Shown here: piece by piece, positions 1 to 64,000 of the stretch
How positions within the stretch are numbered: the first letter of the stretch is position 1
Layout: each line of letters begins with the position of its first letter
Virus record (IMG/VR): IMGVR_UViG_3300044701_000569
Coordinates: 124,001-188,000 of that record
DNA length: 64,000 bases
Strand: one strand, 5' to 3'
Made by a program: the position numbers and the translations under genes
Notes under the pieces: model-generated
The model's input: only the letters and a program-made list of their open reading frames with translations
The model's database searches: none
What the model was told of the DNA's origin: nothing

Positions 1-323
1 TTAGGAGAGCGTCCGCGCTCAATCCTATAATCAACACCACTTTTTTCAAAGTGCAGTGTAACTAACATGCCTTTGTTGTTGGTTTTGTTAATTAAGTTAT
101 TCTTCTTAATGTTAGTTAATGCTTGGCCGTACAGTGCATAACTGAGTGCATTAATAATAGTAGTTTTGCCTGTACCGTTACGAGAACCAGTATCGTCACC
201 TCCTTGATCTAAGTTTTCGCCAAGCACTAGAGTTAGCTGTTCCTTGTTAAAGTTAACAGCTTGAGTTTGGTTGCCCACACTCATAAAGTTTTTTACAGTA
301 AGATCTTTAATTTTTATTGTCAT
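1..323 (-). CDS. gp46: T4 gp46-like recombination endonuclease ATPase subunit (SbcC/Rad50 family), 5' part only; continues past the window start
   Basis: Not in the ORF track; translated by hand from the ATG at 323, which overlaps the gp47 stop (TAATG): MTIKIKDLTVKNFMSVGNQTQAVNFNKEQLTLVLGENLDQGGDDTGSRNGTGKTTIINALSYALYG. SMC-type 'KNFMS' start, Walker A NGTGKTT, directly downstream of gp47 as in T4. Confidence 0.92.
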   Translation of the reverse strand, partial: MTIKIKDLTVKNFMSVGNQTQAVNFNKEQLTLVLGENLDQGGDDTGSRNGTGKTTIINALSYALYGQALTNIKKNNLINKTNNKGMLVTLHFEKSGVDYRIERGRSP

Positions 324-1333
324 TATAACCCGTGATATATTTCTAGCAGTGTTTTCTTGTCAAAATTATCAGTATCAAGTTCTGATATTTCGCCCGCAAC
401 AATTTGATCTACGGATTCAAATCCGCTGATATCTAAATTAGTTGAAATTTCTTCAATCTGTTTCTGCGGTATCAGTGTAATTTCTCTACAGTCATATGTA
501 GACATAAATGTTTCTTTGATAAAATTTGCTTCTTCGTAGCTGATTGGAATGTCCAGAGTAACACGCAGATACATCTTTGATTTGATTATTTCTTCTGTCT
601 TATCCAATAGCTTTGACAATGATACAGTCCTATACTTAGGACAATTATCCCAATTAATATACTCTGGTTCACCGTCATTTTCTTTATCAAGAATCATCAT
701 ACCTCGTGCATCGTCCCATGCATCTGCATAGTTGTGCGGAAATGCATTGCCAATGTAGTGTATTGCGCCCTGTTGTTGACGCTTATGAAAGTGTCCTGAG
801 AACACATACTTTTGATGTTTGAAGTGTTCTGCTTTGAGATCGCCGTGATCAGGCATCTGTACCATAGCATTCATATAAAAGTAAGGAAGTTCAAAATGTC
901 CAAACATATATTTTGTTTTGATCTTTTCGATATTCTTCCATTCGTCTCCAACAAGCCACGGAATTAGTGCAACATCTTCACTAACCATAATCTTGTCTAC
1001 AAATGTGATGCCTGGTATGTGTCTACCAAATGCAGTTGATGAAACATCACGCTTATCTTTGTAGTACATGTCGTGGTTTCCAACAAACATGTAGAAGTTT
1101 TCAAAGGCAGCACCTAGCTTTTCCATGCTGCGAATAGTTGCATCCATAGTTGCTAGATTGAGGCTGTTTCTATTGTGATGCCAGTCTCCACAAAAAATGC
1201 CTGTTTCACAACCCTGCTCCTTAGCAGTGGCAATGAACCAGTCTACGAATTCTTCGCAGTCATTGTTGTGTACTGTAGAGTTACCTTTCAATCCAAAGTG
1301 GATATCAGTAAATACTGCTGCCTTTTTAAACAA
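323..1333 (-). CDS. gp47: T4 gp47-like recombination endonuclease nuclease subunit (SbcD/Mre11 metallophosphoesterase)
   Basis: Phosphoesterase motifs TDIHFG, GDWHH, VGNHD, GHFE, SGHFH; TTG start 7 nt after GGAG; adjacent to gp46 and gp55 homologues. Confidence 0.93.
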   Translation of the reverse strand: MFKKAAVFTDIHFGLKGNSTVHNNDCEEFVDWFIATAKEQGCETGIFCGDWHHNRNSLNLATMDATIRSMEKLGAAFENFYMFVGNHDMYYKDKRDVSSTAFGRHIPGITFVDKIMVSEDVALIPWLVGDEWKNIEKIKTKYMFGHFELPYFYMNAMVQMPDHGDLKAEHFKHQKYVFSGHFHKRQQQGAIHYIGNAFPHNYADAWDDARGMMILDKENDGEPEYINWDNCPKYRTVSLSKLLDKTEEIIKSKMYLRVTLDIPISYEEANFIKETFMSTYDCREITLIPQKQIEEISTNLDISGFESVDQIVAGEISELDTDNFDKKTLLEIYHGL

Positions 1334-1356
1334 AGTTATACTCCAATTGTTTTACT

Positions 1357-1385
1357 AGTGTAAGATAAGATGTAATAAAAGTCAA
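1357..1385 (-). promoter_or_regulatory. sigma70-type promoter for gp47-gp46
   Basis: Minus strand reads TTGACT-N17-TACACT, followed by a GGAG RBS and the gp47 start. Confidence 0.75.
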
Positions 1386-1393
1386 GACTAATT

Positions 1394-2224
1394 TTACGAA
1401 TCGCCGTTGCTGTCATTGTATCTTTTTTGAGCTGCTTCAAATTCGCCTTGATGCTGTCTTGTAAATGACGGATTCAAATCATTCATTTCTAAGATGTCGT
1501 CGCGAATATTTTGATTACGCTTTTCAATATTAATAACTCGCACGAAACTGTTAGTAACGGCAGCAGTATAATAAGCAAAAGGATTGTTAGACTTACTTTC
1601 ATCGAATTGTAATCCTATCTGTGTGAGTTGTAAAATGGCTTGCCCGCGCATTTCATCGTTGTAAGTATAACCTCGAACGTTGCCTCTAGTAGCGTATCTT
1701 TCGCATAGCTTCATCCACATCATTGCAAGGGTTCTTGTAGCTTGTCCGTGATCTTTTGAAAATTGTCCGTTCTGCATACCGCCAGTCCAATGACTTTTTC
1801 CTACGCAGACTAACTCGTCGTTGTCGTCAAATTTCCAATGTTGGAACGGTGGAAAGTTTAATTTGGTTTTGCTGTCTGCAATACTTTTGGGGTTTTTCTT
1901 TCGCCCACTTTCGTCCGGTATATGATCAAATGTCATTATACGAAATACAAGATCAGTCTTGTTTATTTTCTTATAATCAACTTCGCAATCACTTTGCTTA
2001 ATCTTTTCTCCTGCTGCTCGCCTTGCATCGTAACTTTCGTTACCTAGCTTTTTAGCTTTATTGCGTTTAGCTTCTGCAACTGTTCTTACATTGATTTTTT
2101 CTAGACTAGGCAAAATGATGTCATAGTCGCCGTATTCTGGTGATACATAGCTACAATACGTATTTTTTGATTTATGAATCTCTGCTAGTATGTCTTTATT
2201 GTTTAAATAATTTTTTGTTTTCAT
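1394..2224 (-). CDS. gp55: T4 gp55-like late-transcription sigma factor
   Basis: N-terminal NYLNNKDILAEI and C-terminal FDESKSNNPFAYYTAAVTNSFVRVINIEKRNQ match the gp55 pattern (YVNNKE.L / NPFAY.T...AF.RRI..EK.Q); upstream of gp47/gp46. Start moved from track 2242 to ATG 2224 because GGAGA lies 5 nt upstream. Confidence 0.85.
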   Translation of the reverse strand: MKTKNYLNNKDILAEIHKSKNTYCSYVSPEYGDYDIILPSLEKINVRTVAEAKRNKAKKLGNESYDARRAAGEKIKQSDCEVDYKKINKTDLVFRIMTFDHIPDESGRKKNPKSIADSKTKLNFPPFQHWKFDDNDELVCVGKSHWTGGMQNGQFSKDHGQATRTLAMMWMKLCERYATRGNVRGYTYNDEMRGQAILQLTQIGLQFDESKSNNPFAYYTAAVTNSFVRVINIEKRNQNIRDDILEMNDLNPSFTRQHQGEFEAAQKRYNDSNGDS

Positions 2225-2247
2225 TTTGATTCTCCGGATCACTAACT

Positions 2248-2276
2248 ATTATAATATACATAGATAATTTTGTCAA
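2248..2276 (-). promoter_or_regulatory. perfect-consensus sigma70 promoter for gp55
   Basis: Minus strand reads TTGACA-aaattatctatgtatat(17 nt)-TATAAT. Confidence 0.88.
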
Positions 2277-2277
2277 C

Positions 2278-2283
2278 TAAATA
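2278..2283 (+). promoter_or_regulatory. T4-type late promoter core (TAAATA) for the baseplate operon
   Basis: cTAAATAc 17 nt upstream of ATG 2301, followed by AGGAGAG RBS; resembles the T4 late consensus TATAAATA. Confidence 0.62.
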
Positions 2284-2300
2284 CTTACAGGAGAGTATCT

Positions 2301-3278
2301 ATGTCATTATTTGGTGGTTTTAATATAGGCGGTGCAATTAACAGTGCAACATCTAACTTTTCTAGTGTCTCGGGTGTTATAGGCAGCATTACTGGCGGCC
2401 TCAACTCAACACTGGGTAAATTTAACAGCCAATTTGGCGGCATACTTGCAGGCACTAACATTGGCAGTACTATTAATAAAGCAGCTAGAGTAGCTGGTAT
2501 AGTTGATAACTTATTAGGCAATGGCTCTAGACTCAAAAATATAGGTGGCGCCTTCCGCGGTGTAGGCAATGCAGCACAGGGAGTGTTTGTTGGAGCTAAC
2601 CCTCGTGACAGATCTGTACAAGTTGCCATAGCTAGAGAAGACGCTGTTTCAAACAGAACAGATACATCAACAGCTGGTGACTGGCGTGTTAGTTTAAGTG
2701 TTCCTGCTGACATAGCAACTAGTCCTGTTTTTGCTTCTTTTTCTGGTACAGGTAGAACTGGAGGCAGAATGGTGTTTCCTTTTAATCCAACAATATTGTT
2801 AGGGCATACTGCTTCATATGCAAAAATTTCGCCTACACATACTAATTACCCCTTCAACGCATATCAGAACAGCAGTATTGATAATATAACTATTACAGGT
2901 GATTTTTACAACGAGAACGAAGCTGATGCACTATATTGGGTAGCTTGCTTACATTTCTTAAGAACTATGACCAAAATGTTTTATGGCAGTGGTGATAAAA
3001 CTGGTAATCCTCCTTTAGTATCAAGACTAAACGGTTATGGGAAATATGTTCTTAATGATATTCCTGTAGTTATAACAAACTTTACAGTAGATCTGCCTCA
3101 GGATGTTGATTACATTCCTGTGGTTGTACCAGGAGATTCGTCCCCAAACTATGTACCAACTAAATCAACGGTTACTGTTACTTGCCAGCCAAATTATGCA
3201 AGACGTGCTGTGTCAAGATTTGATCTTAAGAAGTTTGCTGAAGGTGGATTTATTAACGGTAAGGAAGGTTTTGTATAA
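2301..3278 (+). CDS. baseplate/tail-tube initiator-like protein (gp48/gp54 or CIS tube-like) with a G/S/N-rich N-terminal extension
   Basis: Core VFPFNPTI..H.A.Y.....H.NY.F.AYQNS.ID.I.I.G.F...PPL..RLNGYG..V.NDIPVVI.NF.VD looks like tube-fold baseplate proteins; sits directly before the LysM/gp53-like gene. Confidence 0.6.
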   Translation: MSLFGGFNIGGAINSATSNFSSVSGVIGSITGGLNSTLGKFNSQFGGILAGTNIGSTINKAARVAGIVDNLLGNGSRLKNIGGAFRGVGNAAQGVFVGANPRDRSVQVAIAREDAVSNRTDTSTAGDWRVSLSVPADIATSPVFASFSGTGRTGGRMVFPFNPTILLGHTASYAKISPTHTNYPFNAYQNSSIDNITITGDFYNENEADALYWVACLHFLRTMTKMFYGSGDKTGNPPLVSRLNGYGKYVLNDIPVVITNFTVDLPQDVDYIPVVVPGDSSPNYVPTKSTVTVTCQPNYARRAVSRFDLKKFAEGGFINGKEGFV

Positions 3279-3583
3279 TGGCAACTAATAGTAAGACACT
3301 AGGTCCTTACGGCACAACTAATATTACAAGTTCTGGGTATCTTGATATTATGAAAATACGTGCTGTACCTGCAGCCTCTGATGATATTCTTTATGAAATA
3401 ACTTCGTCTTATACACATAGACCTGATTTATTAGCTTACGATCTCTACGGAGAAAAAAATCTATGGTGGATTTTTGCGCAAAGAAACTTAGACGTTATTA
3501 AAGATCCTATCTATGACTTTGTTGCAGGTACAAAAATATATCTTCCACAGGGACAAAAATTGAGACAGCTTTTAGGAAAGTAA
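3278..3583 (+). CDS. gp53: gp53-like / LysM-type baseplate wedge subunit
   Basis: RPDLLAYDLYGEKNLWWIFAQRN...DPIYDF.AGTKIYLP is the typical gp53/tail-X LysM signature; TAATG coupling with the upstream gene. Confidence 0.75.
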   Translation: MATNSKTLGPYGTTNITSSGYLDIMKIRAVPAASDDILYEITSSYTHRPDLLAYDLYGEKNLWWIFAQRNLDVIKDPIYDFVAGTKIYLPQGQKLRQLLGK

Positions 3584-3584
3584 G

Positions 3585-6500
3585 ATGGCCATATCATTAG
3601 GATCTATATCAAGCGGTGTGACTAGTGCTATTAATGGAATAACATCTTCTTTTAATACTCTCACGACAAATACGTTTTCAAATAGTTCTAATTTTCCTAA
3701 CGGTGTAAATGCTGTTTCTAGAAATCTTTCTCAAAACGGTTCTGCCAATCCTAATGCTAATCCACTGTCTGCTATTGGTGGATTGTCAAATCAATTATTA
3801 GGTGATTTTAACCCTGTTTCAAAGTTATTAAATCAAGGCGGCGCAGCACTTGGTGCAATAAACAAGCTGAGTAGTTTAGGATCTACAACCAGTCTAGGAG
3901 GACTGCTAGGAGGCCAATCTAAACCTCCGTCTGTACAAAGTCTTATAGCAGGCAAATTAAAATCTTCAAATTTAGGATCTTTTGCAGCTACGATTGAAAG
4001 TTTAGGTTCTATAGGATCAACTGTTGCAAAAAGCAATATTGGCCCGTTTAATTCAGTAACGGTGGTTAATAGGAGTTCTGCTGACCTTTCTGGTGTAGCA
4101 CTGATACAACGTGCTAGAACTTTTATGGAATCTTACAAACCAGAAGTAGGTCAAGGGTCAGCTAAAAATGACGGTATAACTAACTATGTAAAAACTCCTG
4201 AAGGCAGAATTTTAAATCCTTTAAGAGATTCTAATTCTAACAATTATATCATAACACTGGGCATTTTAGATGCCGACCAAGTAAACAACCCGTCAAGCTA
4301 TCGTAATGCTGACGGATTTAAAAAAGTATTACTAAAGTCTGGCGGCGGCCTAAGAAGTTCTGGTTATGCTAAAAGGATTAGAACTTTTGCTGAGGGCGAA
4401 GAAGACGCAGAATATTTTATTGAAGATCTTGAAGTCAGTGCAGTTATATGTCCAAATCCTAACACCAGTACAGCTTTAGGAACTAACGTTACTTTTAAAA
4501 TTATAGAACCATACAGTATGGGAAAAATTATTGAGGCCATGATGATAGGCTCTCAAGAATGCGGGTTTTCTAGCTACTTAGAAGCACCGTTTTGTATTAA
4601 AATAGAATTTTTAGGTTGGGATGAGAATGGAGAAAAAGATGCATATATAACTCCTCCGGCATATATTCCAATAAGAATTAATAAGATGGATCTTAACATA
4701 GGACAGCAAGGTAGCACCTATCAATGTACTGCTGTTCCGTTTAATGAATCTGCTCTAAGTGACGTTGCAAATAAAACAAAAGTAGCTACTAGCGCATACG
4801 GTGATACTGTACATGCTATTTTAGAAACTAGTAAAGAATCTGTTACTTATACGGTCAATGGTCAAATAGAAACACTTGAAGATAAGAAAGTTATAAAAGG
4901 ATATGATCGATATCTAATCTGTTTTCCAAAAACACAACAGGATCTAATAAAGGCAATAGAAAGTAAAAGTGTTGATACAAGCGCACTAAAAGCAACACAA
5001 GATGCCGACGATCAAGAAAGACGTCGTAGGGGCATTGGAGAACCTGTGCGCAATCCTAATCCTAATGCTGCCGCAGCCTCGGTGCCTGTAATCAGTACAG
5101 CACCGAACACTTATTTGTTCTTAAAGGCCTGGGCTGAAAATACAGCTAATATGAATGATTTTGGCCTAAGCCCTGTAGTAGTAGATACTAGAGCTGGTGG
5201 CGATCAGTCACATGGTCGTGCTGGCGCTGTAATTAATCAAGAAACTTCGACTATACAAAGAGACAGTCCGTCAAATGCACCTTCGGAAAAATCTAGAAAA
5301 TTTAATTTTACTGAAGGCGCTAAAATGACAGATATCATAACAGAAGTTTTGATGAGCAGTTCTTATGTTCAGGAACAAGCAGCAGCACCTTCACAAAACG
5401 GGTTTAAAAAACATTTTAGAATTGAAACTATGGTATTTGTAGAGCCCGACGAAGGGGGTATACAGGCGCAGATTGGTAGACCTAGAAAAACATATGTGTA
5501 TGCTGTACATCCTTATTGGACATATGAAGCTAGGCAGTTAGCCCCGGGTCAAACTCCTGCTAATGTAACTCAGGTAAAAGACCAAGCAAAAAAAGAGTAC
5601 AACTATTACTATACTGGTCAAAATGAAGATGTGTTAGATTTTGATATAAATTTTAATCTAGCATTTTTCCAAAATATTAGATCTGATATAGGACAGAATT
5701 CAGCTACTACAATAGGTCAAGAAAACACTTCTACAGGACCAAGACCTGGTACAGTTGTTGCTTCTAGTGGTGACACTCCAACACCTGCTAGCAACAATGG
5801 TGAAGCAGTTCCGGGTGTAGAATATACTGCATCTAATCGATCTGTATCCAGCGGCGGCACTAGAATAGGAACTGTTGATCAAAGTGTTAAACGGGCTATT
5901 GCAGAAGAATTTCACAATAGGCTTATTAACAGTCCTGCAGACATGGTTACAGCAGAAATGACAATTTGGGGAGATCCTTATTACATTCCCTCTAGTGTAG
6001 GAAATTATAATCCTGCGCCCGGCGAACCAACGGTTACTGCTGATGGCACTATGTCATACATGCGTGATGAAGTTTTTGTGGTTATAAACTTTTTAACTCC
6101 GTTAGATTATTTTATGAACGGATCTACAATGGATTTTCCAACCTATGTTAGACCTTTCAGCGGACTTTATCAAGTAGTGACTGCAACTAGTACTTTTTCT
6201 GCAGGAACATTTAAACAGCTTTTAAAAGTAATAAGAGTTCCCGGACAAAATGGCGAACCAGGAACAGTTAATAATTCTGGTGTATTGCAGACAGGGGCTA
6301 GAGAAAATGTAACAGTACCCGATGTTGCTCAAAATATTAATCCTAATCCAGAACAAGCACCACTTGCAGCACCTACTTCTGCAGATGTAGATCGTACTCT
6401 TACTGGTATACAAAATCTTAATATAGATGAAGGATCAGCAGCATCGTTTTCTCAAGCTAGATTAATGACAGGTGAAACTCCAGCCTCGCCTTCACAAGTG

Positions 6501-6923
6501 GTAACTAATCCTCTATCCAGCATTGCTAGTGTTATACCTGCAGAAGAATTAGCAAACCTTCCAATAGATTCGGCGTCAAGATTAGGCATTACGGCTAATC
6601 TAACTTCTACGATATTTCCTTTAAAATTACCAAATAATTTTTCTAGTGGTTTGCCGTCTTTGGCAGCAGTTAATGCTTCAAATTTATCTAGTACACTACA
6701 ACGTAGCGGATTAAATGTTCCTGCTAACGGGTCATTACCATTTAATCTTCCTTCAGCACCTAATCTGCCACCGTTACCTGGAATAGGCGGCAGTTTAACA
6801 ACAGCAGCAGGAGCACTAACTAGTAACGAAACTATAGGACGTATCCAATCTTCAGTAAATTCTTTAGCGTCAGGATTAAGTACTCAAGCTAGGGCTGTAG
6901 GTTTGCGTCCACCTACTGGTTAA
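3585..6923 (+). CDS. baseplate hub protein (gp27/late-control-D/VgrG-like core) with long low-complexity N- and C-terminal extensions
   Basis: Core ends in MTIWGDPYYI...FSGLYQVVTATSTFSAGTFKQLLKVIR, typical of hub proteins; lies between gp53-like and gp5-like genes. Confidence 0.62.
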   Translation: MAISLGSISSGVTSAINGITSSFNTLTTNTFSNSSNFPNGVNAVSRNLSQNGSANPNANPLSAIGGLSNQLLGDFNPVSKLLNQGGAALGAINKLSSLGSTTSLGGLLGGQSKPPSVQSLIAGKLKSSNLGSFAATIESLGSIGSTVAKSNIGPFNSVTVVNRSSADLSGVALIQRARTFMESYKPEVGQGSAKNDGITNYVKTPEGRILNPLRDSNSNNYIITLGILDADQVNNPSSYRNADGFKKVLLKSGGGLRSSGYAKRIRTFAEGEEDAEYFIEDLEVSAVICPNPNTSTALGTNVTFKIIEPYSMGKIIEAMMIGSQECGFSSYLEAPFCIKIEFLGWDENGEKDAYITPPAYIPIRINKMDLNIGQQGSTYQCTAVPFNESALSDVANKTKVATSAYGDTVHAILETSKESVTYTVNGQIETLEDKKVIKGYDRYLICFPKTQQDLIKAIESKSVDTSALKATQDADDQERRRRGIGEPVRNPNPNAAAASVPVISTAPNTYLFLKAWAENTANMNDFGLSPVVVDTRAGGDQSHGRAGAVINQETSTIQRDSPSNAPSEKSRKFNFTEGAKMTDIITEVLMSSSYVQEQAAAPSQNGFKKHFRIETMVFVEPDEGGIQAQIGRPRKTYVYAVHPYWTYEARQLAPGQTPANVTQVKDQAKKEYNYYYTGQNEDVLDFDINFNLAFFQNIRSDIGQNSATTIGQENTSTGPRPGTVVASSGDTPTPASNNGEAVPGVEYTASNRSVSSGGTRIGTVDQSVKRAIAEEFHNRLINSPADMVTAEMTIWGDPYYIPSSVGNYNPAPGEPTVTADGTMSYMRDEVFVVINFLTPLDYFMNGSTMDFPTYVRPFSGLYQVVTATSTFSAGTFKQLLKVIRVPGQNGEPGTVNNSGVLQTGARENVTVPDVAQNINPNPEQAPLAAPTSADVDRTLTGIQNLNIDEGSAASFSQARLMTGETPASPSQVVTNPLSSIASVIPAEELANLPIDSASRLGITANLTSTIFPLKLPNNFSSGLPSLAAVNASNLSSTLQRSGLNVPANGSLPFNLPSAPNLPPLPGIGGSLTTAAGALTSNETIGRIQSSVNSLASGLSTQARAVGLRPPTG

Positions 6924-6934
6924 TGGAATATTAA

Positions 6935-8677
6935 ATGGCAACACAATCAATCACACAACAAGATAAAGCAGTATTAAACTTATGTTCTAAAAAAGAAGCT
7001 AAGAGTTATAATACTGTCTACGGTGGCGACGAAGTAAATCTTGTTGAAAAAACTGTCGCAGAAGTTATTCTCTGGCAATCTGAAATTGTAAGAACTCGCA
7101 GAAATTGGTCTAGTGCTGTAGGCAAGTATCAAATGCTTAAGGCAATTGTTGAAGAAGAATCTAAAGCCTTTACTCTTGATCCAACACAAACTAGATACAC
7201 CGCTGATGTACAAGACGCTATGATGATAAAGCGTTTATCACGTTTTCGTAAATATAATCAATTTAAGTCAAAGAGTCTTGGCGGTTCAGAATTAGAAAAC
7301 GCACAGAAATTTTGTGTTGAACTAGCAAAAGAATTTGCTAGTATTCCTGTGCCTTATGATATGAGAGGTGCGCATCGACAGGTTCAAAAAGGCCAATCAT
7401 TTTATGCAGGAGACGGCACAAATAAAGCACATCATAACCCTGACACGTTTGTAGCTGCGTTAATAGATATAAGAGCTGGAGGCACTGGCGCTACAGTTAA
7501 AGATGTAGAAACTAGTAACGGATCTGTAACAGGAAGCAATGCTCATTCACCACAAGGTGAATCTAATAGAGCAAGAATGAATAATTTTGCTACCGGCGGT
7601 GGTACACATGATGGCAGACGTGTTACAGGAAATAATACAACAGCACAGCGACAGGGCTTGCCGCCTGCAGAAAATGTATACGTTTATGAAGTAATAGATC
7701 CTCTTGACGATAGATATGATTTTAGAACGGGTAAAAAAGTAACTGATATAACGTTGTATGGAACATCGTCTGTTGCAGCATATAACCAAGCCAACAGTGC
7801 GACAGCAGCAAACACACCTGCTTCTCAAGCAGGTGTAGCATCTGCAGATGGTGTCAAAGATCCTGAAAATTTTACAGAAGAAGAACTTAGAAATCTAATG
7901 GAAGGTAGAGATCGTGTAGCAACACAGCCTGGAAGATACTCTGATCTGTTTACAGATCCTTATGATCCTAGCCAACTACTAACAGTGCCAGGAAGACTTC
8001 CACCAACACCAATTCCGGGATCTACTCCACCAAGAGCAGAACCAAGGTCAGGACTGTTTGGCCCAGCCCCAAGAGGATTACCAAAGCCTCCGGAAAAACA
8101 GGCAAGCAATATACCAACATTGCTGACGGGCGCAATATTAGCCGGCGGCTTGCTGTTGACTAAACCAAAACAAGAACAAACAAATAAGAGAGATAACTCT
8201 GTTAGATTACAACAGTCTCTTGATAAAGCAAAACGAGACATTGCTAGTTTGATTTCTACAATGACACAAATTTACAACAATCAGAGCGAGTCTTATGGTA
8301 CATTTTTACAGAGCGAATTGATTGTAGCACAAACAACGCTTAATACTGCTAGAGCAAATTTAATAACAGCTCAAGCAGGCGGAAATCCTACAGAGATCGC
8401 CGCCGCCGAAGCAGCAGTTTTTACTGCACAAACTAGAGTAACAGGACTGCAAAATAAAATCAATCTAGGATCTCCATACGGACTAACTACAGCCGAACGT
8501 CAGCGTAGAACAAGAGAAGATCCTACTTATAATAATTCGTTAGCTGACTTAACTACTCTAGTAAATGTAACAGTTCCTAGAATAGTTTCCCAAGCTAGAA
8601 GTTTTGGAATAGATTTAATTCAACCAAATATGAGCGCACAAATATCAGCAGTTCCACCAGTGGTAACATTTAGTTAA
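6935..8677 (+). CDS. virion-associated lambda-R-type lysozyme/lytic transglycosylase domain fused to Pro-rich, hydrophobic and coiled-coil regions
   Basis: E21 in KKEAKSYNTVYGG, SSAVGKYQML, QDAMMI and LAKEFASIP parallel lambda R motifs (SEGT..YDV.VGG, STAAGRYQ.L, QD..A, ..WASLP). Confidence 0.72.
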   Translation: MATQSITQQDKAVLNLCSKKEAKSYNTVYGGDEVNLVEKTVAEVILWQSEIVRTRRNWSSAVGKYQMLKAIVEEESKAFTLDPTQTRYTADVQDAMMIKRLSRFRKYNQFKSKSLGGSELENAQKFCVELAKEFASIPVPYDMRGAHRQVQKGQSFYAGDGTNKAHHNPDTFVAALIDIRAGGTGATVKDVETSNGSVTGSNAHSPQGESNRARMNNFATGGGTHDGRRVTGNNTTAQRQGLPPAENVYVYEVIDPLDDRYDFRTGKKVTDITLYGTSSVAAYNQANSATAANTPASQAGVASADGVKDPENFTEEELRNLMEGRDRVATQPGRYSDLFTDPYDPSQLLTVPGRLPPTPIPGSTPPRAEPRSGLFGPAPRGLPKPPEKQASNIPTLLTGAILAGGLLLTKPKQEQTNKRDNSVRLQQSLDKAKRDIASLISTMTQIYNNQSESYGTFLQSELIVAQTTLNTARANLITAQAGGNPTEIAAAEAAVFTAQTRVTGLQNKINLGSPYGLTTAERQRRTREDPTYNNSLADLTTLVNVTVPRIVSQARSFGIDLIQPNMSAQISAVPPVVTFS

Positions 8678-8685
8678 GGATTACA

Positions 8686-11313
8686 ATGACAGCAACAAAC
8701 TCATATTCAAGAACCAGTGACGCTGTTACACCGTTAAGAGACGCAGGTCCTTACGAGGCAGTAATAGTAAGCCATCTTGACCCGATGTATATGGGGACAC
8801 TTGAAGTTGAACTGATCAAAAATACTGAAGCGGGTGGAACACCCCAACGTAGCGGACAATTAGTAACAGTTAGATACCTTAGTCCTTTTTACGGAGTAAC
8901 CCCTTCTAATGGTTTAACACCTAACGACGGATTTCAGCACACACAAAAAAGTTATGGAATGTGGATGGTCCCACCGGATGTGGGAACTAGAGTACTTGTA
9001 ATATTTGCTGAAGGAAATACAGCCTACGGGTATTGGATTGGCTGCATACAAGATCAGGGTATGAATTACATGATGCCGGGCGCAGGACAAGCATCAACTA
9101 CTCTTACAACAGCTGGAACACCTCAAAACTTAAAAGGTCAAAAGCTACCCGTTGGCGAATATAATAAACTAATTGAACAAGGATCTAAAGTAGATCCAAC
9201 TCTATTTGAAAAACCTTACAATAAAGATTTTACTGAAATATTAGAAGTTCAAGGGTTGCTAGTTGATGAAGCTAGGGGCACAACAACTTCTAGTGCAAGG
9301 CGAGAAGCACCTTCAATGGTGTTTGGTATTAGCACACCTGGACCTTTAGATAAAAGAAATCAACATCCTACAGCAAAATACGGCTCGGCAACAGAAGCAG
9401 CAGATTATCCCTTTAATAGACTAGGCGGGTCGTCGTTTGTAATGGATGACGGTGATGATAAGTTTGTTCGAGCTACACATGCTGCTGATGGCCCTCCTAT
9501 ATACATTAATAAAGAAGGTGGCGAACAGGGCGGCGACGAAACTATTCCTCAAAACGAGTTATTAAGATTTAGAACTAGAACCGGACATCAAATCCTTTTA
9601 CACAATTCTGAAGATTTAATCTATATAGCTAACAGTAGAGGAACGGCTTGGATAGAATTAACTTCAGACGGTAAGATAGATATCTATGCTTATGATAGTA
9701 TTAGTGTTATGTCTAACAATGACATAAACTTTACTGCTGAAAGAGATTTTAATATTGATGCAGGTAGAAACGTTAACATAAGAGCACAAGCTAGATTCTC
9801 AGATGGTAAAGAATCAGACAACGGCATCGAAAGCGGTAGAGTTCAAATTGAATCTAAGTATAATATGAATTTTGAAGTGGGTAAAGATTTAAAAACCACT
9901 GTACATCAGAATCATCATATTGTAGTTGATAACTCTATGAAGATTTTAACAAAGTCTGACTTTAATCTAAAAAGCGAAACCAATGTGTATTTGAATACTT
10001 CGCAAAACTTTCATGAAAAAGCTGGTCACAGTTGGTATAGAGAAGCCGGCTCAAACATTAACGATACTGCTGGAGCACAATACCTTAACAAAGCAGCAAC
10101 AATGGACTTTTTATCTGCAGGACATATTCATTCCTCTGCAGGTTCAACTATTGTAGAAAACGCAGGAGCATCAATCTCTAATAATGCTGGCGCTAGCATA
10201 CATCATGTAGCAGCATCAGGAATAAATCTACTAGGTGGATCTATAGTAGCAGGTGATGCAGGGGTTATACATTGGAACAGTGGACAAGCAGCGTCGGGTG
10301 TTAATACTGCTGCCACACCCGCAACACCGCCTACAGAACCTGAAATAGCAGAAAATGTTATAAAATTAACACAAGTTATATTACCATATATACCGCCAGG
10401 TGCGCAACAGGCAGTGTCTTATGAAAGTATTCTTTGTAGAGCACCACAGCATGAGCCTTGGGTACATCATGAAAATTATAATCCAAAAGGTTTTGTTCCT
10501 GATCAAACAGATAGAGAAGCTCCTGGTGAATTACCTTTATCTGATCGTGTTCTTACAGTTGACACATTCCGTAAGAATAAAGACGGAGCAGCAACTAGTA
10601 CGTTTGTTCAAGCAATTGGACCTGCTAATAAAGATGAATTCAGTAACAGCGGAGATAGCGTATTCCATGGCGAAAACAGCAACACTTCTGGAGCACCTGG
10701 TGGAGCAAGGGGTGGCGGCTCTGGCGGAGGATATGGACAAGCTGGCAGCGGCGAAGCCAGCGGTACAGTTGGGTATGACGGTCAGGGTAAACTAGTTGCT
10801 GTTAGATCAAAGAGTGGAAAAACTGCACAGGTTGCGGAATGCTTTAAAGAATATTTCCAAGGATTTATTGACGATCTCGAAGCAACAGGATATCAAATTA
10901 AGCTATTAGGCGGCTACAGCAAGCGTCAAATTAACGGTAATCCTAACAAATGGAGTATTCATGCCAGCGGCGCAGCTATTGATATTAACTGGCCGCCAAA
11001 CGTAAGGAACCAAGCACCTAATGGAATGTACACCCCAAGACCACCAAACGCACCTTTAACAGACATGCCAGTGCAGAAAGTCAGAGAGTTGTGTCGTAAA
11101 TGGGGCCTAGGTTGGGGAGGAGATTGGAGATCAATAGACGATGCTATGCACTTTAGCGCAGCAAAACATGAAGGTGGAAGATGGCCTGTAAGAAATGATG
11201 GTAGAATTCCGTCAACATCAGCACTACCTGGTAATAATCCTACAACCGGCAGACCTACTAATGCTGACTCTCCACAGCCACCGCGTCAAAGCACTCAAGG
11301 TAAAACAGAGTAA
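8686..11313 (+). CDS. gp5: gp5-like baseplate spike: OB-fold, beta-helix and C-terminal M15 (subfamily C-like) Zn peptidase
   Basis: YGMWMVPPDVGTRVLVIFAEG (gp5/gpV OB fold); RTRTGHQILLHNSED..YIANSRGTAWIELTSDGKIDIY followed by beta-helix repeats; C-terminal GGYSKR...SIHASGAAIDIN...WGGDW..DDAMHF. Confidence 0.85.
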   Translation: MTATNSYSRTSDAVTPLRDAGPYEAVIVSHLDPMYMGTLEVELIKNTEAGGTPQRSGQLVTVRYLSPFYGVTPSNGLTPNDGFQHTQKSYGMWMVPPDVGTRVLVIFAEGNTAYGYWIGCIQDQGMNYMMPGAGQASTTLTTAGTPQNLKGQKLPVGEYNKLIEQGSKVDPTLFEKPYNKDFTEILEVQGLLVDEARGTTTSSARREAPSMVFGISTPGPLDKRNQHPTAKYGSATEAADYPFNRLGGSSFVMDDGDDKFVRATHAADGPPIYINKEGGEQGGDETIPQNELLRFRTRTGHQILLHNSEDLIYIANSRGTAWIELTSDGKIDIYAYDSISVMSNNDINFTAERDFNIDAGRNVNIRAQARFSDGKESDNGIESGRVQIESKYNMNFEVGKDLKTTVHQNHHIVVDNSMKILTKSDFNLKSETNVYLNTSQNFHEKAGHSWYREAGSNINDTAGAQYLNKAATMDFLSAGHIHSSAGSTIVENAGASISNNAGASIHHVAASGINLLGGSIVAGDAGVIHWNSGQAASGVNTAATPATPPTEPEIAENVIKLTQVILPYIPPGAQQAVSYESILCRAPQHEPWVHHENYNPKGFVPDQTDREAPGELPLSDRVLTVDTFRKNKDGAATSTFVQAIGPANKDEFSNSGDSVFHGENSNTSGAPGGARGGGSGGGYGQAGSGEASGTVGYDGQGKLVAVRSKSGKTAQVAECFKEYFQGFIDDLEATGYQIKLLGGYSKRQINGNPNKWSIHASGAAIDINWPPNVRNQAPNGMYTPRPPNAPLTDMPVQKVRELCRKWGLGWGGDWRSIDDAMHFSAAKHEGGRWPVRNDGRIPSTSALPGNNPTTGRPTNADSPQPPRQSTQGKTE

Positions 11314-11315
11314 GG

Positions 11316-11321
11316 TAAATA
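11316..11321 (+). promoter_or_regulatory. late promoter core TAAATA upstream of gp25
   Basis: gTAAATAc in the 12-nt gap between gp5 and gp25. Confidence 0.5.
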
Positions 11322-11325
11322 CTGT

Positions 11326-11763
11326 ATGAGCACATTAGAAAAAAATCTTTACAAAAGAGTTACTGTAACTTCAGGACCGCAACGAGGACAAGTTGGTAGA
11401 GCCTATAGAGGATTTTCTACAGTTAATGAAGCTACTGACGGTTTTGCTCTCTATGACTTTGAACTCATTAAACAGGACATAATTAATCATTTCCATATAA
11501 GACAGGGTGAAAAATTATCTGACCCTAGTTTCGGAACAATTATATGGGACATGCTGTACGAACCATTTACGGCACAGGTTAAAGAAGCTATTATTCAAAA
11601 TGTTACAGAAATAGTTAATTATGATCCGCGTGTTCAAGTAGAAGAAGTTATAGTTGATACTTATGAGTCTGGCATTTCTATTGACTGCACTCTATCATAT
11701 CTACCCTATAATATATCAGAACAGTTAAGATTTAAGTTTGACCAAGCTGCTAGTATTGGATAA
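11326..11763 (+). CDS. gp25: gp25-like baseplate wedge subunit
   Basis: LIKQDIINHFHIRQGEKLSDPSFGTIIWDMLYEP...EIVNYDPRVQVEEV is the gp25/GpW signature. Confidence 0.92.
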   Translation: MSTLEKNLYKRVTVTSGPQRGQVGRAYRGFSTVNEATDGFALYDFELIKQDIINHFHIRQGEKLSDPSFGTIIWDMLYEPFTAQVKEAIIQNVTEIVNYDPRVQVEEVIVDTYESGISIDCTLSYLPYNISEQLRFKFDQAASIG

Positions 11764-11789
11764 TTAAGTTAGCATATAATTGCTACAGA

Positions 11790-11795
11790 TAAATA
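11790..11795 (+). promoter_or_regulatory. late promoter core ATAAATA upstream of gp6
   Basis: gaTAAATAt in the 55-nt gap before ATG 11819. Confidence 0.55.
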
Positions 11796-11818
11796 TCTAA
11801 TATAGATGGGGAAACAGT

Positions 11819-14800
11819 ATGTCTTCAACTGACAGACAATCAAGATTATTAGCGACAGAAGATTGGAAAACAATTTACCAATCTTTCCGTAACGCAGACT
11901 TCCAGAGCTACGACTTTGACAACCTTCGTCGTACGATGATTAACTATCTGCGTCAAAACTATCCAGAAGATTTTAACGATTATATTGAGTCTAGTGAATA
12001 TTTGGCTCTTATAGATTTAATTGCATTTTTAGGTCAAAATCTTAGTTTCCGTATCGATCTTAATGCAAGAGAAAATTTCTTAGAAACAGCAGAACGCAGA
12101 GAAAGCGTTCTTAGATTAGCTAGACTTATTTCCTATAATGCTACACGAAATCAAGCAGCTAACGGGTTATTAAAATTTGAAACTGTAAAGACTACAGAAT
12201 CTGTATTTGACAGCACTGGATTAAATCTAGCTGGTATAGTTGTACGTTGGAATGATAGAGGTAATTCTAATTATTTTGAACAGTTTATTAAGATCTTAAA
12301 CGCAGCACTGCCTGTGAACGGAACTTATGGTCGTCCTATTAAGAGTGATAATATTGCAGGAGTGCTGACACAGCAGTATAGATTTAATGCTGCAAATATT
12401 GATATTCCGGTATATCCTTTTACACGAAACATCGAAGGAACATCGACTAGATTTGAAATTGTAAGTTCTGATATTTTAAATGGCTCTATAGTAGAAGAAC
12501 CTCCTCTACCGGCTAATAATCCTGCTTTCCTATATAGAGATGACGGTCAAGGAGCTAGTAGCTCTAACACTGGTTTCTTTATGCATTTCCGTCAAGGTCG
12601 TTTAGACAGCGGACCATTTACAATAAACAATCCTACACCTAATCAAATAGTTGCTATAGATTCTGTAAACATTAATAACACTGATGTTTGGCTTTATAGT
12701 ACAGACTCTAACGGTATTGAAACTGAATTGTGGACAAAACTCGAAGCTATTGAAGGAAATAACATTATATACAACAGCTTGTTTCGAGGAATAAGAAATG
12801 CATATGCTGTACAAACTAGAATTGAAGATAGAATTAATCTAATTTTTAGTGACGGTGTATTTGGAAATTTACCTTCAGGCAATTTTAAAATTTATTATAG
12901 AACTAGTGAGAACAGAAATTCTATTATAAATCCAGGCGCCTTAACTAATGTTTCTATTGATATACCATATATTAGTAAAAATAATACCCAGGAAACACTC
13001 ACAGTAAGTTTAAATCTAAAGTATTCTATATCTAACGGTGCTGCTTCAGAAAGCAACGAAGAAATAAAGTCAAATGCTCCTGCTACTTACTATACACAGA
13101 ATCGATTAATTACTGCTGAAGATTATAATGTTGGACCTTTAGGTATCAGCCAAGATATTATCAAAACAAAATCTGTTAACAGAATAGCTAGTGGTATTAG
13201 TAGATACTACGATTTAAAAGATGCTAGCGGGAAATATTCAAATACTAGTCTTTTCGCCGACGACGGTATTTTATATAAAGAAGAATTTTTAAGAAAAACA
13301 GCATTTACTTTTGCTACCCAGTCAGATATTGAGGGAGTAATTTATAATCTTATAGAACCAATACTAGCAAGTGCTAATACTAATAATTTTTATCTTGCCA
13401 AATACGGAAAGATAATTGTTTCTGATCTTGGTGTAGATTGGTCACAGATTACTAAATCTACTAATAGATGTACAGGTGTGTTTGTTGACGCTGACCTAGC
13501 AAGACAAAAAGTTGGAACATTTACCGCCAACAGCCTTCGATTGGTCGAAGCAGGATCAATGCTTAAATTTACAGCACCAGATGGATATCATTTTATGCCA
13601 GACGGCACCTTAATGCAAGGTGATGCAGATCATCTAGGCTCTACTTCTTATAAATGGGCTAAAGTAATAAGTGTTTATGGTAACGGTACTCAAATTGATT
13701 CTAGTGGATCGGGATCTATTGTATTAAACGATATTATACCTGAAGGCGCTGTTCTGAATCAAATTATTCCAAAGCTATCAAGAGTTTTAATTGATGATAT
13801 TAAATCTCAAATAATTGATAGAGTTTTTGCTTATAGAGATTTTGCACTTCGTTATGATCAAGAAGCTAGACAGTGGAAAATTATTACAGCTGAAAACATC
13901 AACACAGTAAATCCATGGAGTACTGGCAAGGCAGGCGACTCTAGCGGACAAAATCTAGACTCAAGTTGGATATTAAATTTTAAAACAAATGGTCAATCAT
14001 ATACTGTAACTTACAGAAATCTACGTTACGTATTTGAAAGTGCAGGAGAAATACGATTCTTCTTTGATAGTGCAGATAAAATTTATGATCCTAAAACAGG
14101 CCAATTAGTTAAAGATAAGATTTCTGTTTTAAACATTAACAGAAAGCCTGACAGTTTAGTACCGTTTACAAAAGACTATATTTGGACAATTAGTGATGCA
14201 TTTAGAGATACAGAAGGATATGTTGATTCAAGAAAAATTCAAGTTGAATTTTTTGACAACGATGACGACGGCGTAGTAGACGATCCTGATTTATTTGAAC
14301 AAATTGTAGCCGAAGCAATAAATCCTTCTTCTAAATTTGTATTCCAAAAGAAATATATGACCACTGACGGAGTTGAAGATTTCAAATACTTTAATAATTC
14401 CAGTGGCACAATTATGGTTAAGAATAATGAAGCTGCAATTGGATCTCCCAGCAGTTACAATGACGGACAAGTGTTCTATTTAATTGAAGAAGGCCTGTTC
14501 AAAGTATTAAATATTACCAATAACAATACAACTGTTACAGTTGATTATAAAGCATTTGTTGGTAGAAATGATCTTAAATTCCACTATGTACACGTTGCAG
14601 ATTCAAACTACAGAATTGACCCTAGTTCTACAAACATCATTGATACCTATTTGTTAACTAAAGGTTATGATACTGAATATAGAAAGTATTTGAGTAGCGA
14701 CACTGCTGTACAACCGCTGCCTCCAAGCAGCGACGAGTTATTTAGAAGTTACGGTGCTGAAATTAATAAAATTAAGTCTATAAGTGATGAAGTTGTTTAC

Positions 14801-15253
14801 CATCCTGTAAAATATAAGTCTCTCTTTGGTAGCAAAGCAAGATCAGATCTACAGGTTACATTTAAGATAGTAAAAAATCCTGCTCTAACAGTAAACAACA
14901 ATGAAATAAAAGCTAAGGTAATTGATTCAATTAATCGATTCTTTAGTATAGAATACTGGAATTTTGGTGATACTTTCTATTTCTCAGAGCTAAGTGCTTA
15001 TGTAATGAATGGCTTATCACCAGAACTAGTATCATTCTTAATGGTACCAAAGCAGTCAGATCAAGGCTTTGGAAGCCTTTTTGAAGTTAAATCAGAAAGC
15101 GATGAAATTTTTATCTCGGCAGCAACAGTTTCCGATATAGAAATTATCGACGAAATAACAGCAACAAATCTTAAAGCTCTAGGCAATGTAGTTACAAGTG
15201 TATCATCAAGCAAGAGCGGAATACAAAGTTCGTCAAGTAGAGGTTCATATTAA
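11819..15253 (+). CDS. gp6: gp6-like baseplate wedge subunit (enlarged, 1144 aa)
   Basis: DFDNLRRTMINYL...FNDYIESS...LIDLIAF...NARENFLETAERRESVLRLARLISY, IFSDGVFG, APATYYTQNRLITAEDY are gp6/baseplate-J motifs; follows gp25. Confidence 0.88.
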   Translation: MSSTDRQSRLLATEDWKTIYQSFRNADFQSYDFDNLRRTMINYLRQNYPEDFNDYIESSEYLALIDLIAFLGQNLSFRIDLNARENFLETAERRESVLRLARLISYNATRNQAANGLLKFETVKTTESVFDSTGLNLAGIVVRWNDRGNSNYFEQFIKILNAALPVNGTYGRPIKSDNIAGVLTQQYRFNAANIDIPVYPFTRNIEGTSTRFEIVSSDILNGSIVEEPPLPANNPAFLYRDDGQGASSSNTGFFMHFRQGRLDSGPFTINNPTPNQIVAIDSVNINNTDVWLYSTDSNGIETELWTKLEAIEGNNIIYNSLFRGIRNAYAVQTRIEDRINLIFSDGVFGNLPSGNFKIYYRTSENRNSIINPGALTNVSIDIPYISKNNTQETLTVSLNLKYSISNGAASESNEEIKSNAPATYYTQNRLITAEDYNVGPLGISQDIIKTKSVNRIASGISRYYDLKDASGKYSNTSLFADDGILYKEEFLRKTAFTFATQSDIEGVIYNLIEPILASANTNNFYLAKYGKIIVSDLGVDWSQITKSTNRCTGVFVDADLARQKVGTFTANSLRLVEAGSMLKFTAPDGYHFMPDGTLMQGDADHLGSTSYKWAKVISVYGNGTQIDSSGSGSIVLNDIIPEGAVLNQIIPKLSRVLIDDIKSQIIDRVFAYRDFALRYDQEARQWKIITAENINTVNPWSTGKAGDSSGQNLDSSWILNFKTNGQSYTVTYRNLRYVFESAGEIRFFFDSADKIYDPKTGQLVKDKISVLNINRKPDSLVPFTKDYIWTISDAFRDTEGYVDSRKIQVEFFDNDDDGVVDDPDLFEQIVAEAINPSSKFVFQKKYMTTDGVEDFKYFNNSSGTIMVKNNEAAIGSPSSYNDGQVFYLIEEGLFKVLNITNNNTTVTVDYKAFVGRNDLKFHYVHVADSNYRIDPSSTNIIDTYLLTKGYDTEYRKYLSSDTAVQPLPPSSDELFRSYGAEINKIKSISDEVVYHPVKYKSLFGSKARSDLQVTFKIVKNPALTVNNNEIKAKVIDSINRFFSIEYWNFGDTFYFSELSAYVMNGLSPELVSFLMVPKQSDQGFGSLFEVKSESDEIFISAATVSDIEIIDEITATNLKALGNVVTSVSSSKSGIQSSSSRGSY

Positions 15254-15255
15254 TA

Positions 15256-18200
15256 ATGTCTAATCATACTCAAAATGAAAATGCTTTGCCTGTACCAGGC
15301 AACAACAGTAGAGCTGTTTCGGATCTGCTACCTAGATATTTTAGAACTGAAGCAAATAAAAAGTTTTTACAATCAACATTAGACCAACTAGTACAACCTG
15401 GTGTAGCAGAAAAAATTAGTGGATTTTTTGGAAGAAAAAATTCTAAAGCATATGCTGCTGGAGACAATTACATTGGTGATGTTTCTAAAGCAAGAGAAAA
15501 TTACCAGTTAGAACCTGCACTGGTTATAAAAGATAATCTAGACAATGTAACTTTCTACAAAGATTATAACGACTATGTAAATCAGTTAAAGATTTTTGGT
15601 GCTAACACAACTAATCACAGTAGACTTAATAGTCAGGAAACTTATGCTTGGAACCCAAATATAGATTGGGATAAGTTTGTTAATTTTAGAGAATATTATT
15701 GGATACCAACTGGACCTAAAACAGTAAGAGTTACAGGTCAGGCCAAAGAAGTAATCAGTACCTATACAGTACGTCTTACTGATAATGGTGATAATGTTTC
15801 TTATCTATTTTCTCCCGACGGTTTTACGTCAAACCCAAGCCTTAAGCTATACAGAGGACAGACTTATAGATTTGACATAGATTGTGTTGGTCATCCTATG
15901 GCTATAGCAATCAGTAGAACATTTACTCCTGGTAACGCTGTAGTTGTTGCAGGTCGAGAAGGTGTTAGAGGCGAAGGGCTCTTTGACGCAAAATTATACG
16001 GCAACGATTACGATCTTGGCGATTATATCATTCTACCAGACAGCGGTTCAGTAACCTTTGACGCCGATGAAAATGTTTCTACACTTTATCCAGATGGTAT
16101 TCGTAAGTTAGGAGAAGCTGGAGAAGAAATTGCAAACGTGTATATAGAAAAGGGAATTATTGAATTTACTATTCCCATTAATGCTCCTGACAAATTATAT
16201 TACATATCTAAGAATGATGTTGATGTTAGTGGTTTAATAAAAATTTATGACATTGAAGAAAATACTTTCTTAGATGTTGAAACAGAAATATTAGGCAAGA
16301 AAACCTACAAGAGTGCTAACGGTATTGAATTTACTAACGGTCTTAAAGTTGAATTTTTAGGTACAGTAGTGCCTAAAATATACAGCGAAGGTAATTGGTA
16401 TGTTGAAGGAGTAGGAGATAAAATTAGATTAATTGAAGAAAAAGATTTAATTATTCCAGCTTCATATACTGCTAATATAAATGTTCCTTTTGACAGTGAG
16501 GGGTTTGATACTCTTCCCTTTAGTGATTCATCTTCTTATGCAAAAGAAAAAGATTATATTGTAATTAACAGATCTAGTAGAGATAGAAATCCTTGGAGCA
16601 GATATAATAAATGGATACACAAGGACGTATTAATTAAAACTGCAGAATACAACAAGATACCATTTGATATAGATGAAAATCTAAGAGCTAAACGTCCTAT
16701 TATTGAATTTGAAGCAGGCTTAAAACTCTATAATTACGGATCATTTGCAAAACTAGACGTTGATTTAGTAGATGCTTTCACGCTTGATGTTTTTTCAACA
16801 ATTGAAGGTAGTCTAGGATATAACATTGACGGTATTGATGTAGCTGACGGAATGAGAATTTTATTCACAGCAGATCGAGACAAGTTAGTAAACGGAAAAA
16901 TTTATCAAGTAAAATTTGTAACTATAGGTAATAACAGACAAATAAGCCTTATTGAAGTTTCTGACTCTGAACCTCTTGATTTAGAAACTGTGTTTGTTAT
17001 CAACGGTAATAATTATGGCGGCAAAACATTTCATTATCACGGCGATAGATGGATGTTAGCGCAAGAAAAAACAAAGAGAAATCAACCGCCGTTATTTGAA
17101 TTAGTTGATGCAGAAGGAAATAATCAAAGTAATTCAAATATTTTTAATGCTACTACATTTAAAGGTAGTAAGATCTTTAGTTATAAGATTGGCAATGGAG
17201 CCAATGATATAGAATTAGGATTTCCTTTAAGCTATAAAAATATTGAAAACAGCGGTGATATTGAATTTGAATTTAATCTTCTTACAGATACGTTTACCTA
17301 TCAAACCGAAACAGATATTATTTCAGTATCAACGTCAACTAGCTGTTTAAAAAAGTTTACTGATAGAACAAATTTTGATTATGTTAACGGTTGGTCAAAG
17401 ACACCAACTGTTTCAAAGCAAAAGGTAATTAGACAATACGTTTCTACCCAAGCAGAAAATAATAATTTTCAAATTGATGTTTATAACAAGGCTGCTTTTA
17501 TTACAGATCTTCGAGTAAACGTTTTTGTTAATAATAAGTTAAAGAAACAAGAACTAGATTATACACTTGATAGAATAAATGAAAAAGTATTTGTTAGATT
17601 TTTTAATGATTTAGAAGAAAATTCTAATGTTATTTTAAAGACTGATTCTACTACACCTAAGAACGATAATGGTTGGTATGATTTTCCTATCAATCTAGAA
17701 AGAAATCCGCTTAACGAAGATATATCGACATTTACGTTAGGTGAAGTTATTGATCATGTTGATAGCATGATTGAAGATATTTACGAGTTTACTGGCACTT
17801 ATCCTGGACCTAGTAACTTAAGAGATCTTGGAGAACTAGATGTTTACGGTAAACGGTTTGTAAAACACAGTAGTCCGTTAAATCTTGCTTTATATCATAT
17901 TACTAACAAGAAGTACAACATAGTTAAAGCTATGGACTACAGCAGAAAAGAGTATGCAAGATTTAAAAGAATCTTTATTGAAACTGCTTCTACTTTAGGA
18001 TATGACGGTGAAATAAAACAACACGTTGATTTAATTCTTAAAGAAATTAACCGAGATAAGGTTAAGTCACAACCGTTCTATTTTTCAGATATGATAAATT
18101 GGGGGAACGATAACAAGGTTATAGAGTACGAAGTCCTTGATCCTCGCAATCCGTTTTACCCACTATCAGAAGTATTTGATATAACAGTACCAAGCCAGCG

Positions 18201-21200
18201 AGCAGTTAATGTATACCTAAACGGATATCAGTTAGTACACAATAAAGACTATACATTTAACAATGAAGGGTTCTTAGTACTTGATAGTTATCAACAAGAA
18301 GGTGACATTCTTAGAATATACGAAACTTCGTCTACTGACGGATCATTTATTCCGCCAACACCTACTAAATTAGGTTTATATCCTTCTTATGTACCACAAC
18401 TTATTATAGATGATACCTATCTATCAGAAGAACCTGTTATTAACGGACCATTTAAAATTTATGGTGAAGATGAGACTACTTCAAAAATAGGTTGGTTTTA
18501 TCCTGTATACACAAGTCGTCGAGCTGCTCAAAACGCAGACTCAAATAATGCAGCAAAACAACTAGTTCTAGCAGGTTATAACAGAGTACTGTATATTCCT
18601 ACTAATACAGGTATTGAAGCCGGAACTGATAATGTTGAACTTGATGAGTATCCTGTAGGAACTGCTGTAATACGAGGACACGACGGTAGTTTTGTTAAGG
18701 CATTTAAGGATTATAGAGATACCCTTATAATAGATCTTGAAAAACGAATATTCAATAATATTAAAGTTTTTTATAATCCACTAGAAACTGAGCTTCTTTA
18801 CGGTGAAGGAACGCTAAGTCTGTTTGATTTTGTACCCGGCAAATTTAGAAAAACTGAATTTACTAGAAACGAAATAAACGAATCTTTACGAGGATCTTTC
18901 GTAGAGTGGCTAAGCCTAGTTGAGACTGATTACACTAGTAATTATTTTTACGAAAGAGAAAATCAATTTACATTTAACTACAGTACCATGACTAACGTAG
19001 TTGATGGAACTAGTCTACCTGGATTTTGGAGAGGCGTTTACAAAGAACAATTTGATACTGATCGTCCTCACAGTCACCCATGGGAAATTTTAGGATTTAC
19101 TATTAAACCAAAGTGGTGGAACGAAGTTTATGGACCTGCTCCTTATACTGGTAACAACGGTGTTATGTGGGGTGATATTGAGAAAGGCATTATAAGAGAG
19201 CCTGGAAAACAGGTTAGGGTTTTAGAAAAGTTTGCTAGACCGGGACTCACTTCATTCATACCAGTTGACAGCAAAGGTAGATTGCTATCTCCTATTGCTG
19301 CTAATATTGCAAAAAATTTCGTATACAGAAATACTACACAGAGTTTTGAATTTGGTGATGAAGCTCCTGTTGAAACCGCTTGGAGAAGAAGTTCAGAGTA
19401 TCCGTTTGCTATTCTTAGAGCATGGGTTTTAAATCAGCCATCAAAAGCTATGGGCGTAGGATTTGATACCTCTAGACTTGATAAGAACTTAGTAGGACAG
19501 TATGTTTATAAAGATACTAAAAAGCATTTAACATTAGCAGATCTTCAGTTACCAAATACTTATGAAGACGCTTCAAGAATTCAAACATCGGGATTAATAA
19601 ATTTCATTTATAATCTTGTAGCAAGTAATATCTTAACAGTTTATAATGACTATAAAACAGACCTAGTATCTATTAGAAATCAATTAGGATTAAAACTAGG
19701 CGGTTTTACAGATAAGCAAAAGTTAAAAATTGTACTAGATAGTAGAAGTCCTAAAGCTAGTGAATCAGAAGGTGTATTTGTTCCTGAAGAGAACTACCAA
19801 GTATTTTTAAACACAAGTTCACCTGTTGAAACGATTGTATACAGTGGTGTAATTGTTGAAAAAGCACCTGACGGATTTATTATTCGCGGCTACAATAACG
19901 AAATTCCTTATTTTAAATATTTTCAAACTCAGTCAACACAGAATGATGTTACTGTAGTAGTTGGCGGTATAACTGAAAGTGCAAGCGAATGGGCAGCTAA
20001 TAGACGTTATGTTAAAGGTCAGCTGTTAATCAATTCTTTCAAATACTATAGAGTAACAGATAATTTTACTTCAGGACCAAGTTTTACAACAAATAATCTT
20101 GCTCTGTTATCTGACATTCCTATAGTAGGTGGTAAAAGAGCACAATTTAAGAAAAATTTCTTAAAATCAAGTAACAAAATTCTAACCTACGGTACTAAGT
20201 TGTCAACGTCGCAAGATGTTGTAGATTTTATATTAGGTTATGATGCATATTTAAAATATCAAGGTTTTACATTTGATTATTTTAATCGCGAAACAAACTT
20301 TGTTGAAAATTGGGACAATGCAGCTAGAGAATTTTTATTCTGGACTACACAAGGATGGGCGTCAGGAACAACTATATCGTTAAGTCCGGGTGCAACATCT
20401 CTAAATTTATCAACAGCTTACTCTGTTGCTGATGATATTCTTGATGTATTCTACAGCTACGGTGTAGTAAAGCAGGATGGCGATGCTTTAGATAGAAAGT
20501 TTATTTCTATATATAGAAATAAAAATGTGTTTGAAGTAAGACCTAAAAACACTAATGATGGCATATACGGTGTTTCTATTCCTGTAGTTCAGAAGGAACA
20601 TGTACTATTAATAGATAATACCACAGTGTTCAATGATATAATCTATCAACCATCTACTGGTTATAGACAGGAAAGATTAAAAGTTACAGGTTATCGATCA
20701 GATAACTGGACTGGCGGCCTAGATATTCCTGGATTTATATTTGACGATGCAACAATAACAGACTGGGAACCTTGGCAAGATTATAGCGTAGGATCTCTTG
20801 TAAAGTTTAAGCAATTTTATTATGTTGCAATATATCAAATTACTGGATCAGAAGAGTTTAATAGTAATTTTTGGTATAGACTCAATGAAAAACCTGTACC
20901 AAAATTATATACAAACTTTGATTATAAGATAAATCAATTTTCTGATTTTTATGATTTAGATTCTGATAACTTTGATGCTGAACAGCAAAGATTAGCTCAA
21001 CATCTAATAGGTTATCAGAAGAGAGAATATCTTGCTAATATCATTAACGATGACATCAGCCAGTATAAGTTCTATCAAGGATTCATACAAGACAAAGGAA
21101 CAAAAAATGCAATAACAAAATTGTTTGATCCTTTAAGTGGTTCTGATAGAGATAGTTTTGATTTCTACGAAGAATGGGCTATACAAGTAGGTCGTTACGG

Positions 21201-24200
21201 TGCTGTTGACAATGTTCAACAGGTTGAATACACTCTTGAAGAAAAGAAATTCCAAGAAGCGCCGCAGCCAGTACAGTTAGTTGATCAGTTACCAGTTGAA
21301 TCGTTTGATAATATCTATAGAATAAGACCATTTGAAGTTTACGACAAACCTGAAGGATACAATCATAAGCCGTTTCCAACTACTACAATAGATCCCGACT
21401 ATCTATTAAGCAGTGGTTATGTACACGAAGAAGATGTTGAGTACAAGGCCGGCTCTATTGATGATTTAGAAATAACAGATATTAATCAGCTACAGCTAGG
21501 ACAGTATATTTGGTTAACTAGAACTAACAGTGATGGGTGGACCGTTTATCAAATTTCTGATGCTATTGCAAATGTTACTGCCTTAGAAGCACTAGGTACG
21601 TTTACAGAAAACAACAAACCTATAATCAAATTAACTCTTGATAAATGGGCTGCTCCTATATTAAATGTAGGTGAATTAATTGCTGTCAAAGGAGCGACCG
21701 AATTTAATCTTACAGGTATTCATGAAGTAGATTTTCTAGATGCTGCAACAGTAAACATAGTTGCACCAGTTGAAAATGAAATAGAGCCTTTTGATAATCA
21801 GAAGTTTGTACTTGTAAAGTTAAGACAAGTACGTGTTTCTAATCTAGCTGCATTGAATAATCTAATACAAGAACAGATCTACGACAAGCAAAAAGTTTGG
21901 GTTGATAATTACAAAGATAATAATTGGGGTGTGTATCAGAATTCTCCAGTATACGGTGCAGTACAACAAGCACTAACTAATCCTGCACTGTTTGACAGTA
22001 CAGATCATAGATACAGCACTTCGATGACAGCAACAGATAATAATTATAATCTGTTTGTTTCTGCACCTGGCGACGGCGACGGCGTCGTATATCATTATAG
22101 AAGAACTAGGGATACAAATAATCTAATACAGGAACCAGCAATTAATCCTGATAGAGATCTCTTTAATACTACTAATAGTAACTTTGGCGAAAGTATTTCT
22201 GTAAGTCCTGACGGAGAGTTCTTAGCAGTTGGTATACCAGATGCTAGCCAAATAAAAACAAGATTTAGAGGTAATTTTGATCCCACACAGACTTATAATA
22301 AAAATGAAATAGTAAAATACAGAGAAAGTTTGTGGAAAGCCAATAGAGTTATTCTGCCAACAACAACAAATCAGCCATTCTCAACATTTGATACCTATGT
22401 ACAATTGGTGAACGAAGCTGACAGTGATTCTACAGCTATTAAACTTTTAATATCGGGTAATCCTGGTCTAGATAATAGTATATCAGATCATTTCTTAGTA
22501 CGTGCTCCGTTAGATATGTACCTTGGTACAAAATCTGGAGACCTAGTAAAACTAGGATGGAACCCAGTAAGTTTTGCTTATCCAACACTTGATCCTTATA
22601 CCCCGTTTGACAATGAGATACCTGAACTGTCTTCTTATATTGAAAATACACATGAGATACAGGCTAAGATTGATCACATATTATTTGTTGAAACATTTGT
22701 TGGTCTACCTGAGGTAGGAGAGCGAGTAACAACAAATACCGGGTCAGGCATAGTTCATTATGTAGATATCAAGGGTGATAGTGCAGTTATTTACGTTAAG
22801 GAAACTAACGGTACTTTTGATTTAACTGGTGAATTGTTTATTGATGACGCAGACTTTATTGGTTTTTATTCTGAAGAAGAAACTTATAATGTTGCAAGCA
22901 ATCTAGGAGGTTTCTGGTTATTTAAAACCTATAGAGTTGGAGAACCACCCGAATCAGGTTATACTAGTGAGCTGTCAAATGTAGACGGTTTTACTTACAA
23001 TAATAATAGCCGCTGGTATGACATTGGTAGAGGACTAGTTTATGTAGACGTTGTTACTGAAGAACACATAGGTAATCCTGGCAGACCATTTAACTATTAT
23101 AATATACAAAAGACTATCAGTGAAATAGGTGTTTACATCAGTAATAATAATCAAGCTAGTTTTATTGGACAGCTAACTTATTTTGGTGATCCTGGTAGAA
23201 CCTATCTTGTAGATACAGAAGATGAATATCCATCTAATCTATGGGTAGTCCGTGGATCAAAGGTTTATACTGACACTATTGAAACAGGTGACCACATTGA
23301 ATTTCGTCTTTATGATCTAGACAACAGAACTATCGATCTAGCATCAGCTGGACTTAGCTACGACATTTTAAATAAAGAACAAACTGTTTACGATCTTTGG
23401 GACGGATACATTGATTTTGAATACACTCGCTTCAACGCAGATGGTGATCCTTACGAGCCTGTAATAGGCGATATCTTACAAGATATACAAACACCGTTTG
23501 ATGAATTTGGAGGATTAGCACTTACTAGCTATTCAACTAGCACTGCTGAAGTTGTATTTTATCAACGAAAATTTAACTTTGTGCGTGTGTTTGTAAAGAA
23601 TAAAACAGGTAACTGGGCAAGACTAAACAACATTGGAAGAGTTGAAGTACGTAGACTTGCTAATGTTACTGCACGTGGATCAAGTGATGTTTCGAGAACC
23701 ATCGCTACAATAAACGATTTTAACAATGATGTTGTGCTAGGAAATGATCTTATTGGTAAGCTAGTTGTTTTCCAACATACTAGTAATTTTCCTCTAGTTT
23801 CAAATCCTTATATAACAGACGAAGAATATTATTTCTTCAATGAAGTAATTGATAACGGTGCTGCTAGAGACGAAAATCCACCAAACAGTTTAAACAAGGA
23901 CTATACGCAGGTTTATAATATTCCGGGCGATGAGTTTGGTGCAGTAGGTCCTAATAGTGCAGGCGCAGTTGCAATTTATAACAAAACTGCAAACGGTTCT
24001 TATAAGCTTCTAGTTCTGTTAAGTAGCGAATATGCAACGACTAATAGAAAATTTGGACAAAAAGTTAAGATAATACAGAACAAAGGTCTGTACACATTAT
24101 TTGCTTCTAGCGTTGGTGACACTTCGGACGATTACGGATCAATTGAAATCTTCAAACACGGGTACGAACCTGGCGAATATTTTAAAGGCAATTGGAAAGT

Positions 24201-27200
24201 ATCATCTAGTTACCTAAAAAATGATATTGTACGTAACAGAGACAATTATTACAAGGCAATAAAAAATATTTCTCCTGATGATAGTATTAATATTAATAAT
24301 TCTATCTACTGGAATAAAATTAGCTGGAGACAAGCTAAGGATGAAAATTATCAAGGAGCCCTTAATACTGCGTATCCTTATTCAATAGGATCTATAGTAA
24401 GTTATGACGGCTCATTATATAGAGCAAAAACTAATATTGCTGCAGGATCTAGTTTAAACTTTAATGAGTGGGAATTAGTATCAAACAATATTGATTATTT
24501 GGGATATTTGCCTAACAGAACAAGCAATGCGTTTTATGGTGAAGAAATTTATTCACCGTCAAGCACTTATATAGAACAGTTTGCTATAGATTATGACGTT
24601 AGCGATAGCGGATCAGTTATAGCAGTACTCACAAAAGAAGTTGATTCAGATAGTACTTCTAGAGTCAATCTAGTAATTTATAGATTAATAGATGAGCAAT
24701 ATCTTCTAGATCAAACTATTGAGTTAGGTAAAAATACAACTAGAGTGTCAATAAGTCCTCAAGGAAATATTATTGCTGTATCTGAACCTGAAAATGATGA
24801 AAGAAAAACTGATCAAGGTAAGGTGGTTGTTTACAGACAAGTTAATGGAGCATTTGCTTATGCACAAACTCTGCTTCCTCCGCAAAATGAGGAATCTGAA
24901 AAGTTTGGTTCAAGCATAGCTTTTAGCGATGATAATTTTGTTGTGTCAAGCCTTAACGGTGACATGAAGATACCAACTACATTTGATGTGGATAATAATA
25001 ACGAAACAACGTTTGATAGAGACTACACAACATTTAAAAATGTTATTAAAGATACGGGTGTTGTTTATATATTTGAAGATATTGAAGATAGTTTAGTATA
25101 TTCTGAATCGTTCAGATATGATAATGCTACAATACAGTTTGGTGAAAACTTGTTATCTAATGGTAATCATATCTACGTTGGTATGCAGAGTGTTGGCAAC
25201 GACAACTATAAAGGAACAATTCTTAACTATCGTAAAACAAAGAATGCTGTTGCATGGAACAGAACAAGAGAACTAGTCCCTCCTGTAGATGTTTCAAAGA
25301 TTCGAGGAGCGTTCTTATATAATAAAAGAACTAATCAAATTGTAACTTATTTAGATTACATAGATCCTATACAGGGTAAGATAGCAGGACCTGCAGAACA
25401 AGAAATTACTCATAGAGTTCCTTATGACCCTGCTACATACAACGTTGGTGTATTTACAGGCGTTGACAAAGATACTTTCTGGGCCGAAGAACATGTGGGC
25501 GAAGTATGGTGGAATCTAAAAACAGCAAGATTTACATACCCATATCAAGGAGATATACAGTATCAAAAGGCCAATTGGAATGAGCTACAGCCTGGATCGT
25601 CTATCGATGTTTATGAATGGGTTGAAAGTCGATTCCTTCCTAGTCAGTGGGACACACTAGCTGATAGTGAGTCTGCACTAAACGAAGGCATAAGCGGAGT
25701 TTCAATTTACGGTGATAATCTCTACACTCAAAAGTTTGTATATGATCCTGTTTCTAAAACATTTAGTAATAGATTTTATTTTTGGGTAGGTAGAAAATTA
25801 ACAGTACCCAAAGTTGAAAACAGATCTCTAAGTGTATTTGATATAGCTAGACTAATAGCAACGCCACGAGAGCAAGGCTACAGATTTGTTAACTTCTTAG
25901 GTTCAGATAGATTCCTGTTGAATAATTGTGATTCTTTAATCTATAACGATGATATAGTATTGAATATTAAATATGCAACTGGTAAAAACACAGAACAACA
26001 GCTTCACAGTGCATACTATATTATGTCAGAAGGATTAGAATCAAGTTCTATTCATCCCGACATTGAACGAAAATGGTTTGATAGTTTGATAGGATTTGAT
26101 GAACAGAATAGAACAATTCCTGACACAAAACTAACTGTAAAACAAAAATACGGAGTTCAAAACAGACCTCGACAGAGTATGTTTGTAAACAGAGAAGAAG
26201 CTCTAAAGCAGGTTATTGAAAGAATAAATTCTGTACTAGTTACTGAGTCTATTTTAGATAGTTATAACACATCGTCGCTGATGTTAAAGGATAACGAACC
26301 AACTGAAATAGATAGAACTTTTGACAGCACAATTGATACACTTGAAGAATTAAGATTTGTTAGTACAAACAAGATTTCTCAAGCTGTTCTTACACCTATA
26401 ATTCAAAATGGACGCATTGTTCGTGTTGATATAGATGATCCAGGTCGAGGATATAAAATTGTACCTACATATACACTGGTAGGACCAGGAACTGATGCTG
26501 AATTTGAGCTTACTATTAATAACCTAGGACAAATTACAGATGTAACTATTCTTAATTCAGGAAGAGGTTATGATGATAACACTAGAATCCTTGTTAGAAA
26601 ACATAGTGTATTGGTAAAAAATGATGCATCAATACACGGTAAATGGGCAATTTATTCTTGGAATAATGAAACAAGTTCATGGTTTAGATCTACTATACAA
26701 GGGTATGATGTAACAGCTTATTGGTCTTATGCTGACTGGTATGCTAATGGCTATAACACCTTTACTAAAATAGATCATGAGATTGATGTAACTGATGACA
26801 TTTTTAAACTAAATGTAAATTTAGGTAGTACTGTAAGAATAGCTAATGTAGGATCAGGTGGTTGGTTACTTCTAGAAAAAATAGCAGCAGTTGACTCTGA
26901 AGATTACACTGTTAATTACAAAACTATTGGTAGACAGAACGGAACTATACAATTTAAAGACACTCTGTATAATTTCCAAAAAAATACTATAGGATTTGAT
27001 AATAGAAACTATGACAGTGTTGCATACGACAATCTTTCAGCAAGGGAATTGCGAATCATTTTAAATGCAATAAAGAACGATATTTTTGTAGGTAATTTAA
27101 AAGTTGAATATAACAAATTATTCTTTGCATCTTTACGATATATTCTTACTGAACAGAATTATGTTGATTGGTTCTTTAAGACTAGCTTTATTAAGATTAA

Positions 27201-30200
27201 ACACAATGTTGGTAAGCTAGAACAAGACCTAACTTTTAACACAGATACTTTACCAAGTTATAGAAAATATGTTGAAGAAGTTAAACCTTACAAGACTGTT
27301 ATTAGAGAATTTGTAAGTGCTTATGAAACTACTGAAAATACGAATAGTTCAGTATCTGATTTTGACTTACCTCCATTCTATAGTAAACTAGATAGAAAGA
27401 ATATTACTACTGATGCTATTGTAGTATCAAGTAGAATAATCAGTGACGACGAAAATTTAACAGAATATCCAAGAAAAAATTGGTTAGATAATGTTGGTTA
27501 TATTGTTAAAGAGATACAGGTCAAAAATGGCGGCAGCGGATTCTTATACAAGCCTGTTGTTCGCTTAGTTGGAGGAGGAGGAACAGGTGCTACAGCTGAA
27601 GCATATTTAGGTTATGGAAAAGTTACGTCTATTAAAGTAATAAATCCTGGCAAAAATTACATTACTGCACCTCAGGTTATTATTGAAGGATCTCAACTAG
27701 ACACCGGAACTCCAGCAACTGCTTCTGCTATTCTTGGCAGCGGTGTAGTTAGAACTCCAACAGTAAAAATTAAGTTTGACAGAACTTCTAAAAACTACTT
27801 TATTAGCACATTAGATCAGACTGAAAATTTTATTGGTGAAAGCATAAGAACTACCTACGACCTAGAATGGCCTATCGATTTGCAACCAAAAAATATTAAG
27901 GTTTATATCGATAACGAAGAACAACTTAGAAGTACATATACTTGTTCTAACGCAACAAACAAAGACATTGGTTATACTAGACAACAGGGTAGATTAAAAT
28001 TTGTTAAGCCGCCTGTACTTGATGCAGCTATACGAATAGAATATAAGCGTCCCCTGTCTATGTTAAATGCATCTGATAGAATCAATTTTGCTTATAACCC
28101 TCTAGCAGGAATGCTAGGCAAAGACTTAGCACAGCTAATGGATGGTGTTGACTACGGCGGCGTTGAAGTAACAAGTTTTGACTTTGGTGGTCCTGGTGGC
28201 TGGGACGTAAAAGGATGGTATACTGATACTTGGGACACGTTTGACAATACATTTGAAGATGATGTGTTTACATTTGACGGTTCAACTTCAGTAATAGAAT
28301 TATCAACTGTTCTCGAAAACGGTGTGATCTATAACATATACCTTAACGGTGACAGAATAGATGATCCTAATTTTGGAACACCTCAGCAGTATAATCCTAA
28401 TGCCCGAATGCCAAGTATTATAGGCGACGGTGAAACTAAGATTATTGATCTAGGAGAATACGGATTCTTTGCTAACGACAATGACGTTTTGATTGTTAGA
28501 AAGTACACTAGTGATGGTAGCTTTATTCCAGATCCTGAAAGTTATGATACTGCATTATCTGGTGGAGATTTACCTTATACTACAGCTAAGGGAGTTAGGG
28601 CTGAAGAAATTGTAGTTGACGGCGACGGATTTGTAACACCTACTACAAGTAAGGGTCCTGAAGAATTAGTACCAGGACAAGTATTAGACACAGTTGATAT
28701 CAAAGTTTATACTAGAGATAGTGTAGGTCAGGGAATGATTTATAGTCAAAGTTACATAATGGATGCAACTGTAACTACATACTCGTTAGGAGTTGTTCCT
28801 GGCACTCGACCTTCTATATTTGTTAAAATGGATAACAGATTATTAGCCAATGAAGAGTATACTATTGATTGGGAAAATAATTCAATAACAATTCTTACAC
28901 CTATAGACGGTGTAGAACTTAATATTTTAACTGTTGAAAGAGGCGGACAGGACATAGTTGACTATGGTAGAATTATAGCAGATGCTTCAACTACTGACTA
29001 TGAAATTTCTAGAAAATATGTAGAAGGAATGACAGCATTTGTTACAGTTGACGGAATTCAAATTCATGTAATTCTGTATGCTTCTGAATTAAACGAAAAT
29101 GCAGTAATTAGATTTGAAGAAGTGCAAGATGCAGGTGCAGTTATACACTGGACGCTGTTTTCAACAGATACGGTTGTAAATTATAGCGTTGTATCAAAGG
29201 AAACTTTTGTAGCAGACGGAGTTAACAATTTGTTTGTATTAGCTTCAGCACCGTTCTATTCAATACCTACAACTTATAATATAATGGTAAAAGTTGAAAA
29301 TAGAATACTTAATCCCGGCTATAATATCCAGTACGAGATTCCCGCTAATAGACAGAGAGAATATCCTTTAGAATCTTTCCAACAACCTGGGAATGCATTA
29401 CTTACTGAAAATATTAATGTCTATGTTAATGGTTCACAAGTATTTGCCCCAACACAATGGAGATTTGACATCTTTAATAGTAGCGTAATACTTTCGGATG
29501 CAGTTGGTGATGTAGGTGATACATTAGAAATATATGTAATATCTGACGGGGAATACCAATTAAACGGCACTAACTTAACAATAGGTCAAACGCCAGACGA
29601 TGGTGATACTGTAGAAGTATTCAAATTTAGCAATCATGACCTTGTTGGCATAGAGCGCATAAACTATGATGTTGTTGCTAGAGATACATTGATAGCAGAA
29701 GATATTGATTATGTAACATACAATCGATTAACAGTAGGTGAAATTAAGTTAAGAAAGCCTGCTGCGGATGTACAATATGTTTGGGTAAGCGTAAATGGAG
29801 AATTATTAACACCTAGTGTTGATTACTATCTTGTTGATAACAAAAAGAAAGTTAGATTAGTTAGAAGACCTGCTCAAAATGATGCAATTGATATCATTCA
29901 CTTTACGCCGCCGGTGTCTCAGCCTAAGTTTGCGTTTAGACAGTTTAAAGACATGCTGAATAGAACACACTACAAGCGTTTAGACGCACCTACTACAGTT
30001 CTAGCACAGCCATTAAACTCTTATGATTTAAGAATTGAAGTTGAAGACGGAACTAGTTTACCGTTGCCAAACAAGGGTGGTAATTTACCGGGTATTATAT
30101 TTGTAAACGGTGAACGTATTGAGTATCTTGTAAAAGAAGGAAATACACTAAGACAACTTCGTAGAGGTACTCTAGGAACAGGTGTAAAAGATACACACGA

Positions 30201-30651
30201 TGCTGGTTCAGACGTATACGATCAGAGTATGCTAAAAACAGTTCCATACAAAGATGTTACACAAATACAAAAAGAAGAGGGTAACGGAGTTACTAGTACA
30301 TGGACATTAAACTTTAAAGCTCAAACAGTTAACGAGTTTGATGTGTTTGTTGCAGGTAGAAGATTAAGAAAAACAGCAATAGCTGTGTTTAATCCTATAC
30401 AAGCACTAGACAGCACCGATGGAGATACTGTATCACCTGCTGAATTTACATTAAATAACACTGTAAATGAAGAAACGGGAGAAATTATTAGTAGTCAAGT
30501 ACAACTTGCTGTTGTACCTGGCAATAAGCAAACAGTAAACTTTATTAGGAAAATAGGAAAAACCTGGGCAGCACCCGGTGAAACACTATCAACCAGTCAG
30601 GCTGATATTGGAATTTTCTTGAGAGCAGGAACAACCAAGCTGCCCGAATAA
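15256..30651 (+). CDS. giant (5131 aa) baseplate wedge/adhesin protein in the gp7 position
   Basis: Uninterrupted 15.4-kb ORF directly after gp6; N-terminal DLLPRYFRTEANKKFLQSTLDQL is wedge-like. Contains CBM5/12-like W.....Y..G..V.Y...Y repeats, FG-GAP-like propeller blades, G.GY/GGGG.GA.A repeats and V.VNG...DY beta-sandwich repeats. Confidence 0.75.
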   Translation: MSNHTQNENALPVPGNNSRAVSDLLPRYFRTEANKKFLQSTLDQLVQPGVAEKISGFFGRKNSKAYAAGDNYIGDVSKARENYQLEPALVIKDNLDNVTFYKDYNDYVNQLKIFGANTTNHSRLNSQETYAWNPNIDWDKFVNFREYYWIPTGPKTVRVTGQAKEVISTYTVRLTDNGDNVSYLFSPDGFTSNPSLKLYRGQTYRFDIDCVGHPMAIAISRTFTPGNAVVVAGREGVRGEGLFDAKLYGNDYDLGDYIILPDSGSVTFDADENVSTLYPDGIRKLGEAGEEIANVYIEKGIIEFTIPINAPDKLYYISKNDVDVSGLIKIYDIEENTFLDVETEILGKKTYKSANGIEFTNGLKVEFLGTVVPKIYSEGNWYVEGVGDKIRLIEEKDLIIPASYTANINVPFDSEGFDTLPFSDSSSYAKEKDYIVINRSSRDRNPWSRYNKWIHKDVLIKTAEYNKIPFDIDENLRAKRPIIEFEAGLKLYNYGSFAKLDVDLVDAFTLDVFSTIEGSLGYNIDGIDVADGMRILFTADRDKLVNGKIYQVKFVTIGNNRQISLIEVSDSEPLDLETVFVINGNNYGGKTFHYHGDRWMLAQEKTKRNQPPLFELVDAEGNNQSNSNIFNATTFKGSKIFSYKIGNGANDIELGFPLSYKNIENSGDIEFEFNLLTDTFTYQTETDIISVSTSTSCLKKFTDRTNFDYVNGWSKTPTVSKQKVIRQYVSTQAENNNFQIDVYNKAAFITDLRVNVFVNNKLKKQELDYTLDRINEKVFVRFFNDLEENSNVILKTDSTTPKNDNGWYDFPINLERNPLNEDISTFTLGEVIDHVDSMIEDIYEFTGTYPGPSNLRDLGELDVYGKRFVKHSSPLNLALYHITNKKYNIVKAMDYSRKEYARFKRIFIETASTLGYDGEIKQHVDLILKEINRDKVKSQPFYFSDMINWGNDNKVIEYEVLDPRNPFYPLSEVFDITVPSQRAVNVYLNGYQLVHNKDYTFNNEGFLVLDSYQQEGDILRIYETSSTDGSFIPPTPTKLGLYPSYVPQLIIDDTYLSEEPVINGPFKIYGEDETTSKIGWFYPVYTSRRAAQNADSNNAAKQLVLAGYNRVLYIPTNTGIEAGTDNVELDEYPVGTAVIRGHDGSFVKAFKDYRDTLIIDLEKRIFNNIKVFYNPLETELLYGEGTLSLFDFVPGKFRKTEFTRNEINESLRGSFVEWLSLVETDYTSNYFYERENQFTFNYSTMTNVVDGTSLPGFWRGVYKEQFDTDRPHSHPWEILGFTIKPKWWNEVYGPAPYTGNNGVMWGDIEKGIIREPGKQVRVLEKFARPGLTSFIPVDSKGRLLSPIAANIAKNFVYRNTTQSFEFGDEAPVETAWRRSSEYPFAILRAWVLNQPSKAMGVGFDTSRLDKNLVGQYVYKDTKKHLTLADLQLPNTYEDASRIQTSGLINFIYNLVASNILTVYNDYKTDLVSIRNQLGLKLGGFTDKQKLKIVLDSRSPKASESEGVFVPEENYQVFLNTSSPVETIVYSGVIVEKAPDGFIIRGYNNEIPYFKYFQTQSTQNDVTVVVGGITESASEWAANRRYVKGQLLINSFKYYRVTDNFTSGPSFTTNNLALLSDIPIVGGKRAQFKKNFLKSSNKILTYGTKLSTSQDVVDFILGYDAYLKYQGFTFDYFNRETNFVENWDNAAREFLFWTTQGWASGTTISLSPGATSLNLSTAYSVADDILDVFYSYGVVKQDGDALDRKFISIYRNKNVFEVRPKNTNDGIYGVSIPVVQKEHVLLIDNTTVFNDIIYQPSTGYRQERLKVTGYRSDNWTGGLDIPGFIFDDATITDWEPWQDYSVGSLVKFKQFYYVAIYQITGSEEFNSNFWYRLNEKPVPKLYTNFDYKINQFSDFYDLDSDNFDAEQQRLAQHLIGYQKREYLANIINDDISQYKFYQGFIQDKGTKNAITKLFDPLSGSDRDSFDFYEEWAIQVGRYGAVDNVQQVEYTLEEKKFQEAPQPVQLVDQLPVESFDNIYRIRPFEVYDKPEGYNHKPFPTTTIDPDYLLSSGYVHEEDVEYKAGSIDDLEITDINQLQLGQYIWLTRTNSDGWTVYQISDAIANVTALEALGTFTENNKPIIKLTLDKWAAPILNVGELIAVKGATEFNLTGIHEVDFLDAATVNIVAPVENEIEPFDNQKFVLVKLRQVRVSNLAALNNLIQEQIYDKQKVWVDNYKDNNWGVYQNSPVYGAVQQALTNPALFDSTDHRYSTSMTATDNNYNLFVSAPGDGDGVVYHYRRTRDTNNLIQEPAINPDRDLFNTTNSNFGESISVSPDGEFLAVGIPDASQIKTRFRGNFDPTQTYNKNEIVKYRESLWKANRVILPTTTNQPFSTFDTYVQLVNEADSDSTAIKLLISGNPGLDNSISDHFLVRAPLDMYLGTKSGDLVKLGWNPVSFAYPTLDPYTPFDNEIPELSSYIENTHEIQAKIDHILFVETFVGLPEVGERVTTNTGSGIVHYVDIKGDSAVIYVKETNGTFDLTGELFIDDADFIGFYSEEETYNVASNLGGFWLFKTYRVGEPPESGYTSELSNVDGFTYNNNSRWYDIGRGLVYVDVVTEEHIGNPGRPFNYYNIQKTISEIGVYISNNNQASFIGQLTYFGDPGRTYLVDTEDEYPSNLWVVRGSKVYTDTIETGDHIEFRLYDLDNRTIDLASAGLSYDILNKEQTVYDLWDGYIDFEYTRFNADGDPYEPVIGDILQDIQTPFDEFGGLALTSYSTSTAEVVFYQRKFNFVRVFVKNKTGNWARLNNIGRVEVRRLANVTARGSSDVSRTIATINDFNNDVVLGNDLIGKLVVFQHTSNFPLVSNPYITDEEYYFFNEVIDNGAARDENPPNSLNKDYTQVYNIPGDEFGAVGPNSAGAVAIYNKTANGSYKLLVLLSSEYATTNRKFGQKVKIIQNKGLYTLFASSVGDTSDDYGSIEIFKHGYEPGEYFKGNWKVSSSYLKNDIVRNRDNYYKAIKNISPDDSININNSIYWNKISWRQAKDENYQGALNTAYPYSIGSIVSYDGSLYRAKTNIAAGSSLNFNEWELVSNNIDYLGYLPNRTSNAFYGEEIYSPSSTYIEQFAIDYDVSDSGSVIAVLTKEVDSDSTSRVNLVIYRLIDEQYLLDQTIELGKNTTRVSISPQGNIIAVSEPENDERKTDQGKVVVYRQVNGAFAYAQTLLPPQNEESEKFGSSIAFSDDNFVVSSLNGDMKIPTTFDVDNNNETTFDRDYTTFKNVIKDTGVVYIFEDIEDSLVYSESFRYDNATIQFGENLLSNGNHIYVGMQSVGNDNYKGTILNYRKTKNAVAWNRTRELVPPVDVSKIRGAFLYNKRTNQIVTYLDYIDPIQGKIAGPAEQEITHRVPYDPATYNVGVFTGVDKDTFWAEEHVGEVWWNLKTARFTYPYQGDIQYQKANWNELQPGSSIDVYEWVESRFLPSQWDTLADSESALNEGISGVSIYGDNLYTQKFVYDPVSKTFSNRFYFWVGRKLTVPKVENRSLSVFDIARLIATPREQGYRFVNFLGSDRFLLNNCDSLIYNDDIVLNIKYATGKNTEQQLHSAYYIMSEGLESSSIHPDIERKWFDSLIGFDEQNRTIPDTKLTVKQKYGVQNRPRQSMFVNREEALKQVIERINSVLVTESILDSYNTSSLMLKDNEPTEIDRTFDSTIDTLEELRFVSTNKISQAVLTPIIQNGRIVRVDIDDPGRGYKIVPTYTLVGPGTDAEFELTINNLGQITDVTILNSGRGYDDNTRILVRKHSVLVKNDASIHGKWAIYSWNNETSSWFRSTIQGYDVTAYWSYADWYANGYNTFTKIDHEIDVTDDIFKLNVNLGSTVRIANVGSGGWLLLEKIAAVDSEDYTVNYKTIGRQNGTIQFKDTLYNFQKNTIGFDNRNYDSVAYDNLSARELRIILNAIKNDIFVGNLKVEYNKLFFASLRYILTEQNYVDWFFKTSFIKIKHNVGKLEQDLTFNTDTLPSYRKYVEEVKPYKTVIREFVSAYETTENTNSSVSDFDLPPFYSKLDRKNITTDAIVVSSRIISDDENLTEYPRKNWLDNVGYIVKEIQVKNGGSGFLYKPVVRLVGGGGTGATAEAYLGYGKVTSIKVINPGKNYITAPQVIIEGSQLDTGTPATASAILGSGVVRTPTVKIKFDRTSKNYFISTLDQTENFIGESIRTTYDLEWPIDLQPKNIKVYIDNEEQLRSTYTCSNATNKDIGYTRQQGRLKFVKPPVLDAAIRIEYKRPLSMLNASDRINFAYNPLAGMLGKDLAQLMDGVDYGGVEVTSFDFGGPGGWDVKGWYTDTWDTFDNTFEDDVFTFDGSTSVIELSTVLENGVIYNIYLNGDRIDDPNFGTPQQYNPNARMPSIIGDGETKIIDLGEYGFFANDNDVLIVRKYTSDGSFIPDPESYDTALSGGDLPYTTAKGVRAEEIVVDGDGFVTPTTSKGPEELVPGQVLDTVDIKVYTRDSVGQGMIYSQSYIMDATVTTYSLGVVPGTRPSIFVKMDNRLLANEEYTIDWENNSITILTPIDGVELNILTVERGGQDIVDYGRIIADASTTDYEISRKYVEGMTAFVTVDGIQIHVILYASELNENAVIRFEEVQDAGAVIHWTLFSTDTVVNYSVVSKETFVADGVNNLFVLASAPFYSIPTTYNIMVKVENRILNPGYNIQYEIPANRQREYPLESFQQPGNALLTENINVYVNGSQVFAPTQWRFDIFNSSVILSDAVGDVGDTLEIYVISDGEYQLNGTNLTIGQTPDDGDTVEVFKFSNHDLVGIERINYDVVARDTLIAEDIDYVTYNRLTVGEIKLRKPAADVQYVWVSVNGELLTPSVDYYLVDNKKKVRLVRRPAQNDAIDIIHFTPPVSQPKFAFRQFKDMLNRTHYKRLDAPTTVLAQPLNSYDLRIEVEDGTSLPLPNKGGNLPGIIFVNGERIEYLVKEGNTLRQLRRGTLGTGVKDTHDAGSDVYDQSMLKTVPYKDVTQIQKEEGNGVTSTWTLNFKAQTVNEFDVFVAGRRLRKTAIAVFNPIQALDSTDGDTVSPAEFTLNNTVNEETGEIISSQVQLAVVPGNKQTVNFIRKIGKTWAAPGETLSTSQADIGIFLRAGTTKLPE

Positions 30652-30654
30652 ATA
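30649..30654 (+). promoter_or_regulatory. late promoter core ATAAATA overlapping the giant-gene stop codon
   Basis: gaaTAAATAc; the TAA is also the stop codon of 15256..30651. Confidence 0.5.
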
Positions 30655-30670
30655 CAATGTGGAAAAGGAA

Positions 30671-31273
30671 ATGAGCGAAATTATGCAAGATAACAGCGGA
30701 ATTTTAGTACAGGGACACATAAAAATATATGATCCTCTTTCTAAAGAAATCTACGTTAATAAGCGCAATGCCATCCATTACGAAAATATGAGTATAGCAC
30801 TAGCTGAAAGTTTAAGTAATGCAGGGCAAGGGTTTATTTACGAAATGAGCTTTGGAAATGGTGGTACATCTATAGATCCTACCGGTATTATCACCTATTT
30901 AACTCCTAACTCGGCTGGCACAAATGCCAGCTTATATAATCAAACATATTCAAAAGTAGTTGATGACAGATCAGTGAACAACACCGATCCGGCAAGAAAT
31001 TTTATTGAAACAAGGCATTTGAGCGGTACAAATTATACAGATGTTATTGTAAGTTGTTTGTTAGATTACGGTGAACCAGAAGGTCAAGATGCATTTGACA
31101 CAGCAGCAGACACTAACGGAAGTTTTGTATTTGACGAATTAGGATTAAGAAGTTATTCTCCTTCGGGCACAGGTAGACTTATTACTCACGTTATTTTCCA
31201 CCCCGTACAAAAATCTTTGAATAGATTAATTCAAATTGACTATACTGTACGAGTACAGAGTCTATCGGGCTAA
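30671..31273 (+). CDS. baseplate/tail-fibre attachment protein (tail-collar-fibre N-terminal, DUF3751-like fold)
   Basis: EMSFGNGGT...SLYNQTY...FVFDELGL..LITHVIF.PVQKS...IQIDYTVRV pattern. ATG 30671 after AAGGAA preferred over the track GTG at 30659. Confidence 0.55.
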   Translation: MSEIMQDNSGILVQGHIKIYDPLSKEIYVNKRNAIHYENMSIALAESLSNAGQGFIYEMSFGNGGTSIDPTGIITYLTPNSAGTNASLYNQTYSKVVDDRSVNNTDPARNFIETRHLSGTNYTDVIVSCLLDYGEPEGQDAFDTAADTNGSFVFDELGLRSYSPSGTGRLITHVIFHPVQKSLNRLIQIDYTVRVQSLSG

Positions 31274-31283
31274 GGAGTAGAGA

Positions 31284-33338
31284 ATGGCATACGAAGTACG
31301 TTATACAGACAGTGTAAACAAGGGTATTATTGTCGTTGAAGACGGCACACTTAATACTGAAACCTCATTGGCGCTGCCTGGTAGAAGTAATACAGGATAT
31401 GGACAGGCAGTAGCTGAAAATTTTCTACACTTACTTGAAAATTTTGCAAATACTAACCCTCCAACAAGACCAGTTGAAGGTCAGCTATGGTACGATAATA
31501 CAGACGGTGTAGACCAGTTAAAGGTTTATGATGGTACTACTTGGGCCGCAGCAGGCGGCCTAAAGAAAGCTCTATCACAACCTGCCGTAGCAAACTCTTT
31601 AGCTGGTGACTTATGGGTTAATACTGATGCACAGCAGCTATATTTGTTTACTGGTAGTCAATGGATCTTAGTAGGTCCTGATTTTAGTGACGGCTTATTA
31701 ACAGGCGCTAAAGCTGAAGTAATTGTAGGCATTGACGATATTAGTTACAATGTTTTAACAATTAAAATTGAAGATAAGCCTGCTGCAATTATAAGCAGCC
31801 AAGCATTTACACCTAAGAGTGCAATACCTGGTTTTAGAGCAGGTATTCAGCCTGGTTTTAATATAGCATCAACACCTATTGTAGGATTACAGGTCTTAAA
31901 ATATTTTGGAATTTCAGAGAAGGCAGAAAATTTAATAGTTGCAGGCGAATCAATACCAGCTAGTAACTTTTTAAGAGTTGATGCAGCCTCCACTACAAAT
32001 TTTCAATTAAAGGTTAAGACTAATGACGGTATACAGATTGGTTCAGGCGGACAAATAAACATTAAAGTAGCAGGCGAAGCTGGTGTTATACAACACAATA
32101 CTCCTGGTGCTAACATTGATTTTATATTAAGAGAAGGTAATACTAACAATACTGTTATGCGTATTGATAGTACACAAAAAGTTGGTATTAATAATACAGC
32201 TCCTGACGAAGACTTAGACGTAGTTGGTAACGTACAAATTAGTTCGAAGCCAACAGATGCAACTACCGGTGTACTAAAGATAGAAAGCACTATAAACTCA
32301 GATGATATCAACGAAGGTTCTTTAATTGTTAAAGGTGGTGCAGGTATTGCATTGAATCTTAATGTGGGCGGAAATGTTGATATTGACGGAGTATTAGTTA
32401 CAGCTAATATTACACCAGACTCAAATAGTGCTAGAAACATTGGTAGCCCAATTAACAAATACGATCAAGTTTATGCAACTACGTTTTTTGGTAATGTACA
32501 GGGTAATGTAAGCGGTACAGTAACAGGTAGAGCAGGCTCAGCAGACAAGTTAGCTTCAGCTACTACGTTTGCAGTTGATGGTGATGTTGAACCTAACAGT
32601 TTTGCTTTTGATGGACAAACAGGTGGATCAACAAAAACTTTTGATATTAGAGTTCGCAACAGTTTTGTAAGTAATAAAGATGTTATTTACGATGTAGATA
32701 ATGCTGATGAAATATTAGTAAACAAAGTAATTGGTGAATCTGGACTTTACAGAGTTACTAAACGTAACTTTTTAAAAAGTATACCACTAATTCCTCCTGG
32801 TGTTTTTATGCCTTACGGGGGAATCACCCCACCGGCGGGGTGGCTACTATGTGACGGTTCAGAAGTCCGTAAGTCTGATTTTACTATTCTATGGGAAGCC
32901 ATTGGATTTAACTTTAGAGATGCTTCTTTAATCAGTGACGGCGGTGTTAATTATTTTGCCCTGCCAGATCTAAGAGGAAGATTCCCACTAGGTGCTGACA
33001 ATATGGGCGGTCCTAGTGCTAATAGAGTTACTAGCTCAGCTGCTGATGCAATAGGTAATAGTTCAGGAGAAGAAAGTAAAACTATTGGAATAGAAAATTT
33101 ACCAGAACACGAGCATGACTTAGAAGGTCCAAGTGGTACACAGTATTATGGCATACGAGTGGGAGCAGGCGCTCCGTTAGACGATGCAGCTATAACACTG
33201 CCAATAGAGCCCGGCGCAGGCGGTACCCAAGGATTTGCATCAAGCGGCGGCGTACTTACAGCCTCAACATTAGGAACTCCACTAGATGTAATGAACCCAT
33301 ATCTAGTTGTAAACTATATAATATATACTGGACAATAA
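31284..33338 (+). CDS. tail fibre 1 with a C-terminal tail-collar domain
   Basis: Shared fibre anchor ENFLHLLENFA...GQLWYD; C-terminal PPGVFMPYGGITPPAGWLLCDG...FALPDLRGRFPLG...NPYLVVNYII collar motif; AAGGAG RBS. Confidence 0.85.
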   Translation: MAYEVRYTDSVNKGIIVVEDGTLNTETSLALPGRSNTGYGQAVAENFLHLLENFANTNPPTRPVEGQLWYDNTDGVDQLKVYDGTTWAAAGGLKKALSQPAVANSLAGDLWVNTDAQQLYLFTGSQWILVGPDFSDGLLTGAKAEVIVGIDDISYNVLTIKIEDKPAAIISSQAFTPKSAIPGFRAGIQPGFNIASTPIVGLQVLKYFGISEKAENLIVAGESIPASNFLRVDAASTTNFQLKVKTNDGIQIGSGGQINIKVAGEAGVIQHNTPGANIDFILREGNTNNTVMRIDSTQKVGINNTAPDEDLDVVGNVQISSKPTDATTGVLKIESTINSDDINEGSLIVKGGAGIALNLNVGGNVDIDGVLVTANITPDSNSARNIGSPINKYDQVYATTFFGNVQGNVSGTVTGRAGSADKLASATTFAVDGDVEPNSFAFDGQTGGSTKTFDIRVRNSFVSNKDVIYDVDNADEILVNKVIGESGLYRVTKRNFLKSIPLIPPGVFMPYGGITPPAGWLLCDGSEVRKSDFTILWEAIGFNFRDASLISDGGVNYFALPDLRGRFPLGADNMGGPSANRVTSSAADAIGNSSGEESKTIGIENLPEHEHDLEGPSGTQYYGIRVGAGAPLDDAAITLPIEPGAGGTQGFASSGGVLTASTLGTPLDVMNPYLVVNYIIYTGQ

Positions 33339-33339
33339 G

Positions 33340-35232
33340 ATGAGTTATCAATTAAACAAAACAGACGGAACGATTTTAACTGATTTAATTGACGGTCAAA
33401 TTGATACCGAAAGTACTAATCTTACTCTGGTAGGTAAAAACTACACCGGTTATGGCGAAGCGTTTAATGAAAACTTCATTAAACTTCTAGAAAATTTTGC
33501 TAACACCGCTGCTCCTAGTAATCCGTTAGAAGGACAGTTATGGTGGAACAGCAGTGAGCAACGTTTAAAAGTTTATGATGGTACAGTATGGAAAGCATCA
33601 GGTGGCCCTTACGTACAAGAAACAAGACCTCAGATGGTTGCAGGCGATCTGTGGATTGACAATTTAAACAATCAAGTATATGCCTATGATGGTACAGATA
33701 CTATCCTTATTGGGCCACTGTATACACAGTCACAAGGTATAAGCGGATTTCAAATTGCAAACATACTTGATACTCAGAGCAGATCAAGAACAGTAGCAAA
33801 GTTTTTTATTGGCGGTACGTTAGTAGGAATTTTTAGTAACATAGAATTTACGCCAACGTATTCTCAAAGGATTACTAGCCTTGTAACTGAAGACAATCCT
33901 AGCGGTATAATATACGAAGGATTTAACATCATAAATTCTAGCACATTTAAGTTTTATGGTACTGCTCAAAGTTCTAATGCTCTTGTAACAGCTTCAGGAG
34001 CAATTAGAACTGCTGATCAATTTTTACCATCAGACAGTGACGGAATTACTGTAGGTACATTAACTATACAAAACTCTGGTGGTTTAACTATTGGACTTTC
34101 ACAAAATAACGTACAAAAAGTTGTTGGTCCTAGATTTTATATTGAAAATCAGTTGAGAGATCATGATATAAGTCTGCGTGTTAGAAGTACTGCATTTGAA
34201 TCTATTATTGTTGATGCAATTTATGTTGATGCATCAACTGCAAAAGTAGGTATCTTTACTACTAACAGATTGCCTGAGTATACACTAGATGTTGAGGGTG
34301 ATTTAAGAGTAACAGGGAATCTAATAGTTCAAGGTGATACAACAACAGTTGAAGTATCTACGCTAAAAGTTGAAGATAAGAACATTGAACTAGCTGCACT
34401 TAATGACAGCAGCCTAGGTGATGATACTGTTATTGATGGCGCAGGAATTATTGTTAGATCCTCGGACGGCAATAAAACTATTACTTGGGAACTATTAACA
34501 GATTCTTGGACATTTAATAAAAATATTGATCTTTCAGATAATACGTTAAGTTTAAGTATTGGCGGCAGTACTAAATTGACTACAAACAGCTTATCAAATA
34601 TTTTATATGCTGATGATCTTGTAAGAATTGGTACACTACAGTTTTTAGATGTTGATAACATAAACATTAATAGTAATACTATAACTAGTAGTTTAGATCT
34701 AGTAATTACTGCTGCTTCAGGAATTAATATTACAGCCGGTGGTGACATTGCAGTACAAGATAGTCAAAAAATTACCGGACTAGCAGACCCTACAGCAGCA
34801 CAAGATGCTGCAACTAAAGCATATGTTGATCTTGCTACAGTAACAGCACCTGTTGTTTTTAGCTTAGATATTACTGGTTTAGGATCTGGACTTACATTAC
34901 AAACTAACGTTGCAGCTTACTTAAATGATTTGTTTCCTTCCACAGTAGATAACAACGGAAAGATTGCTAGAATACATACAACTTCTTATACTGGGTCTAC
35001 TGTAAGCGGTATTGTTGTTAGTATTACAGAGACTCCTGATACATCAGGAGTATTATCACTGTCTAGAGTAGCTGTAGATTCAAATGGAACACAAAATGAG
35101 TCAGTTATACAGGATATAGTGTCCTCAAATACAGCGTCAGGCATAGCAGTTTTAACACCAGTTAGAAGTTTAATGGTTTTCCAAAGCACAGGTTTAGGAT
35201 GGAGTCATGTGTCAACGACTGCTTATCCGTAA
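33340..35232 (+). CDS. tail fibre 2
   Basis: Same N-terminal anchor (GYGEAFNENFIKLLENFA...GQLWWN); fibre motifs PEYTLDVEGDLRVTGNL and ITGLADPTAAQDAATKAYVD. Confidence 0.8.
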   Translation: MSYQLNKTDGTILTDLIDGQIDTESTNLTLVGKNYTGYGEAFNENFIKLLENFANTAAPSNPLEGQLWWNSSEQRLKVYDGTVWKASGGPYVQETRPQMVAGDLWIDNLNNQVYAYDGTDTILIGPLYTQSQGISGFQIANILDTQSRSRTVAKFFIGGTLVGIFSNIEFTPTYSQRITSLVTEDNPSGIIYEGFNIINSSTFKFYGTAQSSNALVTASGAIRTADQFLPSDSDGITVGTLTIQNSGGLTIGLSQNNVQKVVGPRFYIENQLRDHDISLRVRSTAFESIIVDAIYVDASTAKVGIFTTNRLPEYTLDVEGDLRVTGNLIVQGDTTTVEVSTLKVEDKNIELAALNDSSLGDDTVIDGAGIIVRSSDGNKTITWELLTDSWTFNKNIDLSDNTLSLSIGGSTKLTTNSLSNILYADDLVRIGTLQFLDVDNININSNTITSSLDLVITAASGINITAGGDIAVQDSQKITGLADPTAAQDAATKAYVDLATVTAPVVFSLDITGLGSGLTLQTNVAAYLNDLFPSTVDNNGKIARIHTTSYTGSTVSGIVVSITETPDTSGVLSLSRVAVDSNGTQNESVIQDIVSSNTASGIAVLTPVRSLMVFQSTGLGWSHVSTTAYP

Positions 35233-35239
35233 TTTACGA

Positions 35240-35245
35240 TAAATA
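35240..35245 (+). promoter_or_regulatory. late promoter core ATAAATA upstream of tail fibre 3
   Basis: gaTAAATAa followed by a TAGGGGTT RBS-like element and ATG 35275. Confidence 0.55.
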
Positions 35246-35274
35246 ATATAAAGCACTATTAGGGGTTATTACAG

Positions 35275-36768
35275 ATGGCTTATCAAATTGATAGATATAA
35301 TAATACAACACTTACAGTTGTAGAGGACGGAACCGTAGATCAGACCACTGATCTTAAGTTCATCGGTAAAAACTATGCTGGATACGGTGAAATTCAAAAC
35401 GAAAACTTCCTGTTTTTGCTTGAAAACTTCGCTGGCGCTAATGCTCCACCGAGGGCCATTGGCGGACAGTTATGGTTTGATTCAACAGGCGGCGGAAAGC
35501 TAAAGTTTTATGATGGCGGCCAATGGAGAGCTACAGGTGGCTCAGCAGTTTCCCCTACAGAACCTACAGGACTTACAGACGGTGATTTTTGGTGGGACAG
35601 TGCTAACGACCAGTTATATGTTTATAACGGAACTGACTATGTATTAATTGGACCACAAAACGCTGGCGAAGGCGTTACACAGATGGTCAGTTTAGAACTA
35701 CTTGACACAACAAACGCTACAAAGAGTGTAATTGCTGCAACAATACAAGACGAAATTGTTGCGATTATGAGTTCTAGTGAATTTACCCTAAATGCTGCTA
35801 ACCCTATAGTGGGCTTTGATAGAATTAAGAAGGGTATTACACTAACCTGGACAAAATTAGCTGACAACGGCAAAACAAATAGTGCAGCCGCAGCAGGAAA
35901 AGATTTTAATTTTTGGGGCACCGCATCAGATGCTGATAGACTTGGTGGATTTGCAGCAAGCGAGTATGTAAGATCAGCACCTGGGCAAATAACAGAGTTT
36001 ACAAGTATTGTTAAGTTTCCTGATGATGGTATTCAAGTTGGTAACGATTCGGATTTCAAGCTGTTTGTTGATGAAGGAGCAAAGGCTGTTATAGAAAATG
36101 CTGAAGGTTTAAGCAGCGAAATTACATTTAGAACTACTAATCCTGTTGGCACAACTGTACACTCTTTATCAATAAACAATGTTGGTCTTGTTCCTGCTGT
36201 CGATAATGTTTTTGACGTAGGTACATCAGGTGCTAAGTTTAATACAATTCATGCTTCTGTGTTTAATGGAGAAGCAACTAAAGCAGCAACATTAAGAGTA
36301 GGAACCAACAATTGGTTCTCAGCTAACATAAGTGCTACACCTAATACTATTGCAGCTAGAACAAGTGACGGAAATATTGCAGCTAACCTATTCCAAGGAA
36401 CTGCTACACAAGCACGTTATGCTGACTTAGCAGAAAAATATACAACTGACCAAGAATATCCAGTAGGTACTGTGATGTGCGTAGGAGGAGACGCTGAGAC
36501 AAAGGCAACTAGATTAGGCGATATGGCTATTGGAGTTATATCAGAAAAGCCTGCACTGCTTATGAACTCAGAAGCCGAAGGGCAAGCTATTGCACTTAAA
36601 GGACGAGTACCAGTAAGAATAGTTGGACCAGTTTCAAAAGGAATGCTTGTTTACGTTTATAAAGATGGTACAGCATCAACTATTGGTTCAAGTAGTTTAG
36701 TTGGAGTAGCTCTTGAGACAAACAATGCTGAAGGCGAAAAATTAGTAGAATGCGTACTAAAAGTTTAA
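35275..36768 (+). CDS. tail fibre 3 with a C-terminal intramolecular-chaperone/autocleavage (peptidase G2-like) domain
   Basis: Shared anchor (GYGEIQNENFLFLLENFA...GQLWFD); C-terminal YADLAEKY...YPVGTVM...IGVISEKP.LLMNS...ALKGRVPV. Confidence 0.8.
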   Translation: MAYQIDRYNNTTLTVVEDGTVDQTTDLKFIGKNYAGYGEIQNENFLFLLENFAGANAPPRAIGGQLWFDSTGGGKLKFYDGGQWRATGGSAVSPTEPTGLTDGDFWWDSANDQLYVYNGTDYVLIGPQNAGEGVTQMVSLELLDTTNATKSVIAATIQDEIVAIMSSSEFTLNAANPIVGFDRIKKGITLTWTKLADNGKTNSAAAAGKDFNFWGTASDADRLGGFAASEYVRSAPGQITEFTSIVKFPDDGIQVGNDSDFKLFVDEGAKAVIENAEGLSSEITFRTTNPVGTTVHSLSINNVGLVPAVDNVFDVGTSGAKFNTIHASVFNGEATKAATLRVGTNNWFSANISATPNTIAARTSDGNIAANLFQGTATQARYADLAEKYTTDQEYPVGTVMCVGGDAETKATRLGDMAIGVISEKPALLMNSEAEGQAIALKGRVPVRIVGPVSKGMLVYVYKDGTASTIGSSSLVGVALETNNAEGEKLVECVLKV

Positions 36769-36777
36769 GGAATCAGC

Positions 36778-37719
36778 ATGGCAGACATAAGTGCAGCAAG
36801 GCTTAATAACTTACAGTCTAGACTGGAGCTGATACTCGGCAACGGTTCTGGACCAAGCGGTTACGGTCAACCTTTAATAAGTAGTCAAGTATCTAATATA
36901 GACGGAAGTCTTATCTCTGCTGCCGATATCAATGCAATCTATGCTGATATGGTTAAAGCACGAGTGCATCAAGTAGGTGTTGAACCAACAGAAATAGCAG
37001 AATTAATATCTAATCTTAATATAATTGCAGAAGATACTAGTTTTTTCATAGGTGATGACGGTATTACAGTAGTAGATCCTGATGGATCTAAAAAGGGTAT
37101 TATTGATTATGAAACCTTAATGTCTACTATAGAAACAGACAAATTTTCTGCGCATACATCACAAGTAACTTTAGAACCTGGTATAACCGGTCAGCGAACT
37201 GCTGACTGGAATGGTTTAATCTATCAAGAAATTACTGTAAATTTCAACAATGCCGATCATCGTAGACACTTTTTTAATACAGGCGGCAACATTAGATTTA
37301 CTGGAAATAACAGCGGCGCTACTCTACCTAAAGGGTTAGATTGGAATTTATTGTTAACTGAAGTAGGATCAGTTAACTTTACCTACGCAACAACTTCATC
37401 AACCGGTGCTGGAAGCGGTTCAGCAATTGGTAACTATCAATTAACATCAACATATCAAACTGTGTTCTCTAGAATCGGCGGCGGAACCTACACTGGAATT
37501 TATAGCGGTGTCTATGCTGGTAATCTTTACACTATAAAAGCAAGATCACTGTCTTCCAGCAGCATACAATTTAGAATTGAATTTAACGATGTTGTTACTG
37601 ATCCTATTATAGACAACAATGTTGATGGTCGTTTGATTAGCACAGTACAGCACGTAAGAGCAAATTCTTCAGCAGTTTCGGTAGTAGCACCTACTTACAC
37701 GATCGATACTACTCTATAA
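36778..37719 (+). CDS. virion structural protein (paralog of 37771..38763)
   Basis: In the late tail block; shares GYGQ, D.V.ARVHQ.G, IETDK, RRHFFN.GG.IR and GSAIGNY.LTS.YQ with the next gene. Confidence 0.6.
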   Translation: MADISAARLNNLQSRLELILGNGSGPSGYGQPLISSQVSNIDGSLISAADINAIYADMVKARVHQVGVEPTEIAELISNLNIIAEDTSFFIGDDGITVVDPDGSKKGIIDYETLMSTIETDKFSAHTSQVTLEPGITGQRTADWNGLIYQEITVNFNNADHRRHFFNTGGNIRFTGNNSGATLPKGLDWNLLLTEVGSVNFTYATTSSTGAGSGSAIGNYQLTSTYQTVFSRIGGGTYTGIYSGVYAGNLYTIKARSLSSSSIQFRIEFNDVVTDPIIDNNVDGRLISTVQHVRANSSAVSVVAPTYTIDTTL

Positions 37720-37741
37720 TAAATCCTCATTCTTTAGAGTA

Positions 37742-37749
37742 TATAAATA
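37742..37749 (+). promoter_or_regulatory. exact T4 late promoter TATAAATA inside an 8-bp inverted repeat (37735-37754)
   Basis: TAGAGTAT-ATAA-ATACTCTA, followed by TAGGGGTT and ATG 37771. Confidence 0.72.
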
Positions 37750-37770
37750 CTCTACTAGGGGTTTTATAAT

Positions 37771-38763
37771 ATGCCAACGACAACGTTAGTAACAGCTACG
37801 AGATATAATCTGCTCAAGAATAGGATTCACACTATTCTTGGAACTTCACTAGTATCTACGCCAACATCTGGATACGGACAGAGTACATACAGTAGCGGTG
37901 TTACCGGAAACTATAATACAAACACTACAGCTACAGATCTAATAGATGATCAGGATTATAGAGAAATTTATATTGATCTAGTTAGAGCTCGAGTACATCA
38001 AATAGGATCAGCAGCTTTTACACAGCAGCCTACTCCCCTAGGTGACTTTTCTGCTAATGGAGCAGCCACTGACAAGGTAGCAGAAGCTTATATTGCCGGC
38101 TTAGAAAGTCTTATGACTTCAATAGAGACTGATAAATTATCTATATTTGAATCAACTCAGGCAACATTAGAAAATTTAAGAAATTCTCTTGGTACAACTA
38201 TACAAGGTTCTAGGTTTGAATCTATAAGCGGAACTTGGAACTCTACCCTATCGTTTATTTTTACAGTTAGTTTTACGTCAGCAGAAGAACGTCGACATTT
38301 TTTCAATGCAGGCGGCAAGATTAGAATTACTGCAAGTAAAACTGGCGCAGATGTTAATCCAAAAACAGCTAGCTGGAGAACCTTATTATCTGGTTTAGGA
38401 CAGATTATTTTTAATCACAACAGTACTACTAATAGTGCTAGCTTTGGAACAGGCTCTGCAATCGGAAATTACGGATTAACTAGCTCTTATCAGTTAATAT
38501 ATAGGGGTTATTCTAGTGCATATTTTTCAAATGCTGTGGAAGTGTATGCTTTACAACTTAATTCTTCACAAATACAGTTTAGAGTCTATCTAGCAGATCA
38601 ACGTAGCGAAAATATTGACGAACAGGTGTTTGGCGATTTCTTTGTTAGCCCAACTATCCTACGTCCGGAAGGAACAGTTAGTATAAACGGAACTGTTTAT
38701 CCTACTGTGCAGATAACCACAGCACCTGTAGGTGCTGTCATTACCAATCTAACAGCAATCTAA
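37771..38763 (+). CDS. virion structural protein (paralog of 36778..37719)
   Basis: Own late promoter; motifs shared with the preceding gene. Confidence 0.6.
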   Translation: MPTTTLVTATRYNLLKNRIHTILGTSLVSTPTSGYGQSTYSSGVTGNYNTNTTATDLIDDQDYREIYIDLVRARVHQIGSAAFTQQPTPLGDFSANGAATDKVAEAYIAGLESLMTSIETDKLSIFESTQATLENLRNSLGTTIQGSRFESISGTWNSTLSFIFTVSFTSAEERRHFFNAGGKIRITASKTGADVNPKTASWRTLLSGLGQIIFNHNSTTNSASFGTGSAIGNYGLTSSYQLIYRGYSSAYFSNAVEVYALQLNSSQIQFRVYLADQRSENIDEQVFGDFFVSPTILRPEGTVSINGTVYPTVQITTAPVGAVITNLTAI

Positions 38764-38765
38764 TA

Positions 38766-38793
38766 TTGCATTTTTAAAAAAATGTGTTATACT
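38766..38793 (+). promoter_or_regulatory. sigma70-type promoter (extended -10) heading the glycosyltransferase/radical SAM operon
   Basis: TTGCAT-N16-TATACT with TG one base upstream of the -10 (TGtTATACT), in the only sizeable gap (105 nt) before the operon. Confidence 0.62.
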
Positions 38794-38868
38794 ATTAGAT
38801 AACATATTCAGTTTCTTACGACTTCAATCCATAAACTGACTATATAATTAAAACCCTTGGAGACTCTT

Positions 38869-39222
38869 ATGGACGAAAGATTAGAAAAAGCTCTTAAGTT
38901 TAGCAATTACATGGTTACGCTAAACAATCAAAAACGAGTCATTAAAGAAAAGTATTTTGAAGACCTCATGTACTTTAACAGTGGTTGCCAATTTACTGTT
39001 ACGAAAGAATTAATTACGTTTGTTGGTCTGTTAATAGAACGAGGTAATGACTCTGATGTTGTACTAACTGACGATAACGACATACCTGCTAAGATATCAG
39101 ATCTAGGTTCTTTTTATGATGACATCCTTAATATTTACTTTACAGCATCAAATACGTATTACACAAAATACGAAGAACTTAAGAAAAACAGAAAAATAGA
39201 AACTCTAGTAAACCATGAATAA
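38869..39222 (+). CDS. hypothetical protein, possibly a tail-fibre-assembly-associated small domain
   Basis: ATG 38869 follows GGAG (the track TTG start lies within the RBS). G..F.V...L...LTDDND.P..I.DL..F pattern is reminiscent of DUF4376-type domains (weak). Confidence 0.5.
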   Translation: MDERLEKALKFSNYMVTLNNQKRVIKEKYFEDLMYFNSGCQFTVTKELITFVGLLIERGNDSDVVLTDDNDIPAKISDLGSFYDDILNIYFTASNTYYTKYEELKKNRKIETLVNHE

Positions 39223-40072
39223 TTCAAGAGGCGTTGTTTTATTTGCTAGAAACAATGGCAAACTTGATTATGTTAAACAGGCTGTATTTCTAGCAAAGAG
39301 AATTAAGAAATATCTAAATTTACCAACAACTGTAATAACAGATAGTGCTGATTATTTAGAAAAAGCATTTGATACAAATATTTTTGATAAAATTATTACA
39401 GTTGAATATTCTGAAACTAAAAATAATAGAGCTTATTTTGACGGTTCATTGTTTCACAAAACTGCTCCATTTAAAAATGACATGCGAGACGGTGTCTACA
39501 ATTGGTCACCTTACGATGAAACAATCTTAATGGATACTGATTATATCATATGCAATGATCTACTATTAAAATGTTTTGAGTCAAACAATGATTTAATGCT
39601 GTTTAAAGATTCATACGACCTAGCTCATTTTAGAAATCAAGATGAATTCAAACACATTAGTGACTTTACTATAGATTTTTATTGGGCTACAGTTGTGTTC
39701 TTCAGAAAAACAGATGAGAATGAAGTCTTTTTTGATCTTATACGCCATATTAAAAAAGAATGGAATCACTATAGACGTGTCTATCAAATAGATTCAGGAT
39801 TGTTTAGAAATGATTTTGCGTTTAGCATAGCTGTTCATATTATGAATGGATTTTCTAAAGGGTCTTTTGTAGCACCTTTGCCGGGAAAACATTACTATAC
39901 TATTGATAGAGATATTCTACAGAGTCTCGATGAAGACAGTATGTTATTTTTAGTAGAAAAGAAAGATCATTTAGGCGAATATACACTAATAAGAACTGAA
40001 AAACAAAATATTCACGTTATGAATAAGTTTAGTTTGGAACGAGTAATTGATGAGGAGATGTCTAATGGATAA
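39215..40072 (+). CDS. GT-A fold glycosyltransferase (GT8-like), paralog of 40065
   Basis: GVVLFA, SPYDETILMDTDY (DxD), YWATVVFFRK, RNDFAFSIA, H.MNK. Confidence 0.7.
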   Translation: MNNSRGVVLFARNNGKLDYVKQAVFLAKRIKKYLNLPTTVITDSADYLEKAFDTNIFDKIITVEYSETKNNRAYFDGSLFHKTAPFKNDMRDGVYNWSPYDETILMDTDYIICNDLLLKCFESNNDLMLFKDSYDLAHFRNQDEFKHISDFTIDFYWATVVFFRKTDENEVFFDLIRHIKKEWNHYRRVYQIDSGLFRNDFAFSIAVHIMNGFSKGSFVAPLPGKHYYTIDRDILQSLDEDSMLFLVEKKDHLGEYTLIRTEKQNIHVMNKFSLERVIDEEMSNG

Positions 40073-40910
40073 GAGTAGAGGCATCTTAGTATTAGCTCAA
40101 AATTCTACAGTAGCAAATTATGTTGAACAGGCTGCACTTTTAGCTATGAGCCTTAAAGTTACAAACCCTAGCACACTTATAAGTGTAGTTACTAATGATG
40201 AAGTTCCTACAGAATATGTAAAACTGTTTGATAAGATTATTCCTATACCGTTTGAAGATGATGCAGACGCAACAGAATGGAAGATTGAAAATAGATGGAA
40301 GCTATATCACGCAACACCTTATGATCAAACAATGGTATTGGATACTGATATGCTGATCCTACAGGATATATCAAGTTGGTGGAAGTTTTTAGAAAATTAC
40401 AAATTATATTTTACAACTAAAGTTTTTACTTATAGGGGCGAAGAAGTTACTAACGACTTTTATAGAAAAACTTTTACATCTAACAATCTTCCTAATCTAT
40501 ATAGCGGACTTCATTATTTCGAAAAGAGTAAACTAGCACTAGAGTTTTATACTTGGCTTGAACTTGTTATGCAGAACTGGGAATTGTTCTACGGATTGTA
40601 TGCTAAAGAAAATTATCCTGGTAGATGCAGTGTAGATGTTAGTGCAGCAATCGTAGCTAAAATTCTTGATTGTGACTCTGAAATTACAAACAATTATGCA
40701 GAATTTCCTACTTTTACTCATATGAAACCTCATATACAGAATTGGATTAGACCTAATGAAAAATGGCAAAACTGTGTTGGAGTTTACATTAATAGAAATT
40801 GTGAAATTAAAATAGGAAATTTTTCTCAGTTAGGTATCTTACATTATACAGAAAAAGATTTTGTAACACCTGAATTAATTGAACGCTATAGGAATTACCT
40901 ACATGTCTAA
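40065..40910 (+). CDS. GT-A fold glycosyltransferase (GT8-like), paralog of 39215
   Basis: GILVLA, KIENRWKLYHATPYDQTMVLDTDM (DxD), FTHMKP, LHYTEK. ATG 40065 after GAGGAG preferred. Confidence 0.72.
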   Translation: MDKSRGILVLAQNSTVANYVEQAALLAMSLKVTNPSTLISVVTNDEVPTEYVKLFDKIIPIPFEDDADATEWKIENRWKLYHATPYDQTMVLDTDMLILQDISSWWKFLENYKLYFTTKVFTYRGEEVTNDFYRKTFTSNNLPNLYSGLHYFEKSKLALEFYTWLELVMQNWELFYGLYAKENYPGRCSVDVSAAIVAKILDCDSEITNNYAEFPTFTHMKPHIQNWIRPNEKWQNCVGVYINRNCEIKIGNFSQLGILHYTEKDFVTPELIERYRNYLHV

Positions 40911-42288
40911 TTTTGCCGATTTTTTAAAAACACTAAACATTGAAGTAGATGTTGTAGCCAATTCTTTTGTCTATTATGATCCTACAAACGGAAAAATAGA
41001 AAAAATAGGTAACAAATATGTCAAAGACGATTCGTTATCAATACTAGAAGTTCATCACAGCACTGTAACTGATATTATAAATGGTACTAAGAGTCCTGAT
41101 GATTTTATTGTAGAGTACGATGTAGCTTTAAAACAGTTAGCTCTAAAAGAGAAGACATACGAAGATAACAATTCTAAAATAGATACTAGCATGCATCGCT
41201 TGCCTGTAGTAAGAACAGTTTCAGATGAAGCAGGCGACAGAAGTTCTTTAATTTTTAACGGCATCTACGACGGTGTTGAAGTTTTTATGTGGATTAGCGG
41301 AACTAGATTTACAAAAGGTATGCTAGTTTGGTATAAGAATACTGTTTACAAACTGTTAGAAGATATCGAATTAGAAGAGTTTGACGAATCAAAGGCAGAC
41401 GTATTTGTAACTGATGTAGTTGTATCTAATATAAAAAGCATTAATCATTTTGTTGAATACAAAGTCATGTTTAAATCTATTTTTGAAGGTGTACACGTAG
41501 ATGTATGGTATAGAGACCTAGAACATTTACCAGGGCAGCATGTTTGGATTTACAACAATGTTTATAGAATTAGAGAACATCAATCAGCTGATACTTCTTT
41601 TAATTTAGAAAATGCAGAACTTGTTCTAAGCAATGTTTTGCTGTATGGAGATATTAACAAATCTTTAACATTTGTTTCTGTGCTTTCCCCAGGAGATAAA
41701 ATTTTAGATAATAACAGGCTGTATCTTTGCTTAGATGAAAAGCTAAACGCAAAGATGCAAGAAAAGTCAATTGTTTTTTATACTTCAAAATATCAAGGAC
41801 TGTTATATGACGAAGAATTAAAAACTCTTACAAAATTTTCCTTTACTGAAAAGCATAATAAACTTCTAGCAGACAATGAAAAAATAAAAGATACTATTGA
41901 GTTGCTTGATAATAGCACTATTGAAGATGGCGCAAAGGTATTAATTGGCAAAAATTTGTACCTAGCTACTAGATTAGAAGTACGAGATATTGATGTAAAT
42001 GTTGTTCAAAATAATTTATTAGGTTGCTGGGAAATTTACCTAGGTAAGAAGACCAAAAGAAGTCTTCAAAAAATTAGTTATGTAGGACAAGACACATTGT
42101 ATTTCAGTGTTACATCTAAGTACGATCCTAATATACTTTATAGAACAATGGAATTTTCTTTAAGCAAACTGTTAAACGATGTTTCACAAATTTATCCCTA
42201 TCAAAATGATTGGGAACGAACTAGAGAAGATGTAAGTGTATACACTTCTAAGTTTTTTGATACCTACTCTCATGAGGTACTAGAATGA
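40903..42288 (+). CDS. hypothetical protein with degenerate CBM5/12-like repeats
   Basis: WISGTRFTKGMLVWYKNTVYKL and WYRDLEHLPGQHVWIYNNVYRI repeats; ATG 40903 overlaps the upstream stop. Confidence 0.6.
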   Translation: MSNFADFLKTLNIEVDVVANSFVYYDPTNGKIEKIGNKYVKDDSLSILEVHHSTVTDIINGTKSPDDFIVEYDVALKQLALKEKTYEDNNSKIDTSMHRLPVVRTVSDEAGDRSSLIFNGIYDGVEVFMWISGTRFTKGMLVWYKNTVYKLLEDIELEEFDESKADVFVTDVVVSNIKSINHFVEYKVMFKSIFEGVHVDVWYRDLEHLPGQHVWIYNNVYRIREHQSADTSFNLENAELVLSNVLLYGDINKSLTFVSVLSPGDKILDNNRLYLCLDEKLNAKMQEKSIVFYTSKYQGLLYDEELKTLTKFSFTEKHNKLLADNEKIKDTIELLDNSTIEDGAKVLIGKNLYLATRLEVRDIDVNVVQNNLLGCWEIYLGKKTKRSLQKISYVGQDTLYFSVTSKYDPNILYRTMEFSLSKLLNDVSQIYPYQNDWERTREDVSVYTSKFFDTYSHEVLE

Positions 42289-43208
42289 GCCAAAAAATTA
42301 AAGTTGTTGATTATGACATCATATACCTATCCTATGATGAACCAAATGCCGAAAAAAATTATGCAGATTTGTGTAAAAAGATACCGTGGGCAAAACGTGT
42401 TCACGGTGTTAAAGGATCCGATGCAGCACACAAAGCCTGTGCTCGTCTAAGCGAAACTGATAGGTTCATCACAGTTGACGGTGACAATGTTGTTAGAGAA
42501 GAATTTTTAAATCAAGAAATTGATTTTGTTGAACACACAGATCTTACAAATTGTGTAATCAGTTGGAGCGGCCGCAATGCTATCAACGGGTTAATGTATG
42601 GTAACGGTGGATTAAAATGTTGGCCTAAAGATTTTGTTCTCAATATGAAAACACATGAAGCAGCGGATCCAACAAACAAACACGCACAGGTTGACTTTTG
42701 CTGGGATGTGCAGTATATTCAAATGAACAGTTGTTATTCAGATGTATACAACAATGCTACGCCTGCACAGGCTTGGAGAGCAGGTTTTAGAGAAGGAGTT
42801 AAACTAGCTCTTGATAGAGGAGTAAAACCTTCAAAGGAAGACTTTCTAAAAAATCATTGGCGTTGTTTGCATTGGCTTTATATTTGGACAATGGTCGGAA
42901 CTGATATTGAAAATGGTAAATGGGCAATACTAGGGGCTAGAGAGGGTCTTTATAAAACTATGCTTACTGAATGGGACTATGTAAACGTTCGTGATTTTGA
43001 ATACCTTAATGATCTTTGGGCTAAAGAATTTGAAGCAATGCAAGATTCTGACATTGATTCTAGAACTACATTTCTTGGACAAGAACTTAGTGAAAAACTA
43101 AGCATTCCTATAGGTGAAGTACTAACATCGGATCAAAGTAAATTTTTTAAAACAGTTTACGAGCATCCTGCTAGAACTGATCACCAAAGGTTTATTGAGC
43201 GCCTATGA
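42285..43208 (+). CDS. glycosyltransferase-like protein (GT-A, DGD motif), paralog of 56199
   Basis: YDIIYLSYDEPNAE..Y..L......KRVHGVKGSDAAHK.CA...TDRFITVDGDN, LMYGNGGLK, AWRAGFRE.VKL. Confidence 0.62.
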   Translation: MSQKIKVVDYDIIYLSYDEPNAEKNYADLCKKIPWAKRVHGVKGSDAAHKACARLSETDRFITVDGDNVVREEFLNQEIDFVEHTDLTNCVISWSGRNAINGLMYGNGGLKCWPKDFVLNMKTHEAADPTNKHAQVDFCWDVQYIQMNSCYSDVYNNATPAQAWRAGFREGVKLALDRGVKPSKEDFLKNHWRCLHWLYIWTMVGTDIENGKWAILGAREGLYKTMLTEWDYVNVRDFEYLNDLWAKEFEAMQDSDIDSRTTFLGQELSEKLSIPIGEVLTSDQSKFFKTVYEHPARTDHQRFIERL

Positions 43209-44599
43209 GCAAAAGCTATTACAATATTAATGCAGAAAATATTAGAGAAGAACTAGATAAAGTAAGTTGTTCTATGTGTCTTGCTAAATGGACACAAGTT
43301 ACTATGCATTTGCATAACGGACACACACATAGCTGTCATCATCCTGTTCCCCATAAGATTCCTCTAGAAGAACTACTAGAAAGTCCCCACGCACTACATA
43401 ATACACGTTTTAAAATTGAGCAGAGAGAAAAAATGCTTAAAGGTGAACGACCTAAAGAGTGCGACTACTGTTGGAATATAGAAGATTTAGGCAAAGACTA
43501 TCTCAGCGACAGACATTTTAAAAGCGGAGAATATTGGAGTTCAGAATACAAAGATGAAATTCTAAAAGACCCACTACGCAAGGATTTTCTTCCTACATAC
43601 CTAGAAGTTAGTTTTTCAAATGTTTGCAATTTTAGCTGCATGTATTGCAGTCCGCAGATTAGTTCAAAGTGGGTTGACGATGTTAAAAGAAATGGTCCTT
43701 ATGATCTAGGTGATTTTAAACATGCTGATTTAAGTTATTTAGATCAAAAAGGTTTAACTCCTATACCTGAAAGGGAAGACAATCCTTATATTGACGCATT
43801 TTGGGAAATATGGCCTGAGTTATATCAAAAACTTAGAGTGTTTAGAATTACTGGTGGAGAACCTTTACTAAGCAAACATACTTGGAGAATTCTAGAGTAT
43901 GTTCAAGCTAATCCTAATCCTAACATTGAAATAATTATCAATAGTAATTTGTGTGTGCAAGATAATTTTATTGATAGATTAATAAAAATAGGTAATGATC
44001 TTATTACTAATTCTAAGGTAAAAAGATTTGAAATCTACACCAGTGTTGAGAGTGAAGGACGCCAAGCTGAATATATACGTCCAGGATTAGATTACGACAA
44101 ATTTATAAACAATCTAATACGTGTGACTACTGAGATGCCAATGATTAAATGGCGTTCAAAAGTAGTAATTATGGCAACATATAATCTGTTGAGTATACCT
44201 AGATTTAGAAAACTACTTGAATGGTTATTAGAGTACAGAAAAACTCATTCAAACCCTCAATGGAAAAACATTTGGATTGATATTAGTTATCTTCGTTATC
44301 CTAGTTGGCAAACGGTTAGTCTAGCTGACGAAAGTATGCTAAAGATTATAGAATCTGATCTTGAATTTTTAAAAGCAAACGATCAAAATATTGTAGGTTG
44401 GCACGGATTTCAAGATACAGAAATTGAAAAGTTTGCTAGAATGTATAAGTATGCTGTTGAGTCAAGACAGAAGCTAAATCCTATAGAAAAAGAACGTTTT
44501 TACAATTTCTTTAACCAGCATGATCAACGCAAGGGTTTTAATTTTGTAGAGGTGTTTCCTGAGTTGGAAGAATTTTATAATGACTGTAGATCGAAGTAA
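43205..44599 (+). CDS. radical SAM enzyme with an N-terminal Cys/His-rich twitch-like domain
   Basis: CNFSCMYC (CxxxCxxC), ITGGEPLL, INSNL; N-terminal CLAKW...HSCHHP...CDYCW. Confidence 0.92.
   Translation: MSKSYYNINAENIREELDKVSCSMCLAKWTQVTMHLHNGHTHSCHHPVPHKIPLEELLESPHALHNTRFKIEQREKMLKGERPKECDYCWNIEDLGKDYLSDRHFKSGEYWSSEYKDEILKDPLRKDFLPTYLEVSFSNVCNFSCMYCSPQISSKWVDDVKRNGPYDLGDFKHADLSYLDQKGLTPIPEREDNPYIDAFWEIWPELYQKLRVFRITGGEPLLSKHTWRILEYVQANPNPNIEIIINSNLCVQDNFIDRLIKIGNDLITNSKVKRFEIYTSVESEGRQAEYIRPGLDYDKFINNLIRVTTEMPMIKWRSKVVIMATYNLLSIPRFRKLLEWLLEYRKTHSNPQWKNIWIDISYLRYPSWQTVSLADESMLKIIESDLEFLKANDQNIVGWHGFQDTEIEKFARMYKYAVESRQKLNPIEKERFYNFFNQHDQRKGFNFVEVFPELEEFYNDCRSK
43779..43807 (+). repeat. 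29-nt exact direct repeat, copy 1 (copy 2 at 45148-45176)
   Basis: acaatccttatattgacgcattttgggaa occurs identically in both adjacent rSAM paralogs (encodes NPYIDAFWE). Confidence 0.85.
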
Positions 44600-45917
44600 A
44601 CTTTCAGAATACCATTTAATACATCTAAAGAAAAGTGACGAGATTTCGTCTACTTTCTGTTCTGCTAAATGGCATATGGTTACCCTGCATCTTGCACAGG
44701 GAGAAACTCATAGTTGTTACCATCCGTGGACACACAAAGTTCCCCTAGAAGAATTAAAAAATAATCCAGGTGCAATACATAATACACTCTTTAAAAAGAG
44801 TCAACGTAAACTTATGCTCAATGGAGAACGTCCTAAAGAGTGTGAATACTGCTGGCGTATGGAAGATTTAGGTAATATCAGTGATAGAATAATTCGTAAT
44901 GCTGAACCTTATGCTAAAAATGACCTAGACACTTTTAAAACATACACTGGCGACGAGGATGTCTACCCGCGCCATGTAGAAGTGAGCTTTAGTACAACCT
45001 GTAATCTTAAATGTTCTTACTGTAATCCTACAGTAAGTTCTAAGTGGCTTGAAGAAGTTAATCAATATGGCGGTTATAAAACAAGTACTGAGTTTAATGA
45101 CTATATCAAACCAGGTAAACCTCTACCATTTATATTAGATAGAGAACACAATCCTTATATTGACGCATTTTGGGAATGGCTACCGGACGCATACCCTCAT
45201 ATGCATGTCCTTCGTGTCACTGGCGGTGAGCCTCTTATGAGTAAACACACGTTTACTCTGCTGGATTACATTGCTGAAAATCCTAATCCTAAACTAGAAG
45301 TTGTAGTTAACTCTAATATGTGTGTGCCTGATAAGCTGATTGATCAAGCTATAGCAGCAGGTAAAAAGATAGTAGAACGTGTGGGTGTATTTAAGATGTT
45401 TGCAAGTCTTGACAGCGTTGGTGCTCAAGCCGAATATCAACGTTACGGTTTAAATTTTGAACAGTTTACAAAAAATGTAAGACGTTTCTTAGATGAAATC
45501 CCCAACAGCAAAGTTTCATTTACTTGCACCTTTAATGTATTCAGTGTTCCTAATGTAAAAGGCTTTATGGAATATATGTATAGTTTACATAAAGATTACG
45601 GTAAGAGAATAAACTTTGACACACCGTATTTGCGTTTTCCACCACATCAGTGTGTACAGATATTGCCAAATGAGTATGTAAAATATTTAGAGGCTGCTGA
45701 AGAATACATGATAGAAAAGTCATTTCCTCAGCTTACAATTGACAAGATTCAACGATTAAAAAGTTATATGACAAATAAAACTTTTACAGAAGAACAGTTA
45801 TCTACGTACAGAAAAGACTTTGTTATATTTGTAGACGAACACGATAAACGCAGAGGAACAAATTTCTTAGAGACTTATCCTGAGCTAAAAGAATTTTACG
45901 AGTTGTGTAATGAATGA
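44580..45917 (+). CDS. radical SAM enzyme with an N-terminal twitch-like domain; tandem paralog of 43205
   Basis: CNLKCSYC, VTGGEPLM, VNSNM; N-terminal CSAKW...HSCYHP...CEYCW. Confidence 0.92.
   Translation: MTVDRSKLSEYHLIHLKKSDEISSTFCSAKWHMVTLHLAQGETHSCYHPWTHKVPLEELKNNPGAIHNTLFKKSQRKLMLNGERPKECEYCWRMEDLGNISDRIIRNAEPYAKNDLDTFKTYTGDEDVYPRHVEVSFSTTCNLKCSYCNPTVSSKWLEEVNQYGGYKTSTEFNDYIKPGKPLPFILDREHNPYIDAFWEWLPDAYPHMHVLRVTGGEPLMSKHTFTLLDYIAENPNPKLEVVVNSNMCVPDKLIDQAIAAGKKIVERVGVFKMFASLDSVGAQAEYQRYGLNFEQFTKNVRRFLDEIPNSKVSFTCTFNVFSVPNVKGFMEYMYSLHKDYGKRINFDTPYLRFPPHQCVQILPNEYVKYLEAAEEYMIEKSFPQLTIDKIQRLKSYMTNKTFTEEQLSTYRKDFVIFVDEHDKRRGTNFLETYPELKEFYELCNE
45148..45176 (+). repeat. 29-nt exact direct repeat, copy 2
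   Basis: Identical to 43779-43807. Confidence 0.85.
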
Positions 45918-46770
45918 AATTTACATTAAATTTTCTAATGACTCGTATATTCAGATAGAATTATTAAAAAATAATTTTGTTGATGAATGGCTAGAAGTTT
46001 TTCAAAAAACTTCTAAATCAAATATTGGAACATTTAGAATAACTCCGCTAGTAGGATTAGAGTATTGCGATAATGAAATTAATAAATCGATAGATCGTCT
46101 TAATGAAATTTTTGCCAAACTTAACTCTTTAACAGGTGTATCTGCCAACATTCCGGTGTTAACAAGACAAAATATATCAAGAAAACTGTGCAATAAAATA
46201 CATCGTATTTTTACAACTCTTGTAAATTCTCAAGGTACAAAGTATAATTTTGGTTCGTCAATTCAACTTAACGGATTAGATTTAAAAAACCATAGAGATT
46301 TAATATATGAAATAAACGACAACATTCATTATGTTGAAAAAATTTTTCATGCTAACTCAGAATTTTTAAAAAATAATCAATCAAATTATGGATTGTTAAA
46401 TTTTAAAAACAAAAAAATAGAAAAAATTAGAAAAGATTATTTTAAATTTTTAACTAATGACACACAGTATGATGTTTTTATAAACGCAAATATTTGCGGC
46501 AAAAGCTATTTAAATTGTTTTTGGGACAATGATATACCAACAAATTATGATATAAAAAACGAAGAAAGTTATTGCGCTGATTTAGAATTTTTTATTCATA
46601 AGCCATCGTTTATTGACCTTATGCAGTATACTGAGTTTACAAACTGGTTACAGAAATATAGTCTTCCAGTTAATAATATAACATCTGGCAGAATGCCTGT
46701 AGGTAAAATAAAGGACAAACTGCTTAAAGATACAGACAGCATAGAAATAAAGAATATCGAATATGCTTAA
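45910..46770 (+). CDS. hypothetical protein, paralog of 53717
   Basis: Shares IH..F, N..IH..E, GK.....F..N, W, G..(P/E)VG.I spacing with 53717..54547; overlaps both neighbours by 8 nt. Confidence 0.65.
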   Translation: MNEIYIKFSNDSYIQIELLKNNFVDEWLEVFQKTSKSNIGTFRITPLVGLEYCDNEINKSIDRLNEIFAKLNSLTGVSANIPVLTRQNISRKLCNKIHRIFTTLVNSQGTKYNFGSSIQLNGLDLKNHRDLIYEINDNIHYVEKIFHANSEFLKNNQSNYGLLNFKNKKIEKIRKDYFKFLTNDTQYDVFINANICGKSYLNCFWDNDIPTNYDIKNEESYCADLEFFIHKPSFIDLMQYTEFTNWLQKYSLPVNNITSGRMPVGKIKDKLLKDTDSIEIKNIEYA

Positions 46771-47719
46771 AAAGATTTGGTTTAAAAAAGATTATGAAAC
46801 TTTTTTTATTACATGGAGTTTACATAACCTATGTAACTTTCGCTGCGACTACTGTCCACCAAATTTAAATAACGGCACTACAAAAAATATTTCATTTAAG
46901 CATGTAGAAACGTTTTTTAACAATCTAAGACAAAAGTTACCAAACAAAAAATTTATATTTGCATTTAGTGGCGGAGAACCAACTCTTCATCCTGAGTTTA
47001 TTGACATGATCAAATATCTTAGCGACAATGGTTGTGAAATATGTATGACCTCAAATGGTAGTAGGAGCATTGATTGGTGGCAACGTGCAGAACCTTATGT
47101 TGATCACTTAGTTTTTAGTTATCATCCTGGTTGGACTAAACCTACAAAGCTAAAAGAAAATATAGATTTTTTAACACAAACTAGTTGGGTAAATCTTGAT
47201 TTGATGATGAATCCTACTCATTGGGACGAAATCATTTCATTAGGTGAATCTTTTAAAGACAAGCCTAATATTGCTGTAACTTACTTGCCAATACAAAAAG
47301 ATTTTGGTAATGGTGCTAATGGTTTAATTGATTACACAGAACAACAGTTAGAATTCCTTAAGAATCCTCCTAATTACTGGGGAAAGTTTCAACCTGCTAA
47401 ACATAAATTAGAAAAATGTAAAGGACAGTTTGGTAGAGGGTTAAAATTTATGGAAACATCTGAAGGAACAAGACAGTTAGATTACAAATATTTAATTGCA
47501 AACGATCTTAATAGATTTAAGGGTTATGAATGTAACCTAGGCATGGAAGGTCTAATTGTTGAAATAAACGGTGATATATACAATGCTTATTGCCATGTAG
47601 GAGGTGTTGTAGGTAATATTTTTACCGGCGAATATAATCTAACAGACACTCCAACTATTTGCCCTGCTAATTATTGTTCCTGTTCAGTTGACATTGAAAT
47701 CTCAAAGAGAAAAATATGA
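46763..47719 (+). CDS. radical SAM enzyme with a C-terminal Cys-rich twitch/SPASM-like domain
   Basis: WSLHNLCNFRCDYC, FSGGEPT, TSNGS; C-terminal CNLGMEGL..EINGD...AYC...CPANYCSCSVD. Confidence 0.92.
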   Translation: MLKKIWFKKDYETFFITWSLHNLCNFRCDYCPPNLNNGTTKNISFKHVETFFNNLRQKLPNKKFIFAFSGGEPTLHPEFIDMIKYLSDNGCEICMTSNGSRSIDWWQRAEPYVDHLVFSYHPGWTKPTKLKENIDFLTQTSWVNLDLMMNPTHWDEIISLGESFKDKPNIAVTYLPIQKDFGNGANGLIDYTEQQLEFLKNPPNYWGKFQPAKHKLEKCKGQFGRGLKFMETSEGTRQLDYKYLIANDLNRFKGYECNLGMEGLIVEINGDIYNAYCHVGGVVGNIFTGEYNLTDTPTICPANYCSCSVDIEISKRKI

Positions 47720-49032
47720 CTAAAAAAAGAGACAGTTTCTGCATAATGCCTTTCATACATCTTCATAATATGAGCAGTGGTCTTATGAAGATGTGCTGTA
47801 TAACAGAAAAGCCAATTGTAGATGATTTTGGTAAAACTGTTTTTATAGGCAATCAGCCTATCAACGAAGTGTGGAACAACAACTTTATGCAGACTGTGCG
47901 CAAGTTTATGCTTGAAGGCAAAGAACTTTCATTATGCAAAGACTGCTATGATGTAGAAGATAGTGGTGGCAAAAGTTTACGTAATGAATATAATGAAAAT
48001 TACAAAGAACAATTTACACAGTTTATTGATGAAGCAAAAACTAATGATGGCAAGATTAAAACGTTTCCACCGTTTATTGAATTAAGAACTGGGAACAACT
48101 GTAATAGTGCTTGCCGTATGTGTAATACTAATGACAGCAGCTTAGTATATAAAGAAAACACAGAAATTCACAAGACTCTAAAATCTAATGGGTTTGATTC
48201 TCGCACAGTAGAACACGGATATAGAATGATGGGAGATCCTGAGAAAATTATTTTTGGTCTACAGGATGATAGAATGCAGACTAGGGTAATGGACTTAGAT
48301 AAGCATTTTGATGAAATAATTGAAAACATACATCATATAAAATTAATTACACTCAGTGGTGGAGAACCTTTCCTATTAGAAAAAACAGCAGTTCTTTTAG
48401 AAGAACTTGCAAACAAGAACCCTAATGTAATTTTATACATTAATACTAACGGATCTATTCTTAGCGATAGATTAATATCTGCTCTAAAGCGTATTGAAGA
48501 AGTTAGAATCTGCGTAAGTCTTGATGGACATGGAGCTATACAAGAGTATATTAGATATCCGCTCAAATGGGAAAAGATTGAAAGAAATATCTATCAATTA
48601 AAATCTTTAACCAAGAAAGGATTTTATCTAAATTTTAATATTACAGTACAAGCACTGAATGTACTCAATCTAGATCCTTTATTAACGATGCTGGTAACTG
48701 ATTTTATTGGACATCATGTTAATCTTTCATTCTTAACAAATCCTACACATTTTGCTGTTCAGCAGTTACCACAGGCTGTAAAAGAACGAGCAGTTGAGCT
48801 TAACAAGGAGTTAGCTAATAAAATAAATTCAGTGCCATCATTGCCTGGTTATTTTACTGAAAACAAAGTAAGACTAGCAGAACGGTTACTTGAATTAAAT
48901 TCTTTTATGCTAGCAGAAACAGCGCCTAATCCTGAAATGTTTGAAAGATTTAAAGCTAACATAAAGATTTATGACTATTACAGAAAACAACAGCTCGCAG
49001 ACTATGCACCAGATTGGATTCCTTTTCTATGA
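47716..49032 (+). CDS. N-terminal twitch-domain radical SAM enzyme
   Basis: CIMPFIHL...MCC...CKDCY..E..G.KS.R; ELRTGNNCNSACRMC; LSGGEPF; INTNGS. Confidence 0.92.
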   Translation: MTKKRDSFCIMPFIHLHNMSSGLMKMCCITEKPIVDDFGKTVFIGNQPINEVWNNNFMQTVRKFMLEGKELSLCKDCYDVEDSGGKSLRNEYNENYKEQFTQFIDEAKTNDGKIKTFPPFIELRTGNNCNSACRMCNTNDSSLVYKENTEIHKTLKSNGFDSRTVEHGYRMMGDPEKIIFGLQDDRMQTRVMDLDKHFDEIIENIHHIKLITLSGGEPFLLEKTAVLLEELANKNPNVILYINTNGSILSDRLISALKRIEEVRICVSLDGHGAIQEYIRYPLKWEKIERNIYQLKSLTKKGFYLNFNITVQALNVLNLDPLLTMLVTDFIGHHVNLSFLTNPTHFAVQQLPQAVKERAVELNKELANKINSVPSLPGYFTENKVRLAERLLELNSFMLAETAPNPEMFERFKANIKIYDYYRKQQLADYAPDWIPFL

Positions 49033-50012
49033 ATAAATTTGTTAGAATAATTAGAGACGGAGAATACACAGACTACACTCCGCAAGATTTAATACACAAC
49101 GATGTAAACAAATTTTCAGGCTGGAAATGTAGTGCAGGTTCTGAAGGTCTGTTTATTGATTGGGACGGTAGTGTGTGGCCTGCTACATGTGAAGTAGGAA
49201 GAAAAAATTATTATCTTGGATCTCTCAAAGATGAACATCCTATTAAACTTTTAAATGAATACATAGATTGCTATCATAATTATTGTCCTTGTTTAGTTGA
49301 AATATATCTTCCTAAATATAAAAGTTCTAAAAACGAACTTAACGAGATTAAGGAAGGTGCAGTAGATTTATCAGATTTTAGTGCAGTAACACGAGCCAGT
49401 AAGTTTGATAGAGATAGAAAATATATCATGTGGGCTTTTGGTCGCAAGTGTAATTTTTCTTGTTCTTATTGCGATGATAACAGTCACAGTAAGCTAGATA
49501 GTGATTTAGTAGAACTAGCAGCAGTTACTAAGGCACTTGGGTATGCTGAACGTTTTAGAGAAGGCAAACCTTTAATGTGGAGTTTTACTGGCGGAGAACC
49601 TACAATTAATCCGTTATTTCTAGGACTAGTAAAGAATTTAAGTAACAAGGGCGACGTTATTACAGTAGCAACTAACGGTAGTGCGCCTAGCGAGTATTAT
49701 GCAGAGTTAGCAAAATATGCTAATATAAATATCAGTGTGCATTTTGAATTTTTAAAGCCAGAAAAACTTCGTCGCATTACAGAATCAATTATATCATCAC
49801 AACCTCATTGGTTTGGATTAAATTTTATGATTATGCCAGGTAAAGCTGAGTTAACATATTCCTATGCATCAATACTATCGGATATACCGAAGTTTAAAGA
49901 AACTGCCACAGTACATTTTGATATTTTAAGAAAAAAGAATACAGGTATATATGAGATATATTCTGAACAGGACATGCAGATAATTAACAAATTAAAGTTG
50001 GGTGAATATTAA
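49029..50012 (+). CDS. radical SAM enzyme with the Cys-rich auxiliary domain moved to the N-terminus (permuted order)
   Basis: N-terminal NKFSGWKCSAGSEGLFIDWDGSVWPATC...CYHNYCPC, then WAFGRKCNFSCSYC, FTGGEPT, ATNGS. ATGA overlap gives start 49029. Confidence 0.9.
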   Translation: MNKFVRIIRDGEYTDYTPQDLIHNDVNKFSGWKCSAGSEGLFIDWDGSVWPATCEVGRKNYYLGSLKDEHPIKLLNEYIDCYHNYCPCLVEIYLPKYKSSKNELNEIKEGAVDLSDFSAVTRASKFDRDRKYIMWAFGRKCNFSCSYCDDNSHSKLDSDLVELAAVTKALGYAERFREGKPLMWSFTGGEPTINPLFLGLVKNLSNKGDVITVATNGSAPSEYYAELAKYANINISVHFEFLKPEKLRRITESIISSQPHWFGLNFMIMPGKAELTYSYASILSDIPKFKETATVHFDILRKKNTGIYEIYSEQDMQIINKLKLGEY

Positions 50013-50013
50013 T

Positions 50014-51297
50014 ATGAATCAAGAAGATCTAAAGAATTCAAAATCGTTTTGCATTATGCCATGGGTGCATTTAGCAACAGAGCCTAGCGGCGATGTAAAA
50101 ATCTGTTGTTTGTCAAATAAGAGAATTCGTTCAACTGATAGAAATCATAACCTTGGCCAAGATGATGTTATTGAGATTTTTAACAGCGATCAAATTAGAC
50201 GTAATAGAAAAAACATGCTAGAGGGCGTTAGAATACCTGAGTGTGTGCATTGTTGGAAGGAAGAAGACACTGGCGGACTGTCTCAAAGGCAGGGAGTGAC
50301 AGAGCAGTGGTTAAGAGAATATCCAGAACTGTTAGACATGATTGAAGAAGCTGTAAAGAACGATTATCATGTTAATCATGCTCCTATGTACTATGACTTT
50401 AGATTTGGAAATCTTTGCAATTTAAAGTGTCGCAGTTGCGGATCTTTAAATAGTACACAAATTAACAAGGAATACACAGAGCTAAAAGAAAAATATCCTA
50501 GCACTACATTCTTTTTTGACAGCGGAGAGAAGTACGAAACTCTTAATGAGTGGTATAAGACAGAACAGTTTCACAACAACGTATACAACAATATTGATAA
50601 AATACGAAAAATATATGTTACCGGCGGCGAGCCAACCCTTATCGAACAAAATTATAAGATAATGGAAAAGATTGTAGAAATTGGCAGAGCTAAAGAAGTT
50701 ACAATTATGTTTAACACTAACATGACTAATCTACGTGATGATTTTTACGAGTTAATTGTTAAATTTAAAAATGTAGAAATGTGTATATCAATTGAAGGCT
50801 ACGGTGAAATACAAGAATATTTGAGATATCCGGCTAATTGGAAACAGATAGACAAAAACATTAGACGACTAGCTAGCCTACCTCCGCATGTTCAAATTTT
50901 TGCAGTACCTGTAATCCAAAGTGTTAACTTAGAATACACAGTTGATTTTTGGAAATATATTGAAGACATTAATAATGAATATGGCTACTACAGAGTAAGA
51001 TTGTTACCAATTCTTTTAGACAGTCCGGCTATGAGTGATCTAGGAATATTGCCACTTGAGTATAAATTGAAATGTTTAGCTAAACTAGAAGAATATGTAA
51101 AGTCAGCCAAGTATATAATGGAAGATCCTCACTTTGTAGGTAGGTATAACAATATCAAATCAAAATGTGAAAAAGATCTTTATAATCCAAAGCTGTTAAC
51201 TCAGTTTAAAACATTTACAGATATACTTGACAAAAATAGGGGTCAGAGTTTACAATTAGTAAATCCTTCGCTTTATGAGATATTAGAAAATGTCTAA
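50014..51297 (+). CDS. N-terminal twitch-domain radical SAM enzyme
   Basis: CIMPWVHL..EPSG..KICC...CVHCWKEE..G..S.R; DFRFGNLCNLKCRSC; VTGGEPT; FNTNMT. ATG 50014 preferred over GTG 50002. Confidence 0.92.
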   Translation: MNQEDLKNSKSFCIMPWVHLATEPSGDVKICCLSNKRIRSTDRNHNLGQDDVIEIFNSDQIRRNRKNMLEGVRIPECVHCWKEEDTGGLSQRQGVTEQWLREYPELLDMIEEAVKNDYHVNHAPMYYDFRFGNLCNLKCRSCGSLNSTQINKEYTELKEKYPSTTFFFDSGEKYETLNEWYKTEQFHNNVYNNIDKIRKIYVTGGEPTLIEQNYKIMEKIVEIGRAKEVTIMFNTNMTNLRDDFYELIVKFKNVEMCISIEGYGEIQEYLRYPANWKQIDKNIRRLASLPPHVQIFAVPVIQSVNLEYTVDFWKYIEDINNEYGYYRVRLLPILLDSPAMSDLGILPLEYKLKCLAKLEEYVKSAKYIMEDPHFVGRYNNIKSKCEKDLYNPKLLTQFKTFTDILDKNRGQSLQLVNPSLYEILENV

Positions 51298-52504
51298 CAA
51301 AGATACTTGGTGCATATATCCGTTCGTGCATCTAGCTACTTTTACTAACGGTGATATTACTCCTTGTTGTGTTGCGAGATCTTACAAGGGATTAAATCTT
51401 CACGACATTACTCTAGAACAAGCGTGGAATCATCCTAGTGTAAAAGATGTTCGACAGCGCATGTTAAACGGAGAAACAGTTAGAAATTGTCAAGACTGTT
51501 ACAATGCAGAACAGCACGGAGTTGACAGTCACAGAACCAGCAGCAACAGAGTGTTTGAAAAAGAACACGGATTAACTAAAGAACACTTTGTCTCTAGTGA
51601 ACTAGATATTTCCAAATTGATTACTCTTGATCTTCGATTAGGTAATACGTGTAATCTAAAATGTGTTATGTGTCGTCCTAACGAAAGTCATAAGTGGTAT
51701 GATGATATATTAGAACTCAAACAAATTGATCTTCCTAAGATTGTTTCTGATGATATTTCTTATAAGGCAAATTATAATCGTAACGACTATAATTGGGTTA
51801 ACAACAAACTTTTTTGGGATAATATTGATACAATACTTCCCAACATACGAGAGTTTATTTTTGGTGGCGGCGAACCTTTCATGTTGAAAGAAGTCAAAGC
51901 ACTGCTTCAAAAAGCAGTTGATATGGATCTTGCAAAAAATCTTACAATTAGATTCCACACCAACGGAACTTATTTAACAGCCAACGACTTTAAGTTATTA
52001 CAGCATTTTAAAAGAATCCAATTAATGTTCAGCATTGATGGAGTTGATGAAGTAAATTATTTTTTGAGATTTCCTGCAGAATGGAAAAAAGTTATTGATA
52101 CTATTAATGAGAATGAAAAGTACGGTAAAAATATTGAATCTTACATTCTTTGTAGTCTAACAGGCGTAAGTGCATTCTATTTAGATCAACTCTATGACTT
52201 TGTTTATGAACAGAAATGGAATAAGTTATCCATTGAAAATATAATTTTAGGTAGAGTACATAATCCGGTTTACCTTAATCCTCAAACTCTTGATGATAAC
52301 AGAAAACAATTGATTAAAAACAAATGGGAAAATATTCTAATCAAGTATCCCTCTGTGTCAAAAACTATTATAGAAAATTTAAATTGGATTCTAGGAGAAA
52401 ATACTGAAAGCTCTATAGATGCTACTATAAGCTATGTAAATAGTCTTTGTAAGATTAGATCAATTGACAAAGATATACTAAGAGAGTTTATCAATGGCAA
52501 TTAA
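51290..52504 (+). CDS. N-terminal twitch-domain radical SAM enzyme
   Basis: CIYPFVHL...NG..TPCC...CQDCY..E..G..SHR; DLRLGNTCNLKCVMC; FGGGEPF; FHTNGT. Confidence 0.92.
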   Translation: MSNKDTWCIYPFVHLATFTNGDITPCCVARSYKGLNLHDITLEQAWNHPSVKDVRQRMLNGETVRNCQDCYNAEQHGVDSHRTSSNRVFEKEHGLTKEHFVSSELDISKLITLDLRLGNTCNLKCVMCRPNESHKWYDDILELKQIDLPKIVSDDISYKANYNRNDYNWVNNKLFWDNIDTILPNIREFIFGGGEPFMLKEVKALLQKAVDMDLAKNLTIRFHTNGTYLTANDFKLLQHFKRIQLMFSIDGVDEVNYFLRFPAEWKKVIDTINENEKYGKNIESYILCSLTGVSAFYLDQLYDFVYEQKWNKLSIENIILGRVHNPVYLNPQTLDDNRKQLIKNKWENILIKYPSVSKTIIENLNWILGENTESSIDATISYVNSLCKIRSIDKDILREFINGN

Positions 52505-53720
52505 TCTTTGGTATGATTATGTGAGCAGCAATCAAATTGTAAATAATTTGATTTCAAAAGATTTAAGAAATGAGTATCTTTTAGATTCAACACGACGATC
52601 TGGTAATAACTTTTTACGTTATAATGCAGAACTTCCTAATTTTTTAAAAAATGCAGGAATACCATTTTCGTTAAATTTCTCTCAAGCAATACCTTATCTT
52701 AAAGATTACAATTGGAATGAAACTCAGTATCTTCCAATAGAATTTAATTTTTTTAAATCTGCAGAACCTAAGGATTTAAACTTTGTAGATTCTTTTTTCC
52801 TAAAAAACGGTAAGGCAAATACAGAGTTTTTTGTTTGGTTTCCGCACGAAGCTCCAGATAAAGTTTCTACTGAATATTTTGAACTTCTTAATAAAAATTA
52901 TCCCCATATACCTATTCGTTTTGCACACGGCAATTTGAGAACTCCTAAATGGATTGCGGATCAAGATTTTATAAATTATCGAGCTTTTGATTATTTTTGG
53001 TGGGTACAGCAACAGTTTCCTAGAACAGTCTTAGATAAGAATAAAGAAGAAGTACATACCTTTACGTTCTATAATCATAGAAGTCGATCATTTAGAGCTA
53101 TTCCATATTATTCACTTTTAACTGCTAACAAACTAGTTGGTGCAAAAGCTACCTATCACGGTTACTCGGATAACAGCGAGAACTCAACAGACATTGTTAA
53201 TTATTCAATACAAAGAGAACAAGGAGAGATACCTTGCGAATATTTAAACTTTACTCAGGATGTTAAATTTTTAGATTGGTTAAATTTAAATTCGTCTAGC
53301 AGTTTTAATTTTCAACATTTTGATTTTGTAAATTTGTCTTTACACAGTGATTCATACTTAGATTTTTCAACAGAAACATATCCTTTTGAAAAAGATGATC
53401 ATTTTTTTGTTACAGAAAAAACATATAGACCAATTGCTAGCGGCTGCATATTTTTAACACTTTCACAACCAGGAATGCTTAAATATCTAAAATCAAAAGG
53501 CATTCAAACTTTTGATGATCTATTTGATGAAAGTTATGACACAACTAGCCACTGGTACAACAGATGGAAGATAATAGAAAAAAATATTGACATCTGGTTA
53601 AGTCTTGGTAAAGAAGGCCGTAAAGATTATTATAAGAAAAGTTTTGATAAATTGGTTCATAATCAAAATGTTTTTTATTCAAGAGATTTCGCAGAAGAAA
53701 TAAGGAAGCTATTCCAATGA
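52494..53720 (+). CDS. putative GT-B glycosyltransferase with a GT10 (fucosyltransferase)-like TEK motif; paralog of 59453
   Basis: YLDFSTET......FFVTEKTYRPIASG..F...SQPG.L..L...G..TF..LFDESYD resembles the GT10 donor-binding motif (F.FENS..dYiTEK...a...P...G). Confidence 0.5.
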   Translation: MAINLWYDYVSSNQIVNNLISKDLRNEYLLDSTRRSGNNFLRYNAELPNFLKNAGIPFSLNFSQAIPYLKDYNWNETQYLPIEFNFFKSAEPKDLNFVDSFFLKNGKANTEFFVWFPHEAPDKVSTEYFELLNKNYPHIPIRFAHGNLRTPKWIADQDFINYRAFDYFWWVQQQFPRTVLDKNKEEVHTFTFYNHRSRSFRAIPYYSLLTANKLVGAKATYHGYSDNSENSTDIVNYSIQREQGEIPCEYLNFTQDVKFLDWLNLNSSSSFNFQHFDFVNLSLHSDSYLDFSTETYPFEKDDHFFVTEKTYRPIASGCIFLTLSQPGMLKYLKSKGIQTFDDLFDESYDTTSHWYNRWKIIEKNIDIWLSLGKEGRKDYYKKSFDKLVHNQNVFYSRDFAEEIRKLFQ

Positions 53721-54547
53721 AAATGGAATTTTATAACAAAGATAATCTCACAGGGGTAATTGAAATAAAAGTGTTTGAAACCCAAACAGCAAAAACCTTT
53801 GTTGATGTTATTTCTAAAACTAACAAAACATCATCAACTACTAATCATAGTATTAGCAGAAATAAGATAGAAATTATTAACGATTTTCTTCGAATGAAAG
53901 AAGTTGTTAAACAGTATAATGATACCTCTTATGACAGAAAAATAGATGTTGATTTAGAAAAAGATTTTAGTTTACACAAACTTTTTGATTTACACGAACA
54001 CTTTGAACATTTAGGAGAACGCAAACGTTCTAATGATCCTACACTTAGTATTAAAGCATACAACGAAGTTATCAACATAGGTTGTGAATTAAACGGATTA
54101 ATTCATAAATTAGAAGGTAACTTATATGGAGGACAATGGTTACAGGCCCTATATAAAAAGCCAGACATTGTAAGAATTCCGTTAACCAAAGAAATAATAT
54201 CAGAAGCAGTGCCAGGTTATAGAAAAGATGTCCTATATGTTGGTTATGGAGAAACAGGCAAAAACATGGCACACATATTTCAAATGAATGAGCACGAATT
54301 ATTAGAAAGAAAGATGGTCCAACCTCAAAGATATATTTTAAGTGAATTCTTTTTGCCATTTAATGACATGCCTTTAGATTATGAAGGATATAAGAAATGG
54401 TGCATTAAACATGATGCAGCTGAAAAAGGTTACGACTACGAAAATCCTATTTGGTATGGAAAATGGGAAGTAGGCCAAATAGTTAAAAAATCGTTTAACA
54501 ACTTATCAAGTTTCCCTCAGTACGATACTATAAGGTTCGTTATATGA
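53717..54547 (+). CDS. hypothetical protein, paralog of 45910
   Basis: LFDLHEHFE, NGLIHKLE, GYGETGKNMAHIFQMNE, W, GKWEVGQI. Confidence 0.65.
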   Translation: MKMEFYNKDNLTGVIEIKVFETQTAKTFVDVISKTNKTSSTTNHSISRNKIEIINDFLRMKEVVKQYNDTSYDRKIDVDLEKDFSLHKLFDLHEHFEHLGERKRSNDPTLSIKAYNEVINIGCELNGLIHKLEGNLYGGQWLQALYKKPDIVRIPLTKEIISEAVPGYRKDVLYVGYGETGKNMAHIFQMNEHELLERKMVQPQRYILSEFFLPFNDMPLDYEGYKKWCIKHDAAEKGYDYENPIWYGKWEVGQIVKKSFNNLSSFPQYDTIRFVI

Positions 54548-55374
54548 GTAAGTTGGTAATTTTTGGAGATAGTTTTGCTGATAAAGTGTTAACACATATT
54601 CCAGAAGATAAACAAGCATGGTTTGAAATTTTATCTAAAAAGTTGAACAAAGATTTAGTAAGTTACGGATTAAACGGAACGTCTATTAGTTACTCTGTAT
54701 CTAAGTTGTTTGAATATCTTAATTCTCTTCAATACCATCCAGATGACATAATAGTTTTTGTAACATCTGCTCTAAGTAGATTGCCTCTAGTACACGATAA
54801 AATTGTTCCTAATTATGCATCAAAGTGGTTAATGTATTTAAATGGTGATTTGTCTAAAAAAGATAACGCATGGGCACACTTTCATCAGAACCATAATTTT
54901 TATAAAATGTATCATCAATTTTTTAATTACGAGCAAGTAAAGCAACAAAAAATAGGCATTGCATTGACATTAAAAGGATTACCTAATTTAACTGTAATAC
55001 TGTCAGCATTTGAAGATGTAACTGAAGGATTAATAGATGATCGATTAGATTTATTAAAAAATGATACCAACTTTATTTTAATAAATGCAAAATTATTTCA
55101 AATTAGTGAAGCAGAGTTTGCTCCAACAGGCACAACATATGTTAACTTTACTGATTTTTTTGGAGGAGAATGCAGACATTGCCATTTATCAAATTCTAAT
55201 AATCAAGAATTAGCAGATCAATTATATAATTGTATAACACATCAAAGTAATAACTATTTTAATAAAGACAATTTTAAAAAGCATTTTATTCCGCTTGATT
55301 ACACACAGACTGAAATATTAAATAAAGAATTGTTATCACTTTGGGGTAGAGGAGTTAAAAAATATAATGTCTAA
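54544..55374 (+). CDS. SGNH/GDSL-hydrolase-fold protein (possible O-acyl esterase or transferase), tandem copy 1
   Basis: LVIFGDSFAD (block I), GLNGTS (block II), terminal HCHLSNSNN (block V His). Confidence 0.72.
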   Translation: MSKLVIFGDSFADKVLTHIPEDKQAWFEILSKKLNKDLVSYGLNGTSISYSVSKLFEYLNSLQYHPDDIIVFVTSALSRLPLVHDKIVPNYASKWLMYLNGDLSKKDNAWAHFHQNHNFYKMYHQFFNYEQVKQQKIGIALTLKGLPNLTVILSAFEDVTEGLIDDRLDLLKNDTNFILINAKLFQISEAEFAPTGTTYVNFTDFFGGECRHCHLSNSNNQELADQLYNCITHQSNNYFNKDNFKKHFIPLDYTQTEILNKELLSLWGRGVKKYNV

Positions 55375-56197
55375 ATTGGTAATTTTTGGCGATAGCTTTG
55401 CAGATAGAATACGCCTTACAAAAAATTATAATTCTGTAGTATGGTATGAATTACTAGCAGATCGATTAAATTTGCAACTTCACCACTACGGAATGAACGG
55501 AACTTCTATAGAATATTCTATTTTAAAACTATATCAATATTTAAATTCTGATAATTATTCAACAGACGATGTTATCATCTTTGTGTGTACTAGCAGTACA
55601 AGAGTTCCTTTAGTTCACGAAAATCTTAATCCTAAATATGCAGCGCATTGGTTAAAGTTTTTACAAGGCGAACTAGTAAATAGCGCCGAGAAAGATTTAG
55701 TTAATCATTATCAGAAAAACAATTTATTTTATAAAACATTGTTTTCATTTTTTAATTACGATTTAGCTCAAACACAAAAGAGTCATGCCGCATTATTGCT
55801 AAAAACACTACCAAATACCGCAGTAATTATGACTGCATTTGACGACATACTTGCTATTAAACCTAATAGAAACGTTCTTAACGATACAGATAATTTTTTA
55901 TTAATAAACGCTAATCTATTTGCTATTTCAACTAACGAATTTGCTGAAGGTCTTAAATACGACACTTTTAGAAATTTTTTTAAAGGAGAAGTAAGAAATT
56001 CTCATTTAGGAACAACTAATAATAATATACTTGCTCAACAGTTATACAACTGTATTAAAAATAAATCAAGCAAGTATTTTATAAAAGAAGAATATAAAAA
56101 AAATTATATAAAATTAGAAATAAACAATACTACAAAAGAAATTTATGACTACGAGTTAGTTAAAATTTGGCGAGAAAATTTAAGATTAGAAGATTAG
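55367..56197 (+). CDS. SGNH/GDSL-hydrolase-fold protein, tandem copy 2
   Basis: Identical first 13 aa MSKLVIFGDSFAD, GMNGTS, RNSHLGTTNN. Confidence 0.72.
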   Translation: MSKLVIFGDSFADRIRLTKNYNSVVWYELLADRLNLQLHHYGMNGTSIEYSILKLYQYLNSDNYSTDDVIIFVCTSSTRVPLVHENLNPKYAAHWLKFLQGELVNSAEKDLVNHYQKNNLFYKTLFSFFNYDLAQTQKSHAALLLKTLPNTAVIMTAFDDILAIKPNRNVLNDTDNFLLINANLFAISTNEFAEGLKYDTFRNFFKGEVRNSHLGTTNNNILAQQLYNCIKNKSSKYFIKEEYKKNYIKLEINNTTKEIYDYELVKIWRENLRLED

Positions 56198-56198
56198 T

Positions 56199-56882
56199 AT
56201 GTACGACATTGTATTCATAAGCTATCAAGAACCTAACGCTGAAAAAAATTGGGAAAATCTTAAGTCAAGATTTTCTACGGCTAAAAGAGTGCATGGTATA
56301 AAAGGCATACATCAAGCACACATTGCTGCGGCTAAAAAGTGTTTTACAAAGATGTTTTGGGTAGTTGATGGCGACGCAGAAATTTTAGACACTTTTGATT
56401 TTAATTATACAGTGCCTGAGTGGGAGTTAGAAACAGTACATGTTTGGCGCAGTAAAAATCCTATAAACGATTTAGTTTATGGTTATGGGGGTGTAAAACT
56501 ATTACCTCAGCGATTGACTAAAAACATGGATATATCTAAACCAGATATGACTACAAGCATATCGTCATATTTTCGAGCAATGCCTGACGTTTCAAACATT
56601 ACGGCATTCAACACAGATCCATTTAACACATGGAAAAGCGCATTTAGAGAATGTGCTAAATTAGCAAGTAAAACTATAATCAGACAAAACGAGGATGAAA
56701 CAAATGAAAGGCTGCAAATTTGGCAGAATGTTGGACAGGACAGACCTTTTGGAGAATATGCTATTCGGGGTGCTTACAGCGGCAGTAATTTTGGTAATTT
56801 ACATAGGGGTATCCCAGATGTCTTAAAACAGATAAACGACTTTGATTGGCTAGAGGAACAGTTTCGTGCAGAAAATTTCTAA
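56199..56882 (+). CDS. glycosyltransferase-like protein (GT-A, DGD motif), paralog of 42285
   Basis: YDIVFISYQEPNAE..W..L.....KRVHGIKGIHQAH..AA....FWVVDGDA, LVYGYGGVKL, TWKSAFRECAKL. Confidence 0.62.
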   Translation: MYDIVFISYQEPNAEKNWENLKSRFSTAKRVHGIKGIHQAHIAAAKKCFTKMFWVVDGDAEILDTFDFNYTVPEWELETVHVWRSKNPINDLVYGYGGVKLLPQRLTKNMDISKPDMTTSISSYFRAMPDVSNITAFNTDPFNTWKSAFRECAKLASKTIIRQNEDETNERLQIWQNVGQDRPFGEYAIRGAYSGSNFGNLHRGIPDVLKQINDFDWLEEQFRAENF

Positions 56883-57939
56883 CATACGCCAGGTTCATAT
56901 AGAACTAACAGACAAGTGCCAAGCACAATGTCCTATGTGTGCTAGAAATTTTCACGGGGGTCCTACTAGACCGTTTATAAAAAACGGTGACATTTCTATT
57001 GAACAGTTTAAGGAATGGTTTCCAAAAGCATTTTTATCTCAGCTAACAAACTTTTATAGTTGTGGGAATTATGGTGATCCTGCTTTTGCAAAAGATTGTT
57101 TAGAAATATATTCATATGTTCGAGAATGTAATCCAACTACACGTCTAGCTCTGCATACAAACGGAGGAATGAGGAATCCAGATTGGTGGAGTAAACTAGC
57201 AAAGGTTTTAGGATCTTCTGCTAACTCAGAAGTTGTCTTTGCTGTAGACGGATTTAAAGACAAGCACGAATTATATCGCAGAAATACAAATTTTGATAAA
57301 GTTATAGAAAACATGACAGCATTTATCGAAGCTGGCGGCCGAGCAAGGGTTGACAGTCTAGTATTTGCACACAACGAGCACGATGTAGAGGAACTAGAAC
57401 AATATTTAAATAATCTAGGTGTTGATAATGTAAATTTTGTTAGTACAACACGATTTTATGAAATGGATTCTTTTCCTGTACACGATTTAGACAATCGTCA
57501 TGTGTATGATTTAAAACCAGCACAGCGAATAGAATTTAAAAGAAATCCTAATAATGCTTTGGATCAATTAGTAGACCAACAGTTTAGAGATAAAGTAATT
57601 GGTGCTGCTGAAATATCACCTCTTTGTGTATCTGAACAGGGTATATACGTTGATCCTTACGGAAACATTCTGCCCTGCTGCTGGATAGGCAGTGATTATC
57701 TAGAAGAACCAATAGAAGAAATTTTGCCAATACATTATTTAAGAAATTTAAGTGTACAAAATACAAAGAACATGCTTAAAGATATAACAGTACCTAATTG
57801 TCAAGATAAGGTACTTTACAATTCGTCGGATGTTTTGTGGTCTAAACTGTCAGATTATTGGACAGGAGAAAACAAATGTATGACCTGTGTAAAGGTCTGT
57901 TCAAAGGCTTTGTATAATAGTAGAAAGAATAATGAATAA
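56866..57939 (+). CDS. radical SAM enzyme with a C-terminal twitch/SPASM-like domain
   Basis: HIELTDKCQAQCPMCAR; CGNYGDP in place of GGEP; HTNGG; C-terminal PLC..EQGIYVDPYG.ILPCCW...CMTCVKVC. GTG start after GAGGA. Confidence 0.9.
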   Translation: MQKISNIRQVHIELTDKCQAQCPMCARNFHGGPTRPFIKNGDISIEQFKEWFPKAFLSQLTNFYSCGNYGDPAFAKDCLEIYSYVRECNPTTRLALHTNGGMRNPDWWSKLAKVLGSSANSEVVFAVDGFKDKHELYRRNTNFDKVIENMTAFIEAGGRARVDSLVFAHNEHDVEELEQYLNNLGVDNVNFVSTTRFYEMDSFPVHDLDNRHVYDLKPAQRIEFKRNPNNALDQLVDQQFRDKVIGAAEISPLCVSEQGIYVDPYGNILPCCWIGSDYLEEPIEEILPIHYLRNLSVQNTKNMLKDITVPNCQDKVLYNSSDVLWSKLSDYWTGENKCMTCVKVCSKALYNSRKNNE

Positions 57940-58915
57940 TTTTCAAAATATACCCTGGCAAAACATAAAGCAGTTTGGCCAACAAACAATGCTACAGAAT
58001 CCTCTGTTCACTGTGTCTTGGATACTAGCAAGATTCTGTAATTACAACTGTTCTTATTGTTGGCCTTATGCTAGATCCAGCACTCCCGACCATCAAACTT
58101 TAGAAACTTATATTAAAACAATGGATAGTATCAAAGAGCAGGCTCGAAATAATGGATTTACAAACTTTCATTTTAGTTTTAGCGGAGGAGAACCGACTGC
58201 TTATAAACAGTTTGGAGACCTTATTGAACATTATGCAAGTGATGCATTACCTGACTATCAAAGTATACACATGACAACTAACTTATCGCCAGGTAGTAAG
58301 TGGTGGAGTAAATGGTTAGAAGCTACTAGTACATTACATAGAAAAAGTATTACAGCTAGTTTCCATGCTGAACATGCACAAGAACAGGAATTTGGAGATA
58401 AGTGTCTACAATTAATGAATGCCGGAGTATTTGTAACCATAAATCAAGTTATGGTTCCTTCGCAGTTTTATGATCTTTATGCTAGGTGCGAACGATTTGT
58501 AGAAAGAGGTATTAATGTTACTCTTAAACCGCAGAGTGATCCTACTGCTAGTTTTGTAGTTAACGGTTATACTGAAGATCAAATACATAAGATGCAGACA
58601 GGATTCCCACAGAAGTGGTTAGGTGAAGAGGTTTCACAAGTAGAACTTCAGGACTATGAGGGTAATAAATATTACATCGATCAAGCTGAACGGTTTAACG
58701 CATTTGGATTTAATAAATTTAAAGGTTGGCTTTGCAATGCAGGATACCAAGGTATTGTAATAAGAGAAAATGAAGTAAAAAGAAGTTATAGTTGTAAAGA
58801 TGTTCCGATTGGTACACTTGAAAACGGTTTTACAATTTTTGATAGCCCAACAGTATGTATTAGTGAATCGTGTGTTAGTAGCGCAGACAGCAAAATTCCT
58901 AAAAGGAGAAATTAA
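57932..58915 (+). CDS. radical SAM enzyme with a C-terminal Cys-rich auxiliary domain
   Basis: WILARFCNYNCSYC, FSGGEPT, MTTNLS; C-terminal GWLCNAG...SYSC...CISESCVSSAD. Confidence 0.9.
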   Translation: MNNFQNIPWQNIKQFGQQTMLQNPLFTVSWILARFCNYNCSYCWPYARSSTPDHQTLETYIKTMDSIKEQARNNGFTNFHFSFSGGEPTAYKQFGDLIEHYASDALPDYQSIHMTTNLSPGSKWWSKWLEATSTLHRKSITASFHAEHAQEQEFGDKCLQLMNAGVFVTINQVMVPSQFYDLYARCERFVERGINVTLKPQSDPTASFVVNGYTEDQIHKMQTGFPQKWLGEEVSQVELQDYEGNKYYIDQAERFNAFGFNKFKGWLCNAGYQGIVIRENEVKRSYSCKDVPIGTLENGFTIFDSPTVCISESCVSSADSKIPKRRN

Positions 58916-59460
58916 TGTTTAAAGAAGTAGCAATAGATTATGATTTTAGTATTTTTCTAAATGCTGATTACAATCAACACGAAGGTAGCTGTGTTAAACA
59001 CCAAGTATACGAACTAACAGACATTCATGAAAAGTTTGGAGGATTTCCTAACACTTTCTGTCTAGAAAATACTAAAATACATCAACTTTGGTGGACGGCT
59101 GATAATATAGACTTTAGCAGACTAGGCAGTCAACTTGGTATGGAGATTATTACAGTTAGTTCAATACTTCAACCTCCTGGCAATGTAATTCCGCTACACA
59201 GAGATACATTCTTTCAAATTAAAAAGAGATATCCTGACGATACTAGAAAAAAGGTTAGAGCTAATATGTATCTAGAAGATTGGAAAGTTGGACACATCAT
59301 TCAATATAGTAAAGATTCGGATTCTAACGAATGGGCCAACCATACACACTGGAAAGCTGGTCAAGGTTTATTATGGGATGAATCTATCCTTCATATTGGC
59401 GCAAACATAGGGTTACAAAACAAGTATACTCTACAGATATCCGGCTTTTTAAATGAATAA
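58915..59460 (+). CDS. 2OG-Fe(II) dioxygenase (AspH/LpxO-like cupin fold)
   Basis: QPPGNVIPLHRD (HxD), W..G.GLLWDESILHIGAN (distal His), KYTLQISG; AGGAG RBS. Confidence 0.75.
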   Translation: MFKEVAIDYDFSIFLNADYNQHEGSCVKHQVYELTDIHEKFGGFPNTFCLENTKIHQLWWTADNIDFSRLGSQLGMEIITVSSILQPPGNVIPLHRDTFFQIKKRYPDDTRKKVRANMYLEDWKVGHIIQYSKDSDSNEWANHTHWKAGQGLLWDESILHIGANIGLQNKYTLQISGFLNE

Positions 59461-60646
59461 AATAGTTCTATGGTACGATGATTTGCATAAAAGTAACTGT
59501 AGTTATGCGGATGCTGTCTACCCTACTAGAACTATTGTCAACAAATTAAACACTAATAAAATAGAATTTTCTATAAAACATCTAGGTGATCCTGTTGATC
59601 ACTCAGATACAAATGTTTACATTATTGAATTGTTGAATGTCTATATCGACTATGACATTTTCTCTTTAATTACAGAAGAAACAAAAGAGTTACTAAGACA
59701 AAATGTAAAATTAGTACTCTATTACCCAAGAGAAGGTCATGCGTTTGATAATTGGCTATTAAACATTTATAAAAATCTTAAAAAACATAATCTGTTAACA
59801 AATAAAATTTTCTTTGCATACGGTGATAACGAATTTGTAGAAAATTATTTAACATATATCAAAGAGCACAATATTGAAGATTTTTTAATCCCAATATTGT
59901 TTGATTTTTATAAAGGTGACTATTATGAAAACGCTAATTGTTTTAACAGATCCCTTAGTCACAAAAGAAAATTTGATTATTTGTTTTATAATGGAAAGAT
60001 AAGACCACATAGGCTATACGCAGTTGCTGAATTAAAGCATCGTCAAATTTTAAATAACGGTCTAGTAAGCCTAATTGGATCAAAACATACGATAGGTCAT
60101 TATGAAATAGATGAGTGTTTAAAAATACTAACAGAAAATAATTGCTGTCATTCTTATATAAAAGAATTTGCAAACAATTGGTCATCGTTAGTTCTTGATA
60201 CTGATAATAACAATTTTTCTCAAAACGCAGTTTACAATAATGCAATTAATCATTATTCCTCAACTTTTTTTAGTGTAATAAGTGAAACAGGGTTAGTATA
60301 TAGATTTATTACAGAAAAGATTTATAAACCTATGGCAAATTTACATCCGTTTATTCTTATAGGACCACCAAATATGTTAAGTTTATTAAGATCTAAAGGA
60401 TATAAGACATTTCCTGAAATGTTTAATGAATCATATGATAGTGAATTAGATCCTGTTAAACGAATTAACTTAGTTTTAGACGAGATAGAAAAATTTGCTA
60501 ATCTACCTACTGAAGAAAAACAAGAAAAATTTAAATCTATTAAAGACAAATTAGAATTTAATAAATCTCTATATATAAAAACTGCAAGGGATTCTAAAGC
60601 TAAAGATTTTATTGATATGTTTAAAACGATAGGTAATACAAAATGA
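59453..60646 (+). CDS. putative GT-B glycosyltransferase with a GT10-like TEK motif; paralog of 52494
   Basis: YLFYNGKIRPHR; FSVISETG..YRFITEKIYKPM..LHPFILIGPPN.L..L...GYKTF..MFNESYD. Confidence 0.5.
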   Translation: MNKIVLWYDDLHKSNCSYADAVYPTRTIVNKLNTNKIEFSIKHLGDPVDHSDTNVYIIELLNVYIDYDIFSLITEETKELLRQNVKLVLYYPREGHAFDNWLLNIYKNLKKHNLLTNKIFFAYGDNEFVENYLTYIKEHNIEDFLIPILFDFYKGDYYENANCFNRSLSHKRKFDYLFYNGKIRPHRLYAVAELKHRQILNNGLVSLIGSKHTIGHYEIDECLKILTENNCCHSYIKEFANNWSSLVLDTDNNNFSQNAVYNNAINHYSSTFFSVISETGLVYRFITEKIYKPMANLHPFILIGPPNMLSLLRSKGYKTFPEMFNESYDSELDPVKRINLVLDEIEKFANLPTEEKQEKFKSIKDKLEFNKSLYIKTARDSKAKDFIDMFKTIGNTK

Positions 60647-61251
60647 AAGTTGAGATTGAAGATGTTTTATTTTGGATGGATGCCATACGTAATAGCGAAG
60701 ATAGGTATCGAACTCTTGAAAGTTTTTGGAAAGGTCAAATTCGAAGTAAAGTATGGTTAATTAATAATTTAGATTTATTAGTTAATGCTTATCCTAAATC
60801 TATTGTAATTCATGGGGGATGGAATGGAGTTCTTGCTAGTTTACTTTTTAATAGTAAAATAATGAATATTTCTCATATTACCAGTGTTGATATTGATACA
60901 GTCTGCGAAGAAACTGCAAGAACAGTAAATAAACGTCAAGAAATTGAAGGTAGGTTTAAAGCAGTTACAGCTGATATGTGTACATATCAATATGAACAAG
61001 TACCAGACATTGTTATTAATACTAGTTGCGAGCATATAACACAGGAGCAATATGAGGAATGGTTAAATAATGTTCCAGAACAAACTCTTATTGTTTTACA
61101 AAGTAATAATTACTTTGAGTTAGAAGAACATATAAGATGTAGTATTGATGTAGAAGATTTTAAAAATATGTCTAAAATAAATGTTATGTACAGCGGTGAA
61201 TTTGAAACACCAAAGTATAAAAGATTCATGCTAATAGGAAAAAAGAAATGA
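60643..61251 (+). CDS. class I SAM-dependent methyltransferase
   Basis: IVIHGGWNG (motif I), TSVDID (motif II acidic), TADM, DIVINTSCEH (motif IV). Confidence 0.8.
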   Translation: MKVEIEDVLFWMDAIRNSEDRYRTLESFWKGQIRSKVWLINNLDLLVNAYPKSIVIHGGWNGVLASLLFNSKIMNISHITSVDIDTVCEETARTVNKRQEIEGRFKAVTADMCTYQYEQVPDIVINTSCEHITQEQYEEWLNNVPEQTLIVLQSNNYFELEEHIRCSIDVEDFKNMSKINVMYSGEFETPKYKRFMLIGKKK

Positions 61252-62660
61252 CTGATAAATTTTGGTGTAATTCAGGTAACAAGCAGTTAGAAAAATACCA
61301 ACAAGAAATTGAAACAAAGTCCGGTACACCAACCTTTTGCGTATTACCATGGATACATTTTGCTACACGCCCTAATGGAGATATGAGACTTTGCTGTTCA
61401 GCTAACGCTAGCGGCGCCGGCCAAGATCATGAAGTTGGGTTGGTAAAAATGGAACACGGTCGTCCTGCAAACTTTGGTCGTGAAACTCCTATGCAAGCAT
61501 GGAACAACGACTATATGAAAAGTGTTAGAACAACTATGATAAAAGGTGAAATACCATCAAGTTGTTCTAAGTGTTTTAGAGAAGAAGAAAAAGGCGTAGT
61601 TAGTAAACGTGTTTGGGAAACAGGCACTTGGATGCTAGATGGTATTGATCTTAAGGAATTAATTGAAAATACAGACGAAGATGGTATTGTACCAGAACGT
61701 TTGCAGTATCTTGATTTAAGACTAGGACACACTTGTAATTTAAAATGTGTTATGTGTAGTCCTCATGATAGTAGTAGATGGGTAGATGACCATAAAAAGA
61801 TTTATCCTTTATTTCAAAATGACTCGCTTAAAAAGCAAATGAGTTGGGACGCGGGATCTTTTAATAATTATTGGTATGAAAATCCTGTATTTTGGGAACA
61901 GATGTATGCACAGATACCCTATCTAAAGCAGGTTTACTTTGCAGGCGGCGAACCTTTAATGATAAAGGAACACAAGAATCTTTTAAAAGAAATTGTACGC
62001 CAAGGTTATGCTGATAAGATTTTAATTAGATACAATTCTAACGGATTATTACTAGACGAAGAAACATTAGAGTTATGGAAAAATTTTAAGAAAGTAAAAT
62101 TTGCTGTGAGTATTGATGATATTACTGACAGAAACTATTACATTAGATATCCGTCTGATTGGGATAGATTAGAAAAGAATATGCATATTCTTGATAATAC
62201 GCCTAGCAACGTACAAGTAAGTATTGCTACAGCTATTCAAATCCTAAACATAAAAACTCTACCTGAATTAGCAAAGTGGAAAATTACACAGAATTTTAAA
62301 AAGATAAATTTTGAAAATGTTTATGAAGGTATACAAGCCGGCGGCGGAATAGTAAACATGCACTTATTGTATATACCTACTTTTTTAAGTATACGATGCT
62401 TGCCTAAAGAGGACAAGCAAGAAGTAAGAAAAATATTTGAAGATTTTAGATTATGGCTTCTAGAAAACTATACACAAGATTCAGACTTTTGGAATGTAAA
62501 TCCGTATGGGTGGAAGCGTTGGCAGGCTGTTTTAGATTTTATGGACGGTGAAGATCATACACACGAACTACCGGCATTTAAAGAATACATACATAAACTA
62601 GATTCTATTAGAAACACAGATTTTAAAACTATTTTTCCGTTATTGAGTCACTTAGTATGA
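61248..62660 (+). CDS. N-terminal twitch-domain radical SAM enzyme
   Basis: CVLPWIHF..RPNG..RLCC...CSKCF.EE..G..SKR; DLRLGHTCNLKCVMC; FAGGEPL; YNSNG. Confidence 0.93.
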   Translation: MTDKFWCNSGNKQLEKYQQEIETKSGTPTFCVLPWIHFATRPNGDMRLCCSANASGAGQDHEVGLVKMEHGRPANFGRETPMQAWNNDYMKSVRTTMIKGEIPSSCSKCFREEEKGVVSKRVWETGTWMLDGIDLKELIENTDEDGIVPERLQYLDLRLGHTCNLKCVMCSPHDSSRWVDDHKKIYPLFQNDSLKKQMSWDAGSFNNYWYENPVFWEQMYAQIPYLKQVYFAGGEPLMIKEHKNLLKEIVRQGYADKILIRYNSNGLLLDEETLELWKNFKKVKFAVSIDDITDRNYYIRYPSDWDRLEKNMHILDNTPSNVQVSIATAIQILNIKTLPELAKWKITQNFKKINFENVYEGIQAGGGIVNMHLLYIPTFLSIRCLPKEDKQEVRKIFEDFRLWLLENYTQDSDFWNVNPYGWKRWQAVLDFMDGEDHTHELPAFKEYIHKLDSIRNTDFKTIFPLLSHLV

Positions 62661-63655
62661 AACAACTAGCAAGAGTTATTACTACACAAGATCCTACTCT
62701 TTTAGATGTGAGATTTTGGCCTACCGATATTTGTAACTTTAGTTGTAACTATTGTTTTCCTGGCAGTGTTCTTAACAAGTATCGTTATCCTAAAAATGTC
62801 AACACTGTAATAAAGAATTTTAGAATACTGTTTGATGCATATATGAAACTGCATAACAAGAAAAAGTTTAAGATAAACATAGTAGGGGGAGGTGAACCTA
62901 CATTATGGCCGCATCTCTCAGAGTTCTGTCAAGGCATTAAAGAAACACATCCAGTTGAAATACAATTGACTTCTAACGGCAGTAGAACTCTTAGATGGTG
63001 GGAAGAAAATAGTTTATATGTTGATAAAGTAGTATTAAGTTGTCATTACAAAGATGTTGACATTAATAATTTTATTCAAGTAGCTGATTATATTTTTGGA
63101 AGAGGTACAGACATAGGTGCTCTAATGCTTATGGATGCTACGGCTTGGGATACATGTGTTGAATTAATTGAACAAATGAGAAGCAGTAAACATCCTTGGA
63201 TTATACAAGCAAAAGAAGTTGTAGATGCTCCAGGATATGATATAAGAAACTATACAGCAGAACAGCTCAGTTATTTTAAACAACCTTTTAAACGTGTTCC
63301 GGATACTAATTGGATTATTAATAACATACATAGATTTAGAGTACACGAAAGTGTATCGCTTTATGATGATAATTCTGTAGAGCTAGCACTACCTAACTAT
63401 TACATAGTTAATAAATTAAATCAATGGAAGGGTTGGAATTGTAATGTGGCTCTTGAAAATCTAGTTATTACTTATGACGGTACAGTTACAGGTAGTTGTC
63501 AAGAACCTGTGTTTTCTAATTCTAATTTAAATATGTTTGCAGAAGATTTTGAAGAAAAATTTAGCGAAGAATCGCTAAGTTTAAAAACATTAATTTGTCC
63601 AAGAATGAATTGTAGCTGCCAACCAGATACGCACATTACAAAATGGAAGTCTTAG
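62657..63655 (+). CDS. radical SAM enzyme with a C-terminal Cys-rich auxiliary domain
   Basis: FWPTDICNFSCNYC, VGGGEPT, TSNGSR..WW; C-terminal GWNCNVA...YDG.V.GSC...CPRMNCSCQPD. Confidence 0.92.
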   Translation: MKQLARVITTQDPTLLDVRFWPTDICNFSCNYCFPGSVLNKYRYPKNVNTVIKNFRILFDAYMKLHNKKKFKINIVGGGEPTLWPHLSEFCQGIKETHPVEIQLTSNGSRTLRWWEENSLYVDKVVLSCHYKDVDINNFIQVADYIFGRGTDIGALMLMDATAWDTCVELIEQMRSSKHPWIIQAKEVVDAPGYDIRNYTAEQLSYFKQPFKRVPDTNWIINNIHRFRVHESVSLYDDNSVELALPNYYIVNKLNQWKGWNCNVALENLVITYDGTVTGSCQEPVFSNSNLNMFAEDFEEKFSEESLSLKTLICPRMNCSCQPDTHITKWKS

Positions 63656-64000
63656 TCAGCGGAATGTCTGCTGCACAAGTACACCAATTTCTATCACAAA
63701 TTATTTCTGATGCTGGAATACGAAAATCTCCTTTATAGATATTTCCTAAACTACCGCCAACCCTGCAAGTAGCTCGGTGTACTTCACCATCCCAGTTAAT
63801 CATTAGACTTTCAATACCTGCACTGCATTTCCAATCTTTAAATTTATTCATATGCAGTTTTATTATATCATTAGCATGATATAGATCTTTGTTGTCAACT
63901 ATGCAATTTTCTTTTGCTGTTGCGTTGTTTTCTAATAGATATTTTAAGTCATTAGGTTGATATCTCATGTCGTCGAACCAATCGTGATCACCTTCGGTCC
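63636..64000 (-). CDS. 3' end of a probable radical SAM gene (C-terminal Cys-rich auxiliary domain); 5' part lies beyond the window
   Basis: Frame stays open to the window edge (TEGDHDWFDDMRYQ...), so the track's Met is internal. NKFKDWKCSAGIESLMINWDGEVHRATC...CDRNWCTCAAD matches the auxiliary domain of 46763, 62657 and 49029. Confidence 0.8.
   Translation of the reverse strand, partial: TEGDHDWFDDMRYQPNDLKYLLENNATAKENCIVDNKDLYHANDIIKLHMNKFKDWKCSAGIESLMINWDGEVHRATCRVGGSLGNIYKGDFRIPASEIICDRNWCTCAADIPLTKTSIL

What the first reader, a model, noticed from the sequence alone, without database searches (positions are those of the whole stretch)
40903..42288. Non-enzymatic protein in the operon shares the aromatic repeat found in the giant baseplate protein
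Seen: WISGTRFTKGMLVWYKNTVYKL (41290) and WYRDLEHLPGQHVWIYNNVYRI (41506), plus weaker LSPGDKILDNNRLYLC and IEDGAKVLIGKNLYLA, follow the same W.....[YF]..G..V.Y...Y pattern as five repeats in the 5131-aa protein. Known: this pattern resembles CBM5/12 carbohydrate-binding modules. Inference: a glycan-binding scaffold or adaptor between the GT genes that could target the modifying enzymes to virion parts. It is the best sequence-level link between the enzyme cluster and the virion.
Basis: partly seen in the sequence, partly recalled or inferred. Interest (0 to 1): 0.6.

Follow-up and report, generated by a model that had tools for sequence, protein, structure and literature searches.

The report
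Sugar-binding-like module carrier beside phage glycosyltransferases
A fast-evolving, non-catalytic protein of a 358-kb marine jumbo phage carries two divergent CBM5/12-type (chitin-binding-like) modules that in related phages are fused to the neighbouring glycosyltransferases, so it most likely works as a detachable targeting subunit of a glycosylation operon next to the tail genes.

Summary
The ORF 40903-42288 (461 aa) is real and belongs to an unnamed marine phage family. Its two strong repeats, R1 and R2, are true duplicates. They fold as CBM5/12 modules and are related by profile to the five repeats of the 5131-aa virion protein (hhalign score 34.7 against a shuffled maximum of 13.6). A profile of the module, searched against 1.84 billion proteins, found only its own family and canonical CBM_5_12 proteins. 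The two weaker repeats, R3 and R4, are related to each other but not demonstrably to CBM5/12. The upstream neighbours (285 and 287 aa) are GT-A glycosyltransferases by fold, with an invariant DxD. The 307-aa downstream gene is only weakly GT2-like, and the genes after it are radical SAM enzymes. The new result is that the R2-type module moves among the operon's proteins. In 72 related operons it sits on this frame protein (68), at the N-terminus of the 287-type GT (5), or inside the 285-type GT (2, where the frame protein has no modules). This supports a targeting role for the GTs. What the module binds, and whether the virion is the target, is untested. The link to the giant protein is at superfamily level only. 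The finding is a new variant of a known kind, of moderate interest.

The parts
40903..42288 (+). Target ORF, 461 aa: constant N/C 'frame' with inserted modules. Its start overlaps the upstream gene's end by 8 nt; its stop overlaps the downstream start by 4 nt.
   Evidence: AF2 model with mean pLDDT 82.9
40903..41232 (+). N-terminal frame domain (aa 1-110). Present in all family members, including the module-less 204-aa forms.
41254..41427 (+). R1 module (aa 118-175), CBM5/12-like.
41470..41649 (+). R2 module (aa 190-249), CBM5/12-like and the most conserved part of the protein. D200, W202, Y203, G211, Q212 invariant; H208, H213, W215, Y221 at 90% or more.
41650..41757 (+). R3 hairpin (aa 250-285, GDxILxNNxLY). 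Travels with R2 as one unit of about 88 aa.
41758..41892 (+). Variable middle beta segment (aa 286-330), the least conserved domain-sized part.
41893..41988 (+). R4 hairpin (aa 331-362), related to R3 only.
41989..42285 (+). C-terminal frame domain (aa 363-461), a beta-sandwich. Its last ~60 residues are shared with the 184-aa slot protein of Ralstonia phage RsoM2USA.
39215..40072 (+). 285-aa retaining GT-A-fold glycosyltransferase-like gene (invariant D107-x-D109).
40065..40910 (+). 281/287-aa paralog of the 285-aa GT-A gene and the immediate upstream neighbour. The ORF opens at TTG 40047; the likely start is ATG 40065.
42285..43208 (+). 307-aa immediate downstream neighbour. Very conserved, has a TVDGDN motif, and is only weakly GT2-like.
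38857..39222 (+). 121-aa first gene of the tightly packed unit, preceded by a 93-nt gap. Syntenic in 72 loci and in RsoM2USA.
19990..20106 (+). Giant protein repeat 1 (aa 1579-1617).
   Evidence: score 28.0
20764..20880 (+). Giant protein repeat 2 (aa 1837-1875).
   Evidence: score 18.3
22276..22392 (+). Giant protein repeat 3 (aa 2341-2379).
   Evidence: score 14.7, borderline
24193..24309 (+). Giant protein repeat 4 (aa 2980-3018).
   Evidence: score 18.8
24376..24489 (+). Giant protein repeat 5 (aa 3041-3078).
   Evidence: score 28.8

Best explanation
The 461-aa protein is a non-catalytic module carrier in a conserved glycosylation operon of marine jumbo myoviruses. The operon order is 121-aa gene, two GT-A paralogs, this protein, a 307-aa GT2-like gene, then radical SAM genes, and it lies just downstream of the tail-fibre genes. 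The protein has a constant frame (N-terminal domain plus C-terminal beta-sandwich) into which a variable number of divergent CBM5/12-type modules are inserted. Shown here: the fold and homology of the modules, the GT-A fold of the neighbours, the conserved synteny, and the movement of the same module subtype among the frame protein and the two GT-A enzymes in relatives. Inferred: the modules recognise the acceptor, or an already-added sugar on it, and hold the GT-A enzymes on it. They would do this in trans through the frame protein in this phage and in cis in the fusion variants. That would resemble the way the lectin domain of polypeptide GalNAc-transferases guides their GT-A catalytic domain. 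The acceptor is most likely a tail or virion component made from the adjacent late genes, but this last step is the weakest.
For: R1 and R2 are CBM5/12 by fold. They are also CBM5/12 by profile: vs this phage's Pfam-positive copies Prob 80.7%, score 25.1. An exhaustive search with the module profile gave 85 hits in 1.84e9 proteins, namely its own family and then multi-CBM_5_12 proteins, 10 of 10 tested at 173-394 bits. The 285-aa neighbour has a GT-A fold: 333 PDB hits at E<=1e-3, led by GT6 a3GalT/ABO, GT8 glycogenin/GlyE, UGGT and LARGE1. It has an invariant DxD, and the 287-aa gene is its paralog. Synteny of the block holds in 70-79 IMG/VR loci and in cultured phage RsoM2USA, with overlapping start and stop codons. 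Fusions: (R2-R3)x1-2 at the N-terminus of the 287-type GT in L013, L057, L068, L069, L075, P0127 and P0149; 2-4 modules inserted after residue ~68 of the 285-type GT in P0152 and P0125, whose operons have module-less 219-223-aa frame proteins. Module location over 72 operons is tabulated. R2 is the most constrained region, with invariant polar and aromatic residues. Precedent for GT-A plus lectin domain: PMC4432651, PMC5716993, PMC11635297.
Against: Pfam's CBM_5_12 model does not reach threshold on the target. By my own reading of the alignment, positions conserved in this phage's canonical copies (the 'HTS' motif and a trailing Trp) are absent from R1 and R2, so the ligand may not be a glycan at all. 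The best structural neighbours of R2 are modules in phage receptor-binding and tail-fibre complexes (8fqc_P1, 9rkv_M), which fits a virion adhesin equally well. Operons in L079/L080 and RsoM2USA lack the modules altogether, so the modules are accessory. The function of the frame is unknown.
Confidence: 0.45

Rival explanations
1. It is a virion protein: a tail-fibre-associated adhesin or decoration protein. Its CBM5/12-like modules bind a host surface polysaccharide during adsorption, and its frame docks it onto a fibre. Its position beside GT genes would then be incidental or reflect co-expression.
For: It lies in the late tail block right after three tail-fibre paralogs. It is the least conserved gene of the 10-gene block in 19 of 22 loci, with median identity 35.6% against 57-73% for most neighbours. 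Module number varies from 0 to 4, as in receptor-binding proteins. The best structural matches of R2 are in phage Milano and 7-7-1 receptor-binding/tail-fibre complexes, the cyanophage Pam1 tailspike RBD and baseplates. The N-terminal domain weakly resembles tail-fibre assembly chaperones.
Against: The same module subtype is repeatedly fused to cytoplasmic-type GT-A enzymes, and in two operons it is present only there, which is hard to explain for an adhesin. There is no PHROG tail or structural family hit. The low overall identity comes from linkers and the middle segment, while R2 itself is the most conserved part. The chaperone resemblance has no sequence support.
Confidence: 0.25
2. It is the acceptor rather than the adaptor: a protein glycosylated by the flanking GT-A enzymes, with the Tyr/Trp-rich modules carrying the modified residues. 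The GT fusions would be self-glycosylating forms, as in GT8 glycogenin.
For: The neighbour's fold matches include glycogenin and the protein-glycan-modifying GT8 GlyE, UGGT and LARGE1. The modules have invariant Tyr, His and Asp residues. Module and enzyme occur in one chain in relatives.
Against: The CBM5/12 fold is a binding module in every characterised case retrieved. Operons without any module keep all three GT-like genes (RsoM2USA), so the GTs must have another acceptor. There is no direct evidence.
Confidence: 0.12
3. The repeat resemblance to the giant protein is chance similarity of aromatic-rich beta hairpins, and the protein has no relation to CBM5/12.
For: Pfam finds nothing in the target at E<=10. 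R3 and R4 are not distinguishable from shuffled controls.
Against: Profile-profile scores lie far above reversed, column-shuffled and random-window controls. The exhaustive search retrieves only CBM_5_12 proteins outside the family. Structural superposition at rmsd 1.3-1.7 A covers whole solved domains.
Confidence: 0.03

Closest known systems
CBM5/CBM12 chitin-binding modules (Pfam PF02839; e.g. S. griseus ChiC ChBD 2d49/1wvv, S. marcescens ChiB CBM5, B. circulans ChiA1 ChBD 1ed7, Vibrio COD tandem CBM12 4ny2)
   Same: Same small beta fold of about 45 aa (rmsd 1.3-1.7 A). Same W-x6-[YF]-x2-G-x2-V-x-[YW]-x4-Y spacing. Tandem arrangement as in Vibrio COD. Profile-level homology.
   Different: Below Pfam's threshold. 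Lacks positions conserved in this phage's canonical copies (my reading of the alignment). Has its own invariant polar set (D200, H208, Q212, H213). R2 is always followed by an extra R3 hairpin, making a unit of about 88 aa. It is attached to a non-catalytic frame or to glycosyltransferases rather than to glycoside hydrolases or deacetylases. Its ligand is unknown.
CBM5/12-like modules in phage tail and baseplate proteins (Agrobacterium phages Milano 8fqc and 7-7-1 9rkv, cyanophage Pam1 tailspike 7eea, Klebsiella KP1 baseplate 9f4a, T4 gp24 insertion domain 1yue) and the five repeats of this phage's 5131-aa protein
   Same: Same module. The target profile scores higher against the giant's repeats (34.7) than against the canonical copies (25.1).
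   Different: Those modules sit in large structural proteins. The target's R2 subtype was found only in the ~200-640-aa frame family, in GT-A-type enzymes and in a few unassigned ORFs and fragments. It does not co-vary with the giant.
Lectin-domain-bearing GT-A glycosyltransferases (polypeptide GalNAc-transferases with a CBM13 ricin-type lectin domain; MGAT4A/B)
   Same: A GT-A catalytic domain is paired with a carbohydrate-binding-type module that guides acceptor choice. Relatives of this operon have exactly that one-chain architecture (PMC4432651, PMC5716993, PMC11635297).
   Different: The module type is CBM5/12-like, not ricin-type. In this phage the module is on a separate polypeptide. 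The enzymes are GT6/GT8-like by fold, not GT27. Activity and ligand are untested.
Phage virion glycosylation operons (mycobacteriophage GTs next to capsid and tail genes; Freeman et al. 2023, as cited in PMC12619734)
   Same: Phage-encoded GTs lie beside structural genes on the same strand.
   Different: No targeting-module subunit was mentioned in the passages read. Glycosylation of this phage's virion is not shown.

Membership tests
CBM5/12 (Pfam PF02839 CBM_5_12) | Match to the Pfam model at or above the gathering score (26.2 bits) | tested here: not met
   No hit in the target at E<=10 or in the six-frame genome scan at E<=1. Orthologs in two relatives reach only 17 and 19.5 bits, at positions that map to R1. 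The giant protein reaches 31.1 bits.
CBM5/12 (Pfam PF02839 CBM_5_12) | Compact beta module of about 40-60 aa that superposes on solved chitin-binding domains | tested here: met
CBM5/12 (Pfam PF02839 CBM_5_12) | Profile-level sequence homology to accepted members | tested here: met
   hhalign vs 8 Pfam-positive copies of the same phage: Prob 80.7%, P 1.3e-5. The module profile searched against 1.84e9 proteins retrieves, outside its own family, long multi-repeat proteins; 10 of 10 tested carry 7-14 CBM_5_12 copies each.
   R3 and R4 share the G-x2-[VI]-x5-LY register, but against R1/R2 or the giant's repeats they score within shuffled controls. They are related only to each other.
CBM5/12 (Pfam PF02839 CBM_5_12) | Exposed aromatic binding face as in characterised members | tested here: inconclusive
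   Aromatics W202, Y203, W215 and Y221 are conserved. By my reading of the alignment, the region after the last strand lacks the residues conserved in canonical copies. No residue-level structural mapping was possible.
CBM5/12 (Pfam PF02839 CBM_5_12) | Binding of chitin, cellulose or another glycan | not testable with these tools
   Needs a glycan array, pull-down or ITC.
GT-A glycosyltransferases (flanking 285/287-aa genes) | GT-A Rossmann-like fold with a DxD motif | tested here: met
   AF2 pLDDT 87, pTM 0.88. 333 PDB matches at E<=1e-3, the top ones all GT6/GT8/GT24-type, prob 1.00, about 250 aligned columns, TM 0.45-0.50. D107 and D109 are invariant. The 287-aa gene is a paralog at Prob 97.7% with the same motif. 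No Pfam hit at threshold.
GT-A glycosyltransferases (307-aa downstream gene) | Recognisable GT2-type domain | tested here: inconclusive
   Atlas cluster names say 'Glycosyltransferase 2-like'. Pfam Glycos_transf_2 matches 2 of 15 family members, best E 0.009. No PDB sequence match. Not folded.
Lectin-guided GT-A enzymes (GalNAc-T-like architecture) | Catalytic GT-A domain and binding module in one polypeptide | tested here: not met
   They are separate genes in the window. The feature is met in relatives: L013, L057, L068, L069, L075, P0125, P0127, P0149, P0152. So this is a 'works like' comparison, not membership.
Phage tail fibre / receptor-binding proteins | Homology to a tail-fibre or structural family, or presence in virions | tested here: inconclusive
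   No significant PHROG hit. Structural matches to fibre proteins cover only the 45-aa module. RsoM2USA proteomics covered only 10 abundant bands (PMC8504454).
Tail-fibre assembly chaperones (Caudo_TAP / Phage_tail_APC; Mu 5yvq_B) | N-terminal domain homologous to the chaperone fold | tested here: inconclusive

The most novel reading that the evidence does not exclude
The protein is a trans-acting lectin subunit for phage GT-A glycosyltransferases, a split version of the catalytic-plus-lectin design of GalNAc-transferases. Its chaperone-like N-terminal domain docks on the tail fibres encoded just upstream, and its CBM5/12-type modules read the growing glycan. Together they would direct glycosylation of the adsorption apparatus of abundant marine jumbo phages. 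The module can be re-allocated by evolution among three operon proteins.
Probability: 0.2. Interest if true: 0.7.

Novelty: new variant of a known kind. Interest (0 to 1): 0.5.

Why it matters
Virion glycosylation by phage-encoded glycosyltransferases is known from very few systems, and how such enzymes find their acceptors is unknown. This work defines a well-populated, unannotated marine phage operon: 159 family members by word search and 79 viral loci. In it, a divergent CBM5/12 module is shared between a non-catalytic frame protein and two GT-A enzymes. The natural fusion variants mark the likely functional partners, so there is a concrete hypothesis to test. Practically, Pfam's CBM_5_12 model misses this subtype, and the alignment built here (A5) detects it. 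A cultured relative, RsoM2USA, carries the module-less core operon and could serve as an experimental entry point.

Tried and rejected
- Pfam, PHROGs and NCBIfam on the target gave nothing significant.
- tblastn of the target and blastn of the region against 50,697 cultured phage records gave no match.
- PDB sequence-profile searches for the 285-aa, 307-aa and N-terminal-domain families gave nothing meaningful.
It was not run, so there is no evidence either way.
- Promoter and terminator scans showed no enrichment over shuffles and are uninformative.
- Co-variation of modules in the frame protein with CBM repeats in the giant was not seen. L080's phage has a module-less frame protein but still has the giant with a repeat. 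RsoM2USA lacks both, which is anecdotal.
- The 'moraphage' paper (PMC12619734) describes a different lineage (up to 307 kb, Bacteroidota hosts) and was not pursued.
- RsoM2USA virion proteomics identified only 10 abundant bands (PMC8504454) and is uninformative.
- The word search with the 204-aa module-less frame gave 6 unnamed proteins.
- The Atlas named-cluster feature search for the frame gave no usable hit.
Full report
**What is there**

The window is bases 124001-188000 of a 357,559-bp IMG/VR virus record with GC 39%. Its gp6-like baseplate wedge protein is 34-38% identical to those of the Rak2/GAP32/Atu_ph07/SCTP-2 group of jumbo myoviruses.

The ORF 40903-42288 translates cleanly to 461 aa. 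Pfam, PHROGs and NCBIfam give no significant match, and there is no homolog in 50,697 cultured phage records. It belongs to a well-populated family: 159 hits, mostly 445-462 aa, from Tara and other marine metagenomes, none informatively named.

**The repeats**

They sit inside longer family-conserved blocks, R1 (aa 118-175) and R2 (aa 190-249).
- R1 and R2 are true duplicates: 34 bits with HMMER, and hhalign Prob 99.2%, 1e-19.
- The weaker repeats R3 and R4 share the G-x2-[VI]-x5-LY register and are related to each other (score 23.7 against a control max of 16.2). They cannot be told apart from shuffled controls when compared with R1/R2 or the giant's repeats.
- R2 and R3 always travel together as one unit of about 88 aa.

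**Relation to the giant protein and to CBM5/12**

The 5131-aa ORF (15256-30651) follows the gp6-like wedge gene and matches a 'virion structural protein' PHROG at 860 bits. Pfam finds CBM_5_12 in it at 31.1 bits, above the 26.2 cutoff.

The R1+R2 family profile matches the giant's five repeats at hhalign score 34.7, P 5.5e-8. The controls were:

| Control | Score |
|---|---|
| Reversed template | 9.9 |
| Column-shuffled | 8.0 +/- 1.8, max 13.6 |
| 200 random windows of the giant | 8.6 +/- 1.6, max 14.0 |

Each repeat alone scores 14.7-28.8.

Further points:
- Among all 799 genome ORFs, the giant is the best non-self HMMER hit (E 1.6e-5). Next is a 1326-aa protein rich in canonical CBM_5_12.
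- The target profile also matches eight Pfam-positive copies from this phage (Prob 80.7%, score 25.1), and the giant's repeats match them at 38.5.
- A profile of the R2-R3 unit (A5) searched against 1.84 billion representative proteins found only 85 hits. These were the family itself and then long multi-repeat proteins. All ten of those tested carry 7-14 Pfam CBM_5_12 copies.
- Pfam's model gives sub-threshold hits of 17-19.5 bits in two target orthologs, at positions that map to R1.

**Structure**

An AF2 model built from 42 family members has mean pLDDT 82.9, above 90 in R1 and R2.
- The tandem CBM12 pair of V. cholerae COD spans R1 plus R2.
- Foldseek against viral models returns many proteins labelled ChiC_BD, CBM5/12 or chitin-binding type-3.
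- The C-terminal 100 residues form a generic beta-sandwich.

It is unresolved for R3 and R4.

**Context**

Upstream lies a T4-like baseplate module (hub/lysozyme, gp25-like and gp6-like wedge, the giant), then three paralogous tail-fibre genes.

From 38857 onward the genes overlap or abut: a 121-aa gene, a 285-aa gene, a 287-aa gene (probably starting at ATG 40065), the target, a 307-aa gene, then seven radical SAM genes.
- The 285-aa protein folds confidently (pLDDT 87, pTM 0.88) as a retaining GT-A glycosyltransferase. It has 333 PDB matches at E<=1e-3, led by GT6 a3GalT/ABO transferases, GT8 glycogenin and GlyE, the UGGT catalytic domain and LARGE1. It has an invariant D-x-D.
- The 287-aa immediate neighbour is its paralog.
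- The 307-aa gene is only weakly GT2-like.

The block from the tail fibres to the 307-aa gene is syntenic in 59-79 related viral loci. The core order is also kept in the cultured Ralstonia jumbo phage RsoM2USA. There the slot is held by a 184-aa protein homologous only to the target's C-terminal ~60 residues.

**The key new result**

Domain HMMs run over all related loci show a constant N/C frame with 0, 1, 2 or 4 modules inserted. A shape search of the ESM Atlas likewise matches the frame alone to viral ~190-aa clusters, one with 1462 members.

The same R2-type module also occurs on the GT enzymes:
- It sits at the N-terminus of the 287-type GT in L013, L057, L068, L069, L075, P0127 and P0149.
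- It is inserted after residue ~68 of the 285-type GT in P0152 (2 copies) and P0125 (4 copies).
- The operons of P0152 and P0125 keep the same gene order but have module-less frame proteins of 219-223 aa.

Over 72 operons the module is located as follows:

| Module carrier | Operons |
|---|---|
| Frame protein only | 63 |
| Frame protein + 287-type GT | 5 |
| 285-type GT only | 2 |
| None | 2 |

Further ORFs (L066, L077) join R2-R3 to a DxD-containing domain with a weak nucleotide-diphospho-sugar transferase signal. In contrast, the insertion in a 330-aa-family ortholog (L013) consists of canonical CBM5/12 copies, not the R2 subtype. The module thus behaves as a part of the operon that any of three proteins can carry. 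This is Rosetta-stone-type evidence for a shared function with the GT-A enzymes.

**Constraint**

The target is the least conserved gene of its 10-gene block in 19 of 22 loci (median identity 35.6%). The variability lies in the linkers and the middle segment. R2 is the most conserved region, with invariant D200, W202, Y203, G211 and Q212 and near-invariant H208, H213, W215 and Y221. That pattern suggests a specific binding site.

**Interpretation**

The best-supported reading is a non-catalytic carrier of CBM5/12-type targeting modules that serves the adjacent GT-A enzymes. It would be a split analogue of the catalytic-plus-lectin design of GalNAc-transferases and MGAT4 (PMC4432651, PMC5716993, PMC11635297). 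What the modules bind, and whether the acceptor is a tail or virion component, is inference from gene position only.

A virion adhesin role remains a serious rival. The evidence for it is the location in the tail block, the variation in module number, the structural neighbours in receptor-binding complexes, and a weak chaperone-like N-terminal domain. That last point has no sequence support.

The link to the giant protein is real but at superfamily level. Canonical CBM_5_12 is common in this phage, and relatives with module-less frame proteins still have the giant with its repeats.

**Verdict**

The case for working with the GTs is strengthened, while the case for the virion as target is untested. 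This is a new variant of a known kind, a divergent CBM5/12 subtype shared between a frame protein and glycosyltransferases in an abundant marine phage operon, and it is of moderate interest.

Noticed in passing
window 43205-52504: Seven tandem radical SAM genes. Five have a SPASM-like hit N-terminal to the rSAM core. The first is NCBIfam N_Twi_rSAM, 'twitch domain-containing radical SAM protein', at 314.7 bits. The number and kind of rSAM genes differ between related loci. Such an array beside tail and GT genes is unusual, and its substrate is unknown.
   Followed up: partly
window 53717-56197: Three consecutive ORFs of exactly 276 aa each. The first had no Pfam, PHROG or NCBIfam match; the other two were scanned with Pfam only and also had none. 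None of the three has homologs in the 79 related loci. Their mutual similarity was not checked.
   Followed up: no
own genome G000:C1 about 94300-99500, minus strand (outside the window): Two large ORFs (1334 and 1831 aa open frames) each carry about 7 canonical Pfam CBM_5_12 copies, many above threshold. So CBM5/12 is used widely in this phage.
   Followed up: partly
window 36778-38763; L013:1284-2516: The 313-aa and 330-aa genes are paralogs (35% identity via L013). Their orthologs range from about 300 to about 1680 aa in related loci, as modular fibre-like proteins do. The L013 ortholog has two canonical CBM5/12 copies inserted.
   Followed up: partly
window 31284-36768: Three tail-fibre paralogs share an N-terminal domain (phrog_15511/14394). 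The third has a Peptidase_G2/IMC-like C-terminal region that is sub-threshold in Pfam.
   Followed up: no
window 40047-40072: The '287-aa' ORF opens at TTG 40047, but orthologs begin at the Met equivalent to ATG 40065 (281 aa). The TTG-extended N-terminus is probably not translated.
   Followed up: yes
L081 (Ralstonia phage RsoM2USA MG752970.1, ORF349-354): A cultured jumbo phage keeps the core operon order, with a module-less 184-aa slot protein. The operon lies just downstream of the tail sheath gene (ORF359) and the 21.1-kDa virion protein ORF356. All of these ORFs are annotated as hypothetical.
   Followed up: partly
L002 (IMGVR_UViG_3300031857_007934, 156 kb): A second IMG/VR record carries a target copy that is 100% identical at the protein level. 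It is probably the same phage sampled in another record.
   Followed up: no
contigs of L005, L053, L071, L080: The giant virion protein is conserved in size (5117-5295 aa open frames) across marine relatives, with weak CBM_5_12 hits.
   Followed up: no

Follow-up and report, generated by a model that had tools for sequence, protein, structure and literature searches.

Most characterised SPASM/twitch radical-SAM enzymes act on peptides, although twitch enzymes such as BtrN and BlsE act on small sugar substrates. The curated family NCBIfam NF033640 (N_Twi_rSAM, 'twitch domain-containing radical SAM protein'), in which the additional iron-sulfur domain lies at the front of the protein, is uncharacterised: we found no characterised member and no paper on it, and no Swiss-Prot model aligns beyond the barrel. 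A sequence-only reading of a 64,000-nt stretch of a viral genome (positions 124,001 to 188,000 of IMG/VR record IMGVR_UViG_3300044701_000569; here, the window) had pointed to six paralogues of this kind, proposed from their glycosyltransferase neighbourhood that their substrate is a carbohydrate, and suggested that some 'bacterial' family members may really be phage genes. Here we show that the genome, a CheckV-complete aquatic jumbo myovirus of 357,559 bp, carries all 13 of its radical-SAM genes in one island next to its tail-fibre genes, seven of them from NF033640, and that the same gene set sits beside sugar genes in predatory Bdellovibrionota, which suggests radical chemistry on sugars.

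Thirteen radical-SAM genes in one island

The six paralogues are real, and their number had been understated. All six are open frames on the + strand (Table 1), and when scored against NF033640, as the sequence-only reading had itself set as a test, each matches end to end with E-values from 4e-89 to 7e-119 and 299.5–397.5 bits against a cut-off of 170. As pairwise identity among the copies is only 18–42%, yet every copy scores far above the curated cut-off, this is not a chance resemblance. Pfam places SPASM (PF13186) at residues ~8–110, followed by Radical_SAM, in the four members with a 'CC' motif, whereas the two His-rich members receive no SPASM hit. An alignment shows four invariant N-terminal Cys (C25, C44, C86 and C89 of the first protein), then the invariant CxxxCxxC (C141, C145, C148) and GGEP. 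The N-terminal motif originally proposed is therefore right in its elements, but as written it omits a stretch of about 40–55 residues between 'CC' and 'C..C'. The His-rich variant keeps all four Cys and adds conserved His residues, and that motif is conserved in relatives from phages and bacteria.

A seventh family member lies just past the window end, and six further radical-SAM genes of two other types are interleaved with the paralogues. Five of these are of a 'type B' that is weakly STM4011-like, one of them circularly permuted such that its Cys-rich domain has also moved to the N-terminus, and one is of a 'type C'. A Pfam Radical_SAM search of the 357-kb genome returned exactly 13 hits, all within 22 kb. 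They form the central part of a roughly 30-kb enzyme island in the late, structural arm of the genome, following the baseplate and tail-fibre genes on the same strand, and are interleaved with a GT-A-fold protein and its paralogue, a methyltransferase-like protein and further candidate GT and SGNH proteins; just beyond the window are a PP-loop-like protein and Asp/Arg-hydroxylase and cupin proteins. The ORFs from 39215 to 63655 abut or overlap.

Table 1. Features of the island and its upstream context. Positions are those of the window; related phage loci are the 19 long loci compared; L numbers denote individual loci on genome contigs, of which L078 and L108 are on probable mis-binned phage contigs.
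Position	Strand	Length (aa)	Assignment	Observations
31284..38763	+		Five tail-fibre or fibre-like genes, directly upstream	PHROG tail fibre, tail collar and tail protein hits for the first three; the last two (36778-37719, 37771-38763) have no PHROG or Pfam hit and are only 36% identical paralogues of each other; gaps to the island at most 93 nt
39215..40910	+	285/287	Two paralogous proteins; candidate glycosyltransferases, unconfirmed	DxD-like 'DTD' motif, read by eye; no HMM hit; Atlas: viral-only clusters with a weak Mannosyl_trans3 lead
42285..43208	+	307	Predicted GT-A / nucleotide-diphospho-sugar transferase fold, VDGD motif	No Pfam hit; AF2 model pLDDT 81; all top Foldseek PDB hits are GT2/GT-A glycosyltransferases; VIA Z 8-10 over residues 4-157, also matching sugar nucleotidyltransferases; at least 8000 metagenomic homologues; 38-50% identical to homologues in the genome-contig loci, the highest (50%) in L078
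43205..44599	+	464	N_Twi_rSAM, His-rich subfamily	NF033640 at 314.7 bits; all four auxiliary-cluster Cys plus CxxxCxxC; groups with Bdellovibrionota orthologues at support 100 (starred); His motif conserved
44580..45917	+	445	N_Twi_rSAM, His-rich subfamily	NF033640 at 337.5 bits; 40% identical to 43205; 36% identical to RsoM2USA gp202
46763..47719	+	318	Radical SAM, type B; C-terminal Cys-rich domain	Pfam Radical_SAM; weak STM4011-family similarity, 62.5 bits against a cut-off of 200; paralogous to 57932, 62657 and 63636
47716..49032	+	438	N_Twi_rSAM	NF033640 at 316.1 bits; SPASM at residues 9-78, Radical_SAM at 125-301
49014..50012	+		Radical SAM, type B, circularly permuted; N-terminal Cys-rich domain	By BLAST, residues 8-103 match residues 228-317 of 46763, and 130-324 match its residues 8-199; Radical_SAM at 142-256, weak SPASM at 39-75; copies similar in sequence (28% identity) in two Pseudobdellovibrionaceae loci, L083 and L114
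50002..51297	+	431	N_Twi_rSAM	NF033640 at 343.2 bits; SPASM at residues 17-85; subfamily includes Bdellovibrionota orthologues, support 96 (starred); the start first proposed, 50014, is an in-frame ATG four codons inside
51290..52504	+	404	N_Twi_rSAM	NF033640 at 299.5 bits; SPASM at residues 8-71; groups with a copy from an unclassified MAG (L086), support 99 (starred)
52494..53720	+	408	Candidate GT10-like, unconfirmed; variable part of the island	Shares a C-terminal 'TEK'-containing block with 59453-60646; in 0 of 19 related phage loci; no HMM hit
53717..56197	+	276 each	Three ORFs; the last two SGNH-like by eye, unconfirmed; variable, lowest-GC part of the island	Last two are 46% identical paralogues starting 'KLVIFGDSFAD'; no Pfam or GDSL_2 hit and no NCBIfam hit (NCBIfam result covers 53717-54547 and 54544-55374 only); in 0 of 19 related loci; GC 0.29-0.30
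56199..56882	+	227	Paralogue of 42285; fold inferred from that paralogue's model	35% identity to 42285, E 2e-30; 40-61% identical to copies in the genome-contig loci: 61% in L078, 47% in L108, 40-46% in the Bdellovibrionota copies (L065, L069)
56866..57939	+	357	Radical SAM, type C; core module	Radical_SAM at residues 12-178; weak BlsE and W_rSAM_matur similarity, below cut-offs; in 19 of 19 related phage loci; 34-39% identical to Bdellovibrionota copies that lie next to the 61248 orthologue
57932..58915	+	327	Radical SAM, type B; core module	Radical_SAM; in 18 of 19 related phage loci at a mean of 65% identity; 50-54% identical to Bdellovibrionota orthologues
59453..60646	+	397	Candidate GT10-like, unconfirmed	Atlas: nearest family-bearing clusters are Glyco_transf_10, at a score of only 0.81; structural neighbours fused to Epimerase/GDP_Man_Dehyd or to methyltransferase domains; a GT10 probe of the phage's own genome found nothing, and no control genome gave a signal
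60643..61251	+	202	Methyltransferase-like; core module	Only a weak Methyltransf_25 hit, below cut-off; in 17 of 19 related phage loci; 34-40% identical to copies in the genome-contig loci, next to the GT-A gene in L065, L068 and L078
61248..62660	+	470	N_Twi_rSAM; most conserved member of the core module	NF033640 at 397.5 bits; more than 4000 metagenomic homologues, the best 120 at 70-79% identity; in 19 of 19 related phage loci; 46-49% identical to Bdellovibrionota orthologues; AF2 model pLDDT 93.3
62657..63655	+	332	Radical SAM, type B	Radical_SAM; paralogous to 46763
63636..64000	-	296	C-terminal part of a type B radical SAM gene that runs to window-equivalent 64526; core module	In 19 of 19 related phage loci at a mean of 58% identity
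64519..65850 (window-equivalent)	-		N_Twi_rSAM, seventh copy	Outside the window, following the preceding gene

Relatives in phages and in Bdellovibrionota

The seven paralogues fall into at least six old, anciently diverged subfamilies with bacterial (Bdellovibrionota) orthologues, as at least six label changes in the tree are forced by starred branches. A core module, comprising the GT-A-fold transferase, the methyltransferase-like protein and three radical-SAM types, is conserved in 16–19 of 19 long related phage loci, in what is a very abundant phage lineage; the PP-loop-like protein also belongs to the conserved module. The same module, together with tandem arrays of up to seven N_Twi genes, occurs in Bdellovibrionota chromosomes, where it lies beside GT2, UDP-glucose dehydrogenase, epimerase/dehydratase, Asn-synthase and PMT_2 genes. 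The family was found in 44 of 201 Bdellovibrionota genomes, against 3 of 301 Pseudomonadota and 1 of 301 Bacillota. Most cellular members are genuinely chromosomal and concentrated in Bdellovibrionota, but the suggestion that some 'bacterial' members are phage genes is true for some: two 'bacterial' MAGs that carry family members, labelled Gammaproteobacteria MED685 and Crocinitomicaceae, contain jumbo-phage contigs and hold full-length homologues of this phage's baseplate wedge protein, and their radical-SAM copies group with a copy from an IMG/VR viral contig.

The interpretation first offered is thus partly supported, as the family assignment is correct but the glycosyltransferase neighbourhood is not shown by profile searches within the window. 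Pfam and NCBIfam find no GT among the neighbours, and probes of the phage's own genome for GT2, GT8, GT10, GDSL, DUF5672 and Mannosyl_trans3 do not hit them; the candidate GT8-, GT10- and SGNH-like ORFs rest on motifs read by eye and on weak Atlas leads. The neighbourhood does hold at the level of predicted fold for 42285–43208 and, by sequence identity to it, for its paralogue, although VIA alignment cannot separate a GT-A glycosyltransferase from a sugar nucleotidyltransferase for 42285. It holds clearly across genomes. GT2 is the commonest Pfam family (12) among 135 neighbours in 13 Bdellovibrionota loci, with UDPG dehydrogenase and epimerases also present, and four of four sampled family members lie next to sugar genes. 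One family member is fused to a GT2-like domain, and a related phage has UDPG_MGDP_dh and Epimerase genes immediately upstream of its radical-SAM genes. In the cultured phage RsoM2USA, the His-rich member sits next to a gene whose N-terminus looks carbamoyltransferase-like by eye. Elsewhere in its genome, the phage studied here encodes a UDPG dehydrogenase, two NAD-epimerase/dehydratases, a DegT-type aminotransferase fragment, a carbamoyltransferase and a PfkB kinase, but shows no PMT_2, Bac_transf or Wzx, the three export or carrier families probed. The carbohydrate link is therefore supported by association, but is not proven.

What the island might do

It is conceivable that the radical-SAM enzymes modify a peptide or protein rather than a sugar, for example through cross-links, epimerisation or C-methyl-type tailoring, with the substrate being a virion protein such as the tail fibres or the 5131-aa protein, or a glycopeptide, and with the GT-like proteins adding sugars to the same protein. 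Besides the precedent of the peptide maturases, this would fit the presence of SkfB, CteB, SuiB and AlbA among the top structural matches, the fusion of one family member to a peptidase S8 fragment and of another to TPR repeats, the Asp/Arg beta-hydroxylase and cupin-like proteins that flank the island, the occurrence of the peptide S-glycosyltransferases SunS and ThuS among the Foldseek hits of 42285, and the proximity of the fibre genes. We nevertheless consider it unlikely, as the tightly packed ORFs leave no space for a short precursor gene, no PqqD/RRE-type domain is reported in any of the radical-SAM proteins, and the recurrent neighbours are sugar-nucleotide genes rather than peptide, protease or transporter genes.

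Two other readings appear less likely still. The island might hypermodify phage DNA or nucleotides to evade host restriction, perhaps by building and tailoring a glycan on a modified base, as phage GTs that decorate DNA with glycans have been described (cited in PMC12619734, refs 44 and 46), Viperin, MoaA and TYW1, which act on nucleotides or tRNA, are among the structural matches, the conserved module includes a PP-loop-like protein, the phage has a GTP cyclohydrolase I, and no export machinery was found among the families probed. On the other hand, searches of the phage found no TGT/DpdA and no QueC, its only thymidylate-synthase homologue scores like a canonical ThyA (332.7 bits), the bacterial module lies next to GT2, PMT_2 and UDPG-dehydrogenase genes that are typical of surface glycans, and the island lies in the late structural arm and not among replication genes. 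Alternatively, the pathway might remodel the host cell surface during infection, for superinfection exclusion or receptor masking: phage GTs that alter host serotype are well known, and the homologous Bdellovibrionota clusters, with PMT_2, GT2 and Asn synthase, look like surface-glycan loci. However, the probes revealed no lipid-carrier initiating transferase, flippase or GT-C enzyme in the phage genome, and the co-orientation with late virion genes, although inferred from position only, fits poorly with an early protective role.

The explanation that we favour, and regard as somewhat more likely than not, is that the island is a glycan or sugar tailoring pathway. What the analysis establishes is the family membership, the anatomy of the cluster, the conservation of its core module among related phages and the presence of that module beside sugar genes in Bdellovibrionota chromosomes; the pathway itself, the chemistry of its enzymes, for no member of which there is biochemical evidence, and the identity of whatever the glycan is attached to are inferences. 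As the phage encodes sugar-activating and sugar-modifying enzymes but none of the three export or carrier families probed, the product would most likely be built in the cytoplasm on a phage component, and because the island lies among late structural genes, our leading guess is a virion protein. This rests on gene position alone, and in one related phage the island is flanked by Thy1 and Hc1 rather than by fibre genes. Also against the sugar reading, the hydroxylases beside the island are of protein-modifying type, and the model's best structural matches mix peptide enzymes (SkfB, CteB, AlbA) with sugar enzymes (BlsE, DesII). In the pathway envisaged here, the four-Cys N-terminal domain would hold one auxiliary [4Fe-4S] cluster as electron sink or substrate anchor, and each radical-SAM subfamily would use the 5'-deoxyadenosyl radical to abstract a hydrogen from a different sugar position, with oxidation, epimerisation, dehydration, decarboxylation or C-C bond formation as possible outcomes, as twitch enzymes such as BtrN and BlsE do on small sugar substrates.

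Anatomy of the radical-SAM island

The IMG/VR virus record, which is 357,559 bp long and rated complete by CheckV, is that of a jumbo myovirus, and the window carries its baseplate and tail-fibre genes followed by the radical-SAM genes. The nearest cultured phages, PA5oct-like and Erwinia jumbo phages, share only about 30-34% identity in the baseplate hub protein. From 2301 to 63655 every gene is on the + strand, and between the fibre genes and the radical-SAM region the gaps are at most 93 nt. Throughout, genes are named by their start position in the window.

The sequence-only reading had described six radical-SAM paralogues with an auxiliary Fe-S (twitch) domain at the N-terminus, and this observation is confirmed, although it understates what is there. 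All six ORFs are open and match NCBIfam NF033640 ('twitch domain-containing radical SAM protein', N_Twi_rSAM) from end to end, over profile positions ~1-398, at 299.5-397.5 bits against a curated cut-off of 170. Pfam places SPASM (PF13186) at residues ~8-110 and Radical_SAM behind it in four of the six, the 'CC' proteins, whereas in canonical SPASM/twitch enzymes the auxiliary-cluster domain follows the barrel. In an alignment of seven paralogues, four N-terminal Cys, the radical-SAM CxxxCxxC motif (C141, C145, C148) and GGEP (G217-P220) are invariant; across 88 family members three of the four N-terminal Cys, C167, C170 and GGE remain invariant, and the fourth N-terminal Cys, C163 and the Pro of GGEP are each present in at least 90%. 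Four Cys would correspond to a single auxiliary cluster, and hence to a twitch domain rather than a full SPASM domain. The two His-rich proteins, 43205 and 44580, have no Pfam SPASM hit but keep all four Cys, and their extra motif, C[LS]AKW...T[HQ]SC[YH]HP...H.I...LHNT...C.YCW, is conserved in related phage contigs, in Bdellovibrionota and in a cultured phage, so that it marks a real subfamily and is not decay. The N-terminal motif given in the sequence-only reading is correct in its elements but as written skips a spacer of about 40-55 residues.

A seventh family member, scoring 326 bits, lies just outside the window, and six more radical-SAM genes lie between the family members. Five of these form a second family ('type B'), which otherwise has a C-terminal Cys-rich domain, and one is of a further type ('type C'). 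None of the six passes a curated NCBIfam cut-off: type B weakly resembles the STM4011 family, and type C weakly resembles BlsE and W_rSAM_matur. In one type B gene, 49014-50012, the Cys-rich domain is at the N-terminus, a second circular permutation within the same island; copies that resemble it in sequence, at 28% identity, exist in two Pseudobdellovibrionaceae loci (L083 and L114). This second, independent relocation suggests that domain order in SPASM/twitch enzymes is more flexible than the textbook architecture. Pfam Radical_SAM finds exactly 13 matches in the whole genome, all within 22 kb.

Features of the phage and of related loci (window positions or their equivalents beyond the window end, unless another source is named)
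Position	Strand	Feature	Remarks
8686-11313	+	baseplate hub/lysozyme	
11326-11763	+	gp25-like wedge protein	
11819-15253	+	gp6-like wedge protein	phrog_10646, E 1e-296
15256-30651	+	5131-aa ORF directly after the gp6-like wedge gene	almost free of Cys (0.1%); no collagen-like repeats
31284-38763	+	several tail-fibre proteins	one copy of TATAAATA lies 22 nt upstream of the start codon of 37771-38763
42285-43208	+	predicted nucleotide-diphospho-sugar transferase (GT-A) fold	DxD-like VDGD motif; no Pfam family
46763-47719	+	radical SAM, type B	C-terminal Cys-rich domain
49014-50012	+	radical SAM, type B, permuted	residues 8-103 match residues 228-317 of 46763; residues 130-324 match its residues 8-199
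52494-56197		variable stretch	GC 0.29-0.30, the lowest in the window (52000-56000), against about 0.33-0.35 in the flanking bins
56199-56882	+	paralogue of 42285	
56866-57939	+	radical SAM, type C	
57932-58915	+	radical SAM, type B	C-terminal Cys-rich domain
61248-62660	+	N_Twi_rSAM	
62657-63655	+	radical SAM, type B	C-terminal Cys-rich domain
63636-64526	-	radical SAM, type B	C-terminal Cys-rich domain
64519-65850	-	N_Twi_rSAM, seventh copy	
genome 46-49 kb		GT8 and weak GT2 hits	outside the window
genome 71555-72981, 84622-86421, 215480-216776, 285034-285657		a PfkB kinase next to an epimerase, a NodU/CmcH-type carbamoyltransferase, an epimerase next to UDPG dehydrogenase, and a DegT/DnrJ/EryC1 aminotransferase fragment	scattered outside the island
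genome 230054-230881		full DnaJ gene	
L014 (a relative) 2987-3187		Hc1 histone-like gene	
L147 (Ralstonia phage RsoM2USA) 6821-8203		gp202, His-rich N_Twi_rSAM	annotated 'hypothetical'

A T4-type late promoter was considered and rejected as a general signal here: the octamer TATAAATA occurs only twice in the 64 kb on both strands, against 12.6 expected from shuffles, and 8 times in the whole genome, and is thus depleted rather than enriched.

Distribution in phages and in Bdellovibrionota

The family is catalogued but uncharacterized, and it is very large. A profile of the seven paralogues finds 7,276 clusters at 50% identity with E <= 1e-30, and many of the highest-scoring representatives are natural tandem fusions of two or three family units in one polypeptide of 800-1400 aa, while others carry TPR, peptidase S8 fragment or GT2-like N-terminal domains. 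The protein 61248 has more than 4000 homologues in metagenomes, of which the best 120 are 70-79% identical and some lie on contigs of 270-360 kb. The protein 42285 has at least 8000, the best 120 being 60-97% identical and some occurring as ~535-aa fused forms, which is unusually strong conservation for a phage accessory gene. Forty-one IMG/VR loci were recovered, and in 19 long related loci a core is kept, consisting of type C 56866 (19 of 19), type B 57932 (18 of 19; mean identity 65%), the methyltransferase-like protein 60643 (17 of 19), N_Twi 61248 (19 of 19; 69%), type B 63636 (19 of 19), N_Twi 64519 (19 of 19; 67%) and a PP-loop-like protein whose SGGxDS and CxxCxxC motifs were read by eye (16 of 19). 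The stretch 52494-56197 is absent from all 19 and looks like a swappable cassette inside the island. As the flanks sampled reach only 10 kb, these counts do not cover genes upstream of about 51 kb, but two contigs found another way (L138 and L139) show the same upstream order of seven radical-SAM genes. A scan of viral contigs with 59453 returned only the near-identical contig, and no cultured-phage homologue of 57932 was found.

The same gene set is found in cellular genomes. The alignment of the seven paralogues was too divergent to reach these and the single protein 50002 found nothing, but a scan of one genome per prokaryotic species returned 74 loci, the great majority from the predatory Bdellovibrionota, including complete chromosomes and an isolate. 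These loci hold orthologues of 61248 (46-49% identity) next to type C (34-39%) and type B 57932 (50-54%), the methyltransferase-like gene (34-40%), the 42285/56199 family (38-46% in Bdellovibrionota loci, 47-61% in contigs that are probably mis-binned phage) and tandem arrays of up to seven N_Twi genes, including the His-rich type (37-41%). The neighbors include ATP synthase, AdoHcyase and other housekeeping genes, so the setting is chromosomal, and a complete Bacteriovoracaceae chromosome has no homologue of the phage baseplate protein. The family passes its cut-off in 44 of 201 sampled Bdellovibrionota genomes, often with eight or more copies and with 16 in one 1.9-Mb chromosome, compared with 3 of 301 Pseudomonadota, 1 of 301 Bacillota and 0 of 14 control genomes; these counts include the genomes that were used as search centers.

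In the family tree, the seven phage paralogues fall in at least six separate, well-supported subfamilies, each containing sequences from the cellular genome loci, nearly all of them Bdellovibrionota; only 43205 and 44580 share one subfamily. The paralogues are therefore old and presumably do different jobs, and are not recent duplicates made in the phage. For the 61248 subfamily, phage and bacterial sequences form sister clades (support 99 and 98), but with a root support of only 15 the direction of transfer is unresolved. We do not claim Bdellovibrionota as the host of this phage, as the shared genes show exchange or common ancestry only, and one bin with related phage contigs is labelled Crocinitomicaceae.

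The suggestion that some 'bacterial' members may really be phage genes holds for some of them. In the 61248 tree a well-supported subclade mixes MAG contigs labelled Gammaproteobacteria MED685, Neisseriaceae, Crocinitomicaceae and Planctomycetota with a second copy from an IMG/VR viral contig. The MED685 (1.2 Mb) and Crocinitomicaceae bins, with family members on contigs L108 (NZGL01000008.1) and L079 (JBDNIA010000282.1), each hold two or three contigs with homologues of this phage's baseplate wedge protein (38-58% identity, one of them covering the whole protein), and are contaminated with, or largely made of, jumbo-phage contigs. The Bdellovibrionota members, however, are chromosomal.

Gene context and the inferred carbohydrate substrate

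The sequence-only reading inferred a carbohydrate substrate from a glycosyltransferase neighborhood, and overall its interpretation is only partly supported. Inside the window the profile evidence is negative: Pfam and NCBIfam report no GT, SGNH, PP-loop or sugar-nucleotide family for any neighbor, and probes of the phage genome with GT10, GT2, GT8, GDSL_2, DUF5672 and Mannosyl_trans3 do not hit the island ORFs, although for GT10 and DUF5672 no control genome gave a hit either, so that those two are uninformative. Sequence and profile searches of the PDB with 39215, 59453, 42285 and the 42285 alignment returned nothing. At the level of the fold, a model of 42285 (pLDDT 81) matches GT2/GT-A glycosyltransferases exclusively among its top Foldseek hits, including RmlT, SunS/ThuS, BcsA, PBCV-1 A64R and TarP, but VIA-align, with Z 8-10 over residues 4-157, matches sugar nucleotidyltransferases equally well, and a nucleotide-diphospho-sugar transferase fold is the safe statement. 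The pairs 39215/40047, 52494/59453 and 54544/55367 remain candidates only, and the Atlas searches gave only leads.

Across genomes the association is consistent. Among 135 other neighbors in 13 Bdellovibrionota loci, GT2 is the commonest Pfam family (12 members, plus 8 Glyco_tranf_2_2), followed by UDP-glucose/GDP-mannose dehydrogenase (3) and epimerase/dehydratase (2). One Bdellovibrionales chromosome has eight radical-SAM genes in a row, followed by Asn synthase, an ulvan-lyase-like gene, GT2, UDPG dehydrogenase and PMT_2. All four sampled family representatives lie next to sugar genes, one representative is a GT2-like/Glyco_transf_7C-N_Twi fusion protein, and a related 272-kb phage contig has UDPG dehydrogenase and an epimerase directly upstream of its radical-SAM genes. 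In the present phage such sugar-nucleotide enzymes, including two NAD-epimerase/dehydratases, are encoded outside the island. The genome has no GT-C enzyme, initiating phosphotransferase or Wzx flippase (PF13231, PF02397 and PF01943 were not found), although the control genomes gave hits for these families.

The model of 61248 is confident (pLDDT 93.3, pTM 0.90) and shows an N-terminal Cys domain, the barrel and a helical C-terminal domain of about 90 residues. Its Foldseek neighbors in the PDB and Swiss-Prot are generic SPASM/twitch and other radical-SAM enzymes, both peptide-acting (SkfB, CteB, SuiB, AlbA) and sugar- or nucleotide-acting (BlsE, DesII, viperin, MoaA), and most align over the barrel only (residues ~140-400), so that structure gives no call on the substrate.

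The reading that we favor, if only as somewhat more likely than not, is a sugar or glycan tailoring pathway in which each subfamily would abstract a hydrogen at a different sugar position, with the N-terminal twitch cluster serving as electron acceptor or substrate anchor, as in BtrN-type enzymes. Family membership, the 13-gene island and its sharing as a module with Bdellovibrionota are established by the analysis, whereas the chemistry, the binding of a cluster by the N-terminal Cys and the target are inferred. The position of the island among late structural genes and the lack of export genes point to a cytoplasmic target, for which we favor a virion protein.

A peptide or protein substrate seems unlikely but possible: between 39215 and 63655 there is no unassigned space for a short precursor ORF, and no RRE-type (PqqD-like) family is reported in the Pfam or NCBIfam scans, yet a large protein substrate is not excluded. 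Hypermodification of DNA or nucleotides is more doubtful still, as the genome has no DpdA/TGT and no QueC, as 7-deazaguanine modification would require, and its one ThyA-type gene scores at a canonical level (332.7 bits) rather than as a divergent thymidylate-synthase-like hydroxymethylase of hydroxymethyl-pyrimidine modification; the lack of QueC and TGT also led us to reject a reading of the PP-loop protein, GTP cyclohydrolase I and the radical-SAM genes as a preQ0/deazaguanine pathway. Remodelling of the host surface is held to be equally improbable; PMT_2 is present next to the bacterial homologues.

If the enzymes do act on sugars, arrays of 7-16 paralogues per genome imply a rich, unexplored radical glycan chemistry that may contribute to the surface of predatory bacteria and of large phages. 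A bolder possibility, which we consider unlikely although the evidence does not rule it out, is that N_Twi_rSAM as a whole, with its roughly 7,300 clusters, is a family of radical enzymes that tailor sugars in glycoconjugates, and that this abundant aquatic jumbo-phage lineage uses a 13-rSAM assembly line, shared with predatory Bdellovibrionota, to build a heavily radical-modified glycan on its own virion. This would be the first radical-SAM-dependent virion glycosylation and a new class of glycan chemistry, in which each of six or more subfamilies performs a different C-H functionalization. In any case, an 'unknown radical SAM' now has a defined core module of five genes, a consistent sugar-gene context that includes a GT fusion protein, a clear taxonomic home in Bdellovibrionota and aquatic jumbo phages, and a cultured entry point in RsoM2USA gp202, which together make a testable proposal.

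Comparison with known systems

NF033640 has no assigned function, so membership explains nothing about mechanism, and we found no paper on N-terminal twitch or SPASM enzymes and none linking radical SAM, Bdellovibrio and GTs. What is new is the split into at least six old subfamilies, the His-rich subtype, the multi-copy arrays, the distribution over Bdellovibrionota and jumbo phages, and the sugar-gene context. The sugar-acting twitch enzymes BtrN (2-deoxy-scyllo-inosamine dehydrogenase) and BlsE (cytosylglucuronate decarboxylase), and the sugar-acting radical-SAM enzyme DesII, share a partial TIM-barrel core plus one auxiliary four-Cys [4Fe-4S] site, which in the present proteins is predicted; BlsE and DesII are among the best structural matches of the 61248 model, and the Cys spacing C-x18-C-x41-C-x2-C appears similar to that of BtrN. 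In those enzymes, however, the auxiliary domain follows the barrel, whereas here it precedes it and the helical C-terminal domain is extra, sequence similarity is far below any family cut-off, and the known enzymes work singly in antibiotic pathways rather than as arrays of 7-16 paralogues. By analogy, the present enzymes would work like twitch enzymes but are permuted. The SPASM/twitch RiPP maturases (SkfB, CteB, AlbA, SuiB, anSME) share the fold of the core and SPASM-type Cys motifs that Pfam recognizes, but differ in domain order, in the RRE domain and precursor-peptide gene that were not found here, and in the sugar genes that are the neighbors in our case.

Among virus-encoded glycan machineries, chlorovirus PBCV-1 capsid glycosylation (A64R) and mycobacteriophage virion glycosylation (cited in PMC12619734, ref. 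45) likewise involve a virus that carries its own cytoplasmic sugar-activating enzymes and GT-A-fold transferases. None of those systems is known to contain radical-SAM enzymes, and we found no paper linking radical SAM to jumbo-phage glycan or fibre genes; for the present phage, glycosylation of the virion is itself an inference. What sets this system apart from such viral machineries, and from sugar-tailoring twitch enzymes, is a 13-gene radical-SAM island in a phage structural arm, shared as a module with Bdellovibrionota loci that resemble surface-glycan loci. A 2025 paper describes freshwater 'moraphages' with DnaJ/DnaK, an Hc1 histone-like protein and four GT orthogroups, predicts Flavobacteriia as hosts and does not mention radical SAM (PMC12619734); the DnaJ gene of this phage and the Hc1 gene of a relative recall that lineage, though this resemblance alone does not make the two the same.

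The closest cultured counterpart is the Ralstonia jumbo phage RsoM2USA, the only cultured phage found with a full-length family member. Its gp202 belongs to the His-rich subfamily, is 36% identical to 44580 and scores 352 bits against a profile that we built from one of our alignments (A5). Only one radical-SAM gene was found around that locus, not thirteen, and it lies beside three ~283-aa paralogues that share an 'NGCSM.[FY]G' motif and a gene (gp199) whose N-terminus looks carbamoyltransferase-like by eye, all annotated 'hypothetical'. RsoM2USA also has the only cultured-phage homologue of the GT-A-fold protein 42285, at 44.6% identity. It makes a tractable model system.

What the first reader, a model, noticed from the sequence alone, without database searches (positions are those of the whole stretch)
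49029..50012. Domain-permuted radical SAM enzyme
Seen: the Cys-rich module NKF.GWKCSAG.E.L.I.WDG.V..ATC...C...C.C is C-terminal in 46763, 57932, 62657 and the partial 63636 gene, but forms the N-terminus of 49029, ahead of CNFSCSYC. Its closest match in the window is the convergent gene at 63636 (NKFKDWKCSAGIESLMINWDGEVHRATC). Inference: circular permutation or module swap from recombination between tandem rSAM genes, showing how the cluster makes new architectures.
Basis: partly seen in the sequence, partly recalled or inferred. Interest (0 to 1): 0.6.

Follow-up and report, generated by a model that had tools for sequence, protein, structure and literature searches.

The report
Circularly permuted radical SAM enzyme family
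The gene really does encode a radical SAM enzyme whose iron-sulfur "twitch" module sits in front of the catalytic core instead of behind it, but this order is an old, conserved family shared by predatory bacteria (Bdellovibrionota) and large phages, not something made by recombination inside this phage's gene cluster.

Summary
Observation confirmed. ORF 49029-50012 (327 aa) has the Cys-rich module at aa 24-100 and the CX3CX2C radical SAM core at aa 128-320. Four paralogues in the cluster (46763, 57932, 62657, 63636) carry the same two modules in the opposite order. The protein aligns end to end across the junction of a doubled paralogue (z=56). Profile comparisons give E 3e-43 for the core and 1.3e-30 for the module.

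About 50 full-length homologues (28-79% identity) share the permuted order. They form one clade (100/99 support), and the core and module trees agree, so there was no module swap. Cellular members found were all in Bdellovibrionota genomes, inside a syntenic multi-rSAM cassette that the phage also carries. Independent metagenome contigs span the gene, so it is not a mis-assembly.

The target is not a member: 36 bits against a cutoff of 170, and no module similarity. It is a second, independent N-terminal-twitch lineage. Natural split forms (core ORF plus module ORF) also exist.

The substrate is unknown. This is a new variant of a known kind, of moderate interest.

The parts
49029..50012 (+). 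Permuted radical SAM gene (327 aa, P0001): twitch-like module, then linker, then rSAM core
   Evidence: AF2 model with pLDDT 94.1 and pTM 0.89 as one compact fold
49035..49097 (+). aa 3-23: beta-hairpin plus short helix that precedes the module. It corresponds to w46763 aa 228-246, so it marks the new N-terminus created in the loop after the core.
   Evidence: doubled-sequence alignment; DSSP E5-9, E12-16, H18-23
49098..49328 (+). aa 24-100: Cys-rich twitch-like module. Invariant residues are W32, C34, G37, G47, C54, G64, C81, C86, C88 and K96. It is the presumed site of one auxiliary Fe-S cluster.
49329..49409 (+). aa 101-127: new linker joining the old C-terminus to the old N-terminus. It is variable in length across the family.
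   Evidence: AF2 H101-104, E119-122, H125-128
49410..49988 (+). aa 128-320: radical SAM partial (beta/alpha)6 barrel core. It carries C141-x3-C145-x2-C148 (nt 49449-49472) and GGEP 188-191.
46763..47719 (+). Canonical-order paralogue (core then module), 318 aa. It is the best core match, and its orthologue lies directly upstream of the permuted gene in L003 and in many Bdellovibrionota loci.
57932..58915 (+). Canonical-order paralogue, 327 aa, divergent
62657..63655 (+). Canonical-order paralogue, 332 aa, divergent
63636..64000 (-). 3' part of the canonical-order paralogue (296 aa in full, runs beyond the window). It is the best module match (42% identity).
47716..49032 (+). Upstream neighbour, an NF033640 N_Twi_rSAM member (438 aa) with its own, unrelated N-terminal twitch/SPASM domain
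   Evidence: 316 bits against cutoff 170
50002..51297 (+). Downstream neighbour, an NF033640 N_Twi_rSAM member (431 aa)
   Evidence: 343 bits

Best explanation
ORF 49029-50012 encodes a member of an old, conserved and so far unnamed family of radical SAM enzymes. These are circular permutants of a canonical 'core then twitch-like module' family distantly related to STM4011. The chain starts in what is, in canonical relatives, the loop between the last core helix and the hairpin leading into the Cys module. It runs through the module (five invariant Cys, C34/C54/C81/C86/C88, presumably holding one auxiliary [4Fe-4S] cluster). A new linker of about 27 aa follows, and then the SAM-cleaving (beta/alpha)6 core with C141x3C145x2C148. 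The permutation arose once, or at most twice, long before this phage. The most likely routes are duplication, fusion and truncation of tandem copies, or gene fission followed by re-fusion. The permuted gene travels as one gene of a syntenic cassette of five or more radical SAM genes (several N_Twi_rSAM genes, one canonical short rSAM and the permuted rSAM). That cassette is found in Bdellovibrionota chromosomes and in large freshwater/marine phages. Shown: the permutation, its conservation, its monophyly, the synteny and a confident single-domain-like fold. Inferred: Fe-S binding by the module, enzymatic activity, the direction of the change (canonical to permuted) and the route of origin. Substrate and product are unknown. 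The nearest structural cores act on nucleotides, nucleotide-sugars or peptides.
Confidence: 0.88

Rival explanations
1. One reading: the permuted gene was created recently inside this phage's tandem rSAM array, by recombination or a module swap that took the module from the 63636-type gene and a core from another paralogue.
For: The best in-window module match is w63636 and the best core match is w46763. The cluster holds 13 rSAM genes in tandem.
Against: Orthologues with the same order are far closer (79% overall, 84% in the module) than any in-window paralogue (42% and 25-33%). The permuted clade includes Bdellovibrionota genes at 28-35% identity. The module and core trees give the same subclades. 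The related phage-like contig L003 and the bacterial locus L007 have the gene in the same cassette position.
Confidence: 0.02
2. Assembly artefact: two genes were joined by a chimeric contig.
For: The window comes from a metagenome-derived viral contig, and the repetitive paralogues could mislead an assembler.
Against: A contig from a different study (X6, 8,092 bp) covers 47500-50441 with 6 substitutions and no gaps. X9 (49168-50201) and X7 (49234-49585) bridge the module-core junction. Dozens of independent assemblies encode the same architecture.
Confidence: 0.01
3. The gene is simply a divergent member of the known N-terminal-twitch family NF033640 (N_Twi_rSAM), like its two neighbours, and not an independent permutation.
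For: The domain order is the same, the gene is flanked by NF033640 genes, and it hits NF033640 weakly (36.5 bits).
Against: The hit covers only the core and lies far below the 170-bit cutoff. hhalign of the module against the N_Twi alignment gives probability 0.07%, against 99.85% for the canonical C-terminal module. The core HMM scores 58-122 bits on canonical short rSAMs but 8-24 bits on N_Twi proteins. The family also lacks the roughly 100-aa C-terminal helical extension of N_Twi proteins (327 aa against 404-470 aa).
Confidence: 0.04
4. Reversed direction: the module-first order is ancestral for this group, and the 'canonical' short rSAMs are the derived permutants.
For: The trees are unrooted, and the split between the permuted clade and the rest is the deepest branch. 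The co-occurring N_Twi family is also N-terminal.
Against: Canonical order is taxonomically far wider (Vibrio, Photobacterium, Ruegeria, Clostridium, Actinomycetota and others), whereas the permuted order was found only in Bdellovibrionota and phages. The nearest curated family (STM4011, NF038073) and all solved SPASM/twitch enzymes are C-terminal. The canonical w63636 family alone has more than 2,000 relatives.
Confidence: 0.05

Closest known systems
NCBIfam NF033640, 'N_Twi_rSAM' (twitch domain-containing radical SAM protein with N-terminal twitch)
   Same: The architecture is the same: a Cys-rich twitch/SPASM-like domain in front of the CX3CX2C core. The two families sit in the same gene clusters, with seven members next to the target.
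   Different: The target scores 36.5 bits against a cutoff of 170, and only over the core. Its module has no detectable similarity to the N_Twi N-terminal domain. It lacks the long C-terminal extension. Its nearest relatives are canonical-order enzymes. It is therefore an independent route to the same domain order.
NCBIfam NF038073, STM4011 family radical SAM protein (canonical order), and the uncharacterised short rSAMs of the window (46763, 63636 etc.)
   Same: Both modules are homologous. The core and the Cys module share the spacing C-x19-C...C-x4-C-x-C...K.
   Different: The order of the two modules is reversed. The target's hit to NF038073 is 22 bits against a cutoff of 200, over the module only. 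The window's canonical paralogues also fall below the cutoff (62.5 bits at best), so they are only distant relatives of STM4011.
Twitch/SPASM radical SAM enzymes with solved structures (BtrN 4m7s, SkfB 6efn, CteB 5wgg, anSME 4k37, BlsE 7vob)
Viperin / PFL-activase / QueE-type minimal rSAM cores
   Different: Those enzymes have no auxiliary-cluster module, and sequence identity is only 10-19%.

Membership tests
Radical SAM superfamily (PF04055) | CX3CX2C motif ligating the SAM-binding [4Fe-4S] cluster | tested here: met
   C141-N-F-S-C145-S-Y-C148, invariant in 46 homologues
Radical SAM superfamily (PF04055) | Profile score above Pfam's gathering threshold | tested here: met
   50.5 bits against 29.5
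Radical SAM superfamily (PF04055) | Partial (beta/alpha)6 TIM-barrel fold | tested here: met
SPASM/twitch domain (PF13186 and the BtrN-type twitch) | Profile score above the gathering threshold | tested here: not met
   17.7 bits against 21.5, E 0.0045, aa 34-70
SPASM/twitch domain (PF13186 and the BtrN-type twitch) | Cys-x(n)-hairpin-Cys followed by a Cys pair, forming a small domain around one auxiliary cluster | tested here: inconclusive
SPASM/twitch domain (PF13186 and the BtrN-type twitch) | Position C-terminal to the rSAM core | tested here: not met
   The module is at aa 24-100 and the core at aa 128-320
SPASM/twitch domain (PF13186 and the BtrN-type twitch) | Binds an auxiliary Fe-S cluster | not testable with these tools
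   Needs Fe/S analysis and EPR or Moessbauer spectroscopy of purified protein
NF033640 N_Twi_rSAM | Whole-protein score above the curated cutoff (170 bits) | tested here: not met
   36.5 bits, core only, aa 119-229. The neighbours score 300-397 bits.
NF033640 N_Twi_rSAM | Homologous N-terminal twitch domain | tested here: not met
   hhalign probability 0.07%; no BLAST or HMM hit
NF038073 STM4011 family | Score above the cutoff (200 bits) and core-then-module order | tested here: not met
   22 bits over the module only, and the order is reversed
Circular permutant of the canonical short rSAM family | Both segments homologous in swapped order, with a single alignment crossing the junction of a duplicated reference | tested here: met
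   P0001 aa 3-319 against w46763 aa 228-318 followed by 1-199, z=56. The alignment crosses the junction in 4 of 4 canonical paralogues and 0 of 3 N_Twi genes. hhalign E 3e-43 and 1.3e-30.
Circular permutant of the canonical short rSAM family | Same three-dimensional arrangement of the segments | not testable with these tools
The only support is the high-confidence compact model (pTM 0.89).

The most novel reading that the evidence does not exclude
The same two-module radical SAM enzyme exists in nature in three connectivities: fused core-module, split into two genes, and fused module-core. If so, the auxiliary-cluster 'twitch' module would be a detachable unit whose attachment point is free. 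The permuted enzyme, usually encoded right after a canonical paralogue, would then be a dedicated step in an undescribed pathway of five or more rSAM enzymes, shared by predatory Bdellovibrionota and jumbo phages and making an unknown product.
Probability: 0.3. Interest if true: 0.65.

Novelty: new variant of a known kind. Interest (0 to 1): 0.42.

Why it matters
Radical SAM enzymes with SPASM/twitch auxiliary-cluster domains are a very large class with mostly unknown chemistry, and the domain is normally described as a C-terminal extension. This is a clean natural case in which a well-conserved family has the module moved to the N-terminus by circular permutation. Split two-gene forms occur in sister lineages, and a second, unrelated N-terminal-twitch family (NF033640) sits in the same cassette. 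Together these give a natural test bed for how the auxiliary cluster is positioned relative to the active site. They also show that annotation pipelines which expect a C-terminal SPASM/twitch will label such proteins only as 'radical SAM'. The finding further flags a syntenic multi-rSAM cassette shared between Bdellovibrionota and large freshwater phages, whose product is unknown.

Tried and rejected
- Megablast of 46000-52000 against the phage collection found nothing. tblastn of P0001 there gave one weak core hit, so no isolated-phage relative was available.
- Literature searches for N-terminal twitch/SPASM, circular permutation of radical SAM, and Bdellovibrio/phage rSAM clusters returned nothing relevant (one search was a malformed query). 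The one exception is a remark that a marine T4-like viral genome carries 12 rSAM genes (PMC5332604).
- Foldseek of the isolated module gave no significant hit. The best E was 0.93, although rSAM SPASM/twitch enzymes fill the top ranks.
- The ESM-Atlas feature search returned only unnamed viral rSAM clusters.
- Pfam and NCBIfam scans of the non-rSAM genes of the cluster gave no families apart from a weak methyltransferase hit, so there is no functional clue.
- BLAST of the cluster's ORFs against the other loci showed that the rSAM genes are the only ORFs with matches in the bacterial loci. Non-rSAM matches were confined to the phage-like contigs L003 and L006, and no conserved precursor peptide or partner was seen.
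- I considered that the split forms might be the sister group of the permuted clade, which would make them a direct intermediate. The tree instead places L009/L010 with the w63636 canonical clade and leaves L006 unresolved, so they show only that fission is tolerated.
- Taxonomy of genomes reached through loci was hidden.

Full report
**What is there.** The window is bases 124001-188000 of a 357,559-bp viral record rated complete by CheckV. The same stretch occurs in freshwater and lake metagenomes from 13 studies. Genome positions 167205-189850 hold 13 ORFs with a CX3CX2C motif.

The target, 49029-50012 (+), is 327 aa (P0001). Its ATG overlaps the stop of the upstream gene as ATGA, and homologues start at the same residue. 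Pfam places Radical_SAM at aa 137-251 (50.5 bits) and a sub-threshold SPASM hit at aa 34-70 (17.7 bits against 21.5).

**Check of the observation.** The Cys-rich motif is N-terminal here. It is C-terminal in 46763, 57932, 62657 and the convergent 63636 gene, which is 296 aa in full.
- BLASTP of P0001 aa 1-110 hits the C-terminal ends of those four: w63636 at 42% identity (E 6e-15) and w46763 at 36% (E 1e-11).
- BLASTP of aa 111-327 hits their N-terminal cores.
- In the classical test for circular permutation, P0001 aa 3-319 aligns in one piece across the junction of w46763 joined to itself (aa 228-318, then 1-199). The score is 285 against 187 for a single copy, z=56 against shuffles.
- The alignment crosses the junction for all four canonical paralogues and for none of three N_Twi genes.
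- Profile-profile comparison gives E 3e-43 for the core (P0001 aa 128-327 against canonical aa 11-225) and E 1.3e-30 for the module (aa 8-105 against aa 231-318).

Only the loop at w46763 aa 200-227 is missing, and that is where the new termini lie. P0001 aa 101-127 is the new linker.

Both neighbours of the target (47716, 50002), four more window genes (43205, 44580, 51290, 61248) and 64519-65850 (minus strand, just outside the window) are full-length members of NCBIfam NF033640, 'N_Twi_rSAM'. This is a curated family defined by an N-terminal twitch domain, and these genes score 300-397 bits against a cutoff of 170. Four of them pass Pfam's SPASM threshold at their N-terminus. An N-terminal twitch is therefore a catalogued architecture and is the majority type in this cluster.

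P0001 is not a member of that family:
- It scores 36.5 bits, and only over the core.
- hhalign of its module against an N_Twi alignment gives probability 0.07%.
- HMMs built from the permuted family score 58-122 bits (core) and 25-89 bits (module) on canonical short rSAMs. On N_Twi proteins they score 8-24 bits and nothing, respectively.

P0001 thus represents a second, independent lineage with the module in front.

**Not a local invention.** The word search found about 50 proteins of 314-350 aa that cover at least 90% of P0001 at 28-79% identity. All have the module first. Invariant across 46 sequences are:
- in the module: W32, C34, G37, G47, C54, G64, C81, C86, C88 and K96;
- in the core: C141, C145, C148, GGEP188-191, N216, S236 and H238.

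Canonical relatives keep the same C-x19-C...C-x4-C-x-C...K pattern.

A maximum-likelihood tree of the re-concatenated core plus module puts 30 of 31 permuted proteins in one clade (100/98). The window gene sits in a 14-member phage-type subclade nested among bacterial members. A second tree, which adds further loci and leaves out the two longest-branched paralogues (57932, 62657) and some redundant rows, gives the same result (26 permuted rows, 100/99). The one outlier, P0063, is a long branch. Monophyly of all permuted proteins is not rejected (difference in lnL 0.04, p-AU 0.51).

Separate module and core trees recover the same subclades. The window's module is 84% identical to that of orthologue P0012, against 42% for the best in-window paralogue. 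So there has been no module swap and no recent recombination.

**Where it lives.** In species-representative genomes, every high-scoring permuted ORF lay in Bdellovibrionota MAGs (Bdellovibrionales, Bacteriovoracaceae, Pseudobdellovibrionaceae, Oligoflexia). Homologues in Vibrio, Photobacterium, Ruegeria, Arenicellales, Clostridium, Actinomycetota and others were all in canonical order. At least 12 of 31 relatives of one such genome carry a full-length permuted gene. In at least nine loci a canonical-order gene lies immediately upstream of the permuted one. The same is true in the 375-kb phage-like contig L003.

Gene order is conserved between the bacterial locus L007 and the window:
- L007: N_Twi, canonical, fused double N_Twi, permuted, N_Twi.
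- Window: N_Twi, N_Twi, an ORF of unknown family (45910-46770, 286 aa), canonical, N_Twi, permuted, N_Twi, N_Twi.

The rSAM genes are the only ORFs with matches in the bacterial loci; non-rSAM matches were confined to the phage-like contigs L003 and L006. The phage therefore carries a ready-made multi-rSAM cassette. The direction of transfer was not tested.

**Artefact excluded.** A contig from another study (X6, 8,092 bp) covers 47500-50441 with six substitutions and no gaps. Contigs from X9 and X7 bridge the module-core junction.

**Structure.** AlphaFold2 with the 46-sequence alignment gives one compact fold (pLDDT 94.1, pTM 0.89). Its elements in order are a hairpin, a helix, the module hairpin (E40-43/E48-50), the linker, and six beta-alpha units.
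- For enzymes with a C-terminal twitch or SPASM domain, the aligned model range is only 129-327, as expected for a permutant.
- Foldseek's top ranks and a PDB profile search point the same way (CteB, anSME, BtrN, SkfB), but none is significant.

The twitch assignment is therefore likely but not proven.

**How it probably arose.** This part is inference. Two routes fit the data.
- Duplication, fusion and truncation. This is supported by the conserved tandem of a canonical gene followed by the permuted gene.
- Fission followed by re-fusion. Natural split forms make this plausible:
  - a 250-aa core ORF overlapping a 118-aa module ORF in two Bdellovibrionota species (L009, L010);
  - a 225-aa plus 95-aa pair right after the permuted P0063 in L006;
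  - a 201-aa plus 153-aa pair in Photobacterium phosphoreum.

The split forms are not sister to the permuted clade. They show that fission is tolerated, not that they are the intermediate.

**How it probably works.** This part is also inference. The core cleaves SAM at the C141/C145/C148 cluster. The module's five invariant Cys hold an auxiliary [4Fe-4S] cluster near the open side of the barrel, as in BtrN-type enzymes. The substrate is unknown. One related contig (L006) has nucleotide-sugar genes beside its rSAM cluster, and the best core matches include nucleotide and nucleotide-sugar enzymes (viperin, BlsE, DesII). This is a weak lead only.

**Novelty.** I found no curated model that the family passes and no paper in the searched library. 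The general idea of an N-terminal twitch rSAM is already catalogued as NF033640. I therefore rate this a new variant of a known kind, of moderate interest.

Noticed in passing
window 43205-44599, 44580-45917, 47716-49032, 50002-51297, 51290-52504, 61248-62660 (+); genome 188519-189850 (-), just outside the window: Seven paralogues of NCBIfam NF033640 (N_Twi_rSAM, 300-397 bits) lie in one cluster with five other rSAM genes. One marine T4-like viral genome with 12 rSAM genes has been remarked on before (PMC5332604).
   Followed up: partly
L009 3295-4047 and 4044-4400; L010 3187-3939 and 2834-3190 (-); L006 10939-11616 and 11606-11893; L082 5962-6567 and 6489-6950: Natural split versions of the canonical enzyme exist: a core-only ORF followed by an overlapping ORF that encodes only the Cys module. 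They are conserved in two Bdellovibrionota species and also occur in a phage-like contig and in Photobacterium phosphoreum.
   Followed up: partly
L007 7222-10014 and 13764-16634 (-): ORFs of 879-930 aa and 956 aa in a bacterial contig look like two N_Twi rSAM enzymes fused in tandem.
   Followed up: no
L005 10001-11008 and 11009-12004; L039 5962-6978 and 6981-7991: Two permuted paralogues lie in tandem in some Bdellovibrionota loci, so the permuted gene has itself duplicated.
   Followed up: no
window 15256-30651 (+): A single open reading frame of 5,131 aa lies upstream of the rSAM cluster, among large ORFs of 1,112-1,144 aa. It was not analysed.
   Followed up: no
window 53717-54547, 54544-55374, 55367-56197 (+): Three tandem ORFs of exactly 276 aa each sit inside the rSAM cluster, with no Pfam or NCBIfam family. 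Whether they are similar to one another was not tested.
   Followed up: no
window 56866-57939 (+): This rSAM gene (357 aa) has a different C-terminal Cys-rich tail (CVSEQGIYVDPYGNILPCC...), which looks like a third type of SPASM-like module in the cluster. It has a homologue in L006.
   Followed up: no
whole window / G000: Cellular homologues of the permuted gene were found only in Bdellovibrionota, and the cassette is syntenic with theirs. This freshwater jumbo phage may infect that phylum or have exchanged genes with it. This is speculative and the host was not tested.
   Followed up: no
window 49453-49470 and 49917-49937: In runs X7 and X8, contigs touch these two short stretches with 19 unrelated letters between them (read-laying table 5c). 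No joint was listed. They are probably short chance or paralogous matches.
   Followed up: no
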